A DNA stretch of 64,000 nucleotides. Source: a virus (taxonomy: Duplodnaviria; Caudoviricetes). The stretch is from the IMG/VR virus record IMGVR_UViG_3300036784_000078, positions 3,442 to 67,441 of that record. One strand, 5' to 3'. The notes beneath the pieces were generated by a model. The model saw only the letters and a program-made list of their open reading frames with translations. It was not told where the DNA came from and made no database searches. Positions 1-64,000 of this stretch are shown one piece after another. The position numbers and the translations under genes are program-made. Position 1 is the stretch's first letter, and every line of letters starts with the position of its first letter.

Positions 1-1173
1 GATATCCGCCGCCCTGGCGGCCTCTGGTCCGAGAGCATTAAACTCTATCCGTTCGCCCAGGGCGTGCCGGTCGCGCACAACCTGATCTGGCGGTGGCCCG
101 CCGGCGGCAGCGTCCGGCTGGCGCACCTCGAGTACGAGACGACGGTACTTGAATGGCACGGCAGCCAGGTCCAGTGCCTCTGCTTCGATGAGCTGCAGAG
201 CTTCACGCGTTATCAGTTCTTCTATCTGCTCAGCCGCAACCGGGGCATGACCGGCGTGCGGCCCTATATCCGGGCGTCGTGCAACGCCGATGCCGCCTCC
301 TGGGTCGCGGAGTTCATCGCATGGTGGATCGACCAGGAGACCGGCTACGCGATCCCCGAGCGATCGGGCATCAAGCGCTGGTTCGTGCGCGGGCCGGATG
401 ACGGGCTGCTGTGGTTTGCCAGCAAGCGCGAGGCGATGCGGGAGACGGGCCAAGCGGCGGAGACGATCAAGTCGCTCACGTTCATCGCGGCGAAGCTCGC
501 CGACAATCCGGCGTTGATGCGCAACGACCCGGCCTATCTCGGCAACCTGATGATGCTGCCTGCGGTGGAGCGCGAGCGGCTGCTGAACGGCAACTGGAAA
601 ATCCGTCCCTTGGCCGGGCTCTATTTCAACCGGGCGTGGTGCCAGATGGTGGACATAGCGCCGGCGCATCTGGCGATGGGACGGGGATGGGATCTCGCCG
701 CCACGCCGGAAACGACCGAGACCGATCCCGATTGGACGACGTCGACCAAGATCGGCCGGATGACCGACGGCCGCTATATCGTGCTCGACCACACGTATTT
801 CCGTGGCACGCCGGCCGAGGTCGAACGGCGGGTGCTGAACACCGCGAGCCAGGACGGGCTGGGCTGCACGCAAGGGCTGCCGCAGGACCCTGGGCAGGCG
901 GGCAAGCATCAGATCGCGAGCTTTGTGCGGTTGTTGGCGGGCTATCCGGTCGAATCCAGTCCCGAGACGGGGGACAAGATCACGCGGTTCTCGCCGTTCT
1001 CGGCGCAGGCGGAGCAGAACAACGTGCTGGTGCTGCGCGGTGGATGGAACGAACGCTGGTTTCAGATGCTTGAAGGATTTCCCTCTTTACCAAAGGACGA
1101 CGATGTCGACTCAACGTCTAGAGCATTTCAATTGGTAGCCCAGGGAGGGTTAGGGTTATGGCTCAAAATGTGA
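1..1173 (+). CDS. terL: Terminase large subunit (5'-truncated; frame is open from base 1)
   Basis: Walker-B-like LCFDELQSF, RASCNAD coupling motif, C-terminal nuclease with GWDLAA ... DDDVDSTSRAF; portal gene follows. Confidence 0.93.
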   Translation, partial: DIRRPGGLWSESIKLYPFAQGVPVAHNLIWRWPAGGSVRLAHLEYETTVLEWHGSQVQCLCFDELQSFTRYQFFYLLSRNRGMTGVRPYIRASCNADAASWVAEFIAWWIDQETGYAIPERSGIKRWFVRGPDDGLLWFASKREAMRETGQAAETIKSLTFIAAKLADNPALMRNDPAYLGNLMMLPAVERERLLNGNWKIRPLAGLYFNRAWCQMVDIAPAHLAMGRGWDLAATPETTETDPDWTTSTKIGRMTDGRYIVLDHTYFRGTPAEVERRVLNTASQDGLGCTQGLPQDPGQAGKHQIASFVRLLAGYPVESSPETGDKITRFSPFSAQAEQNNVLVLRGGWNERWFQMLEGFPSLPKDDDVDSTSRAFQLVAQGGLGLWLKM

Positions 1174-1781
1174 AGTCGGTTGGCCTTTGAACGGTTCTCA
1201 CGCTTTAGCAGATATTGCAGGTTCCACGGCACATGGAGACCGCAGACGTTGGCGCCTTTGATCGGCACGATATGATCGACCTCATGTCCAGGAGGGCATG
1301 CAGCGTAGACAGCTGCGAGGGCTTTGTAATCGACCCAGGGAGGCGTTGCGACCCTCACACGCTTCTTGCGCATTCGGCGACTTTCCGGGTGTGCCTTGGC
1401 GTATGCACAGCAGCGTTTGCGCTCGCGTTCAATGTTCCGATTATAGTGCGCCTGCCCCCACGCCTTCACCTTGGCGGGGTTCTCTTTCCGGTAAGCGGCA
1501 CGTTGGATGGCATAATTGGGATTGCGACGCCGTGTGGCTTTGCCCTTTTCCGATGTGCTGTAGCGTCGGACGGTGGCCCTTCCTTTCGCTGAAGCGCCAT
1601 GACGCCGTGAGGCCTCATTCACGTTGTCCCGGTTCTCGTCTACCCAGAGAGCAAGACAGTCTAAGCACCTGCCGCATTTGGTATAGCGCTCGGCGACGTG
1701 GCCGCGCTTGCACGGTTTGCCTGTGAAGTAGCGTAGAGCGCCAAGTGCCTTGGCGGCTGCTCGTTCTGCTTTGGCCACCAT
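1128..1781 (-). CDS. Free-standing HNH homing endonuclease; overlaps terL 3' end by 46 bp
   Basis: N-terminal YFTGKPCKRGH motif, C-terminal HEVDHIVPIKGANVCGLHVPWNLQYL; start placed at ATG 1781 just below a promoter. Confidence 0.88.
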   Translation of the reverse strand: MVAKAERAAAKALGALRYFTGKPCKRGHVAERYTKCGRCLDCLALWVDENRDNVNEASRRHGASAKGRATVRRYSTSEKGKATRRRNPNYAIQRAAYRKENPAKVKAWGQAHYNRNIERERKRCCAYAKAHPESRRMRKKRVRVATPPWVDYKALAAVYAACPPGHEVDHIVPIKGANVCGLHVPWNLQYLLKRENRSKANRLHILSHNPNPPWATN

Positions 1782-1790
1782 TGTTCGATG

Positions 1791-1819
1791 ATTATAGGCG
1801 AAGAGTTGTGTTGCAGCAA
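1791..1819 (-). promoter_or_regulatory. Sigma70-type promoter for HNH 1128-1781
   Basis: TTGCTG-17 bp-TATAAT, 9 nt before the ATG, no SD. Confidence 0.7.
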
Positions 1820-1946
1820 CGTTTGACGTATGATGACGACGTGTATAGGTTTGCCGCGGCGGGGCGGTAGCGTCGGCTGGCATCGTCACAACGCACCGAC
1901 CCTCCGGAATGGCCCGGCACGGCCGCGGCATCGGAAAGGCAGAGTG

Positions 1947-2345
1947 ATGGCGAAGGCGGCGCCACGGTTCAAATGCCCGCATTGCGGCATGGTGAGCCAC
2001 AGCAAGACCGACATCGAGCAACGCTATTGCGGCCGGTGCCATCTGTTCGCCGAAGACAGCGAGGAGTTCGCCGCGGCGATGGTGGCGCCGCTGGTAGAGG
2101 CTATTCGCCCGCTGCTGGCAGGCCAGCCGCCGAATGCGGTCGGTGCTGCGCTGGCGGACCTGCTGGCGATCTGGCTGGCATCCCATCATGTGACGGGGAC
2201 GCAATGGGATGCGGCCGAGACCCGGCGGCTGCGGGAGGCGATGCTGAAGATGCATGTTGGCATGGTCTGGCGGCTGGTCGCGGTGAACGAAGGGGCCGCG
2301 GCGGGCGGGGACGAGGACGAGCCAGCCGGCGCGGTGCGGCACTGA
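1947..2345 (+). CDS. Hypothetical protein with N-terminal zinc ribbon
   Basis: CPHC...CGRC motif; SD-like GGAAAGG upstream; closely followed by next ORF. Confidence 0.65.
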   Translation: MAKAAPRFKCPHCGMVSHSKTDIEQRYCGRCHLFAEDSEEFAAAMVAPLVEAIRPLLAGQPPNAVGAALADLLAIWLASHHVTGTQWDAAETRRLREAMLKMHVGMVWRLVAVNEGAAAGGDEDEPAGAVRH

Positions 2346-2347
2346 CC

Positions 2348-2857
2348 ATGCGGCTGGTGCACTACTCCGACCGCGAGGTCAGGTTGCCGCTAGACCCTAT
2401 CACGCAAGCGGTGGCACCCAGCTTGAAGCCGATCGGGTTTTGGCTGTCCGACGACGACGCTGAGGTGACCTGGCGCCGATGGTGCGAGGAAGCCGACATT
2501 TTTCTCGAACGTCTGACGCACGTGCATGATGTGACGCTCGCTGCGGACTGCCGCGCATTGCAGCTCGGCACGCCGAGCGCAATCGACCAATTCACCGAGG
2601 CATATTCCGTCGATCTGCTCCCTGGCATCCGGCGTGGGATATACGTCGATTGGGCGCGGGTCGCGCGGGACTATGATGCGCTCATCTGCTCGCCCTATGT
2701 CTGGGAACGGCGGCTGGGTCCGATGTGGTACTATGGGTGGGACTGCGCGAGCGCCTGCGTGTTCAATCCGGCCGCTGTCGGCTCGATCGTGCTGCGGTCG
2801 GCATTCGCGGGCGATGCAACCTGGGGTAATCATGCGGGCCGGAAGGCACTGTCGTAG
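2348..2857 (+). CDS. Conserved phage hypothetical protein (possible ART-like fold)
   Basis: HYS...KPIGFWLS...YDAL...WYYGWDCASACVF pattern recalled from other phage proteins. Confidence 0.65.
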   Translation: MRLVHYSDREVRLPLDPITQAVAPSLKPIGFWLSDDDAEVTWRRWCEEADIFLERLTHVHDVTLAADCRALQLGTPSAIDQFTEAYSVDLLPGIRRGIYVDWARVARDYDALICSPYVWERRLGPMWYYGWDCASACVFNPAAVGSIVLRSAFAGDATWGNHAGRKALS

Positions 2858-3033
2858 AACGGGGATTATGTTAACTCCCCGGAAGTATCCGCCAAGCATA
2901 ACCGGGCCGTCCTGATGTCCCCGTCGGACCCACCGCCGCCGCAACTTGCGTATGCCACTACAGCACCGGCCGCCGAGCATCGGCGTTACTTGCCGCGAGG
3001 ACTCGCGTCCTAACGGCTTTCGCAACGGTAAAC

Positions 3034-3216
3034 TCAGCCCGTTGCAACCGGCCGATCGCCCGTGTCGAGGATCTGCCGCGCGAAGTCGCAGAGCGCGCGC
3101 GTGGTGCAGTCGCGTTTCCCGGTCAGGACTTGCCAGTCCTCCCGGTCCTGGACAGTCCAGGCACCGCCCCGATGGAATAGCAGCACGGCACGAGCGAGCC
3201 GCTCGGTATCAGTCAT
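3034..3216 (-). CDS. Small hypothetical protein
   Basis: 60 aa, protein-like composition, overlaps upstream minus-strand ORF. Confidence 0.5.
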   Translation of the reverse strand: MTDTERLARAVLLFHRGGAWTVQDREDWQVLTGKRDCTTRALCDFARQILDTGDRPVATG

Positions 3217-3439
3217 CGAAGCCCTTGGACTGCTGGGACGCCTCGGCCTTGCTCGTGGTCCTGGCGTTGTCGTCGATGTCTCGCGCGACTAGCGCCTTCG
3301 CCTGACTGATGCCGCCGAGCGCCTTGCCGACAGAAAGGGCCGTGTCGGTGCTCATCTCGGGCAGACCGTGCGTCACGTGCAGCACGGCGAGGGCGTTGAA
3401 CTGGCTTTGCAGCAGGGCGTGGAGTTCTTTCAAGGTCAT
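3209..3439 (-). CDS. Small hypothetical protein
   Basis: MTLKELHALL..., SD CAGGAG upstream. Confidence 0.55.
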   Translation of the reverse strand: MTLKELHALLQSQFNALAVLHVTHGLPEMSTDTALSVGKALGGISQAKALVARDIDDNARTTSKAEASQQSKGFDD

Positions 3440-3533
3440 CGCGGTTCTCCTGGGGTCTTGCCTGACCGCCGTTGACAAACACGAAAAGCAACAGAACCCG
3501 AAAAATGCGACCAAACGTCAACGGAGGAAAGGC

Positions 3534-3704
3534 ATGCCGGCTCACACGCTGTTGGTCGTCCTGCTGATCGTGCTCGTCATCCTCATGCTGGGCGCCGCGC
3601 CGCGCTTCGGCTACGCGCCGGCTGCCTGGGGCTGGTACCCGTCCTCCGCGCTGCTGGCCCTGGTGGTGATCCTGATCCTGCTGCGCGTGCTCGGGGTGCT
3701 GTGA
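3534..3704 (+). CDS. DUF3309-like small membrane protein
   Basis: Two hydrophobic helices around LGAAPRFGY...WGWYPS, matching the DUF3309 pattern; SD GGAGG. Confidence 0.75.
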   Translation: MPAHTLLVVLLIVLVILMLGAAPRFGYAPAAWGWYPSSALLALVVILILLRVLGVL

Positions 3705-3998
3705 TCATCGAGGCGGCAGGCGATCGAGAATCTCAGATAGCATCGCGCCGTGGCTCTCCATCTGTTCGGCGACCTGTCCGACCATGCCGCTGATCCGCTG
3801 GTCAAAGTCGGCCAGCCGTTCGATCAGCACTTCGACGATATCTCGCACATCATCACGCGTGCTGAAGGTCGCGGCATCGCGCTCGCGGCCGCGTGACAGC
3901 AGGTCGAGTTTGATGCCGAGGCGACGCATTTCGCCCTGCATCTGACGCATCAAGACGCCGATGGCACGCAGTTCGATCGTATCGATGTGCTCACTCAT
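3705..3998 (-). CDS. Small coiled-coil hypothetical protein
   Basis: Heptad-rich 97 aa ORF; GAGGACACC leader motif. Confidence 0.6.
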   Translation of the reverse strand: MSEHIDTIELRAIGVLMRQMQGEMRRLGIKLDLLSRGRERDAATFSTRDDVRDIVEVLIERLADFDQRISGMVGQVAEQMESHGAMLSEILDRLPPR

Positions 3999-4027
3999 GC
4001 GGTGGTGTCCTCGGGAGGGCCTGAATA

Positions 4028-5635
4028 GTGAGTGATACCCCGAATGACGGGCGCATGCGAATACGGGTGCCGGCCGGGTCGTCTAACGAACGGCTCGGCG
4101 CGCTGACCACCGACGCGGTGTCGAATTTCGTAGCAAGGCTCGGCATCAGCAGTCCCAATCTGCTGGCGAACACGTCGTATAGTTTTACGCCAATTTCGCG
4201 CCTGCAACAGCTCATGGAATGGGCCTACCGAGGTTCCTGGGTCGTCGGCGCCGCGGTCGATGTGATCGCCGAAGACATGACCCGCGAAGGCGTGCAGATG
4301 AACTCAGACACGCCGCCCGACGACATCGAAGCCCTGCATACCGCCGAGAACGAGATATGCCTCTGGCAATCGCTGAGCGATACGATCAAGTGGGCGCGGC
4401 TCTATGGCGGCGCGCTGATGGTCTACATGATCGACGGCCAGGACCCGGCGACGCCGTTGCGCGAAGAAGCGGTGCCGCGTGACGGGCTCAAGGGCTTCAT
4501 GGTGATCGATCGGTGGATGGTGCAGCCGACGTTCTCGGAACTGGTGACTGAACCGGGACCGGAATATGGCATGCCGGTCTATTATGACCTGATCGCGACC
4601 GCACCCTACATGCCGCGCCAGCGCATCCACTACTCGCGGGTGCTGCGGCAGGACGGGGTGACGCTGCCGTTCCGCCAGCGGATCGCTGAAAACGGCTGGG
4701 GCATGAGCGTGATCGAGCGGCTCTATGATCGGCTGATCGCGTTCGACAGCGGCACGATGGGTGCGGCGCAGCTGCTCTACAAGGCGTATATTCGAACCTA
4801 CAAGGTGAACGGCTATCGCGCGCTGATCGGCGCCGGTGGCGAGTTCATCGAAAAGTTCATGAAGACGATGGAACTGATGCGGCTCATGCAGTCGAACGAG
4901 GGCATGACCGTCATCGACAAAGACGACGAATTCGAAACCCACGCCTATACCTTCGCCGGTATCCCCGATGTCTTGCTGATGCTGGGCCAGCAGCTATCGG
5001 GCGCGTTGGGCATCCCGCTGGTGCGGCTGTTCGGCCAATCGCCCGCCGGGCTGTCGGCGACGGGAGAAAGCGACTGGCGGCTTTATGAGAGCATGATCGG
5101 GGCGCAGCAACAGGCGCGGGTGAGCCGGCCGCTGACCAGGGTCTATCGCATCATGTGGCGGAGCGTGCTGGGCAAGGCGCCGCCGCCGGAATGGAATTTC
5201 ACCTTTCGCAACATCCGCCCGCTGACGGAAATGGAAAAGGCCGAGATTGCGCAGCGTGACGCCGACACGATCAAGCTGCTGCATGATGCGGCGATCATCT
5301 CGACCACGATCGCGCTGAAGGAATTGAAGCAGAACTCGATCCTGACCGGCCGGTTCACCAACATCACGACTGAGGACATCGAGGACAGCGAGGAAGCACC
5401 GCCGCCGTGGGAGCAACCCGAGCCTGGGATGCCGGGGGCACCAGGACAGCCAGGGGTGCCGCCGGGACAGCCCGGTGCCGCGCCTGGGGCGGCCGAAGGC
5501 GAGGGGGGCGGGGATACCGGTGGGACCAGTGTGCGGCTCGGTTCCAGCGCCCAGGGCGGCGAGGGCGAGGGCAAAGGCGAGACCGCCGACGGCAAGCCCA
5601 ATGGCAAGTTGAATGGCTCTGGCGCCGCCACATGA
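4028..5635 (+). CDS. Portal protein (DUF1073 family) with Pro/Gly-rich tail
   Basis: YRGSWVVGAAVDVIAEDMTREG, WARLYGGA, GIPLVRLFGQSPAGL motifs; lies between terL and head genes. Confidence 0.9.
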   Translation: MSDTPNDGRMRIRVPAGSSNERLGALTTDAVSNFVARLGISSPNLLANTSYSFTPISRLQQLMEWAYRGSWVVGAAVDVIAEDMTREGVQMNSDTPPDDIEALHTAENEICLWQSLSDTIKWARLYGGALMVYMIDGQDPATPLREEAVPRDGLKGFMVIDRWMVQPTFSELVTEPGPEYGMPVYYDLIATAPYMPRQRIHYSRVLRQDGVTLPFRQRIAENGWGMSVIERLYDRLIAFDSGTMGAAQLLYKAYIRTYKVNGYRALIGAGGEFIEKFMKTMELMRLMQSNEGMTVIDKDDEFETHAYTFAGIPDVLLMLGQQLSGALGIPLVRLFGQSPAGLSATGESDWRLYESMIGAQQQARVSRPLTRVYRIMWRSVLGKAPPPEWNFTFRNIRPLTEMEKAEIAQRDADTIKLLHDAAIISTTIALKELKQNSILTGRFTNITTEDIEDSEEAPPPWEQPEPGMPGAPGQPGVPPGQPGAAPGAAEGEGGGDTGGTSVRLGSSAQGGEGEGKGETADGKPNGKLNGSGAAT

Positions 5636-6467
5636 GAGTCCGGCGGACCGGCGGCAACGGCTGCGGGCCGAAGCGAACGCGGCACGCGCCGAGGAATCGT
5701 TTTCGAAATCGCGGAACGCGCAGAGGACCTATGGCCAGCAGCTTCGGCAAGTGGCGCGCCAGCTTGCGCGGATCATGGAAGCGCATATCAAAAGCGGGCC
5801 GGACGAACCGATCGAGCCGAGTGTCCGCTCGGCGATTGAGGCCGCGCTCGATCGCTACGCGAAAGCGCTGACGCCCTGGGCGCAGGCGACGGGTGCCAGG
5901 ATGCTGGCGGAGGTGAACCGCCGCGACAAGACGGCCTGGGAACGCCACTCGCGCATGATGTCGGCGGCGCTGCGGCGTGAAATCCAGGAAACCCCGGTGG
6001 GCGAGACCATCGCGCGGCTGCTCGCCGAACAGGTGGATCTGATCACCAGCCTGCCGCGTGAGGCCTCGCAAGAGGTGCATGAGCGGACGCTGTCGGCGAT
6101 CGAATTCGCCGGCCGCTATCCGGACCAGGAAGCCGGGATCAGAGAGAAGCTGCGCGCCGCCCACCCCGAGGCGATGGAGCAATGGATCAAGAACCGCGCG
6201 ACGCTGATCGCGGTGACGGAAACCTCGCGGGCGGCGAGCGTGCTGACCGAGGCGCGCGCGATTCACATCGGCGCCGACGAATACTTCTGGGTAAGCTCGC
6301 GGGACTGGAAGGTGCGGCCTTCGCACAAGGTGCTGGATCTGCGCTCGCAGCGGGGGGAGACGTTCCGCTGGGACGCGCCCCCGCTGTCGGACCCGCCGGA
6401 TTATCATTCGCATCCGGGGCAGATTTTTCGGTGCAGATGCGTCGCGATTCCAGTGTTGCCGGGATGA
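5613..6467 (+). CDS. Head morphogenesis protein (SPP1 gp7/MuF-like)
   Basis: RATLIAVTETSRA, YFW...DWKVRPSH, HPGQIFRCRC motifs. Confidence 0.9.
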   Translation: MALAPPHESPADRRQRLRAEANAARAEESFSKSRNAQRTYGQQLRQVARQLARIMEAHIKSGPDEPIEPSVRSAIEAALDRYAKALTPWAQATGARMLAEVNRRDKTAWERHSRMMSAALRREIQETPVGETIARLLAEQVDLITSLPREASQEVHERTLSAIEFAGRYPDQEAGIREKLRAAHPEAMEQWIKNRATLIAVTETSRAASVLTEARAIHIGADEYFWVSSRDWKVRPSHKVLDLRSQRGETFRWDAPPLSDPPDYHSHPGQIFRCRCVAIPVLPG

Positions 6468-6567
6468 TGCTTGCACCGGATGCCTGACGTGTGTGCAGAG
6501 TGTCGGCGTCTCGGCTGCAAACGGTTCATACCACCCCCGAGCAGCCGAGGCTGCGATCGCGACCTTC

Positions 6568-6603
6568 AAGCCGCTCCGAGCCCAAGTGGAGCGGCTTTTC
6601 TTT
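6568..6603 (+). terminator. Rho-independent terminator
   Basis: AAGCCGCTCC/GGAGCGGCTT 10-bp stem followed by TTCTTT. Confidence 0.7.
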
Positions 6604-6621
6604 GACCGGCGGAGGTGTGCG

Positions 6622-6840
6622 ATGGCGTCGGAGCCGAAGCCGCCGTTCGATCCGGTATGGGGCGCGTGGATATTGCTGCTCGCGATGGTGATCGTCGTCA
6701 TTGTCGGACAGACGTATATTTTCGCGGGCTGCATGCTGGGCGCGACGGGGATGTGTACGAGGCCGACCGAAAACCTTTCGAACATCGCCATGGAAATCCT
6801 GACGGCGGTCGCGATTCTGGTCGGCGTCAAACGACCATAG
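6622..6840 (+). CDS. Small membrane protein
   Basis: Two hydrophobic segments; SD GGAGG. Confidence 0.6.
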   Translation: MASEPKPPFDPVWGAWILLLAMVIVVIVGQTYIFAGCMLGATGMCTRPTENLSNIAMEILTAVAILVGVKRP

Positions 6841-6849
6841 GAGTCGGTA

Positions 6850-7173
6850 ATGCCAATCAATCACGACACTTGGTCGGTTCCGGTTGTCTCGCTGGACGAA
6901 ATCAAGCGGATGGGCGGGGCTTCATCGGATGAATGGACGCCGGAGCAACGGGAGAAATATGCGCAGCGCACGGCCGTGGTGGCGAACCGCCAGTCGGGTC
7001 AGCACGGTCCTACCGCACAGTCAGCGGGCAAGACCCCGTCAGGGGGAGGCGGGGGACCGGGGCCGTCACGCGAGGAAGTGGTGAAGAACCGGCAATCGGG
7101 TCAGTACGGTCCTACCGCACGGTCAGCGGGCAAAACGAAGCTCTGGACGCCGCCGCGCGGCGGCAAGGGCTGA
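6850..7173 (+). CDS. Hypothetical low-complexity protein with a duplicated 20-aa motif
   Basis: SD AGGAG; VVxNRQSGQxGPTAxSAGKT occurs twice (about 6976-7034 and 7078-7136). Confidence 0.6.
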   Translation: MPINHDTWSVPVVSLDEIKRMGGASSDEWTPEQREKYAQRTAVVANRQSGQHGPTAQSAGKTPSGGGGGPGPSREEVVKNRQSGQYGPTARSAGKTKLWTPPRGGKG

Positions 7174-7192
7174 TAGATCGCGTGATGCGCCG

Positions 7193-9130
7193 ATGGAATG
7201 GTACACCGTCGCCCGGCTGTCCGACCATATGGAAACCACCCCGGAAGGGTTCCTGCTGGTGCGCGACGTGCCGGTCGCGCGCTGCGGCGTGCAGCTCTAC
7301 CGGCAAGGCGAAATACCTGGCATTGACGCGAACGACGACGGCTGGATCGAGGTCGATCGCGAGCCGTCGGAGGTGTTCCGCCCGGCGAGCATCGCGAGCT
7401 TTTCCGGTAAGCCGATCGTCGAGGATCATCCGTATCAACTGGTCAATCCGTCGAACTATGCCGACCTGGCGCTCGGTCACATCGGCAATCCGCGGCGCGG
7501 CGAGAACACCGACCACGACCTGCTGCTGGCCGATCTGCTGTTCACCACCGACAAGGGGATTGCGCTGGTTCGTGGCGGCGGGAAACGCGCGCTGTCGGTC
7601 GGCTACAATGCGTATTACGAGCGGGCGGGGAAGGGCCTGGGGCGGCAGAAGGACATCATCTGCAACCACATCGCGGTCGTCGACGAAGGACGCTGTGGCG
7701 AGCGCTGCACGATCCTGGACGGTCGGGCCGTCTACAATGATGCGGTTGCGGAGGACCGTCCGGACGAGGACGCCGACATCGACTATGCGTGCGACGCCGA
7801 CATCGACTTTCGCGATGACTTCGTAGAAAGCCAGCATCCGCGCGGTGCGTCCGGCACCAGCAAAGGCGGCCAGTTCGTCTCACAGGGCGGCGGTGGGGCT
7901 GGCACGGCAAGCCATGCCGCGAGCGTGCCGGGACCGAGCGCCAAGGTGGTGCAGACGCATGGGCCATCGAAGCAGCTCGGCGCCAAGGTCAAGCAGGCGC
8001 TCACGACGGGCCACGGCCTCGAGGCGCTGAAGCAGGAGATCCAGCAATACGGCGCGAAGTATCAGAACGCCGGCTATAAGTCCTATGCCAAGGCGCTGCT
8101 CGCGCATATCGCCAAGGCCGAGGCTTCCGGCGGGGGCACAGCGGCGCCGGCGGCGTCGGGCGCACCACTAGCCCCGCAGCCCCCGGAGGCGCCAGCGGCC
8201 CCCACAGCCCCGCCAGCGGCCCCCACAGCCCCGCCAGCGGCGCCCGCCGGGCCGGTGCCGTATCCCGGCAGTCCTGGGCAGCAGAAGATTTACGAAATCG
8301 CCACGGGAAGCGGGTCGGCCTGGGGAAAGCTGAAGGCGATAGCGGAAGTGCAGGCCTCGCCCAGCTCCGGACCGAACACCAAGGCGTTCGGCCAGGAGTG
8401 GATCACGGCACTCGGGGGTGCGTCGACGCCCGCAGTGGCCGCCCCCACAGCCCCGTCCGCGCCCGCCAAGTCGAAAGGGCAATACGGGGGCGTCCTGAGT
8501 ACCGCGCCGGCCCACACGGCCCGCTACAAGCGCGCCGTGGATATGATGGAAGCGGCAAAGAAGCCCGAGGGCACTGGCAAATCAACCGGGGACAAGGCGG
8601 CGGCGCGGAAGATCTGCCCGACCCTCGCGCCTGCCCATTGGAATAAGGCACCAGAGGCGGCCAAGGCGGCGATCGGCAAGTATTGGGACGGCTACTACGA
8701 TAACATCAACGGCGCGCTGCGCGACCCGAAGAAGGAAAAGGGCGACGCGTTGATACAGGAGGCAATCAGCGAGATCGATGAGCAGTTCTTTGCGGAGGGG
8801 GCCGAGCTTACCGCGGATGTGCGGCTGACGCGCGGGGAGGATGTGCCGCCAGAGCAGATCGACGAGTGGATCAAGGGCCTCGAGGCCGGCTTGCCGGTGT
8901 CGTATCACAAAGAGGGGTTCATCTCGACATCGATGCACTCGAGGCCGGCGTTCAGCCAGAAGAACACGTGGTATATCATCGCCGCTAAAAAGGGCACGCC
9001 AGCGCTCGGCATCGATACCATCAGCACTCACCATGAGAACGAGGTGCTGTTGCGGCACGGGCAGACGTTCGAGATCTATCAGATTGAAAAAGGCAGCGGG
9101 AAGACCTACGTTTATATGGTAACGAAATGA
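7193..9130 (+). CDS. DUF2213 head protein fused to a VIP2/Alt-like ADP-ribosyltransferase
   Basis: N-terminal TPEGFLLVRDVPVAR...LSVGY...NHIAVVDEGRCG (DUF2213); QHPRG..GGQF motif; Pro/Ala linker; C-terminal YYDNINGALR, LTRG (R547), FISTS (S578), ENE (E615/E617). Confidence 0.88.
   Translation: MEWYTVARLSDHMETTPEGFLLVRDVPVARCGVQLYRQGEIPGIDANDDGWIEVDREPSEVFRPASIASFSGKPIVEDHPYQLVNPSNYADLALGHIGNPRRGENTDHDLLLADLLFTTDKGIALVRGGGKRALSVGYNAYYERAGKGLGRQKDIICNHIAVVDEGRCGERCTILDGRAVYNDAVAEDRPDEDADIDYACDADIDFRDDFVESQHPRGASGTSKGGQFVSQGGGGAGTASHAASVPGPSAKVVQTHGPSKQLGAKVKQALTTGHGLEALKQEIQQYGAKYQNAGYKSYAKALLAHIAKAEASGGGTAAPAASGAPLAPQPPEAPAAPTAPPAAPTAPPAAPAGPVPYPGSPGQQKIYEIATGSGSAWGKLKAIAEVQASPSSGPNTKAFGQEWITALGGASTPAVAAPTAPSAPAKSKGQYGGVLSTAPAHTARYKRAVDMMEAAKKPEGTGKSTGDKAAARKICPTLAPAHWNKAPEAAKAAIGKYWDGYYDNINGALRDPKKEKGDALIQEAISEIDEQFFAEGAELTADVRLTRGEDVPPEQIDEWIKGLEAGLPVSYHKEGFISTSMHSRPAFSQKNTWYIIAAKKGTPALGIDTISTHHENEVLLRHGQTFEIYQIEKGSGKTYVYMVTK
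8191..8241 (+). repeat. 21-bp tandem repeat (about 2.4 copies) in the Pro/Ala linker
   Basis: GCCAGCGGCCCCCACAGCCCC twice plus a partial copy. Confidence 0.9.
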
Positions 9131-9366
9131 ATGAGGCGGCCATGAGCGACGATGCCGAGAAGGTCGAGGGGCTGGACAGGCTGCCCGAGGACACCACGCT
9201 GGAACGCCGGATGACCGACGGCGGCATCGTCTCAATCGGCAATGAGGTGGCCTGGGACGGCGAGGCTGAGTCGATGGGCATCGCGCCGATGACCGAGTTG
9301 CCGGAGAACCGGCGGACCCGCCCGGCCGATGACGAGGATATCGATCAGGACATTCCCGAGGACTAG
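9127..9366 (+). CDS. Small very acidic protein coupled to the ART gene (candidate immunity/regulator)
   Basis: ATGA overlap with the ART stop; D/E-rich 79 aa. Confidence 0.65.
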   Translation: MNEAAMSDDAEKVEGLDRLPEDTTLERRMTDGGIVSIGNEVAWDGEAESMGIAPMTELPENRRTRPADDEDIDQDIPED

Positions 9367-9400
9367 CCGCGAACGCTGCCGTCAATCGAGCCTGCCGGAC

Positions 9401-9420
9401 CCCGCGCGTTGCGGGCTTTT
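9401..9420 (+). terminator. Probable rho-independent terminator after the ART cassette
   Basis: CCCGC-gcgtt-GCGGG-CTTTT; short stem. Confidence 0.5.
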
Positions 9421-9607
9421 GCATGCCAGCAGGCATATTCCGGCAGGATGTATTGGCACTCGCCGGGACAGCGCTTGCGCGGATAGCGCCAGCACCGCGG
9501 CAGCGGCTGCGGCCTGTTCTTCACCTTAGCGGCGCGCGGCGCGTCCTTGGGGGGCCGGGATGCGGACATGTGACTGTGCCATCTGCACTGGAAGGAGAGC
9601 GGCGGCC

Positions 9608-10564
9608 ATGAGCAAGCGTTCCATGAAGGACTACATACACGACGCGTTTTTCGCCCGCGACAAGGCGTCGCTGGCGGCGATCGTGAAGGATGCCGAGGAA
9701 GCGGAAGCCGCCGAACCCGAACCGGACGGGGACGAGGGCGACGGCTCCAAGGTGGGTGGCGTGCATGTTCACATCTCGCATGGCGGCGAGAGCGGCGGCA
9801 ATGGCGGCGAGAAAGGCATCGGCGGGGCGACCGGCGACAATGGCGAGGACACTGAGAAGCGGCTCAAGGGCGTCGAGGATGGTCTCAGGTCGCTGGACGG
9901 CAAGATGACGCGGCTGTTCGACCATCTGAAGATCAAGGACGCGAACGGCGACGGTGACGGTGACGACGAGGACGACGAGGACGACAAGGAAAAGCCGCCG
10001 CCGACCGGCGACCAGACCGGCGAGGAAGGCGCGCAGACCGCCGAGAAGCTGGCTGCCGCCGAGCCGGATCTGATGGAGGCGGACCCCGCGCTGAAAACCG
10101 GCCGCAGCATGATGGGCGACGCGGCCTATCGGGAGCGGGTGACGCGATTGGTCCCGGTGCTGGTGCAGGACATGCGAGCGCGCGCCGAAATCCTGGTGCC
10201 GGGGACGCCAATGCCGACCTTCGATGCCGCGACGCCGGGGAAGGCAACGCAAGCGCATATCTGCGGCTACCGGCGCAGTGTGCTGATGCAGGCGGTGACG
10301 ACCGAAAAGGGGGCCAAGGCGGTCGCCGGCGGCTACACCGCGGATGCAATCAAGGGGATGAGCTGCGACGCGGTGCGGATGCTGTTCAATGACGCCTCCG
10401 AACGGATGCGGGCGGCGAACAACGCGACGACGCACGTGCATAACCCCACCATCTGGCGGATGCCGGATCAGGCGGGTTACCGCAACGCCCAGGCGCAACG
10501 GCTGGCGGCGATCAACAAGGGAAATTCCGAGTTCTGGGCGCGTCAGACGGGGAGGTCGAACTGA
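9608..10564 (+). CDS. Capsid scaffolding-like protein (region normally forming the C-terminal half of DUF2213 proteins)
   Basis: SD AAGGAG; acidic low-complexity middle; RARAEILVPG..PTFDA and ICGYRRSVL motifs. Confidence 0.75.
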   Translation: MSKRSMKDYIHDAFFARDKASLAAIVKDAEEAEAAEPEPDGDEGDGSKVGGVHVHISHGGESGGNGGEKGIGGATGDNGEDTEKRLKGVEDGLRSLDGKMTRLFDHLKIKDANGDGDGDDEDDEDDKEKPPPTGDQTGEEGAQTAEKLAAAEPDLMEADPALKTGRSMMGDAAYRERVTRLVPVLVQDMRARAEILVPGTPMPTFDAATPGKATQAHICGYRRSVLMQAVTTEKGAKAVAGGYTADAIKGMSCDAVRMLFNDASERMRAANNATTHVHNPTIWRMPDQAGYRNAQAQRLAAINKGNSEFWARQTGRSN

Positions 10565-11025
10565 TGACCGTCGCGGTCGCTCCAGCCACCGGAAGCTGGC
10601 TGATCTCGTGCCTCTATGATCCGGAGCAACCGCTTGCCGCGGTGGTCTGCCTCGACAATCCGGTGCTGGCGTGGCTGGTCGATGAGACCGGCGCGGCCGC
10701 GCCGGTACCGGTCGTGCTCGGCACAGTGGCGCCGGCGGTTGATACCTCGCCGGTTCACTCGCCGCCGTGGGTGGTGCGGGAAGGTTCGTCGATGTGGTTC
10801 GTGCCCGATCTTGTGCGCGGGAGTGCGCATCAGATGTTTAATTTCCTCACCGGCAACAATGGCGTGCAGCGGCAAATCTATGGCGATTTCGCTGATCCGG
10901 TGCTCGCGGCGGAATACAAACAATGGGGCGAGCAGAACCCGTCGCTTGTGCTGGCGGAGCGGCCTTATTGGGAAGCGGCGGCGCCAGCCGGGGAAGCTGC
11001 GGACGATGGGCACGCCGGTGGGTAA
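10564..11025 (+). CDS. Hypothetical protein
   Basis: TGATG coupling to the scaffold gene; protein-like 153 aa. Confidence 0.6.
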   Translation: MTVAVAPATGSWLISCLYDPEQPLAAVVCLDNPVLAWLVDETGAAAPVPVVLGTVAPAVDTSPVHSPPWVVREGSSMWFVPDLVRGSAHQMFNFLTGNNGVQRQIYGDFADPVLAAEYKQWGEQNPSLVLAERPYWEAAAPAGEAADDGHAGG

Positions 11026-11054
11026 CGCAGCACCCGCACGCCGGTAGCTTGCCC

Positions 11055-11192
11055 TCACTCGGCGTCGGCCTTGCGCCGCTGCGTCATGTGATCGGTCCAC
11101 CACGGCGTGACCCAATAGCCGAGAGCAAAGACGAGGCCGCCGAAGCCTAAAACAACGGCCGGCCCAACCCACGAATTCAAGGCCCACGTCAT
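11055..11192 (-). CDS. Small single-TM protein
   Basis: 45 aa with one hydrophobic helix and a basic tail. Confidence 0.45.
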   Translation of the reverse strand: MTWALNSWVGPAVVLGFGGLVFALGYWVTPWWTDHMTQRRKADAE

Positions 11193-11313
11193 TTGGCGCT
11201 GGCCTTGTTTCCGATGTCGGTTGCCTTGTGTGGGCGGGTGAGTCGCAACCAGAGCCACGCAGGCACCGTGATGCAAAGCCCGATGACTGGCACGATAGTC
11301 CATAGGCTCATTG

Positions 11314-11430
11314 TCATTCGCCTGGCCGGGGCGTGTGCCTGTCACGCCGAGCGATCCAGCGCAGGACGATCAGGATCATACCGCCGTAGACCGCTGGCCA
11401 TAGCACGTAGCCGACATCGCTCCAGGTCAT
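11314..11430 (-). CDS. Small single-TM protein
   Basis: 38 aa, ATGA-coupled to 11427-11633. Confidence 0.5.
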   Translation of the reverse strand: MTWSDVGYVLWPAVYGGMILIVLRWIARRDRHTPRPGE

Positions 11431-11633
11431 GGGCTGAGCCTTCCGAGGTAGTCGCGGGCCTCGATGATGATACGCCAGCCGACGATAGCTGACACCAGAG
11501 CGACCAGGAAGCCGCGTGGAGCGAACAGATCGCCGTGTAGCAACGGTGCGACGAAACCCGCGAGGACGAAGCCGACACCGATGTTGCTTATCGCTGTTGC
11601 CGTCAGCCTGACCCGCTCGTTGTGCCTGTCCAT
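11427..11633 (-). CDS. Small two-TM protein
   Basis: NERVRLTATAISNIGVGFVLAG pattern; two hydrophobic helices. Confidence 0.6.
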   Translation of the reverse strand: MDRHNERVRLTATAISNIGVGFVLAGFVAPLLHGDLFAPRGFLVALVSAIVGWRIIIEARDYLGRLSP

Positions 11634-11698
11634 CAAAAGAAGGCCACGCCGCTGGGATCTTGCAACACATCTCACCTCGCTGGGGATTGTGGTGCGAG

Positions 11699-11727
11699 AT
11701 GTTACGTGAAGGCAGCGAGATATACAA
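11699..11727 (-). promoter_or_regulatory. Sigma70-type promoter for the small membrane-protein trio
   Basis: TTGTAT-17 bp-TAACAT; -35 overlaps the SD of the cement gene on the other strand. Confidence 0.5.
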
Positions 11728-11739
11728 GGAGTGCGTGTC

Positions 11740-12249
11740 ATCGTTGCTTATCAATTCAGACTCGATACCGGCTACCCCGGCACGTCGAACCGTGTGCATG
11801 ACGCGACGGTCACGCCCGAGGTGATCGACGCCGCAGCGCCGCCTTTGGCCTATGGCCTGGGCTGCGTGATCGATGCGACGACCGGCGGCATCCGGGCGGC
11901 GGCGACCGGCGATACCAAGATCGACGGCTTCAATCTGCGGCCCTATCCGATGCAGGGCGGCGGCCCGGCGAGCGGGATCGTCAACGACCCGCTTTACACT
12001 TCGACGCCGCCGAACGCCGGTCTCTCTGGCGGCCTGCTGCGGCGCGGCTTCATCATTGTGAAGTTGGCGGGCGGCGGTCCGGTGGTGAAGGGAGCGCCGG
12101 TCTTTGTCTCGATCGTCACGGCGACGGCCGGGCAGGTGTTCGGCACCTCCGCAGCGGCCGGTACCGGAGCGATCGCGCTCGATACCAAGTCGTCCTTCAT
12201 GGGCGCGGCCGACAGCACCGGAATCACCGAGCTCGCATTCAACCTGTAG
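11740..12249 (+). CDS. Capsid cement/decoration protein; proposed ATC start
   Basis: xAYQFRLDTGYPG N-terminus, directly upstream of the capsid gene; SD AAGGAG lies 8 nt before ATC 11740, and the GTG at 11731 is inside the SD. Confidence 0.75.
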   Translation: MVAYQFRLDTGYPGTSNRVHDATVTPEVIDAAAPPLAYGLGCVIDATTGGIRAAATGDTKIDGFNLRPYPMQGGGPASGIVNDPLYTSTPPNAGLSGGLLRRGFIIVKLAGGGPVVKGAPVFVSIVTATAGQVFGTSAAAGTGAIALDTKSSFMGAADSTGITELAFNL

Positions 12250-12311
12250 ACGGCGCGTCGCAGCCGTACGACCGAACGCGACATTCCATCACAATCTGAA
12301 AGGAGAAAGCC

Positions 12312-13331
12312 ATGCCCTTAGACGGGCCGTTCGGCTTTGCCAATGCCGGCGGCGGCGGTGGCGGACCGAACATGCCGTTCACCTATGACGGCTACACCCG
12401 AGACAGTACCGGCGCGTTCTATATTGGAGAACTAGAACGCCTCGACCAGACCATCCATGAGCCGCTGGTCAGCGTGACCTGGGGCCGTGACATCGATCTG
12501 CGGGAAGACATCACGACGGGGGATGAGGTCTCGTCCTTCACTAACAGCGCGTTCGCCATGGTCGGCGGCATCATTCCGGGCGGTATCAACTGGATCGGCA
12601 AGGATGTGAACGCGATCTCCGGTGCCCAACTGGACATCGGCAAGACGCCGCAGCCGTTGTTCCTATGGGGTGCTGAGCTTTCCTACACCATGCCGGAGCT
12701 TGCCTCGGCGATGCAGGCGGGGCGGCCGATCGACAGTCAGAAGTATGATGTTATCCGTCTGAAACATCAGATGGACATCGATCAGCTGGTCTATGCCGGC
12801 GACACAGCCGTCAACAGCTACGGCCTGCTGAACCACCCGACCGTGACGAACGTGACCAACGTGACGGGCGGCACCTGGGCGGCGGCGATTGCGGTGCCTA
12901 ACCCCGCGATCATTCTCGCACAGGTGAACGAGTTGCTGTCCTCGACCTGGGCGGCAAGCGCGTGGGCGGTGATGCCGACCGAACTGAGAGTGCCGCCGAC
13001 ACAGTTCGGCCTGCTCGTCTCGAACACCGTGTCAACGGCTGGCAACGTGTCGATCCTGCGGTTCCTGCAAGAGAACAGCCTGTGCAACACGCAGAACGGC
13101 CGACCGCTGAACATCCAGCCGTTGAAGTGGCTGAACGGACGCGGCAGCGGCTCGTCGCAGCGGATGATCGCCTATACGAAAGATCGGAACAAAGTGCGCT
13201 ATCCGATGACGCCGCTGCAAAGGACGCCGCTGGAATGGCGGAGCCTCTACAATCTGACCACGTACTGGGGTCGGCTTGGGATGATCGAATGCGTCTACCC
13301 CGAAACGATCGGATATCGCGACGGCCTGTAG
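12312..13331 (+). CDS. Major capsid protein (DUF2184 family, HK97 fold)
   Basis: GELERLDQTIHEPL, TWGRDI, WGAELSYTMPEL, YAGD..GLLNHP motifs; SD AAGGAG. Confidence 0.93.
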   Translation: MPLDGPFGFANAGGGGGGPNMPFTYDGYTRDSTGAFYIGELERLDQTIHEPLVSVTWGRDIDLREDITTGDEVSSFTNSAFAMVGGIIPGGINWIGKDVNAISGAQLDIGKTPQPLFLWGAELSYTMPELASAMQAGRPIDSQKYDVIRLKHQMDIDQLVYAGDTAVNSYGLLNHPTVTNVTNVTGGTWAAAIAVPNPAIILAQVNELLSSTWAASAWAVMPTELRVPPTQFGLLVSNTVSTAGNVSILRFLQENSLCNTQNGRPLNIQPLKWLNGRGSGSSQRMIAYTKDRNKVRYPMTPLQRTPLEWRSLYNLTTYWGRLGMIECVYPETIGYRDGL

Positions 13332-13337
13332 ACTACC

Positions 13338-13366
13338 TTGATACAATTTGATTACGGCGTTATTAT
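13338..13366 (+). promoter_or_regulatory. Leaderless-type sigma70 promoter for HNH 13373
   Basis: TTGATA-17 bp-TATTAT, 6 nt before the ATG. Confidence 0.7.
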
Positions 13367-13372
13367 AGATGG

Positions 13373-14230
13373 ATGGACAACATCCCCCAGCAGACCTTGG
13401 AGATTATACCGCGCAGCAATGCGCGCACCCGAGGTCTCACCTACCAAGGTAGCGTCTGCAAGCGCGGGCATACCGGTCTGCGGTATATAGTAGGCGGCGG
13501 TTGCGTAGCATGTATGAAGAAGGGCAAACCTCCTCGAACTGATGCTCGTCGCAAAGCCATTGAAAACGGAGAAAGACTGTACTCAACCGGCGAGCCATGC
13601 AGCAATGGCCACATGGCGATGCGCCGCACTACCAATGGCTCATGTGTGGAATGCGAGCAACTGCCAGAGGCCAAGGCAAATAACGTCGCTAAAGCCAGCC
13701 GGTATGATAGGGCTAAGAAGCAGGCCGATCCTTCGGCGTGGCGTGCTGGTAAGGCCAAGCAAGCCAGAGAGTGGCGCAAACGCTATCCAGACAAGGCTAA
13801 GGTCAAGGACAAGCTGGTCTATGGCCGAAGGGATAAGGCTAAGTTTCAAGCTTACATGGCCGAGTGGCGCGCAGCGAACCGCGCGCGCCTGACCGAATAC
13901 GACAACGCCTACAAGGCGCAGTGGCGCGCTGACAATCCCGGAGCGGCCCGTCTTAAAGGCAGGCTGGCGCGACAGCGCAGATCAGCCGCGATGCGCGAGG
14001 CTGAGGGCAGCTTCACGTTCGAGGACATCGAGCGACTAATGGAAGATCAGGCCGGCGTGTGCGCGGGCATATGCGGCCGATCCATCCGAAATCGCTACGA
14101 GATCGACCATAAGGTTGCGTTGATCCGTGGCGGCACGCACTGGCCGTCGAACCTGCAACTGCTTTGCCGGAACTGCAACGCGCGGAAGCACACTCGCACG
14201 ATGGAGGAATGGCTGTCCTCCATCCGTTAA
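13373..14230 (+). CDS. Free-standing HNH homing endonuclease
   Basis: Two GxxCxxGH repeats; C-terminal CAGIC..YEIDHKVALIRGGTHWPSNLQLLCRNCNARK. Confidence 0.9.
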   Translation: MDNIPQQTLEIIPRSNARTRGLTYQGSVCKRGHTGLRYIVGGGCVACMKKGKPPRTDARRKAIENGERLYSTGEPCSNGHMAMRRTTNGSCVECEQLPEAKANNVAKASRYDRAKKQADPSAWRAGKAKQAREWRKRYPDKAKVKDKLVYGRRDKAKFQAYMAEWRAANRARLTEYDNAYKAQWRADNPGAARLKGRLARQRRSAAMREAEGSFTFEDIERLMEDQAGVCAGICGRSIRNRYEIDHKVALIRGGTHWPSNLQLLCRNCNARKHTRTMEEWLSSIR

Positions 14231-14243
14231 GGAGGACACCCAA

Positions 14244-14465
14244 ATGACGGTGAATGAAATCGAGGTCTTCGTCGATGCGGCGGTGACCATCTCGAAACCT
14301 GGCATCCTGTTCATCGATGCGACGACGCAAAAGTCGTTCCTGACCATCGAGCTGGACCCGCCCAATGTCGAGGTCGACCCCGATCTCGATTGGAATCAGG
14401 CGGCCAAGCAGTTCTGGAACGCGGTCTACCGGATGATCGGCAAACCGGCGCTGTTCCCCGATTAG
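14244..14465 (+). CDS. Hypothetical protein
   Basis: SD GGAGGACACCC; 73 aa. Confidence 0.65.
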   Translation: MTVNEIEVFVDAAVTISKPGILFIDATTQKSFLTIELDPPNVEVDPDLDWNQAAKQFWNAVYRMIGKPALFPD

Positions 14466-14512
14466 CCAGTATCGCAGCGCCACAACCCAACACCCAGGAA
14501 GGAAACGTCACC

Positions 14513-15169
14513 ATGCGTGCCATGATGCTTGCCGCCGTGCTTGCCCTCGCCCTGCCCATCGCCTCGGCCGACGCGGCGCAGATCGCCGCTTTCGGCCAGA
14601 CCTCCGGGGCCAACACGCTGACCGCGACGGTCAATGCCGCCGATACCGTCACCACGCTGACGATCGCCAATGCCGGCCTCGACGTGACGCAGTTGTTCGG
14701 CATGTCGCCGCTCGCCGGGCTGTCGTTCTCGCTGGATGCGATGAGCATCGATGCGGTCGCGAGCGTCGGCGGGGCGCTGCTGCAGCACTACAGCGGCTCG
14801 TTCTGCATCACCTCGGCGGCCGGCTGCACCGGCAGCAACATCCTGTCCGGCACCTTCAGCGACGCCGCGTTCGGCGCGGCCGGCGGGACCGGGCTGGTGG
14901 TGAATGTGTCGAACCCGCCGGACACCCTGACACTGACCTCGTCGGTGCTGAGCGCGGCGGATCTGGCCGCGCCCAACAGCTTCAATCTCGGGTTTTCCAA
15001 CCTGACCCCGGCGCTCGCCTCGCTCGGGACGACGATCGCGCCGTTCACCGCCTCGTTCGCGGGGACGGTCAGCTCCTCAGTCAAGGCGGTGCCGGAGCCG
15101 GCCAGCGTCGCGTTGCTGGGGATGGGCCTGCTCGGCGTTGCCGCGCTGCGCAAGCGCGCGCGGGCCTGA
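14513..15169 (+). CDS. PEP-CTERM sorting-domain surface protein
   Basis: Signal peptide MRAMMLAAVLALALPIASADA; Ser/Thr/Ala/Gly-rich body; C-terminal VPEPASVALLGMGLLGVAALRKRARA. Confidence 0.9.
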   Translation: MRAMMLAAVLALALPIASADAAQIAAFGQTSGANTLTATVNAADTVTTLTIANAGLDVTQLFGMSPLAGLSFSLDAMSIDAVASVGGALLQHYSGSFCITSAAGCTGSNILSGTFSDAAFGAAGGTGLVVNVSNPPDTLTLTSSVLSAADLAAPNSFNLGFSNLTPALASLGTTIAPFTASFAGTVSSSVKAVPEPASVALLGMGLLGVAALRKRARA

Positions 15170-15187
15170 CGCGGAGGAAACGCCAGC

Positions 15188-15745
15188 ATGCCAATGATTA
15201 ACGTGGTGAAGCCGTTCACGGTGCAGATGGACCCTCCGGTGATCGGCGACGAGCCTGACCCGGCGGACACCGAGCACGAAGGGGACAAGAAACGACGGCG
15301 GCCGGTCTATGGGACGGCCGACAAGCTGCGGTTCGAACCGGGTGCCTATGACGTGCCGGAAGTGGTTGCCAACCACTGGTACACCCGCGCCCATCTTGCC
15401 GGCTACGAGGCGCCGCCGCCCGCCCCAGGGACGCACCAGTACGGTCAGGAGGCGCTGCTGGCGGCGCAGGGGGTGCGGATGATGCGGCCGGTGTCCCAGA
15501 TGGGCCAGCCGCCGGCAGCCCTGCCCGACGATGTGAGGGTGATGCAGCGCTCGGGCGAGGTGCCGCCCGACGCGCATTACTTCGCGGGGGAGCGGCAAGA
15601 GGACAAGCCGCTGTCAGGATCGGCGGTGCAGCCGTCAGGAGAAACCCGGACAGAGAGCGGCGAGCCGGTAGGCTATGCGGGGGCCCGGCCGCCTGCCGCC
15701 CCTGTCGGGCCGCCACAGCCTCGTGGCGGGGGCTCCCGGAAGTAG
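15188..15745 (+). CDS. STY1053-like phage-associated protein with Pro-rich extension
   Basis: INVVKPFTV...PGAYDVPEVVANHWYTRAH motif. Confidence 0.7.
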   Translation: MPMINVVKPFTVQMDPPVIGDEPDPADTEHEGDKKRRRPVYGTADKLRFEPGAYDVPEVVANHWYTRAHLAGYEAPPPAPGTHQYGQEALLAAQGVRMMRPVSQMGQPPAALPDDVRVMQRSGEVPPDAHYFAGERQEDKPLSGSAVQPSGETRTESGEPVGYAGARPPAAPVGPPQPRGGGSRK

Positions 15746-15752
15746 GGCGCCG

Positions 15753-16100
15753 ATGCCGCTCGCCAAGGGATCAAGCCAGGAAACCATCTCGGGCAACATC
15801 AGCGAGCTTGTGCGCGCTGGGCACAAGCAGGAGCAAGCCGTGGCAATAGCATTGCAGACCGCCGGCAAGAGCAACCAGGACCAAGGCGCGCCAGGCGCCC
15901 CCACGGTGCCGCGTGTGACCGCGATGCCGATTCCTTCGGGCGTGCTGCCGGCACCGCCGCCGATCCAGGCCTCGACCGGGATACCGACCTCGCCGCCGAT
16001 GGTTCCCAGTGGGGACGCGCCGCGGAATTATGTGGCGGGCGACCGGGCGCGGACGGTCGCGACCTTGCGGGACATCGCCCGAGCGGGTGGCGCGCGTTGA
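15753..16100 (+). CDS. Conserved phage hypothetical protein
   Basis: MPLAKGSSQETISGNISELVRAG..QAVAIAL motif, common in phage head regions. Confidence 0.75.
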   Translation: MPLAKGSSQETISGNISELVRAGHKQEQAVAIALQTAGKSNQDQGAPGAPTVPRVTAMPIPSGVLPAPPPIQASTGIPTSPPMVPSGDAPRNYVAGDRARTVATLRDIARAGGAR

Positions 16101-16235
16101 TGTGGTGGCTGGTCTATGTGCGCTGGCCAAGTGGGAAACGGGAGACGATCCGTACGCAGCATCCGGGGCTGGTGATGATGGAACAATGCGTGGTCCAGGC
16201 GATGATGCCCGAACCGGTCGTTCGCTGGTGTCTCG

Positions 16236-16754
16236 ATGAGTGACCTGCCGCCGGGCGCGGACCCGATTCCGTCGGGGATACCGACCAGCACGTGCACGAA
16301 CCCGACGACGTTTCGCCAGCACTTTCCGAGCTTCGTCAGCGCGACGTATCCGGATTCGCAGGTACAGTTCTGGCTGGATGTCGGCAGCGTGATGTGCAAT
16401 CCGGGCGTGTGGGGCGCGGCGCAGCAGCAGGGGGCGGAGCTGATCTGCGCGCATTTTCTGGCATTGGGGCAGATGGCGGCGCAGGGCGGTTCGGCTGGCG
16501 GTGTGCCGGGGATGGCAAGCGGGCTGGTGACGAACAAGTCGGTCTCGAAGGTCTCGGTCGGGCGCGATGTGAACGTGACCGCGATGGAAGGCGCGGGGCC
16601 GTTCAACTACACAACTTATGGGCAGCAGTACTATTACCTCATGCTGCTGGCCGGCACTGGCGGTTATGAGACGCTGAGCGTGGCTTATTCCGATAGCATG
16701 GTGGGGATTGTGAATACGTGGGCGAGGGGCGTGATGTTAAGTTATGGCAGCTAG
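16236..16754 (+). CDS. Head-tail connector (DUF4054 family)
   Basis: FRQHFPSF, LICAHFLAL, SVSKVSVG, YTTYGQQYY motifs. Confidence 0.85.
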   Translation: MSDLPPGADPIPSGIPTSTCTNPTTFRQHFPSFVSATYPDSQVQFWLDVGSVMCNPGVWGAAQQQGAELICAHFLALGQMAAQGGSAGGVPGMASGLVTNKSVSKVSVGRDVNVTAMEGAGPFNYTTYGQQYYYLMLLAGTGGYETLSVAYSDSMVGIVNTWARGVMLSYGS

Positions 16755-16943
16755 TTGCCGCAATCGCGCCAGTGCGGCGGGAACCTCCGCTGCCAGCAGC
16801 AGCAGCCGCCACGTCGGCTCGGCAATCGGCCGCTCGCCTTTAATCCAGTGCTGCACGACGCGGGGCTGTACGCCCAGCAGGCGGGCCGCGGCTGGGGGGT
16901 TCAGACCCAGCCGTTGCAGGAGGGATGCTACGTCGCGGGCCAT
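16737..16943 (-). CDS. Small XRE-like HTH protein
   Basis: LGLNPPAAARLLGVQPRVVQHWIKGERPI. Confidence 0.75.
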   Translation of the reverse strand: MARDVASLLQRLGLNPPAAARLLGVQPRVVQHWIKGERPIAEPTWRLLLLAAEVPAALARLRQLAAIT

Positions 16944-16946
16944 CGA

Positions 16947-17432
16947 TCAGCCCTCCCCATCGTCTGCGGGAACCAGCAGACCAACGCCAGCCATCCAGGT
17001 CTCAGGCGTGACGTGGATCGTCAAGCCATTCGCATCGTCACGCAGTTCGCCAATCAGATGCCCGTCAATAGTTAACGGCCACCAATCGTAAGCGCCGCGC
17101 TGGCTGTCCTCGCCTTGAGATTCGCCTATCAGGATGCGACCCAGATCATCGGCGCCGAAGCATTCGTAAGCCGTGCCAACATCAAGACCCAGCTCGTCAT
17201 CATGCCGCACCACGCGAAGACCGGGGGTGAGACTATTGGTTTCGGCCGCGTCGTCATCGACGCGGGTTACGCGTAGCTCGCCGTCATCGACCGGCGCTAC
17301 GCTACAAGCGTCGGCGTGGTCGGCATACCCCATGATGCGCGCCATATCGTCGAGTGCGTCTTCGGCGGTCTGGCCTTGGTAAATTCCAAGGTCCATCCCG
17401 CTCACCGTGTTCACGATGCGGAAGTGCGCCAT
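16947..17432 (-). CDS. Acidic hypothetical protein (moron)
   Basis: SD GGAGAG; strong promoter upstream. Confidence 0.7.
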   Translation of the reverse strand: MAHFRIVNTVSGMDLGIYQGQTAEDALDDMARIMGYADHADACSVAPVDDGELRVTRVDDDAAETNSLTPGLRVVRHDDELGLDVGTAYECFGADDLGRILIGESQGEDSQRGAYDWWPLTIDGHLIGELRDDANGLTIHVTPETWMAGVGLLVPADDGEG

Positions 17433-17474
17433 TGTCTCTCTCCGTTTCGTCAGACGCCATCGTCTAACATCCGG

Positions 17475-17503
17475 AATATACGCATTGGGTGCGCTAGTGT
17501 CAA
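17475..17503 (-). promoter_or_regulatory. Strong sigma70 promoter of the moron operon
   Basis: TTGACA-17 bp-TATATT. Confidence 0.8.
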
Positions 17504-17518
17504 GCGCCGGGAGTCGCG

Positions 17519-19153
17519 ATGAGCGAGACGCGCACGAACGTCGTCCAGCACTACCGGACGGTCACGGCCAACAACCCGCCAGCGGCGAACGTGCTGGCGG
17601 AGGGCGAGATCGGCATCGAGATGGACGACCCGATGCGGCTGTGGATCGGGGTGCCGGCATCGCTCGATGCGACCGGCCGTAAACTGCTGTTCGATACCTC
17701 GTTGGGCGCATGGCAGGAAGCTCCGACGGACGGGCAGACATACGGGCGCGACGGTGAGGCCGCCGAATGGCTGCCGGTGCTGCCACTGACCGGCGGGACC
17801 CTGACGGGGCCGCTTCTGCTCTCGGGAGCCGCGACCAACGCGCTTGGCGCGGTGACGTTGGCGCAGATGCAGGCGGCTATCGCGGGAGGCGCCAGCCTCA
17901 CCGTTGGACCGACACCGCCGGCATCGCCGACGCAAGGCGCGATGTGGTGGGACAGCGTTGGCGGCCAACTCTACGTTTATTACAACGACGGTTCGTCATC
18001 GCAGTGGGTGGCTGCGTCGAACGCGTCGGGCATCGCCGACGCGCCTTCGGATGCCAACACCTACGGGCGGCACGCGACGGCATGGTTGCCAGTTGCGCCG
18101 ATCGCGTCGCCAGCACTGAGCGGCACACCGACAGCGCCGACCAATGGCACCGCAACTGACGCCAGCACGCAGATCGCCACCGACGCATTCGTCCAGGCTG
18201 CTGCCAAGGTTGCTGTCGCTCCGTCGCTCAACAACGTCGGCCGCAACCTGCTGCACAACGCATTGTTCAACGTGCAGCAGCGCGGCACGGGACCGTGGAC
18301 CGTCGGAGGCTATACCGCAGACCGGTGGAATTTGCAGACAACTGGTGATGCGGCGAATGCACAGATCGCCGCCCAAATCGATGCCGGCCGCACCGCTATC
18401 GGAGATGAAAGCTGCCAATCCGTCATGCAAACAGCGGTGACAGGCAATGCAGCAGCAGGTTCCTATAGCGGACTCGCGCAAGGGATCGAACACATTAGAC
18501 GGCTGTCGGGCAAAACCGTTACCGTGTCGTTTTGGGCCTATTGCGGAACAGCCTATAAAATCGGCATCAACATCCTTCAAATTTTCGGCTCTGGCGGCTC
18601 GCCCGCGCCGGCCCAGTGGGCATTGGCAACCGGCGCTGCCGTGACTCTTAACACGTCCTGGACGCGGTACAGTGCCACCATCGTGATGCCCACCGCAGCC
18701 GGTCAGACATTTGGCACGAATGGCGATGATTCCGCGTGGTTGTGGCTGTGGCTGTCATCCGGCGCGACCAACGCGCCCGTCGCCGGCAATATCGGCGTGC
18801 AAACCGGCACGGTGGACATCTGGGGTGTCCAACTTGAGGTTGGCAGCGTTGCGACGCCATTGGAAAAGCCCGACCCGCAGCAGGACCTCGCGCGATGCCA
18901 GCGGTTCTACAGTAATATCTCCGTCAGCTTAGTCGGTTATAATGGCACTGGGGCACCGATAGGCCAAACAGTATGTTGGCCGGTCACGATGCGGGTCGCC
19001 CCGTCAGTCACCTTTAGCAATCCCACCTACACCAACGCATCGGGCGTCACCAGTGGGGGCGCTTCTACCGGAGGGGCTTTGATCTATGCTGTTGTCACTG
19101 GGACCGGCGCTGCGCAATTCAGTGCGTTCGTAACCGCCTCGGCGGACCTCTGA
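17519..19153 (+). CDS. Fibre/receptor-binding-like protein 1
   Basis: LAEGEIGI, EAPxDGxxYGR repeats, LPLTGGTLTGPL, GRNLLHNALFNVQQRG ... GVQLEVG...LARCQRFY. Confidence 0.8.
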   Translation: MSETRTNVVQHYRTVTANNPPAANVLAEGEIGIEMDDPMRLWIGVPASLDATGRKLLFDTSLGAWQEAPTDGQTYGRDGEAAEWLPVLPLTGGTLTGPLLLSGAATNALGAVTLAQMQAAIAGGASLTVGPTPPASPTQGAMWWDSVGGQLYVYYNDGSSSQWVAASNASGIADAPSDANTYGRHATAWLPVAPIASPALSGTPTAPTNGTATDASTQIATDAFVQAAAKVAVAPSLNNVGRNLLHNALFNVQQRGTGPWTVGGYTADRWNLQTTGDAANAQIAAQIDAGRTAIGDESCQSVMQTAVTGNAAAGSYSGLAQGIEHIRRLSGKTVTVSFWAYCGTAYKIGINILQIFGSGGSPAPAQWALATGAAVTLNTSWTRYSATIVMPTAAGQTFGTNGDDSAWLWLWLSSGATNAPVAGNIGVQTGTVDIWGVQLEVGSVATPLEKPDPQQDLARCQRFYSNISVSLVGYNGTGAPIGQTVCWPVTMRVAPSVTFSNPTYTNASGVTSGGASTGGALIYAVVTGTGAAQFSAFVTASADL

Positions 19154-19154
19154 C

Positions 19155-20411
19155 GTGGCCCTCGATTTCCCCAACGCGCCGACAGTCGGCCAGACCTTCA
19201 CCGGTCCAAACGGTGTGGTGTGGACGTGGGATAGCGTGAAGTGGACCGCGGCCTCGACTGGTGATGCCTATCTGCCGCTGACCGGCGGCACGTTGACGGG
19301 GCCGTTGACGCTGGCGGCTGATCCCACGGTCCCGCTCGGAACGGCGACCAAGCAATATGCGGACACCAAGGCGCCGCTGGCGTCGCCGGCTCTGACCGGC
19401 ATCCCGACGGTGCCGACCGCAGCGCCCGGCACCGCGACGACGCAAGCGGCGAGCACCGCGTTCGTGGCGGCTGCGGTGGCGCCAGCGTTCAACAACGTCG
19501 GCCGCAACCTGCTGCACAATCCATTGTTCAACGTACAGCAGCGCGGCGCGGGACAGTGGTCAGCCAGCGGCTCCTATACCGCTGATCGATGGTTGCTTGA
19601 CATGGCCAGCGATACATCGTCGGCCGCCATCAGTCTCGCAAATGACGCAGCACGCGCTCAAATTGGCGATGAAGCATGCCGCTATCTGATCGGTGTCGCT
19701 GCCGCAGGCAATGCTGCTGCGGGGGCGTATACCCTGTTGATACAGAGGATCGAGTCGCTACAGCGATTGTCGGGCAAGACTGTGACTATCTCGTTTTGGG
19801 CGGGCGGCTCTGCACTGAAACTGGGTGTGTCACTAGACTCGACATTCGGCACGGGAGGTTCGCCGTCCGCGACGGTGTCAGGAAACGGACAGGCGGTTAA
19901 CGTAACCGGCACTTATACCCGTTTTTCACTTACCTTCGCCGTTCCATCGTCTGCTGGGATGACTTTCGGCACGAACGGCGATGATTTCCTGGCACTCAAT
20001 TTATGGTTCTCAAATGGCAGTAACTTTACCGTCCGCTCCGGTGGTGTGGGCGTGCAGACCGGCAGCTTTTATATATGGGGCGTGCAACTCGAAGTGGGCA
20101 CCGTCGCCACGCCGCTGGAAAAGCCCGACCCGCAGCAGGACCTCGCGCGATGCCAGCGGTTTTATCAGACCCTGAGCTCACTCATGGCGCAAGGATACAA
20201 CGTAGCAGGCGTGAACGTCTATAATGCAATACCATTGCCAGTGGTCATGCGTGCATCGCCAACCGTCACGCAACAGGCGGCCGGGAGTGCTGGCAATGCT
20301 ACGTTATTAGCCGCTTTCGGTGCGACGGATCATCTGCAAATGGCCGCTAACATCACTGGGACGGGATACGGTTACATAAGCGCTAACTATCAATTGTCGG
20401 CGGACCTGTGA
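19155..20411 (+). CDS. Fibre/receptor-binding-like protein 2 (paralogue)
   Basis: MALDFPNAPTVGQ..WTWD, same GRNLLHN...LARCQRFY module. Confidence 0.8.
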   Translation: MALDFPNAPTVGQTFTGPNGVVWTWDSVKWTAASTGDAYLPLTGGTLTGPLTLAADPTVPLGTATKQYADTKAPLASPALTGIPTVPTAAPGTATTQAASTAFVAAAVAPAFNNVGRNLLHNPLFNVQQRGAGQWSASGSYTADRWLLDMASDTSSAAISLANDAARAQIGDEACRYLIGVAAAGNAAAGAYTLLIQRIESLQRLSGKTVTISFWAGGSALKLGVSLDSTFGTGGSPSATVSGNGQAVNVTGTYTRFSLTFAVPSSAGMTFGTNGDDFLALNLWFSNGSNFTVRSGGVGVQTGSFYIWGVQLEVGTVATPLEKPDPQQDLARCQRFYQTLSSLMAQGYNVAGVNVYNAIPLPVVMRASPTVTQQAAGSAGNATLLAAFGATDHLQMAANITGTGYGYISANYQLSADL

Positions 20412-20418
20412 GGCTTGC

Positions 20419-20778
20419 ATGGCAGAACCATACCAGCTCGTGACTAACTCCGATGGCGTGCTGCGCGTCGAGGACAACGCGTATATTCCGAATGACGGCG
20501 GCAATCGCGACTGGCAGGAATATCAAGATTGGCTTGCCGCTGGGAACACGCCCGATCCGGCGCCGCCGTTGCCCGAGATTGTGCCCGTGCCAGACTCCAA
20601 CAAGCGGCTGGATAATGGCGTGACAGCGGCGACCGATGCGTATGAGGAATATACCCCCGCCGTGAACCAACGCGCTGCGGCGGGCGAGCCATCGGTCGAA
20701 GAACGCTTGCTGCGACTAGAGCAAACCATCAAGGCCATGTGCGATGGACATATGGCCGATGCCTCGCCAGGGTTCTGA
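20419..20778 (+). CDS. Fibre assembly chaperone-like protein
   Basis: YQL...IPNDGGNRDWQEYQDWLAAGNTPDPA motif after fibre genes. Confidence 0.7.
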   Translation: MAEPYQLVTNSDGVLRVEDNAYIPNDGGNRDWQEYQDWLAAGNTPDPAPPLPEIVPVPDSNKRLDNGVTAATDAYEEYTPAVNQRAAAGEPSVEERLLRLEQTIKAMCDGHMADASPGF

Positions 20779-21365
20779 TGGCGGCGAGCGCGTTCGACAT
20801 CAAAAAGACCGTCGATAATGTCGCGACGCTGGTGCAGCGGATCGCGAGCCTGACCGCATCTGACGTGCTGGCGGGCGTGCCCGCCGCCAAGGCCGGCCGA
20901 CGTGATGGCACGGTAACGAACGCGATGCTAGCGTTTGTTCATGAGTTCGGCAGCCCCGCGCATAACATCCCGGCGCGGCCGTTCATCTATCCCGGCATAA
21001 GGGCGGCAAAGCCCGCCATCGTGGCGGCCATGCGCCAGGGGGGCCAGGACATCCTGCGCGGGCAAGGGAGCGTGGACCGGACGCTGAACACGGTCGGGAT
21101 GCTGGCGCGCAATGGGATGGTGGACGCGATCACCAATCCCGACCCACCGTTCGTGCCGTTGAAGCCGGCGACGATCCGGGCGCGGTTGCGGCGGACGCAG
21201 GCGGGACGGCGGCAGCTGCGGAAGATCGGTGCCGCGGCGAAGATGATGCCAGGGATGACGGCGGACATGGCGCTGCTGATCTGGGCGGCGCAGGGGAACA
21301 TCCAGCCGTTAATCGACAGTGGGCAACTCCGTTCGAGCCTGACGTATGCCGTGGTGAAGCGCTGA
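20778..21365 (+). CDS. Neck/tail-completion protein
   Basis: AFVHEFGSP..NIPARPFI and PLIDSGQLRSSLTY motifs. Confidence 0.8.
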   Translation: MAASAFDIKKTVDNVATLVQRIASLTASDVLAGVPAAKAGRRDGTVTNAMLAFVHEFGSPAHNIPARPFIYPGIRAAKPAIVAAMRQGGQDILRGQGSVDRTLNTVGMLARNGMVDAITNPDPPFVPLKPATIRARLRRTQAGRRQLRKIGAAAKMMPGMTADMALLIWAAQGNIQPLIDSGQLRSSLTYAVVKR

Positions 21366-21481
21366 GGGGTGTTGAAGGGTGTTGCAGCCCTGTGGGGAGG
21401 GATGGAGGGGGGAGGATAGGAAACTGCCCTGGCGCCCCTCCGTAGCCCCGGCGCGGGGCGGTTTGAGCGATGGGGGGTGCG

Positions 21482-22027
21482 ATGGCCCTGATCTCGGTCT
21501 CCGAGCTTCTTTTGGACCCGGACTTCGTCGACACCTGCACCGTCATGCGGATGATCGAAACGGTAGGCCAGGACGGGATCTCCTATCGCCGTGTGGTGCC
21601 GATTCAAATCCTTGCCTCGATCCAGGCGGCCTCCGGGGACGAACTGGTGATGACGCCAGATGCGGCGCGGACCAGCGCCAGCTACGAATGCATCACGACC
21701 TTTCCGCTGAACGAAGCAACCGAGACCGCCGCCGCCGATGAGGTGCTGTGGCAGGGCATGACGTTCACCGTCGTCACGGTGAGCCGGTTCGGCAACTTCT
21801 CCGGCAATCGCGGGCATTACGAGGCGGTGATGGCGTTGCAGCCGGTGCGCACGCGAGCGACCGAGGGAATGTGGGATCGCGGTCAGACGATCTGGGATGA
21901 CGGCGCCACCGTTTGGGATGCCGCCGGCAACCAGGGTTCGCCAGCGACGACCGCGTGGGATGCCGCCGCCACCACGTGGCAGGACGGCACCGAGAGCACA
22001 GTCTGGGATGTGGAGCCAAGCCAATGA
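21482..22027 (+). CDS. Head-closure/adaptor protein with C-terminal Trp-Asp repeats
   Basis: SELLLDPDFVD N-terminus; position in the neck cluster. Confidence 0.7.
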   Translation: MALISVSELLLDPDFVDTCTVMRMIETVGQDGISYRRVVPIQILASIQAASGDELVMTPDAARTSASYECITTFPLNEATETAAADEVLWQGMTFTVVTVSRFGNFSGNRGHYEAVMALQPVRTRATEGMWDRGQTIWDDGATVWDAAGNQGSPATTAWDAAATTWQDGTESTVWDVEPSQ

Positions 22028-22299
22028 GCGGAAACGGCGGGACCCTTGTTGCCACCATCGATCCGACCAAGCCGGCCGGCCCGAATGCACAGACCGCTGA
22101 TGTGCGGGCCAATTTCGCTGCCACGCTGGCGATCGCGACCGACCATGAGACGCGGATCGAGACCCTGGAATCGCAGGCGTTCATGACGCCTGCCACGCCG
22201 CCGCAGATCACCGGCTCGCGCACCGACGGCACCGCGCTCGCCAGCTTGCTCACTGCGTTGGCTGGACTTGGTCTTGTCGTGGATGGGAGCACGCCATGA
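22024..22299 (+). CDS. Small putative structural protein
   Basis: IDPTKP..TADVRANF N-terminus; ITGSR..ALASLLTALAGLGLVVD C-terminus. Confidence 0.65.
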   Translation: MSGNGGTLVATIDPTKPAGPNAQTADVRANFAATLAIATDHETRIETLESQAFMTPATPPQITGSRTDGTALASLLTALAGLGLVVDGSTP

Positions 22300-22511
22300 G
22301 CGATCTGCCGGAGCCGGAAAACCTCGCCGAGTTGGCCGCCGCCGCCGGGCGACCGCCGGCCGCGACCGACGACATCGACCTGCTGGAAGCCCAATGCCGC
22401 GCGTTCATCGATCGGTTGGGCCGGGGCGATGCGAGCGCGATGGCGCGTACCAAACTGGCGGAAATGACCTTCTGGATGCGCAGCCAGCGTCAGGCACGCC
22501 CGGATGGCTAA
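22296..22511 (+). CDS. Small helical-hairpin protein
   Basis: ATGA-coupled; SAMARTKLAEMTFW motif. Confidence 0.55.
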   Translation: MSDLPEPENLAELAAAAGRPPAATDDIDLLEAQCRAFIDRLGRGDASAMARTKLAEMTFWMRSQRQARPDG

Positions 22512-22776
22512 ACCCGATCAGGTCGGGCGACTAGCCTTCCGGGTCGAGGGCGAGTTCTGGAATGCCTATTACGCCCGGGCCGACAGCATGAAGGATGCGA
22601 TGCTGCTTGGCAGCCTGCATATGCGGCTGGCGTCACTGGAGCCGAGCAAACGACAGTTCATGGCTTTGATGCAGAGCGCCTTTACGGTTCTGTTCAAAGA
22701 CGCGACTGGGGCGACCTTGGCATGGCCTGAAGGGCCACAGCCAGCACCCGAGCATGAGCGGTCGCGAGACGCATGA
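22504..22776 (+). CDS. Conserved hypothetical protein
   Basis: GRLAFRVEGEFWNAYYA motif; overlaps both neighbours. Confidence 0.65.
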   Translation: MAKPDQVGRLAFRVEGEFWNAYYARADSMKDAMLLGSLHMRLASLEPSKRQFMALMQSAFTVLFKDATGATLAWPEGPQPAPEHERSRDA

Positions 22777-23450
22777 GCGGCACCTCCGCGACCGGCGGCT
22801 ATATCGGGCCAGTCGCGCCCCAGCCGCCAACCGCCGATGCCGTGCAGAGCGGCCTGCAACAGATGGTGACGGCGCTCTCCGGCCTGCCCGGCCCCCTCGT
22901 TCGCCCGCGCTGGCAGCCCATGCCGCCAACCCAGCCCGATGTGGCGACGACCTGGGCCTCGATCGGCGTGACGATGGTGGAAGCCGACGAATATCCCTAC
23001 CTGCGGCACTATGGCGGCACGCCCATGCAGCCAGGAATGCCGCCCGGCTACAGCGTGATGCAGCGGCATATGACGCTGACGGTGGTGGTGACGTTCTACG
23101 GGCCAGCGGCGGAGGACGCCGCCGGCATGATGCGGGACGGGCTCTACGTGGGGCAGAACTTCGAGCCGCTGATGAGCCTCGGGCTGAAGCTGCGGACGAT
23201 CCATGACCTCGCCCGCGCGCCCGAAGAAATCAACCGGCAGTATGTCGATCGGGTGGATCTGCGGCTCGAGCTGCGCCAGCAGGTCAACCGGACTTACCCG
23301 ATTTTCGATCTGGTCGGGGCCGATGTCGATCTGATCAGCGAGAGCGTGAGCACGAGCGTCAGCGTTAGGGTGCCCGAGACGCAATACCTGACGGACGATC
23401 AAGGCCGCTGGATCGTGGACGACCAGGGCCGGCCGATACCGATCACCTGA
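22773..23450 (+). CDS. Tail terminator/neck protein
   Basis: LVRPRWQPMPP, VTFYGP, YVDRVDL motifs; directly before the sheath gene. Confidence 0.8.
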   Translation: MSGTSATGGYIGPVAPQPPTADAVQSGLQQMVTALSGLPGPLVRPRWQPMPPTQPDVATTWASIGVTMVEADEYPYLRHYGGTPMQPGMPPGYSVMQRHMTLTVVVTFYGPAAEDAAGMMRDGLYVGQNFEPLMSLGLKLRTIHDLARAPEEINRQYVDRVDLRLELRQQVNRTYPIFDLVGADVDLISESVSTSVSVRVPETQYLTDDQGRWIVDDQGRPIPIT

Positions 23451-23495
23451 CCGCGGCCATCCCCACCGACAATCCCCTTCTTGGAGAGCCGAGCC

Positions 23496-25346
23496 ATGCC
23501 CGGTTTGAGCATAACCGACATCGTCAACGTGCCGATCATCATGGCGCCGACTGCGGTGCCGGTGCGCAATTTCGGGACGCTTATCCTCGCCGGGCCAAGC
23601 CCGGTGATCGATGTCAATGAGCGGCTGCGCGAATACACGACGCTGGATGGCGTGACTGCGGACTTCGGAACCGAGGCGCCGGAATACCTCGCCGCCGATG
23701 CCTTCTACGCGCAGTCGCCGCAGCCCTCGGTCCTCTATATCGGCCGGTTCGCGCAGACCGCCTCGAGCGGCGTGCTGCATGGCGGCATCCTGAGCGCGAC
23801 CCAGCAGATGACGTTGTTGCAGCAGCTGTCGCTGGTGACTGACGGGACGATGCAAATCACAATCGATGGCACGCAACGGCTGGTGGAAAAATCCTCCGCG
23901 CTGCTGACCTCGGGCGTGTTTACCGCAGCCGCGCAAGGCGCGCTCCTGACTAACTTGCAAGGCATCGCGAACGGCGCGTTTGCGCTGACGATCAGCGGCA
24001 CCGCCGTCGATACCGGGCCGATCAGCTTCGCCGCGATCACCACGCTCGAGGAAGCGGCGGAGGCGATTCAGGCGGCGGCGACCATCAGCCCGCTCGCGAC
24101 GGTGACGTGGAACGCGACGACCGGGCAGTTCGTGCTGGCGACGATCGCGACGGGCGGCACGCAGTCGGTGACCTATGCCTCGGCTCCTGCGGCGGGGACC
24201 GATATCAGCGGCATTCTGCAGCTTGCCGCCGGCAGCGGCGCGACCGTGACGCAAGGTGCCGACGGCATGAACTTCTCCGGGATCACCAACCTGAACGGAG
24301 CGGCGCAAATCCTGTCATACGCGCTGAGCGGCGGGGTCTGCGTGTGGGACGGCACGCGGTTCAACATCACCTCGGTCTCCTCCGGGCCCACCTCGACGGT
24401 GTCCTACGCGACCTCGGCCGGGGTCGGCCAGGATGTCTCGGTGATGCTGCAACTGACGTCGGGAGTCGCCTCGGTGCCGGTCGGCGGGATCGCCGCCGAA
24501 ACGGCGCTGGCCTGCGCCAACGCGCTGCGGGCGCATCCGGAGTGGTATGCGCTTGCTTTCGCGCTGACGACCGACATTGCCCAAAGCGACTATGAGGCGG
24601 TGGCATCGTTCATCGAAGGCTGCTCGCCGCCGAGCGTCTTTCTCTACACGACACAGAATTCGCAGGCGCTCGATCCGACCGTGACGACCGATCTGCCCTC
24701 GGTGCTGATGGGCGAATCGTTGCAGCGGAGCTTCGGGCAATACAGCTCGGCAAGCCCCTATGCGGCGGTCTCGCTATTCGCCCGGTTCGCGACGATCGAC
24801 TTCCAGGGCAGCAACACGATGATTACCGGCAAGTTCAAGCAAGAGCCGACGATCCTGGGCGAGGTGCTGACCGAGAACGAGGCGGCGGCGCTGAAGGGCA
24901 AGAACTGCAACGTCTTCGTCTATTACAGCGTCGGCGTCTCGATCGTGCAGGAGGCGGTGATGGCGAACGGCTACTTCATCGACGAGCGGATCGGGATGGA
25001 TGCCTGCGCCAATCAGGTGCAGACCGATCTGTTCAATGTGCTCTACCAGGCGCCGAAGGTGCCGCAGACCGATGCTGGCGTGCATCTGCTGGTGACGACG
25101 GTGGCGAACTCGTTGGTGATCTTCGTCAATAACGGGTTCATCGCGCCAGGGCAGTGGAACGGGCCGCCGATCGGGCAGTTGCAGACCGGGCAGCAGTTGC
25201 CGCTCGGCTACTACATTTTCGCGCCGTTGGTGGCGAGCCAGCCGCAGTCGATCCGTGAGACGCGCGTCGCGCCGACCCTGCAGGCGGCGATCAAGCTGGC
25301 CGGGGCGATTCACTTCGCGGAATGTATCATCAGCGTAAATAGATGA
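23496..25346 (+). CDS. Tail sheath protein (DUF3383 family)
   Basis: DIVNV...RNFG, YLAADAFYAQSPQP, TGKFKQEP, GYFIDERIG, KVPQTDAG motifs. Confidence 0.92.
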   Translation: MPGLSITDIVNVPIIMAPTAVPVRNFGTLILAGPSPVIDVNERLREYTTLDGVTADFGTEAPEYLAADAFYAQSPQPSVLYIGRFAQTASSGVLHGGILSATQQMTLLQQLSLVTDGTMQITIDGTQRLVEKSSALLTSGVFTAAAQGALLTNLQGIANGAFALTISGTAVDTGPISFAAITTLEEAAEAIQAAATISPLATVTWNATTGQFVLATIATGGTQSVTYASAPAAGTDISGILQLAAGSGATVTQGADGMNFSGITNLNGAAQILSYALSGGVCVWDGTRFNITSVSSGPTSTVSYATSAGVGQDVSVMLQLTSGVASVPVGGIAAETALACANALRAHPEWYALAFALTTDIAQSDYEAVASFIEGCSPPSVFLYTTQNSQALDPTVTTDLPSVLMGESLQRSFGQYSSASPYAAVSLFARFATIDFQGSNTMITGKFKQEPTILGEVLTENEAAALKGKNCNVFVYYSVGVSIVQEAVMANGYFIDERIGMDACANQVQTDLFNVLYQAPKVPQTDAGVHLLVTTVANSLVIFVNNGFIAPGQWNGPPIGQLQTGQQLPLGYYIFAPLVASQPQSIRETRVAPTLQAAIKLAGAIHFAECIISVNR

Positions 25347-25356
25347 GCGTAACGAC

Positions 25357-25980
25357 TTAGCGCGGCGCGCGTGCGGTGAGCCATTCGTCCATGGTCTTGT
25401 CGCCCTTCGATGTGTTGCACGGATGACAAAGGCATTGGAGGTTGTCCGGCCAGTTTGTGCCATGTCGGCTGAGCGGAATGATGTGATCGACATGGAAGCG
25501 GCGAAGGAGATCGGTGCCGCATCCGTTGCAGTGGTAGCCTTGCTGTTCGAGTAGCCGCTCGATGTCATCTTCTGTGAAAGAGCCGGGGGCGGACACGAGG
25601 CGTGCCCGGTACCGCGCTGCGATGGCCAGACGCTTGACCGGGTTGTTTTTGCACCATTGCCTTCCGGCTTCGGCGTGTGCCTCTGGGTTGCTTAAGCGCC
25701 AGCGTCTACTGAATAGCGTCGCGCGTTCCTGGTTCTCGCGGCGCCATTGGCGGAAGTATTCGCGCGAGTGGTCAAGGTTCGCCTGTCTCCATGCTTTCTG
25801 ACGCTGAGTGAATTCCTCGCGTTTCGCCTTTTGTCGAGCGAGGAAGTGATCATTGCCACACTGAGTGCATAAGCCGGAGATCGTCCATCGCGCGACGATG
25901 TGCCCGCGCAAGCATGGCTTGCCGGTGAAGTAGCGCCGGAGTCCCAGCGACTTCGCGTTCTGTCTGCTGATAATGTCCAT
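25357..25980 (-). CDS. Free-standing HNH homing endonuclease
   Basis: YFTGKPCLRGH; CNGC..FHVDHIIPLSRHGTNWPDNLQCLCHPCNTSK. Confidence 0.9.
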   Translation of the reverse strand: MDIISRQNAKSLGLRRYFTGKPCLRGHIVARWTISGLCTQCGNDHFLARQKAKREEFTQRQKAWRQANLDHSREYFRQWRRENQERATLFSRRWRLSNPEAHAEAGRQWCKNNPVKRLAIAARYRARLVSAPGSFTEDDIERLLEQQGYHCNGCGTDLLRRFHVDHIIPLSRHGTNWPDNLQCLCHPCNTSKGDKTMDEWLTARAPR

Positions 25981-25986
25981 GCGGAT

Positions 25987-26015
25987 ATTATACAGCATTG
26001 TTAAGCACTTGGCAA
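25987..26015 (-). promoter_or_regulatory. Leaderless-type sigma70 promoter for HNH 25980
   Basis: TTGCCA-17 bp-TATAAT, 6 nt before the ATG. Confidence 0.78.
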
Positions 26016-26029
26016 AAGGAGGGTGTGCT

Positions 26030-26482
26030 ATCGCAACGTATTCGTTCATGGATGTTCAGGCGTCCATTGTCGGTCCGGGAGGCTCCTTTTCATTGGGCTA
26101 CGGGTCTGGGAACTCCGAGGAAGCTATTTCCATTGCGATGACGGAAGACAAGTCAACGATGACCGTCGGCGCCGATGGGTCCGTGATGCACTCGCTGCAT
26201 GCCGGCAACAGCGGCACGGTGACGCTGCGCTATCTGAAGACCGCGCCCACTAATAACCAGCTTGCCGTGATGTATGACTTCCAGCGCGTGTCGTCGGCGC
26301 TGTGGGGACAGAATACCATCGTGATTTCCGACCCGGCGAGAGGCGACACGATCACCTGCACGCAATGCGCGTTCCAACGTTGGCCGAATGTAACCTACGC
26401 GAAAGATGGCGGCGTGCAGGAATGGGCGTTCCATGCCGGGCGGGTCGATGGGCTGCTCGGCGATGGAACTGGGGTCTCGTGA
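26030..26482 (+). CDS. Tail tube protein (DUF3277 family); proposed ATC start
   Basis: xATYSFMDVQASIVGPGG, TMTVGADG, GTVTLRYLKT motifs; SD GGAGG 7 nt before ATC 26030. Confidence 0.88.
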   Translation: MATYSFMDVQASIVGPGGSFSLGYGSGNSEEAISIAMTEDKSTMTVGADGSVMHSLHAGNSGTVTLRYLKTAPTNNQLAVMYDFQRVSSALWGQNTIVISDPARGDTITCTQCAFQRWPNVTYAKDGGVQEWAFHAGRVDGLLGDGTGVS

Positions 26483-26982
26483 TGTTGGAATTCATCGTCG
26501 GCGAGCATCACTACCGGGCGCGCAAGATGAACGCGTTCCAGCAATTCCATGTGGCGCGTCGGCTGGCGCCGGTAATCAGCGAGGTGCTGACGATGGGCGA
26601 TCTGCTGGCAAAGGCCGGCGTAGTCGCGCCGCCGGCCGATGGTGAGGAACCGCCGGCGCCGGACCTGGGCAAGTTGATCGTGCCGTTCGCTGACGCGCTG
26701 TCGAAGGTCTCCGATGGCGACTGCAATTATGTGCTGGGCGCGTGCCTGTCGATGGTGCAGCGACAGCAAGGCGGCAACGGCCAGGGGCCGGCGACCTGGG
26801 CGGACATATGGAGCGAACGGGCCAAGGCGATGATGTTCGAGGATATCAACGCGATGCCGCCGATGATGGAAATCGTGATGCACGTTCTGCAGGACAACCT
26901 GCTCGGTTTTTTCGGCGCCGCGCCGCCGGGGCCGGTAGCGGCTTTGTCGGCTCTGAGGCCTCCCCAGCGGTCCGTTATGTGA
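26482..26982 (+). CDS. Tail assembly chaperone (G)
   Basis: KMNAFQQFHVARRLAP motif; TGATG coupling to the tube gene. Confidence 0.85.
   Translation: MLEFIVGEHHYRARKMNAFQQFHVARRLAPVISEVLTMGDLLAKAGVVAPPADGEEPPAPDLGKLIVPFADALSKVSDGDCNYVLGACLSMVQRQQGGNGQGPATWADIWSERAKAMMFEDINAMPPMMEIVMHVLQDNLLGFFGAAPPGPVAALSALRPPQRSVM
26907..26913 (+). other. Programmed -1 frameshift site giving the G-T chaperone (ends at 27164)
   Basis: T TTT TTC heptamer in frame; the -1 frame encodes YLLRPSVKGMYRMESLLDGTLSLEDVMLANDYLDV. Confidence 0.75.
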
Positions 26983-27163
26983 GCCTGCCGGACGGCGAGG
27001 GCTACCTGCTGCGGCCGTCTGTCAAGGGGATGTATCGTATGGAATCCCTGCTGGACGGCACGCTCAGCCTCGAGGACGTGATGCTCGCCAACGACTATCT
27101 CGACGTGATCGATGAGAACGAGCGACGCTACCTCGTGTGGCGCCAGCAAAATCCGGGAACCTG

Positions 27164-28180
27164 ATGGCTGGCGATGTCATCGGCGTCAGCACCAGCCCGT
27201 CGGCCGGCAGGCCAGTCGCGGCGCTTGGGGAGTCGCCCTATGGGTCCGGCCCGCTGTGGACGCGCTGGTGGAACCTGACGCTGGGCGATCAGCCGGGCAA
27301 CACGGTGAACCTGTCGCAGTTCCACATCCAGTTTTCCGTGGATCAGGGCGCTTTTCAATCGCCGTGGCGGATGGAAGCGACGGTGATCAATGTGCCGCGA
27401 CAGCTCGCGTTGCAGATCACTCAACAATATACCTATGTTGCGCTTGCGGCGGGATGGCAGAAGGTACGCCGGGGCGTGCTGTTCGGCGGACAGGTCACTT
27501 ATTTCGAATATGGCAAGCTCTCGCCAACCGAGACGTTTCTGCGCATCTATGCCGCGACCGCCGATCAGGCGACCAATCAGGGCTTTATCAATCAGACCTT
27601 GGCGGCAGGCTATACCTCGAATGATGTGGTCGCAGCCGCGCTGAAAGCCCTGGCTCCCTATGGCGTGACGGCGGGCTACATCTCCCCGCTGCTGCCGAAC
27701 CAGAGCCCACGCGGGCGCACATTGGCCGGTCAGCCGAGGGACATCCTGCGCGACCTGGCACAGAGCGAGAATGCCCGCGCCTGGATTGACGGGGACAAGA
27801 GGCTGAACGTCGTGAAGGGCGGTGACACTGGCTATCAACCGGGGGTGATTCAGATCAACCAATCCAACGGCCTCGTGATGATCCCCTCGCAACAACCAGG
27901 GCAGGGGATCACCCTGCGGAGCCTGATGAACTACCAAATACTTCCGGGCATGTTCGTCCAGTTGAACCAGAACGACGTCAATCAGGTGGCAGGATCGTCT
28001 GGCGGGCCTAATGCGGATATCAGCAAGCAGCTTGATATCGGCAGCATCGTGCCGTGGAGCACCGGGATTTTTCAGGTCTACACGGTGCGCCACACGGGCG
28101 ATAGCCGTGGCAATCCTTGGTACACGGAGGTCGTTACCATGCCGACCAATCCCGAGAAAGTGCAGATGGGCGTCGGTTGA
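27164..28180 (+). CDS. Baseplate hub protein
   Basis: WTRWWNL..., LAAGW, FGGQV, PRGRTLAG, GIFQVYTVRHTGDSRGNPWYT motifs. Confidence 0.8.
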   Translation: MAGDVIGVSTSPSAGRPVAALGESPYGSGPLWTRWWNLTLGDQPGNTVNLSQFHIQFSVDQGAFQSPWRMEATVINVPRQLALQITQQYTYVALAAGWQKVRRGVLFGGQVTYFEYGKLSPTETFLRIYAATADQATNQGFINQTLAAGYTSNDVVAAALKALAPYGVTAGYISPLLPNQSPRGRTLAGQPRDILRDLAQSENARAWIDGDKRLNVVKGGDTGYQPGVIQINQSNGLVMIPSQQPGQGITLRSLMNYQILPGMFVQLNQNDVNQVAGSSGGPNADISKQLDIGSIVPWSTGIFQVYTVRHTGDSRGNPWYTEVVTMPTNPEKVQMGVG

Positions 28181-30426
28181 TGGCTGACACGCTGCAAGAG
28201 TTTCTGGTCTCGATAAAATACGCCATAGACGGCGCCAGCCAGGATCGGTTCCTGCAAGGGTTGGCGCGCGTCGCGACCGGGACGACCGGCCTGGCCGCGA
28301 CGGTGACGGGTCTGATCGGCGGTCTGGTGGCGCTGGGCACGAAGCTCGCCGAGACCGGGGAGCACTTCTATTGGATGAGCCAACGGCTCGGCGCATCGAC
28401 CGGGGACATCATTGCGGCCTCGGATGCGATGACGATGCTGGGGGTTTCGTCGTCGGCGGCGCGGCAAAGCCTGGAAAGTTTCGGCTACTTCTTGCGGAGC
28501 TATGGGCCGGCGGCGACCGGGTTCCTGCGCGCGTTCGGGGTGACGGCAACTGATCTCGACGGCCAGATGCGCCAGCTCGGGCAGACCTTTGCGCGGATGG
28601 GAGGCACCCAGCCCGGCTCCTACGGCTACGCGATGGCGCTGCGATTGGCGCAGCGTTTCGGCATTGACGAAATGACGATGCGCGGCATGGCCTCGGGGGA
28701 TTTCGCGAGGCAAGACGACGCCAGGAAGCGCTTGCAGCGCGAGGTGTGGGGCGTCGGGACCGATGCGGAGGCGAGCCAGCGCACCGGCCAATACGCGGCG
28801 CAGGCGCACGACTTCATGAACCTGATGCGGCAGTTCGGTTTCATCATGGCCGATCTGTCGCGCTACTTTGCGTCAGACTTGTTTCGCAAGCTGATGCCGT
28901 CGTTGACCGACATCATGAAGGTGCTCGAGGCGCACCTGCCGCAAATCCGTTCTCTGCTCGACGGATTGGCAACCGCCGCTGGTGTGCTGTTCACCGCGTT
29001 CGACGCGGTGGTGCAGGTGATAGGTGGCATGGTGGATGCCATCGAGAGCCTGCCGCAATGGGTGGATGGTATCGCAAAGGCGTTGCTAGTGATTGTCGGC
29101 CTGGGCTCGCCGTTTGGGCGGATGCTGCTGATGATGACGGTGCTGATGGGGTTCGTGAACGATTACATGATGTTCAAGCAATACGGCGCGAAGGCCTCGT
29201 ATTACGATTGGGGTGGCGTTGAGAACTTCCGCAAGGGCTTCGATGACACGATCAAGGGGCTGACCGGGATCAATCACGCGCTGGAATTGATCGCCGGGAC
29301 CCTGGGGACGATCGCCATGGTCTTCGGTCCCGGCGTGTTCGTACGCGGCGTGCGGGGACTGGTGCGGCGAGCGTGGCGCTTGGGGCGCCGCTTGCTGGGG
29401 GGCGGTGCCGCCGCTGGCGAGGCGGCGGCGGGTGGCGAGGCCGCGGCCGGTGCCGGTGCTGCCGAGGCAGGAGAAGGGGCGGCAGCAGCCGGTCTAGCGG
29501 CCGGACCGGTGGGATGGATCGCCCTTGCCGCCGCGGCTATCGCTGCCGGGATCACCGCCTATTTCGCGTCGGATAGTTTCCGCAAGGCAGTGAATGATTT
29601 CCTTGCCGGAGCGGCCGATTCGGCCAAGATCGCCGCCACCTCGATCTGGGAATCGATCGAGCAGATGTGGCAGGCAGCGACCTCGGGCGCTGCCGACATG
29701 GACCCGACAATGGGTTCCGTGCAGGGCGGCGCAGGGGGCTGGCTCGCCCAGAAATGGCGCGACCTGACCAGCGGGCCGGGCGGTCTGGGTCCGGTCGGGC
29801 CGGCCGCTGGTGCCGGGGCGCTGCGCGACAAGCTGATGGCGCAGTTCGGTATCTCGAAGGATATCGCCGCCGCGATGGTGTCGAACCTTCAGGCAGAGAG
29901 CGGGCTGCATTCGGATATCACCTATGGCGGCGGCGGCTATAACCCCGCGTCCTCGCGGGCCTACGGACTGGCACAGTGGACCGGATCGCGGTTGAAGGCG
30001 TTGCAGGCTTTTGCGGCGGGGCGCGGCCTCGACATTACCAAGGAAGATACGCAACTCGCCTTCATGGCGTCGGAATTGCGCAAGCCGGAATATGCCGGGG
30101 TGCTGGCTTCGATGCGCGCTGCCGCCGCGCAAGGCGCGTCGCCGCAGCAGCTCGCCGACATCTTCTTCGAGGGCTACGAGTCGGGCCACGATCCGGGGCT
30201 GGAACGCTACCATGCGGCCCATACCGGCGCGGCCAACGCGATTGCCGCGCTGCCTTCAGAACATCCGGTAGTGGCGGCGGCCGGCGGTGGCGGAGCGACG
30301 ATCCACCAGCAGACGAATATCAGCGTGACCGCGCCGAACGCGGAGGCGGCCGCGCACCGAACGGCGCAGGAACAGACACGGGTGAACCAGGATCTCGTGC
30401 GCAACGCCGGAGCAACCTACCGATGA
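28180..30426 (+). CDS. Tape measure protein with phage-tail-lysozyme-like domain
   Basis: LQEFLVSIKY N-terminus; Ala/Gly-rich helical body; SNLQAESGL...AYGLAQWTGSR...TQLAFMASEL. Confidence 0.88.
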   Translation: MADTLQEFLVSIKYAIDGASQDRFLQGLARVATGTTGLAATVTGLIGGLVALGTKLAETGEHFYWMSQRLGASTGDIIAASDAMTMLGVSSSAARQSLESFGYFLRSYGPAATGFLRAFGVTATDLDGQMRQLGQTFARMGGTQPGSYGYAMALRLAQRFGIDEMTMRGMASGDFARQDDARKRLQREVWGVGTDAEASQRTGQYAAQAHDFMNLMRQFGFIMADLSRYFASDLFRKLMPSLTDIMKVLEAHLPQIRSLLDGLATAAGVLFTAFDAVVQVIGGMVDAIESLPQWVDGIAKALLVIVGLGSPFGRMLLMMTVLMGFVNDYMMFKQYGAKASYYDWGGVENFRKGFDDTIKGLTGINHALELIAGTLGTIAMVFGPGVFVRGVRGLVRRAWRLGRRLLGGGAAAGEAAAGGEAAAGAGAAEAGEGAAAAGLAAGPVGWIALAAAAIAAGITAYFASDSFRKAVNDFLAGAADSAKIAATSIWESIEQMWQAATSGAADMDPTMGSVQGGAGGWLAQKWRDLTSGPGGLGPVGPAAGAGALRDKLMAQFGISKDIAAAMVSNLQAESGLHSDITYGGGGYNPASSRAYGLAQWTGSRLKALQAFAAGRGLDITKEDTQLAFMASELRKPEYAGVLASMRAAAAQGASPQQLADIFFEGYESGHDPGLERYHAAHTGAANAIAALPSEHPVVAAAGGGGATIHQQTNISVTAPNAEAAAHRTAQEQTRVNQDLVRNAGATYR

Positions 30427-31157
30427 GCGGCGCGCTGGCTGCGTTGGCGACGCTGGGCACGGTGGTAAGCCCGCTGCAGGGCCAGCTAGCAAGCGTGCTC
30501 GGCACTGGCTCGCCGGTCGGGGCGCTGTTCGGCCAGCCGCGATCGATCGGCACGATCATTCCCGACGTTACGATCGAAGAAAGCTTCTCCGACCGGGTGC
30601 AAGTGACACAGCACCCGCGGGCGTCGGGCACGCCGATGAACGATCATGTGTACCGGCAGCCGCGGACTGTGGTGATGCGCTGCGGCTGGAGCAATTCCAA
30701 CGTGGTCGGCTCGGTGGTGAGCGGGGCGATTTCGGGCGGCCTGTCCGGCGCGCTCTCGGGACTGACGTCGAGCTTTACCGAGACGCGGGTGATCGATGTC
30801 TATCAGCAGCTTCTCGCCCTGCAATTCGATCCATCGAACACGACCGCGCCGGTGACACCGTTCAACGTGCAAGCCGGCAAACGGACTTACCAGAACATGG
30901 TGATTGCCGAGATCGGCGTGCGCAACGACTCGAAGACGGAATACGCGCTGATCGCGGACATCCATCTGCAAGAGGTGATCACGGTCTCGGCGACGGTGAC
31001 GCCGGCGCCGTCCTCGAACGAACAGTCGATGCCGCAGAAGACCGCCGCGACCGCCAATGGCGGCGCCCAGCAACCAACGCCGCAATCTTTCTTCAGGAGC
31101 ATTGGCGGACCGCAGACGTTGATCGGCGCTCCGGCAGCGCCGCCGTCCGTGCCATGA
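30423..31157 (+). CDS. Dit-like baseplate/tail-tube initiator
   Basis: DVTIEESFSD.VQVTQHP..SG..NDH..RQP motif. Confidence 0.8.
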   Translation: MSGALAALATLGTVVSPLQGQLASVLGTGSPVGALFGQPRSIGTIIPDVTIEESFSDRVQVTQHPRASGTPMNDHVYRQPRTVVMRCGWSNSNVVGSVVSGAISGGLSGALSGLTSSFTETRVIDVYQQLLALQFDPSNTTAPVTPFNVQAGKRTYQNMVIAEIGVRNDSKTEYALIADIHLQEVITVSATVTPAPSSNEQSMPQKTAATANGGAQQPTPQSFFRSIGGPQTLIGAPAAPPSVP

Positions 31158-31492
31158 GCGGGAGCAGTGCGCCGACGGTCTTCGAAATCCCGCTGGCGGC
31201 CCAGCCGATGACGTTCACCATCCCGCTCGGGGGTGTGACCTATGAGCTGACGATGGTCTATCGGGACGCGACCGAGGGCGGATGGAGCCTCGACATCGAC
31301 GATGGGTATGGCAATCCAATTCTGTGCGGTGTGCCGCTGGTGACCGGCGCCGATCTGCTGGCGCAATACGCCTATCTCGGTATCGGTGGGCAGTTGTGGG
31401 TGCGCAGCGATGGCGAGCCCGATGCCGTGCCGACATTCGCCAATCTCGGTCAGGTGCCGGGCGGTCACCTCTACTGGATACCGAACCCATGA
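31154..31492 (+). CDS. Baseplate plug protein (DUF6983-like)
   Basis: FEIPL, WSLDI, CGVPLVTGADLLAQYAYLGIG motifs. Confidence 0.82.
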   Translation: MSGSSAPTVFEIPLAAQPMTFTIPLGGVTYELTMVYRDATEGGWSLDIDDGYGNPILCGVPLVTGADLLAQYAYLGIGGQLWVRSDGEPDAVPTFANLGQVPGGHLYWIPNP

Positions 31493-32217
31493 ACGACCCT
31501 GCGATTGGCCCGCTGGACCCGCGCCAGCGATCGACCGATGACCTTGAGGCGCTGCAAACCGCGATGGATGGGCGGCAGACGCAGTTGCACACGATGATGC
31601 CAGGACAAATCGTGAGCTATAATGCCGCGACGGTGACGGCCGTGGTGCAGCCCGCGCTACAGGTGTTCCGCACGCTGGCTGACGGCTCGCGTCAGCCGAC
31701 GACGCTGGCGCCGATCCATGATGTGCCGGTGCATTTCCCAGGCGGCGGCGGTCATATCCTGACCTTTCCGGTCGCGGGCGGCGATGACTGCATGCTGGTC
31801 TTCGCCGAGCGCAGCATCGACAATTGGTACCAGCATGGCGGCGTGCAGCAACCGTCGGACTGGCGGATGCACGATATCACCGACGCGTTCGCTCTGGTGG
31901 GAGTGCGGAGCCAGCCGCACGTGCCGAATGGGGTGTCATCGAGCACCGTGCAGTTGCGGAGCGATGACGGCAAGACAGTCATTCAGGTGGACGGGCCAAA
32001 TCAGGCGATCACGCTGTCGGCGGCCAATACCGCCGCGGTGGTATTTCTCAATCCGCAGGGGACGATTGTCGGCGCCCCTGGCGGCAACCTCGGTGTGCTG
32101 GGGGCGCAGCCGATCCCGCGCGGGGTGATTACCGGAGCGAAGCAGAACAACGCGGCGCTGACCAGCCTGATCCACTTCCTGGCGCAGCGCGGAGACATCA
32201 CGGACCAGACGACGTAG
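31489..32217 (+). CDS. Baseplate central spike (Gp138/GpV-like)
   Basis: HTMMPGQIVSY, DVPVHFPGGG, GDDCMLVFAERSIDNW, RMHDITDAF motifs. Confidence 0.88.
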   Translation: MNDPAIGPLDPRQRSTDDLEALQTAMDGRQTQLHTMMPGQIVSYNAATVTAVVQPALQVFRTLADGSRQPTTLAPIHDVPVHFPGGGGHILTFPVAGGDDCMLVFAERSIDNWYQHGGVQQPSDWRMHDITDAFALVGVRSQPHVPNGVSSSTVQLRSDDGKTVIQVDGPNQAITLSAANTAAVVFLNPQGTIVGAPGGNLGVLGAQPIPRGVITGAKQNNAALTSLIHFLAQRGDITDQTT

Positions 32218-32243
32218 ACCGAAGGGGCTGCGTGATGTATGTT
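32215..32243 (+). promoter_or_regulatory. Probable leaderless-type promoter for the GIY-YIG gene
   Basis: TAGACC-17 bp-TATGTT, 5 nt before the ATG. Confidence 0.5.
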
Positions 32244-32248
32244 ATGGG

Positions 32249-33022
32249 ATGCAGAGCGATTATTATGTCTATGTATTGTTCGACCGGCAAGGGCTGCCTT
32301 ATTACGTAGGCAAAGGTCGCGGGCATAGGCTGTCGAGACATCCCGATGTTCCCAAAGTCAAGGTTCGCGAAGGTCTCTCGAATGAGGCGGCGCTGAAAAT
32401 CGAACGAGCATTCATCTTCGCGCTTGGTCGCAGGCCGGACGGTCTCCTGATCAACAAGAACTACGGCGGTGCTGGGTTCGTGGACTGGTCGGCCGATCAT
32501 CGAGAGATGATGCGTCAGAGAATGCTAGGCAAGCAGTATGCTCTCGGTTATCGGCACACCCCGGTGACTATTGAGAAAATCCGCGCGGAGAGCGCCGGAA
32601 GGAAATACCCGACCCGCAAACCAGCCAAGTGGTCTCATCCGATGTCCGAGCAACAACGCGCCGCGATGAGCAAACGAGAGACTGGCAGAAAGCGGTCTGC
32701 GGAAGATCGAGCGAAGATCAGTGCCGGGATGATAGGTCATGAGGTTTTGCCGGAGACTCGAGCGAAGATCGGGAAAGCTCACGCTGGGAAGAAGCTTTCG
32801 ACAACAACGATCGCAAAGCTGCGAAAGGTTTCTGGCGACAATACAAGGGGCAAAGTCTGGATCACTGACGGATCGGTTGACCGGCGTGTTGCGCCTGATG
32901 AGGTGATATCAGAAGGGTGGCGACGCGGTCGGACGACAAAGCCGTCATCCGAAAGGATGAGCGAGGTCGCCACCGCCATGTGGGCAAGAAGGAGGGCCGC
33001 CCAATTCGTTACCGAAAGCTAG
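32249..33022 (+). CDS. GIY-YIG-like homing endonuclease with NUMOD3/NUMOD1-like repeats
   Basis: YYVYVLFD..YYVGKGRGHR; E..FI..G; basic SxExRxKISxxxxG repeats; GKVWITDG. Confidence 0.85.
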   Translation: MQSDYYVYVLFDRQGLPYYVGKGRGHRLSRHPDVPKVKVREGLSNEAALKIERAFIFALGRRPDGLLINKNYGGAGFVDWSADHREMMRQRMLGKQYALGYRHTPVTIEKIRAESAGRKYPTRKPAKWSHPMSEQQRAAMSKRETGRKRSAEDRAKISAGMIGHEVLPETRAKIGKAHAGKKLSTTTIAKLRKVSGDNTRGKVWITDGSVDRRVAPDEVISEGWRRGRTTKPSSERMSEVATAMWARRRAAQFVTES

Positions 33023-33540
33023 ACCTTCAAGGAGATTACAGTTTTGGCCAGGGTCAGGGGAATTTCTGGATCAATGTGCCCGACGCGGTCGGCCAATACG
33101 TGCTGACGCGGTTGAACTTGTGGCAGTCGCAGTGGTTCGCCGACCTGACGCAAGGGGTGCCGTGGGAAACCCAGGTGCTTGGGGTGCGCACTCAGGCGAC
33201 GCGCGACCTGACCGTGCAGGCGGCGATTTCGCAGACGCCTGGCGTGCAGGACATCGCCGACTATGCCTCGGCGGTGAACCCGAACACGCGGACCTTTGCG
33301 GCGGCGGCGGTGATCGACACGATCTATGGAGCCGCCACGGTGGTCGCGCCTGCGCTGCCCGCGACGGTGCCGCCGCTGCCGCCCGTGGCGTCCGGGGCGG
33401 CTGGCGCCGGAGTGCTCGCTCTGCGCGGCGGGGCGGCGCCGCTGACCGGGACCGTGATGCAGCCTGCCGACCTGACGCAGCCTGGGCAGCAAAACATCAC
33501 CGGGTTCCAGGTGACGGCGGTCGATGGAGGGCGGTACTGA
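33004..33540 (+). CDS. Baseplate wedge subunit (gp25-like); proposed ATT start
   Basis: xRYRKLDLQGDYSFG, VLTRLNLWQSQWFAD..GVPW motifs; SD AAGGAGG 8 nt before ATT 33004. Confidence 0.82.
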   Translation: MRYRKLDLQGDYSFGQGQGNFWINVPDAVGQYVLTRLNLWQSQWFADLTQGVPWETQVLGVRTQATRDLTVQAAISQTPGVQDIADYASAVNPNTRTFAAAAVIDTIYGAATVVAPALPATVPPLPPVASGAAGAGVLALRGGAAPLTGTVMQPADLTQPGQQNITGFQVTAVDGGRY

Positions 33541-33836
33541 TGCGCCAGATCGTGCTGCGGCCGTCCGGGGTGGTGGTGCTGCCAGGGGGACAGCGGTTAG
33601 ACATGGCCGTGCCGCCCGTGTCGCAGGCCGTGGGGCCGGTATCGGCCCGAGCCCCGGTGACCGCCCGCCCTGCCTTGGTGACGCCCCTGGCGGCCCCTGT
33701 GGTCGCGGCGACCTCGGTGGGCCTGGTGCCGGCGGCGGGGACTCTGGTGACATCGACGCCGGCCGACCTGCTGGTCGGGCCGGAAGCGGCGATCAGCGAC
33801 TTCACCATCATCTCGCTCGATTCAGGCACGTGGTGA
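33540..33836 (+). CDS. Pro/Ala/Val-rich hypothetical protein
   Basis: TGATG coupling to the wedge gene. Confidence 0.5.
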   Translation: MRQIVLRPSGVVVLPGGQRLDMAVPPVSQAVGPVSARAPVTARPALVTPLAAPVVAATSVGLVPAAGTLVTSTPADLLVGPEAAISDFTIISLDSGTW

Positions 33837-33841
33837 ACACC

Positions 33842-34060
33842 ATGAGCGAACCACGGAGCAATTCGAGCGAGGTCGAGAACAGGGAGGCGGCCTACTTCGC
33901 GCTCTGCCTGTTGATGCCCCGGCAGATGGTCGAGGCCGAGGTGCGCAAGCGCGGCGGCGTTGATGTCGGCGATCGCAAGGCGATGCGAGAACTGGCGTCG
34001 CTGTTCGGGGTCGAGCCGACGCTGATGGCGTACCGGCTCGGACAACTCGGCGCCCGGTGA
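33842..34060 (+). CDS. Stand-alone C-terminal half of an ImmA/IrrE-like domain
   Basis: ENREAAYFALCLLMP...LASLFGVE..MAYRL; no HExxH. Confidence 0.6.
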   Translation: MSEPRSNSSEVENREAAYFALCLLMPRQMVEAEVRKRGGVDVGDRKAMRELASLFGVEPTLMAYRLGQLGAR

Positions 34061-34064
34061 TAGA

Positions 34065-35303
34065 ATGTCGGGCGCCACGACCTCGCCGACCGCGGCCTAT
34101 GTGGACGCGACCGGCATCCATGCGCCGGCCTATAGCGACATCGTCGCGTATCTGAACGGCCAGTTTCAGGCGATCTACGGCGCTGATATCGTGGTGACGC
34201 CGGACAGCCAGGACGGGCAACTGATCGGTATCTACGCGCTCGCGATCAGCGATGCCAACGCGGCCTGCGTCGCGGTCTACAACAGCTTCTCGCCCGCGAC
34301 CGCGCAAGGCACCGGGCTGTCGTCGAATGTGAAGATCAACGGGATGGCGCGCGAGGTCGCGTCCTATTCGACCGTGCAACTGCTGCTGGTGGGTCAGGCG
34401 TTCATCGTGATCACCAATGGCGCGGCACAGGATCAGGCCGGCAACATCTGGAACCTGCCGGCATCGGTCGAGATACCGGCCAGCGGTGAGATCACGGTGA
34501 CGGGGACGGCGGCGGCAGCGGGAGCGATCACCGCGCCGGCCGGGTCGATCACGCAGATCGCCACGGTGACGTTAGGCTGGCAGAGCGTGACCAATCCGGC
34601 GGCGGCGATCCCCGGCGATCCGGTCGAAGATGATGCGCAGTTGCGGGTGCGGCAGAGCTATTCGACCGCCGCGCCTTCGGTCACCGTGCTCGCCGGGATC
34701 GTCGGCGCGGTGCTGGCGCTGCCGGGCGTGACGGCCTGCGTGCCCTATGAGAACGACACCAGCACGGACTACACAACGACAACACCGCCCGCCGGTGAGG
34801 GACCGTTGCCGCCGCATTCGATAGCGCTGGTGGTGCAGGGTGGCGACCCGGTGGCGATCTGCCAGACGATGCTGCTGCACAAGACGCCGGGGGCCTACAC
34901 CTACGGCACGACGCGGAACACGGTGAACGATGTCTACGGGCTGCCGCATGACATCGGATTCTATATCCCGACCGCGGTTGCAGTCGGCGTCAACATCGCG
35001 TTGAAGGCCGGGGCCGGCTATTCGAGCGTGATCGGCGTCGCGATCAGCGAGACGGTGGCGGCCTATATCACTGCGCTCGGCTCGGGCGAGGATGTGGTCT
35101 GGTCGAAACTGTGGCTGCCGGCGAACCTGTGCGACGCCTCGGGCGTGCCGACCGGCGCGACGGGCACTTACGACATCAGCGCGATCACCCTGGGGACGCC
35201 AGTCGACCACACCGGGGCGAGCTATGCGATGACGAACATCCCGGTGACGCTGTTCGAGATCGCCACATGTCAGGCGGCGGACGTGATCCTGACGGTTTCA
35301 TAA
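34065..35303 (+). CDS. Baseplate J-like protein
   Basis: DSQDGQLIG, YNSFSPATAQGTGLS, EDDAQLRVRQ, YENDT, LPPHSIA motifs. Confidence 0.92.
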   Translation: MSGATTSPTAAYVDATGIHAPAYSDIVAYLNGQFQAIYGADIVVTPDSQDGQLIGIYALAISDANAACVAVYNSFSPATAQGTGLSSNVKINGMAREVASYSTVQLLLVGQAFIVITNGAAQDQAGNIWNLPASVEIPASGEITVTGTAAAAGAITAPAGSITQIATVTLGWQSVTNPAAAIPGDPVEDDAQLRVRQSYSTAAPSVTVLAGIVGAVLALPGVTACVPYENDTSTDYTTTTPPAGEGPLPPHSIALVVQGGDPVAICQTMLLHKTPGAYTYGTTRNTVNDVYGLPHDIGFYIPTAVAVGVNIALKAGAGYSSVIGVAISETVAAYITALGSGEDVVWSKLWLPANLCDASGVPTGATGTYDISAITLGTPVDHTGASYAMTNIPVTLFEIATCQAADVILTVS

Positions 35304-35315
35304 AGGAGGACACCC

Positions 35316-35543
35316 ATGCCAATGTCGTTCTATGCCGGCCTGCGGCCCGGCTCGGTGCCGATGATCGGGGCCACTCTGCAGGTCCACATGATCGCGGACG
35401 ACCAGGCGATGACCTCGATCTGCGGTCAGGTTGCGACGTATGGCTGGTCGGCCGGCACGACGCCCGCGTTGCAGACGGACTTGTCGCAGGTGACGTGCGG
35501 GGCGTGTCTGGCGGCACTGACGCGACATTTCCCGGCATCCTAG
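35316..35543 (+). CDS. Small hypothetical protein (CxxC)
   Basis: SD AAAGGAGGACACCC; VTCGAC. Confidence 0.6.
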   Translation: MPMSFYAGLRPGSVPMIGATLQVHMIADDQAMTSICGQVATYGWSAGTTPALQTDLSQVTCGACLAALTRHFPAS

Positions 35544-35776
35544 AGTGGCGGCGCGCCACGCGCCAGCAAGGCGTTAAACTCCGGCGTAAATGTCAGCGTC
35601 TCATGGCACACCAGCACCATCGCCGCTTCTGCTTCCGTCAACCGCAACTCCCACGACTGGTATGTGCCGCCATCCTCGCGCTGGAACCATGAGAGCTTGA
35701 TGCCATCGGGACCACCGCGTTCCAGTTGCATGCCGTAAATGTCACGTGCCGTTCGTCCTCCGGCCGATGCGGTCAT
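35540..35776 (-). CDS. Small hypothetical protein
   Basis: ATGA-coupled to 35773-36024. Confidence 0.5.
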   Translation of the reverse strand: MTASAGGRTARDIYGMQLERGGPDGIKLSWFQREDGGTYQSWELRLTEAEAAMVLVCHETLTFTPEFNALLARGAPPL

Positions 35777-36024
35777 AGCGGATCGATCCCCTCGCGTAGT
35801 GCGAGATCAAACCACCGGCTGAAGTCACGTCGCGTGGTGAGCTGGTCGATGCTGGCGCGCAGCAGATCGATCTCGGGACCCTGCCACGGGCCTGCCATCC
35901 ACTGACGCAGATAGGCGCGTAGCGCGCCGACATGCGCCGGCGTGAGGTCGCCGCCAGTCAGATAGTTCTCGATGGCGGGGCGCAAGACGCCGGACGTCTC
36001 GTGCATCCAGTAACCGAGCAGCAT
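35773..36024 (-). CDS. Conserved phage hypothetical protein
   Basis: GYWMHETSGVLRPA..YL..LRAYLRQW motif. Confidence 0.6.
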   Translation of the reverse strand: MLLGYWMHETSGVLRPAIENYLTGGDLTPAHVGALRAYLRQWMAGPWQGPEIDLLRASIDQLTTRRDFSRWFDLALREGIDPL

Positions 36025-36712
36025 GACGATGACCCTGTCTGACTACCTCAATCTGATCACGCCATACCACGCGCAGCGCCCGCGTTTCGTCAATATGATC
36101 GCGGTGCTGGTGCAAGCGCTGGTCGATGCCCAGACCATGCTCGGGCAGATGACCGCGGACTTCGATCTGGATACCGCGATCGGCGTGCAGCTCGATATCC
36201 TCGGCCAGTGGATCGGGCGGTCGCGCTACCTGCAACTGCCGATCACCGGGGTCTATTTCACCTTCCACATGCCGGGCGACGCCGATGCCCGTGATGGCTT
36301 CGACCAGGGGATCTGGCTCGGCCCCTATGACCCGACAACCGGGGTGGTGGCGCTGCCGGACGACACCTATCGCAAGGTGTTGCAGCTACAGGCGATCGCC
36401 AACGAATGGGACGGCACGCTGGGGTCGATCCAGGCGGCGTTCAACACGGTGTTCCCCGGTGTGGCGGTGCAGGACCGAGGCGATGTCGCCGGCGGGCTGA
36501 TGTCGATGGACGTGCTGATCCCCGGCGTCGAAATGAACAGTCTGTTGCTGGGGGTGCTCTCCCAAGATTTCCCGATAAAACCCTCTGGTGTTCACGTGAA
36601 TATCATCGAGACAACGATCTCGACGCAACCGATCTTCGGGTTCGATGTCGATGGTGCGATCATCGGCGGTTTCGATGAGGGAGCTTGGGGCAAAGTGATC
36701 TTGTCGGCTTAA
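36023..36712 (+). CDS. Baseplate wedge protein (DUF2612 family)
   Basis: YLNLIT..H..RPRF, FDLDTAIGVQLDILGQWIG, NEWDGT, IKPSGV motifs. Confidence 0.9.
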   Translation: MTMTLSDYLNLITPYHAQRPRFVNMIAVLVQALVDAQTMLGQMTADFDLDTAIGVQLDILGQWIGRSRYLQLPITGVYFTFHMPGDADARDGFDQGIWLGPYDPTTGVVALPDDTYRKVLQLQAIANEWDGTLGSIQAAFNTVFPGVAVQDRGDVAGGLMSMDVLIPGVEMNSLLLGVLSQDFPIKPSGVHVNIIETTISTQPIFGFDVDGAIIGGFDEGAWGKVILSA

Positions 36713-37362
36713 AGTTGGAGTTCGCCCTGCTTGGTAGAGTGAGCGCGTTGTTTGGCTTGCAATGTTTTCCGCGCAAGCCCTTGCAGTGATTCCATCGCTA
36801 TTCTTGCTTGCATCAGACGCTCGCCGGTGAATGTTCGACCTTTCAAGGCCGCGCTGATCTTTCTTTTTGTCTCTGGGGAACATGGCTTGCGTTTGATACC
36901 TTTGTGGGATCGGCTCATTTTCTTGCGCGTCGCTGGGGAAGCCTTCTGTCCGGTGTTGATCGCTGCGAGATGCGCGCGCACAGCTTCGGATCGCTTCTTG
37001 CCGCGGTTTCCAACACCAATCTTGGCACGAATATCGATAGGCATCGTCCAACCTGTTGCACCTGCTCCATCGCTTTTATTGGCTAGTGGGCCAGAGGGAT
37101 ACCGCCCAATAGCGGCGATCAGCGCCCTTTCAGTGACTATCGCTTGTTCCTGGGTTAGATGTTCGCGGACTTTGACTTTAGGGATGTCGGTCCAGCCATT
37201 GGCCCGCATCCTGGCGATGATACGATTCTTGTGTGACCGCGCCTTCGATGGTCTGCGCTCGTGATCGTACCAACGGTTGCCTTGGCCGAGACCGACATAG
37301 AACGGAACGCCGGTCTCGCGGAACAACACATACACGTAGTATGTTAAGCCAGCCTTGCTCAT
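36709..37362 (-). CDS. GIY-YIG-like homing endonuclease with NUMOD3 repeats
   Basis: YYVYVLFRETGVPFYVGLGQGNRW..H; ERALIAAIG..GPLAN; SPETKRKISAALKG; SD GGAG. Confidence 0.87.
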   Translation of the reverse strand: MSKAGLTYYVYVLFRETGVPFYVGLGQGNRWYDHERRPSKARSHKNRIIARMRANGWTDIPKVKVREHLTQEQAIVTERALIAAIGRYPSGPLANKSDGAGATGWTMPIDIRAKIGVGNRGKKRSEAVRAHLAAINTGQKASPATRKKMSRSHKGIKRKPCSPETKRKISAALKGRTFTGERLMQARIAMESLQGLARKTLQAKQRAHSTKQGELQL

Positions 37363-37455
37363 GGGGTTCTCCGTGAGTGAGGTGAGGGCCGGGCCGGTGC
37401 AGCAACACCAGTCCGGTCCGTTTTGTTTAACACGTAGTGATACATGGTGGCAACG

Positions 37456-39234
37456 ATGGCCGAGGTGGACTTTGTCCCGTTTGCATTCGACCCGGCCGCG
37501 AATGTATTGGATTTGCCGGATTACATTAACGTTTCTGTTTCGACTTGGCGTCAGCTTGGTTTCCAGACCGGCACCGCACTGTCGCCGAACCTCAATCGTG
37601 TCTGGCGTCAGGCGTCGCTGATCGCCTCGATGGTGGCGCAGTTCGCCTCGGTCGAAACCGGCAATGACATGATCGACGATGGCAGTACGACCGGGCAGGC
37701 GAACCTGCTGAGCACGTTCACCGCGGCGGTGAAGGCGGTCGGCGGTTCGGGGTTCACTGGCGCCTACCTGCCGCTCGCTGGCGGATCGCTGACCGGGCCG
37801 CTGACGATCACCGGGCAGGCGAACGCGCTGACGATCAATGCGGGGACCGGACAGACCGCCTCGATCGTGATGAATTCGCAGCCGGGCGCGGTGGCGTTTC
37901 TGCTCGGCCAGTCGAATGCGACTGCGAGATGGTTGCTGGAACTGGTGGATGGCACTCCGCAAGGCGGCGCCAATCAGGGCGGCAATTTCGCGCTCTATCG
38001 CTACACCGATGCCGGGGTGCTGATCGACAGTCCCTTGTCGATCGCGCGCAATAGCGGGATCGCGAATTTCAACACGACACCCACCGTCGCGGGCGGCCCG
38101 ATGCCGTTCCTGCCGATCACCGGCGGGACACTGAGCGGGCCGATGTCGGTCGGCGGTACGGGCATCAGCTACGCGGTCGCCCCGGAGGGGGCGGCCCACC
38201 GGATCGGGTTCGGCTGGAACGGCTCGGCGGCCGAGCTGATGGTGGACGGGACGAACCAGGGCTTGCTGGCAACGGAGGGATACGTGGGGGCGGTCGCCGG
38301 CGCCTACCTGCCGCTCGCCGGAGGCACCCTGACCGGCAGCCTCACGGTGGACGGCAACCTCTATGTTGCCGGGAGCGCACAATTCAACTATATCGGGTTC
38401 GGCAACATTGTCGCTTTCGCGGCCTTCTCCGACAGCACGAACAATTACCTACAATGGCAATCGGGCTGGTACGACTATTTCAGCCGGACGACTGGAACGC
38501 GCGCATGGGTTGGCAACAGTTCGTGGGCGATGACGCTGGACGGCAGCGGCAACCTGACTACGCCTGGGTTCATGTGGAGCAGCAATGGTCGAGTGATATC
38601 GAGCGGCGGCCAGCCGTCGGTCACGATGACGATCGGGACTTTTGCCGCCGGCTTCTGGGTGGGTGGCGACGGATTGTGGTTCGGCCAGCTCGATGGCTCG
38701 GGAAACCCGTTCAGCGGCCACATCCGGATGCAGACCGGCGGCGTGCTCGAGGTCTGGCCGGCGTCGTATTTCTATTCGAACCTGGATTGCTCGACGACGG
38801 TCTATGCAGCCAATTTCATCGAATCTGGTGTCGAGCTTGTCACCACGAACAACGACGGCCGCGTGCGCGCGATGGGTATGAGCGGCGGCTCTCTGGCCTG
38901 GGTCGACTCGGACGGCTCAGGGTGGCTCGCCAACACCTACCGCAGCGACCCGATATTCAAGAAGAACATCCGCGAGGCCGACGACTTCGACAGCCTGGGG
39001 GCGATCAGCCGCTTGCCGATCCGGGCGTTCGACTGGCGCGATGAACGGTTCGGGACGCATGTGGCGAACGGTTTCGTCTCGACCGACCTGCGCGCGGTCG
39101 GTATGACCGACGCGGTGCGGCGCTATCCGTGGAAGGACGGCCAGGACGCCGACCACCTCGATATTCTGCCGATTATAGCGCATCTGTGCCGCGCGGTGCG
39201 GCAGTTGAACGCCAAGCTGGAGGGCCTGCGATGA
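37456..39234 (+). CDS. Tail fibre with C-terminal peptidase S74 (intramolecular chaperone) domain
   Basis: DFVPFA...GFQTG..LNRVWRQAS baseplate anchor; three LPLxGGTLTG motifs; SDPIFKKNI...GFVSTDL...coiled coil. Confidence 0.88.
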   Translation: MAEVDFVPFAFDPAANVLDLPDYINVSVSTWRQLGFQTGTALSPNLNRVWRQASLIASMVAQFASVETGNDMIDDGSTTGQANLLSTFTAAVKAVGGSGFTGAYLPLAGGSLTGPLTITGQANALTINAGTGQTASIVMNSQPGAVAFLLGQSNATARWLLELVDGTPQGGANQGGNFALYRYTDAGVLIDSPLSIARNSGIANFNTTPTVAGGPMPFLPITGGTLSGPMSVGGTGISYAVAPEGAAHRIGFGWNGSAAELMVDGTNQGLLATEGYVGAVAGAYLPLAGGTLTGSLTVDGNLYVAGSAQFNYIGFGNIVAFAAFSDSTNNYLQWQSGWYDYFSRTTGTRAWVGNSSWAMTLDGSGNLTTPGFMWSSNGRVISSGGQPSVTMTIGTFAAGFWVGGDGLWFGQLDGSGNPFSGHIRMQTGGVLEVWPASYFYSNLDCSTTVYAANFIESGVELVTTNNDGRVRAMGMSGGSLAWVDSDGSGWLANTYRSDPIFKKNIREADDFDSLGAISRLPIRAFDWRDERFGTHVANGFVSTDLRAVGMTDAVRRYPWKDGQDADHLDILPIIAHLCRAVRQLNAKLEGLR

Positions 39235-39389
39235 GTGATGAGCTGAAGCCGCCTGTCATGCCTATGCCGCCGTTCGCGATCGTCGAGCACGACTGGCGGC
39301 CGACGGTGCCGCCCCGGCCGAAGCCTTCGCCGACGCCTGCGGTCAATCCGCCGGTGGAGCCGCCCGACCCGCAAGCGCCTGACCGATGA
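39231..39389 (+). CDS. Small Pro-rich protein
   Basis: ATGA-coupled on both sides. Confidence 0.45.
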   Translation: MSDELKPPVMPMPPFAIVEHDWRPTVPPRPKPSPTPAVNPPVEPPDPQAPDR

Positions 39390-39616
39390 GCAACCTGCCC
39401 GACCGTAGGAGGGGACGCATGCCGCAGCCGCGCAATCCGGACATCAGCCTGACCCTGGACATGGAGGCGGTGAACAAGATGCTGCGCATTCTGGGCCGCC
39501 AGCCGTTCGAGGACGTGGCGGATCTGATCATGGACATTCGCCAGCAGGCGGCGCCGCAGTTGCAGCAGGCGGCGTCGGCGAACGGCGAGGATCGCCCGGA
39601 CGACCGGCCGCACTGA
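39386..39616 (+). CDS. Small conserved phage protein (fibre-associated)
   Basis: LTLDMEAVNKMLRILGRQPFEDVADLI..IRQQA motif. Confidence 0.65.
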   Translation: MSNLPDRRRGRMPQPRNPDISLTLDMEAVNKMLRILGRQPFEDVADLIMDIRQQAAPQLQQAASANGEDRPDDRPH

Positions 39617-39645
39617 TCCTAGATACATCGCTGTTGCTTGCCTTG

Positions 39646-39681
39646 CCCCCGGCGGTGCGGCCCACCGTCGGGGGTTTTTTT
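39646..39681 (+). terminator. Rho-independent terminator ending the late operon
   Basis: CCCCGGCGGTG/CACCGTCGGGG stem followed by a T8 run. Confidence 0.9.
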
Positions 39682-39950
39682 TATGCCTTGCGCTCGAGCA
39701 GCAGGAGGACGCGGTCGATCTTCTCGTCCATGGTGCTGATGCGGTCGGCGAGAGCATCGAAACGGGTTTCGAGGATTGCCATGCGCCGTTCCATCCCGCC
39801 GATCCGGCCTTCGATGCCGCCGATCCGGTCCTCGATCGTGGAAAAGCGATCGCCGAGGGAGATCATGCGCCGGCGAACATCGGCGACGTCTCTCTGCGTC
39901 GCATCCAGCCGGCGGCCGATGAATTCCAGCGATACAGTGTCGTCCATCAT
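39681..39950 (-). CDS. Small coiled-coil protein
   Basis: Heptads IEDRIGGIEGRIGGMERRM. Confidence 0.65.
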   Translation of the reverse strand: MMDDTVSLEFIGRRLDATQRDVADVRRRMISLGDRFSTIEDRIGGIEGRIGGMERRMAILETRFDALADRISTMDEKIDRVLLLLERKA

Positions 39951-40165
39951 GCGTATCCCTTGCGCCGCTTGCGGGTGAGATAGGTCTCGGCGGCGGCCTG
40001 TGCCTGGGTCTCGGACGGGAACGGTTCGGCGCGGACGGCGCCGGAGCAGCCGATGCGGCCCCATTCATGGACGACCGACCAACGGGCGTCGAGCATCGCC
40101 TGGACGCCGATGGCGTGATACCGCGCCTCGTTGCGGGCCGGATTGCGGCGGCGGATGACGATCAT
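39947..40165 (-). CDS. WGR-domain protein
   Basis: RNEARYH...VVHEWGRIGCSG...KRRKGY. Confidence 0.88.
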   Translation of the reverse strand: MIVIRRRNPARNEARYHAIGVQAMLDARWSVVHEWGRIGCSGAVRAEPFPSETQAQAAAETYLTRKRRKGYA

Positions 40166-40228
40166 CGCGGAATCGTACGCGGGCCGGACTCCGGGCGTCA
40201 ACGGGCTTCGGTCATTCCACGCCTTCCT

Positions 40229-40654
40229 CTACGGCCTGCCACGGCGCTCGCGGACTTCCGGGGTCGGTGCCATGCGCGCGACCTCCTCGATGGAGAGCGG
40301 CTTGCGCCATTGCCGCGTGACCAGCGCCACCTCACGTTCCTCGCCGTCCGGCTCGATCGCCGGCTCATGACTGCCGCACTGGCGGAATATGTGGTCGCGG
40401 ATTGCCTCAATGCGGCGATGCACGGTCGGGCTCCAACGGAGCACCGGCACCGGACGGCGCCGCTCCTGCTGGCACAGGCTGAGGTGCCACAGGGGACGAC
40501 CGCCGGCATACACCGCTCATTCGAGACCAATGTTGACCGTCAGACAGGCGCTCACCTCATCCTGCGCCGATGCCCACCAATAGTGCTCTACGGTGATATG
40601 CTTTTCGGGGTCGAACACCGGGTGGGCCAGGGCGAATTCGATCTGCGATCTCAT
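40229..40654 (-). pseudogene. Hypothetical gene interrupted by an in-frame TGA (40517-40519)
   Basis: SD GAGGA + ATG 40654; 45 codons, TGA, then the same frame stays open for 95 more protein-like codons. Confidence 0.45.
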
Positions 40655-40720
40655 GGGATTCCTCTTGCGTGGCTACGGTGGGGTGTGCGAACGGGCCGTC
40701 GGACAAAACCGGGGGTGTGT

Positions 40721-41104
40721 ATGAACGGGGTGTCGGACAGGGACGATGACGTAGGGCCGTGGACGATCCGGACAATGGCGCGGGCGAGAAGCGAGGCGGC
40801 GGTCGCGGCGGCACAGCGGGCGGGCCAGACGGTCGGCGCCTGGGTCGGTGAGGCGATCGCCGAGAAGATCGCCCGCGAGCGTGAGCCGATCGACGGCGAT
40901 GTGCTGCCGCCGAACGGTCTTGCCGTGATGGCCTCGCCACCCGCCGCCACGGGCGATCCGCCGGTGACGATCGCCATGATCGGCCACGCGGTCGAAATAG
41001 CCGCCCGGCTGGCGGACCTGACCGGCAAGCCGCTGCGGTCGAATTCGCGGCTTGCGATCATGGCGCGGCGGCGTCTGACGACGCTGTTGGACATGTCCGA
41101 CTAA
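40721..41104 (+). CDS. Probable ribbon-helix-helix-type DNA-binding protein
   Basis: PWTIRTM...AAQRAGQTVGAWVGEAI pattern. Confidence 0.6.
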   Translation: MNGVSDRDDDVGPWTIRTMARARSEAAVAAAQRAGQTVGAWVGEAIAEKIAREREPIDGDVLPPNGLAVMASPPAATGDPPVTIAMIGHAVEIAARLADLTGKPLRSNSRLAIMARRRLTTLLDMSD

Positions 41105-41604
41105 GCGGCTGACGCTCGCGGCCGGAAGACCTGAAACGCCATGCGGCAGTGCTCGAGGCAATAGGACCGTCCTGGCTCCGATTCCCGATCGCAGTAGCGG
41201 AAATCCGCGCTGGCCGGATCGCCCATCGGCCAGCAGCAGGGATGGCGGGCGGTGGGATGGTGATCGCGCAGGAAGGGCCGGAGAGCGGGGCGTGGTTGCC
41301 CTGTCGCTGGTTTGTGAGGCGGTTTCGGCCCGGCGGGTGGGGAAGACGTGGGGCGTGCCCTGGCCCCCCGTGGCGGCCCCTTGGGGGCCGATGGCGCGCT
41401 GGCGAGAGGCGGCGCCGGCGGGCGTGATTGGTTCGGGTTGGGACGCGGCGTCAGACCGAGCCGGTGCCGCTTGCCGCAAATGGCGTTGCGCGAGACGCCG
41501 AGCGCGAGGGCGATGGCGCTGGTCTGCATTCCTTCGGCCCATAGCTGGCGCAGGCGCTGCTCCTTGGCGTCGGTCCAGTCGCTATTCGCGATCCGCTTTG
41601 TCAT
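41101..41604 (-). CDS. gcrA: GcrA-like cell-cycle regulator
   Basis: WTDAKEQRLRQLWAEG..SAIA..LGVSRNAICGKRHRLGL; CCWPMGDP...FRYC...SYCLEH. Confidence 0.9.
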   Translation of the reverse strand: MTKRIANSDWTDAKEQRLRQLWAEGMQTSAIALALGVSRNAICGKRHRLGLTPRPNPNQSRPPAPPLASAPSAPKGPPRGARARPTSSPPAGPKPPHKPATGQPRPALRPFLRDHHPTARHPCCWPMGDPASADFRYCDRESEPGRSYCLEHCRMAFQVFRPRASAA

Positions 41605-43274
41605 TCCGCGGCCTCCTGGATGGGGGCCTCGTCGTCGGACGGATCGGTCTCGTCGTCATACGTCATGTCAGACACATCGACGCCCGGAGCGCCGAATTCG
41701 ACCGGGCGCCAGTCGGGCATGCGGCCCACCATGCGCTGGAGCACCTCGGCGCGTTTGCCGGTGGTGGCGATGCCATGTGCCCTGGCGATCTCCAACAGCG
41801 CCTCGCCCTTGAAGCCGCGGAGGATTTCCTCGGTGTCACAGCGCGGCATGCACTGCGCCGCATCGACCATCGAGGCGATCCATTCGGCGGCCGGGCCGGA
41901 GGTGCCGAAATTGGTATTCGGATGGTCGAAGGCGACGATGCCGGCGACGACATCAGCGACGACCTCGGCGATCTCCGCTATGGTCAGGGCTTTGATGTCG
42001 CCTTCGGGGTGCAAGAGCCGCCCGGCCAGTTGGCGGGGATCGATCGCCCCTCTGGTGGTGGAAACATTGTCGGCGGTGAAGCAGAATAGCAGCAGACGTA
42101 CGATGTCTGGCCAGTTGTCCGCCTCGGCCCATTCGGGGATGACGGCTCGCGCGGCTTTGGCGGTGGCCTCGCCTTTCAGGATGGCCAGACTGGTCTGCAC
42201 GGCCTTGGTGATCGGCTCGCGCTGGGGAGCCGGGATGTCCGACGCGGCGTCCGACATTTCCTGCCCGGTGTCGGACAGAGGGTCGGGCGCGGCCGGCTTG
42301 GCGATCGGGATGACGACGCGCTCGACGATGCCGCCGAGGTGATAGCCCTCGCCGCTGACGGCCATGGCGTGCTTGCGTGTGTCGTCCTTGCGCCAGCGCT
42401 TGGGGATCTGGTCCCATGCCAGGGCATAGCCGGTGGGCGGGACCAACTCGCCGCGCTTGTCAGTCCGGGCGACGATGATACGGCCCTTCGACTTCTCGGC
42501 CTTGGCCTGCAAAGCCTGACGCTGTGCGGCGAGAAAGCCTTGCACGTCGGCGGTGGTGAACTGGTTATCGCTGCCGGGCTCGGCGAACAGGTTCTCGTCG
42601 AACCGGACGGCAGCGGTCTCGGTGTCGAAAATGCTGCGGCTGAGCGGAATGCGCTCGCACCGGCACTGGGCGGCGACGGCCCACCAATCTATCTCCTCGT
42701 TCTCGCCGTTGCGCCTGCCGGCGACTTGCTGGAACGCCTCGATCTGCACATCGAGCGGCGCCATTGCCATGATGCGCAAGGTCTGGGTTTCCGGCAGATC
42801 ATCCTCGCGCGAGAGCCGGTCCAGGATCGGCGGAGCGAGCCGGCCGAGCCATTCGAGACGGCGAGCAAAGCGAAGATCGAGCCCGAGTGCGTCGGCGGCG
42901 GCGTTGATGGGGAAGCCCTGGTCGATGAGGGTGGCGACGGCCCGCCACTGATCCACCGGATGCATGGTGCGGCGGACCATGTTCTCAGCCGCCGACACCG
43001 CCGGTGCGATCTCGTCCTCGTTGTCAGCGCTGATGATGGTTGCGGAGATCGAATGCCAGCCGAGGGAACGACACGCAGCGACGCGGCGAGCGCCCGCGGT
43101 GACATAATAGCCGTTCTCGGATGCCGGGGTGGCGCGGACGACGATGGGATGCAACAGCCCGAGCGTGTGGATCGAAGCGGCGAGCAGGTTGATGCTCTCG
43201 TCTCGCGGAGAGGTGCGGCGGGCATTGAACGGGTCCGGCAAGAGGGCGTCGAGCGCGATGGTGATGGTTGTCAT
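41601..43274 (-). CDS. ParB/RepB/Spo0J-family protein
   Basis: LAASIHTLGLLHPIVV...YVTAGARRVAAC; AENMVRRTMHPVDQ; HTH. Confidence 0.88.
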   Translation of the reverse strand: MTTITIALDALLPDPFNARRTSPRDESINLLAASIHTLGLLHPIVVRATPASENGYYVTAGARRVAACRSLGWHSISATIISADNEDEIAPAVSAAENMVRRTMHPVDQWRAVATLIDQGFPINAAADALGLDLRFARRLEWLGRLAPPILDRLSREDDLPETQTLRIMAMAPLDVQIEAFQQVAGRRNGENEEIDWWAVAAQCRCERIPLSRSIFDTETAAVRFDENLFAEPGSDNQFTTADVQGFLAAQRQALQAKAEKSKGRIIVARTDKRGELVPPTGYALAWDQIPKRWRKDDTRKHAMAVSGEGYHLGGIVERVVIPIAKPAAPDPLSDTGQEMSDAASDIPAPQREPITKAVQTSLAILKGEATAKAARAVIPEWAEADNWPDIVRLLLFCFTADNVSTTRGAIDPRQLAGRLLHPEGDIKALTIAEIAEVVADVVAGIVAFDHPNTNFGTSGPAAEWIASMVDAAQCMPRCDTEEILRGFKGEALLEIARAHGIATTGKRAEVLQRMVGRMPDWRPVEFGAPGVDVSDMTYDDETDPSDDEAPIQEAAE

Positions 43275-43525
43275 GGGTGGGTGTCCTTTGATTGTTCGGC
43301 ACGGCAGCGGATCGCCTGGACCATCCCGGCCTTGGTCAGCCGGAGACGGACGAGGCGACCGTCGAGGTCGTCGATCTGGCGGACGGCAAGCTGCCGCCGC
43401 GCCAGCCGGGTGGCCGCGCGAGAGATCGCGGGCTTAGACACGCCGAGGGCCAATGCAGCCTCGGCGGTGGTGATGTCCTGACGCTCGGCCAAAAGCGTCA
43501 GGAGCCGGGAGACCGGGCGCGGCAT
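43271..43525 (-). CDS. MarR-like winged-helix regulator
   Basis: AALALGVSKPAISRAATRL...DGRLVRLRLTKAG. Confidence 0.8.
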   Translation of the reverse strand: MPRPVSRLLTLLAERQDITTAEAALALGVSKPAISRAATRLARRQLAVRQIDDLDGRLVRLRLTKAGMVQAIRCRAEQSKDTHP

Positions 43526-43526
43526 G

Positions 43527-45221
43527 TCACGCCTCGGTCGGCAGTAGTTTGTTCTTCTCGGTGGCGGCGTGATTGAGGCGGTCGAACTCGGCCGGAGCGG
43601 CTTGCCGCAGCGCGGCCATGTGCGGCCGGATCGCCGTGACCAGCTCGTTGAAGCTGGCGCGCGCCGAGAGATCGGAGCCGAGCGCCGCGATGCTGTCGAT
43701 CATCGCAAGCGCCCATGCCGTCGTGGCCGGGGCCGGAGCCGGCTTGTCAGACGCAGCGTCGGACGTTTTGGCCTGACCGTCTGACGTGTCTGACACCATC
43801 AGGTCGGAGAGCCATGCCGGCATGGTGAGACCATTCTCGGCGAACGCCTTGGCGACATGGCGAATTGCCGTAAAGCGCTCGGCGAAGGGAGCCGCGGTGA
43901 ACAAGGGGCGCTGGACCTCGAGCCAGATCGCCAGATCGAAGCCGGGTACGGATACGATGTTGTCGGCGATCAGGAACGGCCATTTGCGCCAGTCCGGTCC
44001 TCCCCGACCGGGCGGCGGCTCAACCGGGGCGGCCCAGAGCGAACCCGGCGCCGCGGTGTCGGTCCCGATTCGTTCAGCTTCTGTGCTCAGTACCTCGGCA
44101 AGAACGGCAGCTGGCTCGGGGTATTGCCGGACGGTCTCGAGCGCGTCGGCGTTGTGATAGGCGAGGCTCTCGCGGTCCGGGGGAAAGGTCCTCTCCCACA
44201 GCGCGACGAACGCCCTGGCCCATGCCATCGGCATCGTGAAGACCTCGCCGGTCTCGGGTTCGCCCCCGTGATCGAGCAAGCACGCCTCGAAGCCGGCCGG
44301 CTTGCGCAACCGCTGGCGCGCGTTTTGGAACGCGACCTTGATGTCGGTTTGCGTGGTCGCCGGGGCGCCATCGACGGTTGCCTTGATGGCAAGCGCGAGC
44401 TGGTCGATGTCCTCGGTGGTCGGGGCGCCGCTGACCCGTTCCATGACGGCGTTGACCCAGCGCCAGCCGGCGGGCTGGCTGGAGAAATAGCCGAGGGCCT
44501 CGCGGACCCACGCGCTTTGCTTTGGGGGCTGGGCCTGGGTCTGCTGGCGTGGTGGTGGCGGCTGGCCGGCCCCGCGCTGTTGTTGTGCCGGCGCTCGCGG
44601 GCTGGACTGCCCGTCGTCGTCGTCGTAGCGCGTCGCGATGCCGAGGGCGGCGCAGAGCAGGGCGCGTTTCTGATAGGTGGCGGTTGATTGATTGCCCTGC
44701 ACCACGGTCTTGTTGACGGTCCCTTTCGCGCCCGCAGTATCCGCCGGGCTGTCGGCGGTGTTGAACGTCTCGAAATGCCCGCCCCTGTGGGTGAGTTTCA
44801 GGACGGTGCGGATCAGGCCATTGTCGAGAAGGTCGGTCGAATAGCTGACCGCGAAGCCGTGCTTGGTCCAGATCGGCGAGCATTCTTCCCAGATGGTCTC
44901 GTATCTGGCATAGCGGGACGACGCCTGATCGTTGCGCGCGTCGCGGCCGATGACCGGCAGTTCCTTCTGCATCGCGGGGTGTGCTGCGAAGTAGGCGAGG
45001 CGGGCCTGTTCGGCGTCGTCCTGGCGGCGCCATTCGCGCTGGCGCTCCATGACGTTCAGCCGGGTTTCGATCAGCAGGCGCAGCTTGTCGGCGTCGATCG
45101 CCGGGTTCTGCGCCGCTTGCATGAGGAAGTCGTCGGCGTCGCTGCCGGCGGCGGTGGCGACGTGCTGGTGGGAGCCGTTGCCGTTGCCGGCTTTGGCGGG
45201 AAGCGTTTCAGCGGCGCTCAT
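43527..45221 (-). CDS. erf: ERF-family single-strand annealing protein with long C-terminal extension
   Basis: YARYETI..HGFAVSY..LTHRGGHFE...QGNQSTATYQKRALLCAALGIA..DDDDGQ. Confidence 0.85.
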   Translation of the reverse strand: MSAAETLPAKAGNGNGSHQHVATAAGSDADDFLMQAAQNPAIDADKLRLLIETRLNVMERQREWRRQDDAEQARLAYFAAHPAMQKELPVIGRDARNDQASSRYARYETIWEECSPIWTKHGFAVSYSTDLLDNGLIRTVLKLTHRGGHFETFNTADSPADTAGAKGTVNKTVVQGNQSTATYQKRALLCAALGIATRYDDDDGQSSPRAPAQQQRGAGQPPPPRQQTQAQPPKQSAWVREALGYFSSQPAGWRWVNAVMERVSGAPTTEDIDQLALAIKATVDGAPATTQTDIKVAFQNARQRLRKPAGFEACLLDHGGEPETGEVFTMPMAWARAFVALWERTFPPDRESLAYHNADALETVRQYPEPAAVLAEVLSTEAERIGTDTAAPGSLWAAPVEPPPGRGGPDWRKWPFLIADNIVSVPGFDLAIWLEVQRPLFTAAPFAERFTAIRHVAKAFAENGLTMPAWLSDLMVSDTSDGQAKTSDAASDKPAPAPATTAWALAMIDSIAALGSDLSARASFNELVTAIRPHMAALRQAAPAEFDRLNHAATEKNKLLPTEA

Positions 45222-45934
45222 TGGACTGCCTCCGCCGCGGTACGGGCTGCTTTCTTTCGGGCGAGATAGGCCCTGGTGTTGTGCTGCGCTCTCTCACGTC
45301 GGCAGATTCGACATTCCTTTCTGTTTCCCCGAGGGGAGGTGTAAATGTTGTCCCCGGAGAGTGGATGGCCCTTTGGGCAATGCGATCTCGGCACCCTCGT
45401 GAAGACAAGGTCTTCAATGGTGCCGATCGCCACATCGTAACGAGCCGCCAGACGTCGCACCAAGCCATATCGGGACTTGCGCGTTCCGGCCGCGGCATAG
45501 GTAGCTTTAATCTCCGCGACCTGGGCGTCTGTCAGCTTGCAGGCATGATGACGCTCGCCATACATGCGCGTCCCGTGGCGCACCATATCGGCGTTGTTCT
45601 CTCTGGTTGTCTTCCAGGACAGGTTCTCGGCTCTGGCATCTATCCGGCTGCCGTTGTGATGGGCTGCCTCATGCTCCGGTGAGGGGCGTTCGCCGTGGAA
45701 TGTCGAGCAGATGACAAGATGAAGGTCGATGGCGTGCCGCTTTCCGTTGGTGGAATTCAGCGTTATCTTGAGGTAGCCGCGATCCTTATCGGTCATCGTC
45801 TTGAGAGGCGGACGCACCAGCCTGACTAGGCCGGATGGGTGCGCCTCATAGCCTCGGAAGCAAAGGCCGCGGAGATCCGGCACTGGCTTCCAACCGTCGA
45901 CCGGGAGGTCGGCCGGATACTGACGCCCGCTCAT
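45218..45934 (-). CDS. NUMOD4-HNH homing endonuclease with C-terminal HCPKGH motif
   Basis: WKPVP..GYE..GYLKITL..HLVICSTFHG...AAHHNG..DARAENLSW; HCPKGH...ECRIC. Confidence 0.87.
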   Translation of the reverse strand: MSGRQYPADLPVDGWKPVPDLRGLCFRGYEAHPSGLVRLVRPPLKTMTDKDRGYLKITLNSTNGKRHAIDLHLVICSTFHGERPSPEHEAAHHNGSRIDARAENLSWKTTRENNADMVRHGTRMYGERHHACKLTDAQVAEIKATYAAAGTRKSRYGLVRRLAARYDVAIGTIEDLVFTRVPRSHCPKGHPLSGDNIYTSPRGNRKECRICRRERAQHNTRAYLARKKAARTAAEAVQ

Positions 45935-46728
45935 TACCGAACCCCCAAGGTCGCAGTTTCTTTCCACTTTATGCCCGGTATGACGCGGGTCGGCTTGCCG
46001 GAGATCGGATCGCGCTGCTTCATTGCGGCTTTGACCGCCTCGTCGTTGACCTGCAGGAATTCGAGGGGGATCTTGTCGAAGTCCTCGATTTCCCAATTCC
46101 AGGTAGTGCGCAGCGATGCCTGGGCGCCGTAGTGGCCGACCGTGCGGGACGCGAGCGTCGGCTTGGCGCGGGCGGCGTTTTGGGCGTTCCTGGCGGCATC
46201 GGCCGCCCAGGCAGCCTCCTCAAGCGCCTGCGTGGCGGTGATGCCGAACAGGCTTTTACTGGTGGCCTCGCGTGCCTTGGCTGCCGCCGCTGCCGCCGCT
46301 GCCTCCGTCTCCTGGGCGATGCGCTGGGCTTCGGCCCTGGCGAGATCGGCCTTGCGGATGGCGAAGGCGGTGGCGACCGCCTTGACCGGGGCAAGGACTC
46401 TGGTGACGGCCTCGGTGATGACGCGCGCCCAATCATCGACCGCGCGCCCGCCGTCGAGATACGGCTTTTTCGCCGTGGTGCGTTCGGCGTTGATGTCGCG
46501 GACGAGCACTTCTGCGATGCGGATGTTTTCCGCCAACAGCCCGGCGGTGTCCTCGTCGCCATCGGCGATGGTGGGGTGGGCCTGCAGTGTCGCGGCGAGC
46601 GCCGGGATGATGTCGTCGCGGCGCTCGAGCAATTCCTGCCCGGAGAAGTCGAGCCACTCGCGGACCTGCTTGGTGGTGAGCGGCTGCGGCGGTGCTACGG
46701 GGGCGTTCGTGAGTTGATGGGTGTCCAC
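45934..46728 (-). CDS. Conserved coiled-coil recombination-module protein
   Basis: AKKPYLDGGRAVD, SLRTTWNWEIEDFDKIP..FL, IPGI motifs; next to ERF. Confidence 0.7.
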   Translation of the reverse strand: MDTHQLTNAPVAPPQPLTTKQVREWLDFSGQELLERRDDIIPALAATLQAHPTIADGDEDTAGLLAENIRIAEVLVRDINAERTTAKKPYLDGGRAVDDWARVITEAVTRVLAPVKAVATAFAIRKADLARAEAQRIAQETEAAAAAAAAKAREATSKSLFGITATQALEEAAWAADAARNAQNAARAKPTLASRTVGHYGAQASLRTTWNWEIEDFDKIPLEFLQVNDEAVKAAMKQRDPISGKPTRVIPGIKWKETATLGVR

Positions 46729-47090
46729 GGGATGGGTGTCCTTGGTTGCAGTGGCCGCAGTTTGCGAATCTCGATCCTGCGCCGCGGCGAAAGCGCAGGA
46801 TGCGACGGGTCGTTCTCGACGGCCCATTGCTTGGTCTCGATGCGCCAGTCGTATTCCTGTTGACTGATGCGGAGACCATGCTCGTGAATATTGACGATGC
46901 CCTCGGCATACCAGGGATCTGGGTTCGCGGGGCGGACTATGCCGTCGATGACGGCGAACCATTGCTGCCCGTCGTCGGTGCGCTCGATGCGGCAGGGCAC
47001 CGGCCATCCGCCACGCGCGAGCACGAGGCTGTAATAGCCTTCCTCGATCTGATCGCTGCGGCGTGACTGGCTGGGATGGTGGCGGTGCAT
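46695..47090 (-). CDS. Conserved hypothetical protein
   Basis: GYYSLVLARGGWPVPCRI...HPALSPRRRI motif. Confidence 0.7.
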   Translation of the reverse strand: MHRHHPSQSRRSDQIEEGYYSLVLARGGWPVPCRIERTDDGQQWFAVIDGIVRPANPDPWYAEGIVNIHEHGLRISQQEYDWRIETKQWAVENDPSHPALSPRRRIEIRKLRPLQPRTPIPWTPINSRTPP

Positions 47091-47160
47091 GATGCTTTAT
47101 GGAGGGTAACGAAGCGGCAATGGTTTACCTTTTAAGCCGCCCCAGGTCAAGTCGGGGTGA

Positions 47161-47266
47161 GCAAAAACCCGAGTTCCCGCGACGGGTTTTTGCAACCGCG
47201 TTGTGAGTGGGCCGGTTCCGCCGGGACGGGGTTTTCGCATCCACGTTGTGAACAGACCGGCTCCGC
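47161..47266. repeat. Perfect 11-bp inverted repeat overlapping two degenerate ~42-bp direct repeats in the divergent control region
   Basis: GCAAAAACCCG (47161-71)/CGGGTTTTTGC (47183-93); GACGGG..CGTTGTGA..CCGG.TCCGC at about 47181-47221 and 47225-47266. Confidence 0.7.
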
Positions 47267-47546
47267 AGCGATGACCACAAAAGCGGTTGCAGGCGGCGTA
47301 AGCGTCTCAAGCAAATATGGTTTACTTTGTCGAAGTCTGCTGCCCGACTCGCAGTTTTTAGACGACCGTCGATTTCTTTTTGGTGGCCTCAGATGCTGCG
47401 GCACGAAAAGTGTCGCAAACACAGAGGAATCGGGGCTTTGGCGACGTTGGTCACCGGTCTTGATTGGTCTTGACCGGGACGTGGGGTAATCCGCAGGATG
47501 CAGTTTCGTGCCGTCTCGTGCCGTCGTCTTCCGAGGGTACAAGCAC

Positions 47547-48077
47547 ATGCCCGATGCGAAAACTTTTTCCACCTTCAAGGCGCTGCTGGCGCATGTCTTC
47601 GGCAGTCAGGCACGTCTCGCGTCGCGGCTTGGTATACCATATGCCGAGGCGGCATTGTGGTACCGCACAGGGCGCATTCCTGAGGCGTATTGGGATGCCG
47701 TGGCCGCCGCGGCGCGCGCGGATGGGCTGAAAGGGATCAATCGCACGCTGCTGCGACGACTGCCATCAGCCGACGGGGCCGACACCGTTGCAGCGATCAT
47801 CGCTTTGTGGCCCTCGCAGATCGCGCTGGCGCATGATCTGGCGGTGTCAGTGACGACCGTTAATTCATGGGCGCTGCGAGGCAGCATCCCCGTGGCGTGG
47901 TGGAGCGGCATAATCCGGAGCGCGCAGCGCCATGGCATCCGGGACCTCTCCGTGGCGCGGCTGCATACTATCGCTGTTTCCCATACCTCCGAGCCGCATG
48001 GCGGCCGGGATCAAATGCGTGTCGTTGCCAGCGTCAAGACGCGGCGCGATGCGATGCAGGAGACCGAGACCGTTTGA
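47547..48077 (+). CDS. Tandem Cro-like (double HTH) regulator
   Basis: Two copies of xxFGSQ/WPSQ..LA..L...W..G.IP..W.. Confidence 0.75.
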   Translation: MPDAKTFSTFKALLAHVFGSQARLASRLGIPYAEAALWYRTGRIPEAYWDAVAAAARADGLKGINRTLLRRLPSADGADTVAAIIALWPSQIALAHDLAVSVTTVNSWALRGSIPVAWWSGIIRSAQRHGIRDLSVARLHTIAVSHTSEPHGGRDQMRVVASVKTRRDAMQETETV

Positions 48078-48095
48078 CAAAGGACACCCACCCTC

Positions 48096-48791
48096 ATGCC
48101 CGAGGCACCGCAACCCCGAACCGAAGCTTCCGCCGGCGTCAGCAATGACGCGATCTTGTCCTTCATGCATGACTATGAACGGCAAAGCCTGATCTGCGAT
48201 CAGGCGAACGGCGAACGACGCCGGATCATCAAGCAATGGAAGAAAGAGGGCGTCGATACCGACGCGGGGGTCGCGGCCTGCCGGATGCGCAAGCGCGAGC
48301 CGGATGCAGTGAAGCTCTACATGCGTGGCCTGATCCGCTCGCTGGTGCTGCGTCATATGCCGGTCGAGCAGACCGACCTGTTCGAAGGTTGGTCCCCGGA
48401 GGTATCGGAAACGGTGCAGCGTGCCGACGACGTCTTTGATGCCGGCGACAAGGGCTATCGCGCCGGCCGGAAAGGGGTGGACATCGCGGAGTGCCCCTAC
48501 GATGCCGGTGCGGAGCAGCAAGCCGTCTGGATACAGGCTTGGCATCGTGGTCAGGCCGCGATTGCCCACGAACTCGGACCGGACACCCACCTCGCATCGG
48601 CCTCCCGTGCACGGCCGCGACGCGCTGACCAGGGCACGCTGCCGGGCGTAGCGGCGAAAGCGAAACGCAAAGTCGCCGCGGGGAAGAAAGCCAAGCCTCA
48701 CAAGGGGCCAATCCGCGGCCGTCGCCGCCGGGCCAATGGTCACGGCACGCCGATGATGCCGCACGGCGGGGATCATTCCAGCGCCGCGTAA
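48096..48791 (+). CDS. GapR-like N-terminal domain fused to an RMF-like motif and a basic tail
   Basis: E..R..IIKQWKKEGVD..CRMRK; GYRAGRKG...CPYD....WIQAWHRG. Confidence 0.65.
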   Translation: MPEAPQPRTEASAGVSNDAILSFMHDYERQSLICDQANGERRRIIKQWKKEGVDTDAGVAACRMRKREPDAVKLYMRGLIRSLVLRHMPVEQTDLFEGWSPEVSETVQRADDVFDAGDKGYRAGRKGVDIAECPYDAGAEQQAVWIQAWHRGQAAIAHELGPDTHLASASRARPRRADQGTLPGVAAKAKRKVAAGKKAKPHKGPIRGRRRRANGHGTPMMPHGGDHSSAA

Positions 48792-48831
48792 CGCGGCATG
48801 ACGTCGTTCTAAATCAGGGGAAAGAACCGTC

Positions 48832-49413
48832 ATGCCGCCGCTCGATCGGGCGGGCGCGATTGCGCCCGGCGTGCGTCCCGTTGCCGAAATTCCGCGCCGA
48901 GTGATCGCGCTCGACCTGTCGGGGACCGTGGGAATCGCCATCGGCACCGAGGGCATGATGCTGCCGGAGCGGACCGAGACCTGGGTGCTGGCACGCGAGG
49001 GCGGCGAGGGCGCGCGGTATGCCAGCTTCGAGAACGAGCTCGCCGCTCTGCTGGGCCGCTACCAGCCCGCGCATGTGATCCTCGAGGCGACGCTGCCATT
49101 GCCGGCGATGAATAACTATGCCGCGGCGGCGCAGGCGTTCGGGCTGCGCGCGATCGCGCGTGCCGAGGCCTGGCGGGCGTCGGCTTCGGTGTCGGAGATC
49201 GATGTGCTGACCGTGCGCCGCGAGGTGATGGCCTTGCCGCGGTTGTCGCGCGACGCGGTGAAGCTCGCGGTTTTCAAGTTCTGCCGTAAGCGGGGGATCA
49301 AGGTGGAATCGCATCATGCGGCGGATGCGGCGCTGGTGTGGATGTGGCGTGCGATGCGGTTGCGCGGCGATGCGCCGGTGGCCGGGCCGTTGTTCATGGA
49401 GGACGCGGGATGA
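48832..49413 (+). CDS. RuvC-like Holliday junction resolvase/endonuclease
   Basis: VIALDLSGTVGIA, VILEA, HHAADAALV. Confidence 0.78.
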   Translation: MPPLDRAGAIAPGVRPVAEIPRRVIALDLSGTVGIAIGTEGMMLPERTETWVLAREGGEGARYASFENELAALLGRYQPAHVILEATLPLPAMNNYAAAAQAFGLRAIARAEAWRASASVSEIDVLTVRREVMALPRLSRDAVKLAVFKFCRKRGIKVESHHAADAALVWMWRAMRLRGDAPVAGPLFMEDAG

Positions 49414-49670
49414 CCGAGCCCTCGCTGTTGCAGCGCGTGGTGCGCGAGCGGGTGCCCGACATGATGGCGTCGCCGAGCGGGATCTGGCGCGGCAGCTGTC
49501 CCCGCTGCGCACACGATCTGTGCGGCAAACCAACTCTCGAAGTGTTCGCGGATTTCTTTCGTTGCTCACGATGCGGCGTGGCGGGCAATGCGGTCGCGTT
49601 CATCATGAACGACGACGGGCTGACCTATGACGAAGCGGCCGACGTGATCGACCGCATGGGGAGGCAATAA
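49410..49670 (+). CDS. Stand-alone CHC2-like (primase-type) zinc finger
   Basis: GSCPRC...FRCSRCGVAGNAVAFIM...LTYDEA. Confidence 0.75.
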   Translation: MTEPSLLQRVVRERVPDMMASPSGIWRGSCPRCAHDLCGKPTLEVFADFFRCSRCGVAGNAVAFIMNDDGLTYDEAADVIDRMGRQ

Positions 49671-50617
49671 TGAGCGAGGTGGTCAAGCTGCGCGGCGATC
49701 AGGCGGACCTCTATGCCAGTCCGCCGATGATGCGTCCGGCGGTCGAGGATGCGCGACGGATCGTTAGTCTGGCGGCGCGGATGCACCGGTGGCGCGAAAT
49801 GGAAACCGCGATCGACGTGCTGATCGAACGGCAGCAGATCATTGTTCGGTGGTGGGACGATCATGTGCGGGCTGAGGGTCACCAGCCAACTAGCGCAGGC
49901 GCGGGGCTAGTTGCGGCAGCGGAAGCAGAACGGCTGATCGACCTGCGTCATCAGCAGATTTCCCGCTTTCGCCTCGCACTGGCGGACATCGCAGCCTACC
50001 GCGATCGGCTGGTCCGCCGTGCGAGGCGCGAGGCCGGCACCGAGACCGGTTCGGACGACCCGTCGGCCTTGCGGCCGCAACCCACCCGCGACGGACCCGA
50101 CTTCTGGCCGACCCCGCACTCGCTGGTCGAGGCGCTGGTCTATCACGTGCTGCCGCTGCTGCCGAAAACCACGATCTGGGAATGCGCCGCGGGCGACGGG
50201 CGGCTTGTGCAGGCGATGATGCAGGCCGGGCGCGAGGTGTTCGCTTCCGACCTCTACCCGCAGGACGACAGCCAGCCGTGGGATTTCCTAGGCGATGCAG
50301 CGCCGCCACTCGCGGGGGCGGTGGCGGTGACGAACCCGCCGTTCAACGCCGGAGACGACTTCATCGACCGGGGCCTCGCGCTGCTGGACGCAGGCGCGAT
50401 CGTCGGGCTGGTGCTGCTGCTGCGGCACGATCACCTGCAGGCGGCGGGACGGGCCGAGGCGCTCAATGCCGCGACCTTTGAGGTGCATTGCAACTGGCGG
50501 CCGGTGTGGATCGAGGGGACCGACGGGCAGCCGCGCTGGGCGTTCACCTGGGTCGGCTGGACCGGGGGGCGGCGTCGCGCGCCAATCTACCTGACGAACG
50601 GGGAGCCGGCGGCATGA
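49670..50617 (+). CDS. DNA amino-methyltransferase with extra N-terminal domain
   Basis: FWPTP, IWECAAGDG (motif I), AVTNPPF (motif IV). Confidence 0.82.
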   Translation: MSEVVKLRGDQADLYASPPMMRPAVEDARRIVSLAARMHRWREMETAIDVLIERQQIIVRWWDDHVRAEGHQPTSAGAGLVAAAEAERLIDLRHQQISRFRLALADIAAYRDRLVRRARREAGTETGSDDPSALRPQPTRDGPDFWPTPHSLVEALVYHVLPLLPKTTIWECAAGDGRLVQAMMQAGREVFASDLYPQDDSQPWDFLGDAAPPLAGAVAVTNPPFNAGDDFIDRGLALLDAGAIVGLVLLLRHDHLQAAGRAEALNAATFEVHCNWRPVWIEGTDGQPRWAFTWVGWTGGRRRAPIYLTNGEPAA

Positions 50618-51048
50618 GATCGCGGACCTCTGACGGAGGACCGGCAGCAGGCGAGCGATGGGAGGGTGTCCGCCCGGTCCTCCACGGCGGCCCCTCCCGC
50701 CCTACTAACCGGGCGTCGGACGGGTCTGACGAGTCGGCCAAAACGTCTGACGGTTGGTCTGACGGGGGCGGAGGTGGGGTCGGCAAGTGGCTGAAAAGCA
50801 CGGGATTCTTCGGAGTGGTCAGAATCAGAAAGAAGGGGCAAGATAACAAAACGCCCCCTTGGAGGGGGGCGAATTGTGTCTTCAACAGTGGCCGCTCGGG
50901 ATACGAGCGAAACAGGGCGGAGTGGTGTCCCCCTGTTTCGCACACCCCGAGGGCCAAAGCAAGAGGCTTGTCCTCTGGGGAAGGGGTGAATGTTCCGTGA
51001 ATCCATAGGCGTGCGTTGCCGGCCTGCCAGCACGGGGGAGGACCGGCC

Positions 51049-51723
51049 ATGAGTGCCAGCCTCTACACCATCGCGGCGATCCCGACCGTGTATCGCGGGC
51101 GGCGCTACCGTTCGCGGCTTGAGGCGCGTTGGGCGGCGTTCTTCGACCTGCTGGGGTGGAGGCACGAATACGAGCCGTTCGACCTGGGCAAGTGGTCGCC
51201 AGACTTCCTGCTGCACGGGATCTGGCGTCGGCACGGGGCCGCTACGGAGCCAAGACCCGTCCTCGCTGAGATCAAGCCAATCACCGATTTTGACCTGTCA
51301 GTCGCGACCAGGATGAACGACGCGATCTACGATCAGGATATCCCGCCGGCGCTTGATCTGCTGCTGCTCGGCGTGGCGCCACGCGTCTTCGAGAAGCAGT
51401 ATATCCAGATCGGATGGGTCGTTAATACCGAGTTCATCCCAGGTACAGACTATGACCTCAGAATAAAACTAGCTGGCAATGAAGCAGTTCTGAAGTTGTT
51501 CGCTAGTCCGGATGGGACTGCATTCGATTACGCGGACAATAATACCCCACTTGACGGTATTCTCACCAGCTATGAGAGCGGGTTCGATGCCTTTCATCCT
51601 CGATTCTATCGAGCTGATTTATTTGAGGGCCGCGAGGGGAAGGAATATGCCGCCGAAGTCATGAAACTGTGGGCCGAGGCCACCAACCGGGTGCAGTGGC
51701 ATCCGAGGGAGGTGAGGTCATGA
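51049..51723 (+). CDS. PD-(D/E)xK-like nuclease
   Basis: YRSRLEARWAAFFD.LG...YEP...PDFLL...AEIKP. Confidence 0.8.
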   Translation: MSASLYTIAAIPTVYRGRRYRSRLEARWAAFFDLLGWRHEYEPFDLGKWSPDFLLHGIWRRHGAATEPRPVLAEIKPITDFDLSVATRMNDAIYDQDIPPALDLLLLGVAPRVFEKQYIQIGWVVNTEFIPGTDYDLRIKLAGNEAVLKLFASPDGTAFDYADNNTPLDGILTSYESGFDAFHPRFYRADLFEGREGKEYAAEVMKLWAEATNRVQWHPREVRS

Positions 51724-52574
51724 GCTTCTCGGCGGAAGGGTGGGCCTGGAAGCAGACCTGCGGCAGCGGTCCAGCCAAGGCGGTCCTAGTCTACATCGGA
51801 TGGTGCGCCGATCAGGACGGCATGGGATTCCCCTCGGTCGAGAATATCTGCGCGCGAACGGAGCATGAGGAACGGACTGTTCGCAAGGCGATCAAACTTC
51901 TGGCCGAGAAAAGGTTGCTGGAAGTCGAGCGTCGGTGGTGGCCGAACGGTCGTGCCACCAGCAATGCTTATCGGCTGCCCGTGGCGACCGTAGATCGGCC
52001 GGCCGCCGAGCCTACCCCTGCAAAAAAGCAGGAGCCACTCGCTGCCGAGTCCGCCCCTGCGTTTTTGCAGGAGCCAACCCCTGTATTTTTGCAGGAGCAG
52101 AAAGGCCCTACTCCTGCATTTTTGCAGGAGCCTCTACCCCTGCAAAATTGCCCCCCAACCCCTGCATTTTTGCAGGAGAATCCTGTCACTGTAGAAAGTA
52201 AGCAAGAAAGTAAGGAAGAAAGACTCTCGCGCGTTGCACGCGCTGGTTGTGAACCCCCCGGCTTCGCCGAGTTCTATGAGCGATATCCCAAGAAGGTGAA
52301 GCGCGGCAAAGCCGTCGCAGCCTTCCGGAAAGCCACACGGATCGCGACCCCGGAAGCCATCATGACCGGATTGATCCGTCAGTTACCGAAATTGCACAGA
52401 ACCGCGTCCCAGTACGTTCCGTATCCGGCGTCGTGGTTGAACGCCGAAAGCTGGTCGGACGAGGTCGAGGAAACGCTCGACGACCGGCTGCATCGAATGG
52501 CGGGTCTGATGCCGGAGCCCGATGCCTACGAGCAGCCGTCGCAGGCTGTCATGGCGATGGTGGGGGACAACTGA
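51720..52574 (+). CDS. Replication initiator (lambda O-like, N-terminal winged HTH)
   Basis: WAW..AKAVL..AD..GFPSV..I..RT..ERTVRKAIKLL; FAEFYERYPKK..A.AAF..YPASWLNAESW; internal iterons. Confidence 0.85.
   Translation: MSFSAEGWAWKQTCGSGPAKAVLVYIGWCADQDGMGFPSVENICARTEHEERTVRKAIKLLAEKRLLEVERRWWPNGRATSNAYRLPVATVDRPAAEPTPAKKQEPLAAESAPAFLQEPTPVFLQEQKGPTPAFLQEPLPLQNCPPTPAFLQENPVTVESKQESKEERLSRVARAGCEPPGFAEFYERYPKKVKRGKAVAAFRKATRIATPEAIMTGLIRQLPKLHRTASQYVPYPASWLNAESWSDEVEETLDDRLHRMAGLMPEPDAYEQPSQAVMAMVGDN
52015..52178. repeat. Iteron array/putative replication origin within the initiator gene
   Basis: Five ~20-bp quasi-palindromes C(C/T)CCTG-N-TTTTTGCAGGAG-like at 52015, 52054, 52078, 52111 and 52159, plus a half copy near 52137. 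Confidence 0.85.
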
Positions 52575-53398
52575 TGAGCACCGAGAACCGGCGCAAGTTC
52601 GCCATCGCCCTCGCAAAGATGGTCTCGCCGCTGGAGACGGAAACAGCGGCCCAAGCGCTGCTCGCCATGCTGCCGGCGTTGAACGACATCCCCGAAGACG
52701 CTTTCGCCACGCCGGGCAATCTTGCGGCCGAGCTTGGCAAAGGCTTCACGCGCTGCCCGTCCCTGGCGCAGCTGCACAAAGCCCTGGCTGCGTGGTGGGA
52801 GGCGCACAAGCCGGCATCGGAGCTGCTGCTGCCCGGCGCGACGGGCATGGACGAAAAGGCGCGGATATACGCCTCGCTTTGGGAAAAGGACCGTGCCGCC
52901 GGCTGGTCGCACTTGAGCGGTTCTGCTGACGAACGCATGGCGGTGTCGTTGGGCAAGACCCGTGAGCTTTGCCTGCCAGCATTTCGCTACATTTGCGACA
53001 CCGACGGCAATGCGTGGCGGATCGCGGCCGAACGTGGCTGGCTGCCCAAGCGCGAGGAACCGCCGGCCGAGTTTACCGGCGCCACCATCGCCGCCCGGCT
53101 GATCGAGATCGAGAAGTTGCAGGACGAGAGAGGTCTGATCGCGACGACGGCGGCGCGCAGCCAGCTCGCCCTGCTGCGGATCGCGGTGACGCGGCACGCG
53201 CCACAGCTGCAGCACCTCGTGCCGGAGCGGATCGGGCCGGACCCGGAGCCGGACATCCTGCCGCCGGCCCGCCCAGCCCCGCCACCCGCGCCACCAGAGC
53301 CGCCGCCGGTGACGATCAACGGCGCGCCGGTGCCGCCGCCGGCGAACGACACCTCGCGGCTGCCCGACGACCTGTGGGGCCTGGGGGAAGGGGCATGA
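52574..53398 (+). CDS. Hypothetical replication protein (helicase-loader position)
   Basis: TGATG-coupled to the initiator. Confidence 0.65.
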   Translation: MSTENRRKFAIALAKMVSPLETETAAQALLAMLPALNDIPEDAFATPGNLAAELGKGFTRCPSLAQLHKALAAWWEAHKPASELLLPGATGMDEKARIYASLWEKDRAAGWSHLSGSADERMAVSLGKTRELCLPAFRYICDTDGNAWRIAAERGWLPKREEPPAEFTGATIAARLIEIEKLQDERGLIATTAARSQLALLRIAVTRHAPQLQHLVPERIGPDPEPDILPPARPAPPPAPPEPPPVTINGAPVPPPANDTSRLPDDLWGLGEGA

Positions 53399-53571
53399 TG
53401 CACCCCGAGCGTCTGGCGCTGGCCGTCGACGAAGCGATCGCGGACCTCGAGCGGGCGCTCGGCCGGCACTTCGATGTGCTCGAGCGGATCGCGGTGATGC
53501 GGGTGCTGGATCGGCTGGCCGATCTGGGGGTGGCGCAGGATGGCGCGCGGGAGGCGCTGCCATGGGGCTAG
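53395..53571 (+). CDS. Small hypothetical protein
   Basis: ATGA-coupled, helical. Confidence 0.5.
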   Translation: MMHPERLALAVDEAIADLERALGRHFDVLERIAVMRVLDRLADLGVAQDGAREALPWG

Positions 53572-53677
53572 GTGCCGTTTCCGGCCCTGGGTGGGGGGGA
53601 TATGAGGGGGAGGGGCGGAAAACCCGTGTACGCCCCTGTGGCGCCAATGGCGGGGCATTGTGGAAAGGGAGGGGGGA

Positions 53678-53908
53678 ATGGTGAAGGCGACGGATAACTG
53701 GCGAGGTGGCCGGCGAAGCTGCGAACGAAGCGACGGGCTCACCATCGTCCTCGGCGTGTCGAGCTGGACGATCATCCCGCCCGAGGGCAGCGGGCAGGAC
53801 CCGGTGTCCGCCTGTCCCTTGTGCGGCCGGCCGATGGCGAGCCCGGAAAAGGCCAAGCGTGTCGCTGACGTGTGGTTTCCGATCGGGCCGGTGAGGTTGG
53901 CATCATGA
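53678..53908 (+). CDS. Small zinc-ribbon protein
   Basis: CERSDG...ACPLCGRP; SD GGAGG. Confidence 0.55.
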   Translation: MVKATDNWRGGRRSCERSDGLTIVLGVSSWTIIPPEGSGQDPVSACPLCGRPMASPEKAKRVADVWFPIGPVRLAS

Positions 53909-54498
53909 GCGCCGCCCTGATGCCCGCGCCCGGCCGCCTGGAAGCCCGTCAGGGGCCGCTGGCGGTGATGCAGGCCTCCTGGCGCGACCCCGACGACCGC
54001 ACGCCCACGGCCGCCAGGACGGCGCGGGAAATTGCCGGCTACCGGGCCTACTGTCCGTTACGGTGGATGCTGCGCCGGCATGGCGCTGCGTCGGCGGTCA
54101 CCGAGCGTCATGTCTACGCGGCCGACCGGCTGCGGTTTACTTTCGATGTGGCCGGGCTGGGGATGAGCGGGGTGCGGGAGCTGCTGCCGGTGACGGCGCT
54201 GGTCTACGGGCCGCGCGACGGGCCCGGGCGGGCGGCGTTGTGGCAGACCAGGGCGTTGCGCGAGTTCCGCCGCGCGATGGCGTGCGAGCCGCTGGAGGAC
54301 CGGCCGCTGATCGGCGCCGTGGTGCTGCGGAACCACTCGGTCGCGGCGTGGTGCGCGGAGCAGGGGCGGGCCGGCGTCAAGCCGCAGCCGAAGACGGAAA
54401 TGCGGCGGCTGGTGGTCTGCCTGGACCGGCTCGAGGCGCATTATGCGAGCGAGATCGACGACGACCTGGCGTGCGGCCGGCTGCTGGCCGCGGTGTAA
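53905..54498 (+). CDS. Q-like late regulator (DUF6456-like)
   Basis: PL..M.R.G...AADRLR.F..AG...LDRLEAHY pattern; last gene of the replication operon. Confidence 0.55.
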   Translation: MSAALMPAPGRLEARQGPLAVMQASWRDPDDRTPTAARTAREIAGYRAYCPLRWMLRRHGAASAVTERHVYAADRLRFTFDVAGLGMSGVRELLPVTALVYGPRDGPGRAALWQTRALREFRRAMACEPLEDRPLIGAVVLRNHSVAAWCAEQGRAGVKPQPKTEMRRLVVCLDRLEAHYASEIDDDLACGRLLAAV

Positions 54499-54680
54499 TG
54501 GACCGTCAGCTAAAGCAGACGGCTTTGCAAGTGCCTCGTAGGCTACGCGGCCCTGCGTTCGGCGGCATTACGTTCCGCCCGGCTCGCGATGTTACGAGCC
54601 GCTGTTGTATCGGCTGCGGCGGAGTGTCCGCAGCTTACGCAGCAAAACCTGTCCCGGCTCGGCCTGTTGCGGCGATCGGT
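54495..54680 (-). ncRNA. Predicted omegaRNA/reRNA scaffold overlapping the tnpB 3' end (5' boundary uncertain)
   Basis: Established TnpB architecture; right-end hairpin present; boundary not computed. Confidence 0.5.
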
Positions 54681-55616
54681 GCAGCCGCACTCGGGACAAG
54701 CCTGACTGGTGTATTTCGGGTTCACGCAGATCAGCGGAACGCCTTGCATCTCCGCCTTGTAGGCCACGAAACCCCGAAGCTGGGCGAAGGCCCAATTGTG
54801 GTGCGCCCTCCGTTGGCTGCGTCGAACCGTTGTCCGGTCGCGAATGTGCGTCAGGTCTTCCAACCCGATGCCGCGTCCGGTGTCTTTCGCTTTGCGCACG
54901 AGTGCCTTGCTGATCCGGTGGTTGAGGCTGGCAGCGAACCGCGCCTCCTTAGCCCGACGCTTCCGCAGAAGGCGCTTGGCCGATTTGGTTCCTTTTTTCT
55001 GGAGCTTGCGCCGCAACCGAGCGTGGCGATTGCGAAGGTTGGCGTTGTGGGCGCCGCAGAATGTCTCGCCATCGCTGTCGGCGGCGATGTTGCGGCGTCC
55101 GAGATCAACACCGAGGTATTCTATGGGGTCTCCAGGCGGCACGTCTCCCACGTCAATCGTCACGTAGAGGAAAAACATGCCGTCGCGATAGATCAGGTCT
55201 GCTTGTCCACGCGCCCGATCCAACAGCGCGCGTTGGTAGGCTCCGCAGACCCACGGCATGATCTGCCGGCCATCATTGGTCAGGACCGAGACCCGATCGG
55301 CGCCTTTCCAGGACAGAATGCGCTGGTCGTAGACGATGGCGCCGTGCGGCCGAAATGTCGGCTGAATGCTCTTATCCCGCTTGTAGACCTCCACGACCTT
55401 GGCGATGGCCCGCACCGTCATCTGAGCACCGAGGCTGAAGTCTCGCCTGATGTCGTGGTAAGCAAGCTTCTGCAACTCGACCTTGTTGGCGCACCGGCTG
55501 GCGAAGGCCACCACCGCGAGCGCGTCGCAAGCAGCGTTGAACCGCTCCATCGTCCGCAGCATGGAAACGGCCTGGTCAGGCGTCGGCAGCAGTTTCAGTT
55601 GCATGGTCAGGCGCAT
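54543..55616 (-). CDS. tnpB: TnpB RNA-guided endonuclease (357 aa, catalytic residues intact)
   Basis: LGVDLG, IGLEDLT, TSQACPECG..CVSCG..AADTTAARNI. Confidence 0.95.
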   Translation of the reverse strand: MRLTMQLKLLPTPDQAVSMLRTMERFNAACDALAVVAFASRCANKVELQKLAYHDIRRDFSLGAQMTVRAIAKVVEVYKRDKSIQPTFRPHGAIVYDQRILSWKGADRVSVLTNDGRQIMPWVCGAYQRALLDRARGQADLIYRDGMFFLYVTIDVGDVPPGDPIEYLGVDLGRRNIAADSDGETFCGAHNANLRNRHARLRRKLQKKGTKSAKRLLRKRRAKEARFAASLNHRISKALVRKAKDTGRGIGLEDLTHIRDRTTVRRSQRRAHHNWAFAQLRGFVAYKAEMQGVPLICVNPKYTSQACPECGCTDRRNRPSRDRFCCVSCGHSAAADTTAARNIASRAERNAAERRAA

Positions 55617-55977
55617 GATAACCTATTTAGGAATCACTCAATAGGACAGCAAGTGCGCCGGCTCCCGCCGGACGCGCTATCCCTCCGTCGCCTAAAGGCG
55701 CCGGCTTCTCGCGCGAGGAACCTGTGACGGTTGTCCTCATCTTGCGGCGGCGCGGGTAGGTTCGCTACCCTCGCCGCGTCATGAGGATAACCGGCAAGAA
55801 CCCCCGTGGGTGAGCCGGTGGGTGTCCGAAGTGGCAAGGGCGGCGGTCTTCATTCCGAGGGCCGCCGCCTCGCCCTTCTGCGTTTCCGCGGTGTCTGCGC
55901 CGCGGCCTCATTGAAGAATTGACGCATCCTGAGTAGCGGGGTAGGAATCCCAGGCTCGCGAGAGGACTGTCCCCGCG

Positions 55978-56172
55978 ATGGCGCTCGGCCCCGGAAAATA
56001 CGACGACCTCGCCACGCTGGTTCGCGCGAACACATCGGCGCGCGGCGTGATCCTTCTCGTCATCGAGGGCGACCAGGGCGGCGGGTTCAGCGTGCAGGCG
56101 ACCGCGGACATCATCGTCAGGCTGCCCACGCTGCTGCGCCGCATCGCCGACGACATCGAGCGCGACCTGTAA
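55978..56172 (+). CDS. Conserved small hypothetical protein
   Basis: MALGPGKYDD...GVILLVIEGDQGGGFSVQ motif. Confidence 0.7.
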   Translation: MALGPGKYDDLATLVRANTSARGVILLVIEGDQGGGFSVQATADIIVRLPTLLRRIADDIERDL

Positions 56173-56205
56173 CATCATCGAACTGTCAGCGCGAGGCCGA
56201 ATGCG

Positions 56206-56415
56206 ATGTCGGATGATTCCAATCCGCGCGAGGGCATTCTGCAGTTCTTCGCCTTCGCCCATCTGCGCGAGGATCTGCAGGCCGTATCGCAGCCGTTCCA
56301 CACGCTCGCCCATCACATCGTGGACACGCTGCCGCGTAACCCCGAGCGTACCGTCTCGCTCCGAAAATTGTTGGAGGCCAAAGACGCGGCGATGCGCGCG
56401 AGGCTCTACCAGTAA
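56206..56415 (+). CDS. Small helical-hairpin protein (Acb2/Tad1-like hairpin candidate)
   Basis: QFFAFAHL..LQAVSQPF..LA..LP..PERTVSLRKLLEAKDAAMRA. Confidence 0.75.
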   Translation: MSDDSNPREGILQFFAFAHLREDLQAVSQPFHTLAHHIVDTLPRNPERTVSLRKLLEAKDAAMRARLYQ

Positions 56416-56443
56416 CCCGCAACAACAACCCGGAGGACACCCT

Positions 56444-57094
56444 ATGCCGCTCGTACAAGGTTATCTCGAAGAAAAAATCATCGTCGGTCCCGGTCGCCCG
56501 TCCCATCCCATCGCCCCCGGCGGCCCGGTCGGCCCCCCCGACTGGGGCATCGAAGGGCCGATCGATCCCGGCTACGGCTATCCTCTGCCGCCGGTCGTCA
56601 GTCACCCTATCCCGCCGACCGTATGGCCTGATCCACGGCCGCCACGGCCGCCAACGTACCCCGTCGATCCCGACTATGGCCTGCCGGCGCCGCCGACGGT
56701 GTGGCCGCAGCCGCCGCGTCCGGTTGATCCGGACTATTCGGTCCCCATTCCGATCTCGCCGAGCCACCCGATTTACTATCCGGGAGCGCCGAACCACGAT
56801 CTGCCGCTGCCGCCCGGTGCGGTGTGGCCGCCGTTGCCGCCCTATGTCAGCACCGGTCCAGTCGGACAGGTGATGTGCTTCGTCTGGATACCGGGGATCG
56901 GCTACCGCTGGACCACCATCGACCTGAATCTCCAGCCGACGCATCCGATCGTGATTCCGCCCAGCACGGTGCCGGGCGTGCCGACGCATCCGATCGCGCC
57001 GGGTGGTGAAGCGCCGACACACCCGATCGCGCCGGGCGGTGAAGCGCCGGCCCATCCGATGGACCCCGGCGGACAGCCGACGCCGCGCCGCTGA
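56444..57094 (+). CDS. Proline-rich repeat protein
   Basis: SD GGAGGACACCC; multiple P(T/S)HPI and DPxYG repeats. Confidence 0.75.
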   Translation: MPLVQGYLEEKIIVGPGRPSHPIAPGGPVGPPDWGIEGPIDPGYGYPLPPVVSHPIPPTVWPDPRPPRPPTYPVDPDYGLPAPPTVWPQPPRPVDPDYSVPIPISPSHPIYYPGAPNHDLPLPPGAVWPPLPPYVSTGPVGQVMCFVWIPGIGYRWTTIDLNLQPTHPIVIPPSTVPGVPTHPIAPGGEAPTHPIAPGGEAPAHPMDPGGQPTPRR

Positions 57095-57161
57095 TCGACG
57101 GTGGTGCCCTGGGCGGCGGGATTCTCCCCGCTCGCCGCCCAGGTGCGGCCGATTAAGGCAG

Positions 57162-57464
57162 CTACCCGATAGGCGTGGTAAGATCGGCCGGAGCGATCTT
57201 CCAGCCGATGACAAATACGGCGACCCGCGGCAGGGCATCCCATTCGACGAAATAGCCGACGCCCATATCCGGGTGCCCGTAACAGCCGAGAATGGTGCCG
57301 AGCGCGCCGAGGGGCTGGCTATCTCCAGGCTCGACCTTGACCTTGGCGATCCTGGTGCCGATCGCCAGTGTGCCGGGCAGCGCTAGCTGGTAGCGGTTGA
57401 ACACGCCGGTCCAGCCCGGTTCTGAGCGTGGTGTCATGGCGTCAATGTCGTACTCCTCGGTCAT
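57162..57464 (-). CDS. Hypothetical protein (SH3-like fold possible)
   Basis: GTRIAKVK.EPGD..LGTILG..GVGYFVEWD. Confidence 0.65.
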   Translation of the reverse strand: MTEEYDIDAMTPRSEPGWTGVFNRYQLALPGTLAIGTRIAKVKVEPGDSQPLGALGTILGCYGHPDMGVGYFVEWDALPRVAVFVIGWKIAPADLTTPIG

Positions 57465-57898
57465 GGCTTCGGGGCCTTTCCGGGTGTCTCGGGGTTGGTA
57501 ACCATCCTTCCCGATTCAAGGAACACCGGCAACGCACTCTCGGTCGGAACATAGACGACCTGTCCTCGTGTGCTGTCGAACTTGTCGATCCACAAATACC
57601 TGAGATAATTCGCGCCTTCCTCGCCTTTGAGGCTATCGCCGATGATCTGGTTCGCCTGGGCGACTCCGCGGGCGCGGGCGACTTCGGCATCGGCCAGCTT
57701 GGCGGCGGCGTCCAGTTTCGCTTCAGCTTCCACGACCGCGGTGCGGCGGGTGTATTCGGCCTTCGCCAATTCGGCCTCGCCTACCATTCGCTCTGAATAG
57801 ACGTTGTAAGCGGGACAGCCCCACATGCCGCCGCCGACGATCAGCACCACGGTGACGATCAGCCCGATGATGGCGCCGGGGGAAAGGAAACTGTTCAT
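57461..57898 (-). CDS. SPFH/Band-7-like membrane protein (short form)
   Basis: N-terminal TM helix; GEAELAKAE..AEAK..RARGVAQANQIIGDSL..YLRYLWI..YVPTE. Confidence 0.75.
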   Translation of the reverse strand: MNSFLSPGAIIGLIVTVVLIVGGGMWGCPAYNVYSERMVGEAELAKAEYTRRTAVVEAEAKLDAAAKLADAEVARARGVAQANQIIGDSLKGEEGANYLRYLWIDKFDSTRGQVVYVPTESALPVFLESGRMVTNPETPGKAPKP

Positions 57899-58095
57899 TT
57901 TGTGTCCTGGATCGGTGTCTGTGCCAGACAGGCGGCATAGGTGAGCCACCATCGGCTCTGACGCAGCGCCCGCGCCGCGTACCATTCGCCACCGGCCGCC
58001 TCGAATTGCTCGGCGAGCGCCTTGTATGTCCGGCCGATGTCGCTGGCCTGTGCCGGCGTCATGCGCCGCGGCGGCAGGAAGGCTTCATCGCTCAT
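57895..58095 (-). CDS. Small hypothetical protein
   Basis: ATGA-coupled chain. Confidence 0.55.
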   Translation of the reverse strand: MSDEAFLPPRRMTPAQASDIGRTYKALAEQFEAAGGEWYAARALRQSRWWLTYAACLAQTPIQDTK

Positions 58096-58295
58096 GTCGC
58101 GTCCCCTTCGCCTTGCGCATAAGCTACAAACCACTCCTGCTGCATCTGATCGATGCGGGCTTGCAGCCGATCAAGGCGCGCCATCGCATTGACGCGAAGA
58201 TCGGTCAGATCGGCCCTGGTCGCCATGTCGTTGCGCAAGGCGCCGAGGCCGGCTTCGATGCGGGCCAGTGCGGCAAGGATCGGATCGTCGCTCAT
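58092..58295 (-). CDS. Small coiled-coil protein
   Basis: ATGA-coupled; MATRADL motif. Confidence 0.6.
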   Translation of the reverse strand: MSDDPILAALARIEAGLGALRNDMATRADLTDLRVNAMARLDRLQARIDQMQQEWFVAYAQGEGDAT

Positions 58296-59287
58296 CGGTT
58301 TTCTCCCGTGATCTGATAGAACGAGCGCCCGGCCATGGCCTGCTCTTCGCCGTCTTTCAGCATCACCAGCGCATCGCGGACCCAGGTCGTGCCGCCGCCG
58401 TGGCGCTCGTGCAGGTGGCGCAGATGGCCGCGGCGCAGATGCGGCACGGGCGAGGCGTGGTGACCCGCTCCCGGCGGACCCCGGTGCTGGCCGCGTAAGG
58501 ACAGCGCGGTGATGTAGGGTGCGGTGTTGACCCGCCAGTGCGCCGGGATCGCCGGCTTGCGCGCGGCCAGCCGGGCCTTGTTCAGCTTCGCTGGCGGCTC
58601 GATCCGATCGACCGTGACGCCATGTGTCGCCAGCAGAAGCAGGCTCGCCGTGACCGGGTCGAACAGGTTGCAGATGACGTCCTTGTCCGACCGTTGCAGC
58701 TCGAGCCCGGCATGGAGGGCGCCGCGCTGGATCGTGCCGTGATAGCTGATCAGGCCCGCGTCGTTGACCGTGACGCAGGCGAGGGCGGTGTCGCAGATCA
58801 TCAGCCATTGCTGCCCGTGCACCAGCGCGCATTCCGCCTCGGTGACCAGGAACGAGCCGGGCCGGTAGGAGCCGTGCGTCATCCGGTGCCAGTCGGAGGG
58901 ATCGACGAAATAGACCGACCCGGCGATCTCGCCGCCATTCAGGCGCGGATCGCTCCAGGTGTGGAAAATCACGTACGGCTCGCGATACGGGTGGCCGATA
59001 TGCCCGTGCGCGATGAGCTGTACGGCGCGCTGCGATTCCGAAATCAGGATATTGTTCGGCGCATAGCCGAGGTCGAACAGCAGTCCTCGTTTGATCGCCT
59101 GGAATATGGCGTCGGCGACGGACGAGACATAGCTCTGCTCGCGCGGGCTATCCGCCGCGGTCGGTGCCAGGATGCGGCCATCGAGGGCGGCGTTGCGAAC
59201 CTGCTCGATGGTTGGCTTCCGCCAAGTTGTCATCGAGCGGAGGGCCGCTTCGCTGGTCTCGACATCGAGGGCGTGGGGCTGGTTCAT
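58292..59287 (-). CDS. Conserved phage hypothetical protein
   Basis: C-terminal HASPVPHLRRGHLRHL motif; start could instead be 59317. Confidence 0.7.
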   Translation of the reverse strand: MNQPHALDVETSEAALRSMTTWRKPTIEQVRNAALDGRILAPTAADSPREQSYVSSVADAIFQAIKRGLLFDLGYAPNNILISESQRAVQLIAHGHIGHPYREPYVIFHTWSDPRLNGGEIAGSVYFVDPSDWHRMTHGSYRPGSFLVTEAECALVHGQQWLMICDTALACVTVNDAGLISYHGTIQRGALHAGLELQRSDKDVICNLFDPVTASLLLLATHGVTVDRIEPPAKLNKARLAARKPAIPAHWRVNTAPYITALSLRGQHRGPPGAGHHASPVPHLRRGHLRHLHERHGGGTTWVRDALVMLKDGEEQAMAGRSFYQITGENR

Positions 59288-59808
59288 TGTGAAAACCGTA
59301 TCTTGTATGTCCGCCACCGGCCATCGTGTGGCAGCGGCAGATAGGGGCAGCTTTCGATCGTCGCGATCGCAGCCGAACCATAAGCGGTGAGACCACGGCG
59401 ATCCGCCGGGTCTATTCCGAGCCGGCGCACGACGCTATTGCCGTCAACAGTAACGATGATCGTCACCTCGTCGTGTCCGGGGTATGCGTATGGAGCGCCG
59501 ACGATGCAGCCGGGCGTGTGTAAGTACTGACCGACCGCGATCTTCTCTGCTGGCGTCAAAAGGCCTGTCTCGTCGGCCTGGGCGTGCGCCGGGGCGCAGC
59601 GCGCCAACGCCATGGCGAGCGCCGCTGCCGTCGCCCAGAACACGAGCTGCCCGGCCCGCGAGCGGCGTGGCTTCGGCGGCGGCCGGCGGTCGATGATCTC
59701 GATCTCGATGCGAACGCGCTGGGGACCCCCGCCCCCCGATGGCGGGGGAGGGGGTGCGAGCAGGTAATCGAACGAGCCGCGTGGCGGCGCTGCGAGGCGG
59801 GTTTTCAT
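59284..59808 (-). CDS. Membrane-anchored protein with TolA/TonB-C-like domain
   Basis: Internal hydrophobic helix; AAIATIESCPYLPLP...WRTYKIRF. Confidence 0.55.
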   Translation of the reverse strand: MKTRLAAPPRGSFDYLLAPPPPPSGGGGPQRVRIEIEIIDRRPPPKPRRSRAGQLVFWATAAALAMALARCAPAHAQADETGLLTPAEKIAVGQYLHTPGCIVGAPYAYPGHDEVTIIVTVDGNSVVRRLGIDPADRRGLTAYGSAAIATIESCPYLPLPHDGRWRTYKIRFSQ

Positions 59809-60359
59809 AGTTGTGCGCTCCCGGCGTCCGGTGCGTTGCATAGCTCGCCCTGCCGCCACCATTCGACGTAGTCCCATCGCGGCACGACGAATACGGCGGG
59901 CTGTGACAGGTAATCATAATGCTGGGTGAAACCGAGACCGAAACGCTCCGGCAGGCTCGGCGGCATGTGGTCACGACGGGCAATGGCGATGCCTTCGGGG
60001 ATGGCGTCGGGTTTGAGCTTGGCCGCGTCGATCCGCCTGAGATACTTCGATGCAGCCAGGAACGGGCAAACGCGCAGCGCGTATTCGGCGCATTCCAGGT
60101 GCATCGGAGGATCGACGAAAGCGCCATGCTCGTGGAGGAAACTACGCGCCCCGCCGACGAACCACATGCCGTCGGTGAACCGCTTGCCGCAGATGGCGCA
60201 GAGGCGCTTGGTACGGCAAGCGGTCGCCTTGCGGTCATCGTTGATCGTGAATTGCGGCAGCCCGGTTTTGTCGACCATGACCAGAAACGGAATGGGATAG
60301 CCGCGGGCGTCACGCGGGAGTGTCCGCATCAGCTTCGGCAGTTCGGGGCGATCCATCAT
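59805..60359 (-). CDS. Conserved Cys-rich phage hypothetical protein
   Basis: GYPIPF..LCAICG..PPMHLECAEYALRVCPFL. Confidence 0.75.
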   Translation of the reverse strand: MMDRPELPKLMRTLPRDARGYPIPFLVMVDKTGLPQFTINDDRKATACRTKRLCAICGKRFTDGMWFVGGARSFLHEHGAFVDPPMHLECAEYALRVCPFLAASKYLRRIDAAKLKPDAIPEGIAIARRDHMPPSLPERFGLGFTQHYDYLSQPAVFVVPRWDYVEWWRQGELCNAPDAGSAQL

Positions 60360-60955
60360 GCATGCCCCATCGGCCGCTGGCTGAGCGGCACGCAGTGAAC
60401 GACGCCGCTTGCCACGATATCGCCGAGTATGGCGCGCGCCTTGGCCCGGAGCTGCGGCGATGGGGTTTCGTCGGGGAGCACTTCGGTCATCGGTCCGGTG
60501 AGAATGTTCGCGCTGCCGGAGAGATCAGGCTGGCGGATGATGTCGATGATCTTGCCGTCGTTGTTGCGGATGATGTCGCCGATCAGAATGCGGTTGATGC
60601 GCTCGTCGGTGTCATCGGTGCGGTAGCAGGTGGCAATGCAGATGCCCTCCCGGCGGTCTGTGCGCCCGGAAGGCGGGATGATGTTGCCGCCGGCGTCGGT
60701 GATAGCGTCGTCCGCGAACCAGATTTCATCCATGTAGGTGAGGCCATAGGCGGCGTGCGCGACGCAGATCATGGCGATCATCTTGCGGGCGAGGTCCTTC
60801 GCCATCGCCGTCAAGACGGCGAACGTCTGGTCCTCGCCATAGACGATATACATCGGGGATAGTGACCCCGACGCGATGGCCTTGGCCTTGGCGAACGCGA
60901 AGTCGTTCTCGGCGCGTGTGTGCCAGTCTTCGGCCGATGGTCTGGTGAGTGTCAT
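60356..60955 (-). CDS. Hypothetical protein
   Basis: AAGGACACCC leader; ATGA coupling. Confidence 0.65.
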   Translation of the reverse strand: MTLTRPSAEDWHTRAENDFAFAKAKAIASGSLSPMYIVYGEDQTFAVLTAMAKDLARKMIAMICVAHAAYGLTYMDEIWFADDAITDAGGNIIPPSGRTDRREGICIATCYRTDDTDERINRILIGDIIRNNDGKIIDIIRQPDLSGSANILTGPMTEVLPDETPSPQLRAKARAILGDIVASGVVHCVPLSQRPMGHA

Positions 60956-61155
60956 AGCAGGGTGTCCTTGTTTGGCAGGAGGTCGGTCAGGCGCATTTCG
61001 AGCGCCGCGGTCTTGGCGGGTTGCAGGATGTCCGACGTGTAGACGGGCTCCTCGTCGTCGGTGATGTGGAAGACGAAATCGCCGCGATTGGTAATGAACC
61101 ATTCGAGCAGCGCGATGGCCTTGTCGATGGCGTCGAGGCGTTCAGTCGTGGTCAT
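60952..61155 (-). CDS. Small hypothetical protein
   Basis: SD GGAG; ATGA coupling. Confidence 0.55.
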   Translation of the reverse strand: MTTTERLDAIDKAIALLEWFITNRGDFVFHITDDEEPVYTSDILQPAKTAALEMRLTDLLPNKDTLL

Positions 61156-61158
61156 GGT

Positions 61159-61365
61159 TTACTCCAATCCGAATGCCGACTTCAGCCAGTGCGGAGCCAG
61201 TTTCCTCTTGGTATAATCGAGCGCGAGATAGTCCCTGGCCGCAACTGCTTCCGCGCGGGTCCGGGCGTAAAACGGCTCACCATTGGTCCGCCGCGCGACG
61301 TTGCCCGCCGCCGTGCGGATAAACCAGCGGCCATCTTCGGTGCATTCAACCATTGTCATGGTCAT
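61159..61365 (-). CDS. Small hypothetical protein
   Basis: AAGGATACCC leader. Confidence 0.55.
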   Translation of the reverse strand: MTMTMVECTEDGRWFIRTAAGNVARRTNGEPFYARTRAEAVAARDYLALDYTKRKLAPHWLKSAFGLE

Positions 61366-61655
61366 GGGCGGGTATCCTTTCTGCTCATGAACTGTGCCCG
61401 CAGCGCGGCATTTTCCGGTCTATTGTCGAAATCGCTCTGGTCAACGTCAGTGCATTCGATGCCAGCAGCCCGAAGCCCGACGCGTGCTCTTTCGGCCTTG
61501 GATGAGGACTTGGTGGAGCACTTGAATACGAGGCCCGGCAGCGCCGCCGTCGCGCCATCCAGCGCGCGCAGCGCCGAGAGGTATTGCTCCATCAGCTCGT
61601 CCCGCGAGGTACCGTTCAAGTGTACCGTCGGGCCGATCAGCGGGTTGCCGCTCAT
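61362..61655 (-). CDS. Small hypothetical protein
   Basis: PTVHLNGTSRDEL motif; ATGA coupling. Confidence 0.6.
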   Translation of the reverse strand: MSGNPLIGPTVHLNGTSRDELMEQYLSALRALDGATAALPGLVFKCSTKSSSKAERARVGLRAAGIECTDVDQSDFDNRPENAALRAQFMSRKDTRP

Positions 61656-61873
61656 ATCTCGGCCTCGTCGCAGGGGCCGTAGGCATCCGGCTCGATCTCG
61701 AAGGCGGCCTGCCCGAGCGCAACTCGCTTGGCGTTTATCAGGTCTATGCATGTGCCGCAGACTGGCTCGCGCTGGCCCGTTATCGCGGACGTACTCGGAA
61801 CGCGGACCGGATTGAAGCTGAACGGCTTGTCGCAGCAGATGCAGTGGCCGAAGGCGAAAACGAAACCCGGCAT
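61652..61873 (-). CDS. Small zinc-finger protein
   Basis: CICC..FNPVRVPS..EPVCGTC. Confidence 0.65.
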   Translation of the reverse strand: MPGFVFAFGHCICCDKPFSFNPVRVPSTSAITGQREPVCGTCIDLINAKRVALGQAAFEIEPDAYGPCDEAEI

Positions 61874-61876
61874 CGG

Positions 61877-62095
61877 TCAGGCTCCCCTCGCAAGAAGGCA
61901 GAGGGCTTGCCGCGCATCAGCCTCGGCCTCGTAGATGATGTCGTCGGCCTCATCCAAAGCCGCCTGATAATCGTCGCTGAGATCGACCAGGGCATGCGCG
62001 CATTTCAGGACCGCGCGGGCGGTAACAAGACTGGGCTTCTGTTCCCAGGCGGCATGGGCTTTGGCGTGACGGACGCGCAACTGCTTTTCGGTCAT
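61877..62095 (-). CDS. Small hypothetical protein
   Basis: SD GGAGG; ATGA coupling. Confidence 0.55.
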   Translation of the reverse strand: MTEKQLRVRHAKAHAAWEQKPSLVTARAVLKCAHALVDLSDDYQAALDEADDIIYEAEADARQALCLLARGA

Positions 62096-62472
62096 TGTCC
62101 GACTGCCTCCGCGAACCGGTATGTGGGAAAGGGGATCGGCTCGCCGTCGGCATCGAGATCGCCGGCGTCCCGCGCATCGGCAAGCTCGGCGGCGGCCACC
62201 TCGGCCGCGTCGGCCAGCGTTTCCTCCGCGTAGGCCAGCAGCCACACGCGCAATGCTTCGATGCTCGAGCGGGGCAGCGCGCCGCGCAGCTCGCCCACCT
62301 CGTCCTCCCACTGGTCGGCGACCTGATCGGCGACACCGGCCGCCAGCTTCATCAGGTCGGTGCGGAGGGAAATGTCGCCGAGGAAGTCGGTATCGGCAAT
62401 CGCGCGGCCGACCAACTCGTCGAGGCTCGGCGCGAAGCGGAGGGAATTGTGCGGGGCGGTGAGTGCTTGCAT
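62092..62472 (-). CDS. Acidic hypothetical protein
   Basis: SD AGGAG; first gene of the leftward chain. Confidence 0.6.
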   Translation of the reverse strand: MQALTAPHNSLRFAPSLDELVGRAIADTDFLGDISLRTDLMKLAAGVADQVADQWEDEVGELRGALPRSSIEALRVWLLAYAEETLADAAEVAAAELADARDAGDLDADGEPIPFPTYRFAEAVGQ

Positions 62473-62589
62473 CTGGATTGCTCCTAGGTAGTGTTGGGGC
62501 GGGCATTGCTGCCGGTGAGCACAGGCTTACCGTGCTGTCCGCCCGCAAGTCCACGACTATCTTGCAATTCGGTGAAGGTATTTTCGGCG

Positions 62590-62829
62590 ATGGCGATGGC
62601 TGACGATGAGTTCCGCAGCGTGATCAACCGGCTGGGCTGGTCCTATGAAATCGCCGCCGACCGAGCGGGCCGGTCCTACTCCCGGTTTCGCAAGATCGCC
62701 TCCGGCCGCGATCCCGTCGACCCGGCGCTCGAGCGCTGGCTGCGCGCTCTGGTCGCGATCCTCGACACCCCGCCTGCACCGCTGCCGCGCAACCTGCCCG
62801 AGGATGAGATAGCCGCGCCGCCGCTGTAG
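62590..62829 (+). CDS. Small HTH protein
   Basis: FRSVINRLGWSYEIAADRAGRS..FRKIASG; start 62590 or 62596. Confidence 0.65.
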   Translation: MAMADDEFRSVINRLGWSYEIAADRAGRSYSRFRKIASGRDPVDPALERWLRALVAILDTPPAPLPRNLPEDEIAAPPL

Positions 62830-62941
62830 GGCCGCCAGCGCCGGGGAGCGCGCGGGGGCTACGGCAGGGCCGGCAAAGCCGCCGCCGCCGCGTGCGCCCA
62901 CGACGCGCCAGGGACGGCCCATGAACCGCGGAGGGCATGCG

Positions 62942-64000
62942 ATGCCAGCTTGGCCGGCCGCCGAGATCTTCATGCGCGCGCCGGGAACCCTCGTCCCCTA
63001 TGGGCGCAACCCGCGCACGCACTCGGCCGAGCAGATCGATCAGATCGCGGCGTCGATCAAGCGGTTCGGCTTCACCATCCCGATCCTGGCCGACGAGAAC
63101 GCCCAGGTGATCGCCGGGCACGCCCGTCTGGCGGCGGCAATCCGTCTGTCGCTCGCCAAGGTGCCGGTGATGATCGCCCGCGGGTGGACGCCGGCGCAGA
63201 AGCGCGCTTACGTCATCGCCGACAATAAGCTCTCGATGAACTCAGCCTGGGACGACGCATTGTTGCGCCTCGAGCTGGGCGAGTTACGCCTCGAGGGCTT
63301 CGACCTCGCGCTGACCGGCTTCGGCGAGGGCGAGCTTGCCGGTATCTTTGCCGATCGCACCGCCGGGCTGACCGATCCCGACGACGTGCCGGAGGTGCCG
63401 GACGAGCCGGTCTCGCGGCGCGGTGACGTGTGGATCATGGCCGCCCACCGGCTGGTCTGCGGCGACGCGACGAGCAAGGCCGATGTGGCGCTCTCCCTCG
63501 GCGACGCGCGCCCGCATCTCATGGTGACCGATCCGCCTTATGGGGTGGATTATGATCCGAACTGGCGGAATGAACGGGGGATCAACGCCGGTGGTGCTGT
63601 AGGCAGAGTGACCAACGACGACCGCGCGGACTGGCGCAAAGCGTGGCTGTTGTTCCCAGGAGACGTGGCCTATGTCTGGCATGCGGGTCTGCAAGCCAGA
63701 CCGGCGTGCGAAAGCCTCGAAGCGGCCGGTTTCCGGCTGCGAGCCCAAATTATCTGGGTCAAAGCCGGTCTCATCATCGGCCGCGGCGATTATCATTTCC
63801 AGCACGAGCCTTGCTGGTATGTCGTGCGCGACGGGAAGACCGGTCATTGGGGAGGCCGGCGCGATCAGGCGACGGTCTGGGAGATCGCGCACCGGAAGTC
63901 CGAGACCGGGCATAGCACGCAAAAGCCCACCGAGTGCATGCGCCGCCCGATCGAAAACAACAGCGCTGCGGGCGACGCCGTCTACGACCCGTTCGTCGGC
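62942..64000 (+). CDS. ParB-like N-terminal domain + DNA N4/N6 methyltransferase (3'-truncated; missing from the ORF track)
   Basis: Own translation: PYGRNPRTHSAEQIDQIAASIKRFGF..IAGHARL..ADNKL..HRLVCGD..VTDPPYG..HSTQKP; SD GGAGG. Confidence 0.92.
   Translation, partial: MPAWPAAEIFMRAPGTLVPYGRNPRTHSAEQIDQIAASIKRFGFTIPILADENAQVIAGHARLAAAIRLSLAKVPVMIARGWTPAQKRAYVIADNKLSMNSAWDDALLRLELGELRLEGFDLALTGFGEGELAGIFADRTAGLTDPDDVPEVPDEPVSRRGDVWIMAAHRLVCGDATSKADVALSLGDARPHLMVTDPPYGVDYDPNWRNERGINAGGAVGRVTNDDRADWRKAWLLFPGDVAYVWHAGLQARPACESLEAAGFRLRAQIIWVKAGLIIGRGDYHFQHEPCWYVVRDGKTGHWGGRRDQATVWEIAHRKSETGHSTQKPTECMRRPIENNSAAGDAVYDPFVG

Follow-up and report, generated by a model that had tools for sequence, protein, structure and literature searches.

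Three essential virion genes of an uncultured soil phage most likely start at the rare codons ATC and ATT. Comparison with relatives backs initiation of the cement, tail tube and baseplate wedge genes at ATC, ATC and ATT, respectively. These near-cognate starts appear to be tied to the insertion of mobile elements, and mobile DNA rather than a regulatory gate is probably their best explanation.

In the window, the 64,000-nt stretch of phage DNA analysed here, the gene for the cement or minor capsid protein (PF23982, PF22758; 11740..12249, + strand) has a probable ATC start located 8 nt after the Shine-Dalgarno (SD) sequence AAGGAG (11726..11731, +; anti-SD duplex, -8.0 kcal/mol), the alternative being an in-frame GTG at 11731. 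The tail tube gene (PF11681/DUF3277; 26030..26482, +) would start at ATC 26030, 7 nt after AAGGAGG (26016..26022, +, with GGAGG at 26018-22; -12.1 kcal/mol). The baseplate wedge gene (phrog_120; 33004..33540, +) would start at ATT 33004, 8 nt after AAGGAGG (32989..32995, +; -12.2 kcal/mol), an SD that lies inside an endonuclease ORF; its alternatives are the in-frame codons GTG 32980 and GTG 32917. The positions of the three codons 7-8 nt behind AAGGAG(G), as given by the sequence-only reading, were thus confirmed. Its claim that the ATA, ATC or ATT (ATH) codons fall where the family N-termini begin was borne out by the PF11681 alignment for the tube and by the starts of relatives for all three genes. 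The tube protein matched PF11681 (KPP10_Orf10/DUF3277) with 193 bits (cutoff 25) over profile positions 1-144 of 144, with position 1 aligned to ATC 26030. The cement protein matched PF22758 and PF23982 with 63.6 and 50.4 bits (cutoff 27). When 16 cement and 29 wedge relatives were aligned, their starts coincided with the ATH codon or lay 1-3 codons upstream. Furthermore, among all strong-SD sites of the window, only these three are followed at 7-9 nt by an ATH codon opening an ORF of at least 150 codons; the remaining AAGGAG sites on the + strand precede ATG gene starts. As a real initiation codon, ATH has good support in the tube gene, fairly good support in the wedge gene and moderate support in the cement gene.

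The start codons of 49 distinct tube genes were ATG in 31, GTG in 9, TTG in 3, ATC in 5 and ATT in 1. ATH starts, present in 6/49, arose at least 4 times (4-5 changes on the tree), and pattern scans revealed further ATA and ATT tube alleles. All tube relatives with ATH, at 10 or more loci, are devoid of canonical in-frame codons from the upstream stop to the ATH codon. Tube codons 2-6 keep encoding xTYSF despite synonymous changes, with Ser written as either AGC or TCN. The homology sets contained no ATH start among the 16 cement and 29 wedge relatives; a later pattern scan recovered one wedge relative (L374) with the same initiation region as the window (AGGAGGGC, 6 nt, ATT) and no canonical alternative. 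For cement, the pattern scan yielded chance matches only, and a single-protein scan found no close relatives of the protein in viral contigs. Hence the question raised by the sequence-only reading, whether ATH is conserved among homologs, has a divided answer: the codon recurs in tube genes and has a single counterpart in wedge genes, whereas the cement ATC is unique. In species-representative genomes, the tube ATH pattern gave 79 matches, a single one of which was a true tube gene (Sutterella MAG). A scan of four complete relatives for a strong SD followed by ATH left no more than one candidate, at about 55480 in G009. Automated comparison of N-termini with these four genomes was too noisy, as tblastn extends through upstream non-coding sequence; the tail sheath gene (23496..25346, +), which it flagged, starts at an ordinary ATG in all five genomes.

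We observed that weak starts are accompanied by strong SDs. In the tube set, the mean SD energy was -6.95 kcal/mol for ATG (n=21), -9.2 for GTG, -11.0 for TTG and -10.4 for ATH (n=6), the difference between ATH and ATG being significant (p=5e-4). The wedge relatives averaged -5.3 kcal/mol, compared with -12.2 for the window and -10.8 for L374, and the genes of the window averaged -5.4, with only 9% at -10 or lower. The combination of a weak start with a stronger SD looks like compensation that keeps output up and not like a throttle. In E. coli reporters, AUA, AUC and AUU yield only 1-2% of AUG (bioRxiv 10.1101/063800), and ATH starts of high-copy proteins are therefore hard to reconcile with such output unless the host or the context differs. 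No RNA data set was listed as containing this phage.

Each of the three genes is preceded by DNA that is inserted in this lineage. Between sheath and tube lies a free-standing predicted HNH homing endonuclease gene (25357..25980, - strand; PF01844, 40 bits, cutoff 21.4; phrog_1035, 1.5e-29), divergent from the tube gene, with its ATG at 25980, 49 nt from the tube ATC. Sheath and tube are separated by 683 nt in the window, versus 12-90 nt at 24 loci, roughly half of the relatives. A free-standing predicted GIY-YIG + NUMOD3 homing endonuclease gene (32249..33022, +) occupies the 786-nt gap between gene 44 and the wedge gene, which are adjacent in most relatives; the SD and ATT of the wedge gene fall within its last codons, and it ends 16 nt past the ATT with the stop TAG (33020-22). 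This ORF matched NUMOD3 (PF07460, 22.9 bits, cutoff 20.4) and phrog_314 (6e-11) and has the N-terminus YVYVL...YYVGKG, while a Pfam match to GIY-YIG was seen only in its paralog at 36709-37362, at 26.0 bits, just below the cutoff of 27. Upstream of the cement gene is a lower-GC insertion of about 710 nt (11026..11739, -) with two small membrane-protein-like ORFs (ATG 11633 to 11427; ATG 11192 to 11055), which gave no family match and no recognisable endonuclease. Three other endonuclease genes of the window adjoin genes with a normal ATG: a second HNH gene (13373..14230, +; paralog, 33% identical; next gene at ATG 14244), the second GIY-YIG + NUMOD3 gene (36709..37362, -; paralog, 29% identical) and a third phrog_1035-type endonuclease-like ORF (1176..1745, -). 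Homologs of the window's endonucleases are absent from all wedge and cement loci of the relatives, and a single-protein scan found no close relatives of the GIY-YIG enzyme in viral contigs. A repeat or mobile element common to the three upstream regions was rejected, as no similarity was seen among 11026-11760, 25347-26050 and 32218-33025, either in the DNA or in six-frame translation. Cement codons 2-4 are repeated as a 10-nt copy at 11583 that follows AT, but 14% of random positions show a 10-mer repeat of this kind, and the copy was dismissed.

At the tube locus, the phrog_1035 HNH gene is tied to weak starts. In the window, L032 and L072, each of which has an ATC tube start, it points away from the tube gene at a distance of 41-51 nt, and a decayed HNH gene is found about 30 nt from the TTG tube start of L008; the family adjoins none of about 150 other tube loci. 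The third base of the tube start is C in 4/5 HNH-linked alleles versus 1/33 others, the five including L079, a close relative of L072 whose own flank has no HNH match; the lineages behind the association number 4-5 and are only partly independent. The wedge locus of L374 carries an old copy of the gene start (ATG followed by RYRRLDPN), then a 14-nt SD insert, then a recoded copy starting with ATT. The mini-ORF opened by this old ATG stops where, in relative terms, the window's endonuclease ORF stops, and the two have similar tails. No endonuclease lies near the ATT of L374, and endonuclease-free ATH alleles of the tube gene were found in L052, L081, L150, L166/L387/L389, L169, L335 and L390. 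Other ORFs located between sheath and tube in relatives mostly have no PHROG match and so are not callable as endonucleases. In the literature searched, we did not find ATH starts adjoining homing endonucleases described.

Could the ATH codons be something other than starts? It is extremely improbable that they are errors of sequencing or assembly, or mutations that inactivated the genes of a defective phage. A 55-kb Logan contig (depth 29) from the probable source run showed zero differences over 20132-33099, a stretch that spans the tube and wedge sites; these two codons are therefore not assembly errors, and the read support that the sequence-only reading had asked about was found for both, an independent assembler having kept them. 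The record has direct terminal repeats and a completeness rating of 100%, the same codon recurs as ATH in many independent contigs, and three random errors would not all strike the third base of starts behind the best SDs. On the other side, this is a single metagenome-assembled genome present in one run only, probably its own source, and the cement site at 11740 lies outside the 20-kb stretch compared, which begins at 13100. Quite unlikely, if less so, is the use of canonical codons further upstream (GTG 11731; TTG 26009 or ATG 25979; GTG 32980 or GTG 32917), which would add short N-terminal extensions and leave ATH as an ordinary Ile where the ancestral Met stood. The sequence-only reading had found no ATG, GTG or TTG well placed. 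Canonical codons do in fact precede all three sites in frame, at -3 codons for cement (GTG 11731), at -7, -17 and -19 for tube (TTG 26009, ATG 25979 and ATG 25973) and at -8 and -29 for wedge (GTG 32980 and GTG 32917), but their SDs are weak or badly spaced, and the strong SDs are spaced to fit the ATH codons instead. No SD serves TTG 26009 or ATG 25979 (-0.6 and +0.6 kcal/mol), and GTG 11731 (-3.6 kcal/mol) overlaps its own gene's SD, whereas GTG 32980 and GTG 32917 have average energies (-6.7 and -6.9 kcal/mol). One to three additional N-terminal residues are tolerated in cement relatives, and the wedge lineage of L375, L380 and L381 has shifted its start to an ATG two codons upstream, keeping ATC as Ile. 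Against upstream starts, reading back from the ATH codon in L032, L052, L072, L079, L081, L374 and others, one meets a stop before any canonical codon, and the frame upstream of the tube is antisense to the start of the HNH gene. Upstream initiation weighs most for cement, with GTG at -3, no ATH relatives and a site outside the contig comparison. An out-of-frame GTG located 5 nt upstream combined with frameshifting was rejected, since re-pairing is not possible in these frames and the SD spacing would be 2-3 nt.

If the codons are starts, they might be adaptive, tying virion protein synthesis to the level of IF3 or to the state of the ribosome, as held by the sequence-only reading, which saw in them a deliberate translational gate. 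IF3 discriminates against non-canonical starts, which excess IF3 inhibits (PMC2268962), in vitro AUU mRNAs show sensitivity to ppGpp as well as to temperature and nutrients (PMC5499595), and the tube gene of this clade is unusually rich in GTG, TTG and ATH starts. Yet the gate is unsupported by our data and very unlikely. SDs become systematically stronger as starts become weaker, arguing for maintained output, and the ATH alleles sit at mobile-insertion junctions, the sole thing tying the three genes together. No regulator was found, no pattern is conserved (0/16 in cement; 0/29 in wedge, apart from the later L374), and sheath and other partner genes retain ATG. Somewhat more plausible, though still doubtful, is a soil host that discriminates poorly against AUH, in which ATG would drift neutrally to ATH behind a strong SD and the adjacency of endonucleases would be coincidental. 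Host tolerance would account for endonuclease-free ATH starts in several lineages that persist through much synonymous divergence (L166 versus L389), for a second phage, from one soil sample, that seems to combine the ATC tube of L032 with the ATT wedge of L374, and for ATH tube starts being common in the soil clade but rare in species-representative genomes. It fits poorly with ATH starts in only 3 of about 97 genes of the window, all of them virion genes at insertion junctions, with the near absence of candidates in the four complete relatives and with HNH adjacency being limited to weak-start alleles, and it leaves the L374 duplication unexplained.

We therefore return to mobile DNA as the favored explanation. 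The ATC, ATC and ATT codons would be read by the initiator tRNA and be workable through ribosome binding sites that rank in the genome's strongest tenth. The ATH alleles would be neither a phage-wide code nor a tuned throttle, and appear at the right-hand edge of lineage-specific insertions: the HNH gene upstream of the tube, the GIY-YIG gene over the wedge start and a reverse-strand moron before cement. We infer that mobile DNA arriving at or in the initiation region replaced or re-created this region as a strong SD with a near-cognate start. The change may then have been retained through co-conversion together with the endonuclease, or as a resident allele that is a poor substrate or a non-cleavable operator for it, while the strong SD would offset the lost initiation efficiency. 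A more specific version, which we offer tentatively as it is a good deal less probable, is that homing endonucleases create and then lock in the ATH starts of virion genes. The SD, ATG and first codons would be the target or operator and ATH would confer immunity, revertants would be cut and converted back, and the strengthened SD would be the cost to the phage. ATH alleles with no endonuclease nearby would, on this view, be resistant or mark the former site of a lost element, as L374 suggests.

IF3 is known to discriminate against near-cognate initiation at the AUU starts of infC and pcnB in E. coli, and T4 gene 26 has an internal AUU start. As in infC and pcnB, the window has ATH at the initiator-Met position behind an SD, where gene finders using ATG, GTG and TTG miss it. 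Unlike infC and pcnB, the genes concerned are high-copy virion genes of a phage, with no autoregulatory logic and an exceptionally strong SD, and window-type ATH starts recur in one gene family and adjoin mobile endonuclease genes. The free-standing homing endonucleases of T4-like phages, GIY-YIG enzymes for seg and HNH enzymes for mob, spread by intronless homing with co-conversion of flanks and target conserved sequences of essential genes (PMC2988022). The window resembles this system in having HNH and predicted GIY-YIG + NUMOD3 ORFs inserted between conserved structural genes and absent there in relatives, several paralogs per genome and flanks that would be expected to travel along. In contrast to Seg and Mob, cleavage, target sites and homing are presumed for the window's predicted enzymes, and an insertion tied to a neighbour's near-cognate start is not described in the review of T4 homing (PMC2988022). 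I-TevI represses itself through an operator that mimics its own homing site (PMC2988022). Likewise, the divergent HNH ORF has the tube initiation region immediately before it, in an operator or promoter position, and by analogy an uncuttable sequence resembling the homing site is a possible reason for the change from ATG to ATC at the tube. I-TevI belongs to a different enzyme family, and the setting here is intron-free; the likeness is an analogy drawn from position.

Gene callers limited to ATG, GTG and TTG will call such virion genes of uncultured phages too short or too long, or will miss them. Comparison with relatives makes a clean case that, given a strong SD, high-copy structural proteins can start at ATA, ATC or ATT, and within one gene family SD strength trades off against start-codon strength. 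If the link to endonucleases is causal, it would reveal a new route for selfish elements to remodel how the expression of essential phage genes is signalled, and would open the target sites of two uncharacterised endonucleases to testing.

The parent IMG/VR record (67,441 bp) carries direct terminal repeats and has a completeness rating of 100%. The 64-kb window has a G+C content of 64%. It occurs in a single public run, a soil metagenome that is probably its source, and the cultured phages nearest to it are myophages infecting Klebsiella, Burkholderia and other hosts, with a tube protein identity of ~58%. Re-reading the sequence returned exactly the layout described in the sequence-only reading, in which three virion genes on the + strand appear to open with ATC or ATT: the cement or minor capsid protein gene (PF23982, PF22758) at ATC 11740, behind AAGGAG and an 8-nt spacer, the tail tube gene (PF11681, 193 bits) at ATC 26030, behind (AA)GGAGG and a 7-nt spacer, and the baseplate wedge gene (phrog_120) at ATT 33004, behind AAGGAGG and an 8-nt spacer. 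These ATH codons (ATA, ATC or ATT) occupy the start position of their families, the first position of the Pfam tube profile PF11681 being exactly the ATC 26030 codon, and they follow top-decile Shine-Dalgarno (SD) sequences. Anti-SD pairing at the cement, tube and wedge codons was -8.0, -12.1 and -12.2 kcal/mol, respectively, for a mean of -5.4 kcal/mol over the window genes, only 9% of which reached -10 or lower. A census of strong SDs placed AAGGAG-type sites on the same strand before ATG 9608, 12312, 14244 and 35316 or before the three ATH codons, and a crude gene model combined with a start census returned no other convincing ATH start among the ~97 window genes. The observation of three ATH starts is real and goes beyond chance, and the ATC and ATT codons of cement, tube and wedge most likely do serve as near-cognate starts.

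Alternatively, the ATH codons could be artefacts such as G-to-C/T errors. However, a 55-kb Logan contig, assembled independently from the source run at a depth of 29, is identical to the window over 20132-33099, so the tube and wedge codons are not assembly errors. A single Logan contig of low depth (3.8 of 39) has an extra A after 22230, which is either erroneous or a minority variant. Another alternative is that canonical starts located upstream are used instead of the ATH codons, which is most plausible at the cement gene. The statement that no ATG, GTG or TTG was well placed needs amending, as in-frame canonical codons lie upstream at all three sites on the + strand: GTG 11731 (anti-SD pairing of -3.6 kcal/mol) before the cement ATC, TTG 26009 (-0.6 kcal/mol), ATG 25979 (+0.6 kcal/mol) and ATG 25973 before the tube ATC, and GTG 32980 (-6.7 kcal/mol) and GTG 32917 (-6.9 kcal/mol) before the wedge ATT. 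It stands insofar as the strong SD serves none of them.

Tube proteins 50-84% identical to that of the window were found in 80 viral contigs, and removal of duplicates left 49 distinct sequences, window included. The codon at the family start was ATG in 31, GTG in 9, TTG in 3, ATC in 5 and ATT in 1. The six ATH sequences correspond to five changes on a maximum-likelihood tree, at least four being forced by well-supported branches. All ATH tube relatives have an in-frame stop 4-31 codons upstream without any intervening ATG, GTG or TTG, and the residues xTYSF that follow the ATH codon are kept although their codons differ synonymously, serine for instance being encoded by AGC in some and TCN in others. 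Therefore, this stretch is translated and ATH is its sole possible start. Pattern scans revealed further ATH tube alleles, with ATA and ATT in viral contigs, four alleles in metagenome contigs and one in a Sutterella MAG; canonical-start tube genes among the matches listed comprised at least 104 with ATG and at least 7 with GTG. We also observed an out-of-frame GTG at -5 to -3 in 6/17 weak-start tube initiation regions, 1/14 GTG-start regions and 0/69 ATG-start regions. The six weak-start regions, those of the window (26025-26027) and of contigs L002, L004, L032, L169 and L390, all belong to one clade. An out-of-frame GTG also precedes the cement ATC of the window (11735-11737), and a single base separates the leader of this cement gene, GGAGTGCGTGTCATC, from the tube leader of L032.

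The aligned codon of 29 wedge homologs was ATG in 27, GTG in one and TTG in one, and a pattern scan for the wedge uncovered one more ATT allele in contig L374, encoding a protein 58% identical to the wedge of the window. Its initiation region is the same as in the window (AGGAGGGC, 6 nt, ATT CG), with a stop 29 codons upstream of ATT and no canonical codon between. Comparison with homologs, proposed as a check in the sequence-only reading, showed ATH to recur among tube relatives, and both there and in this wedge relative the genes concerned can have no other start. Cement relatives gave no such result: the aligned codon of 16 cement homologs was ATG in 9 and GTG in 3, the remaining 4 having an ATG 1-3 codons upstream, and ATH was found in 0/16 and by a dedicated pattern scan in none. 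Furthermore, because L374 and L032, which has an ATC tube start, come from one sample (3300047160) and appear to abut inside the tape-measure gene, both unusual starts probably occur together in a second phage.

In three contigs (L375, L380 and L381), the wedge begins with ATG-ACC-ATC-CGG-TAT, placing the start two codons further upstream and ATC (Ile) at the ancestral Met position, an arrangement that illustrates how a gene can escape from an ATH start. In L377-L379, a 228-aa ORF opens with IRYRRFDLDGD at an ATT immediately after a TGA stop, possibly a further ATH start belonging to a distant wedge-like gene; in L373, the TGA at the same position reads GGA and the frame is open upstream. The ORF of these four contigs had no blastp similarity to the window wedge at 1e-3. 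The complete relative G009 (IMGVR_UViG_3300036846_000489) has a candidate ATC start at ~55480 on the minus strand, preceded by AGGAGA and 9 nt and followed by 229 codons; the nearest stop on its 5' side is 8 codons away, without an intervening canonical codon.

Each of the three genes is preceded by ~700-790 nt of lower-GC DNA (0.61, 0.58 and 0.56 vs 0.64) mostly absent from relatives, and two of the three sites adjoin homing endonuclease genes. The HNH gene before the tube (25357-25980, - strand; PF01844; phrog_1035 at 1.5e-29) starts at ATG 25980, which aligns with Met-1 of the L032 and L072 homologs, so the divergent spacer to the tube is 49 nt. The probable GIY-YIG + NUMOD3 endonuclease gene before the wedge (32249-33022, + strand) contains the wedge SD and ATT within its last codons and stops 16 nt beyond ATT. 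The cement-side insertion holds two small membrane-protein-like ORFs with hydrophobic stretches on the - strand (11427-11633, 68 aa; 11055-11192, 45 aa) that had no family matches; this pair may be a moron, e.g. an exclusion or membrane protein pair. Further endonuclease-type genes (13373-14230, 36709-37362 and 1176-1745) have neighbours that start with a normal ATG. Within its structural module or next to it, this 67-kb phage carries five homing-endonuclease-type genes, three phrog_1035/HNH and two GIY-YIG + NUMOD3. The adjacent genes 17519-19153 and 19155-20411, whose segments 18208-18909 and 19469-20164 are 81-84% identical in DNA and ~1,255 nt apart, have the appearance of tail-fibre-like paralogs that duplicated recently or are recombining.

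Among tube relatives, divergent HNH genes of the same family lie 41-51 nt from the ATC tube starts of L032 (47% identical) and L072 (phrog_1035), and L008, with a TTG tube start, carries a decayed copy. None was found beside ~150 other tube loci examined, and the family flanks weak-start tube alleles only. In the aligned initiation regions, the most discriminating column was start-codon position 3, which is C in 4/5 HNH-linked alleles vs 1/33 others; the five include L079, which is closely related to L072 and has no HNH match in its short flank. Sheath and tube are separated by a hot spot of insertion, a gap of 12-90 nt in about half of the relatives (L002-L081) and of 200 to >1,400 nt in the rest; most ORFs in these insertions had no assignable function and no PHROG family match. 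The link between HNH and ATH is not exclusive, because several ATH tube alleles have a sheath-tube distance of merely 13-86 nt and the endonuclease-free L169 (ATT) has an initiation region nearly base-for-base that of L032.

At the wedge locus of L374, the wedge start is present twice (L374:4486-4560). The older copy, an ATG with RYRRLDPN encoded after it, lies just 5' of ATT, separated from the ATT copy by 14 nt with the strong SD. The ATT copy specifies these nine residues again, with six synonymous substitutions besides the start codon. The ORF beginning at the old ATG crosses the SD in a frame other than that of the wedge and stops 19 nt inside the wedge gene (tail RRARQFGIAA), and the endonuclease ORF of the window ends at the equivalent place (tail RRRAAQFVTES). 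Given this shared end position and the duplicated start, the ATT-type initiation region resembles the 3' terminus of a cassette whose insertion rebuilt the wedge 5' end, and L374 would be a deletion derivative or precursor of the cassette state. No such duplication was found at other wedge or tube loci. Both copies contain GAC CCG AAC, which would provide identical take-off and landing codons at a distance of 41 nt; a ribosomal hop would thus yield the same protein as initiation at ATT. A hydrophobic ORF of 25 codons is coupled via ATGA to the first wedge-start copy.

In the tube set, SD pairing was stronger at weaker start codons, with means of -6.95 kcal/mol for ATG (n=21), -9.2 for GTG (n=8), -11.0 for TTG (n=3) and -10.4 for ATH (n=6); the difference between ATH and ATG (Mann-Whitney p = 5e-4) is uncorrected for relatedness. 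ATT wedge alleles reached -12.2 (window) and -10.8 kcal/mol (L374) vs a wedge-relative mean of -5.3 kcal/mol. Strong SDs on weak starts are expected if total initiation strength is selected and ATH codons are functional. This pattern suggests compensation and argues against the alternative advanced in the sequence-only reading, a deliberate translational gate on virion assembly responding to IF3 or ribosome state, which found no support as SD strength rises where the start weakens. Another alternative is a host tolerant of AUH starts. Reporters in E. coli yield 1-2% of the AUG level from AUA, AUC and AUU (bioRxiv 10.1101/063800); in vitro, with an optimised initiation region, AUA behaves like AUG and context has a large effect (PMC5499595).

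We infer that insertions at the initiation region made or imported a strong SD together with ATH. The ATH state may then persist through linkage to the endonuclease by co-conversion (PMC2988022), or because it shields the gene copy from the endonuclease resident there. The I-TevI homing site has an operator copy that is not cleaved (PMC2988022), which by analogy could serve as a model for immunity of the ATH allele. The more interesting lead is a possible tie of homing endonuclease insertions to replaced translation-initiation regions of essential virion genes.
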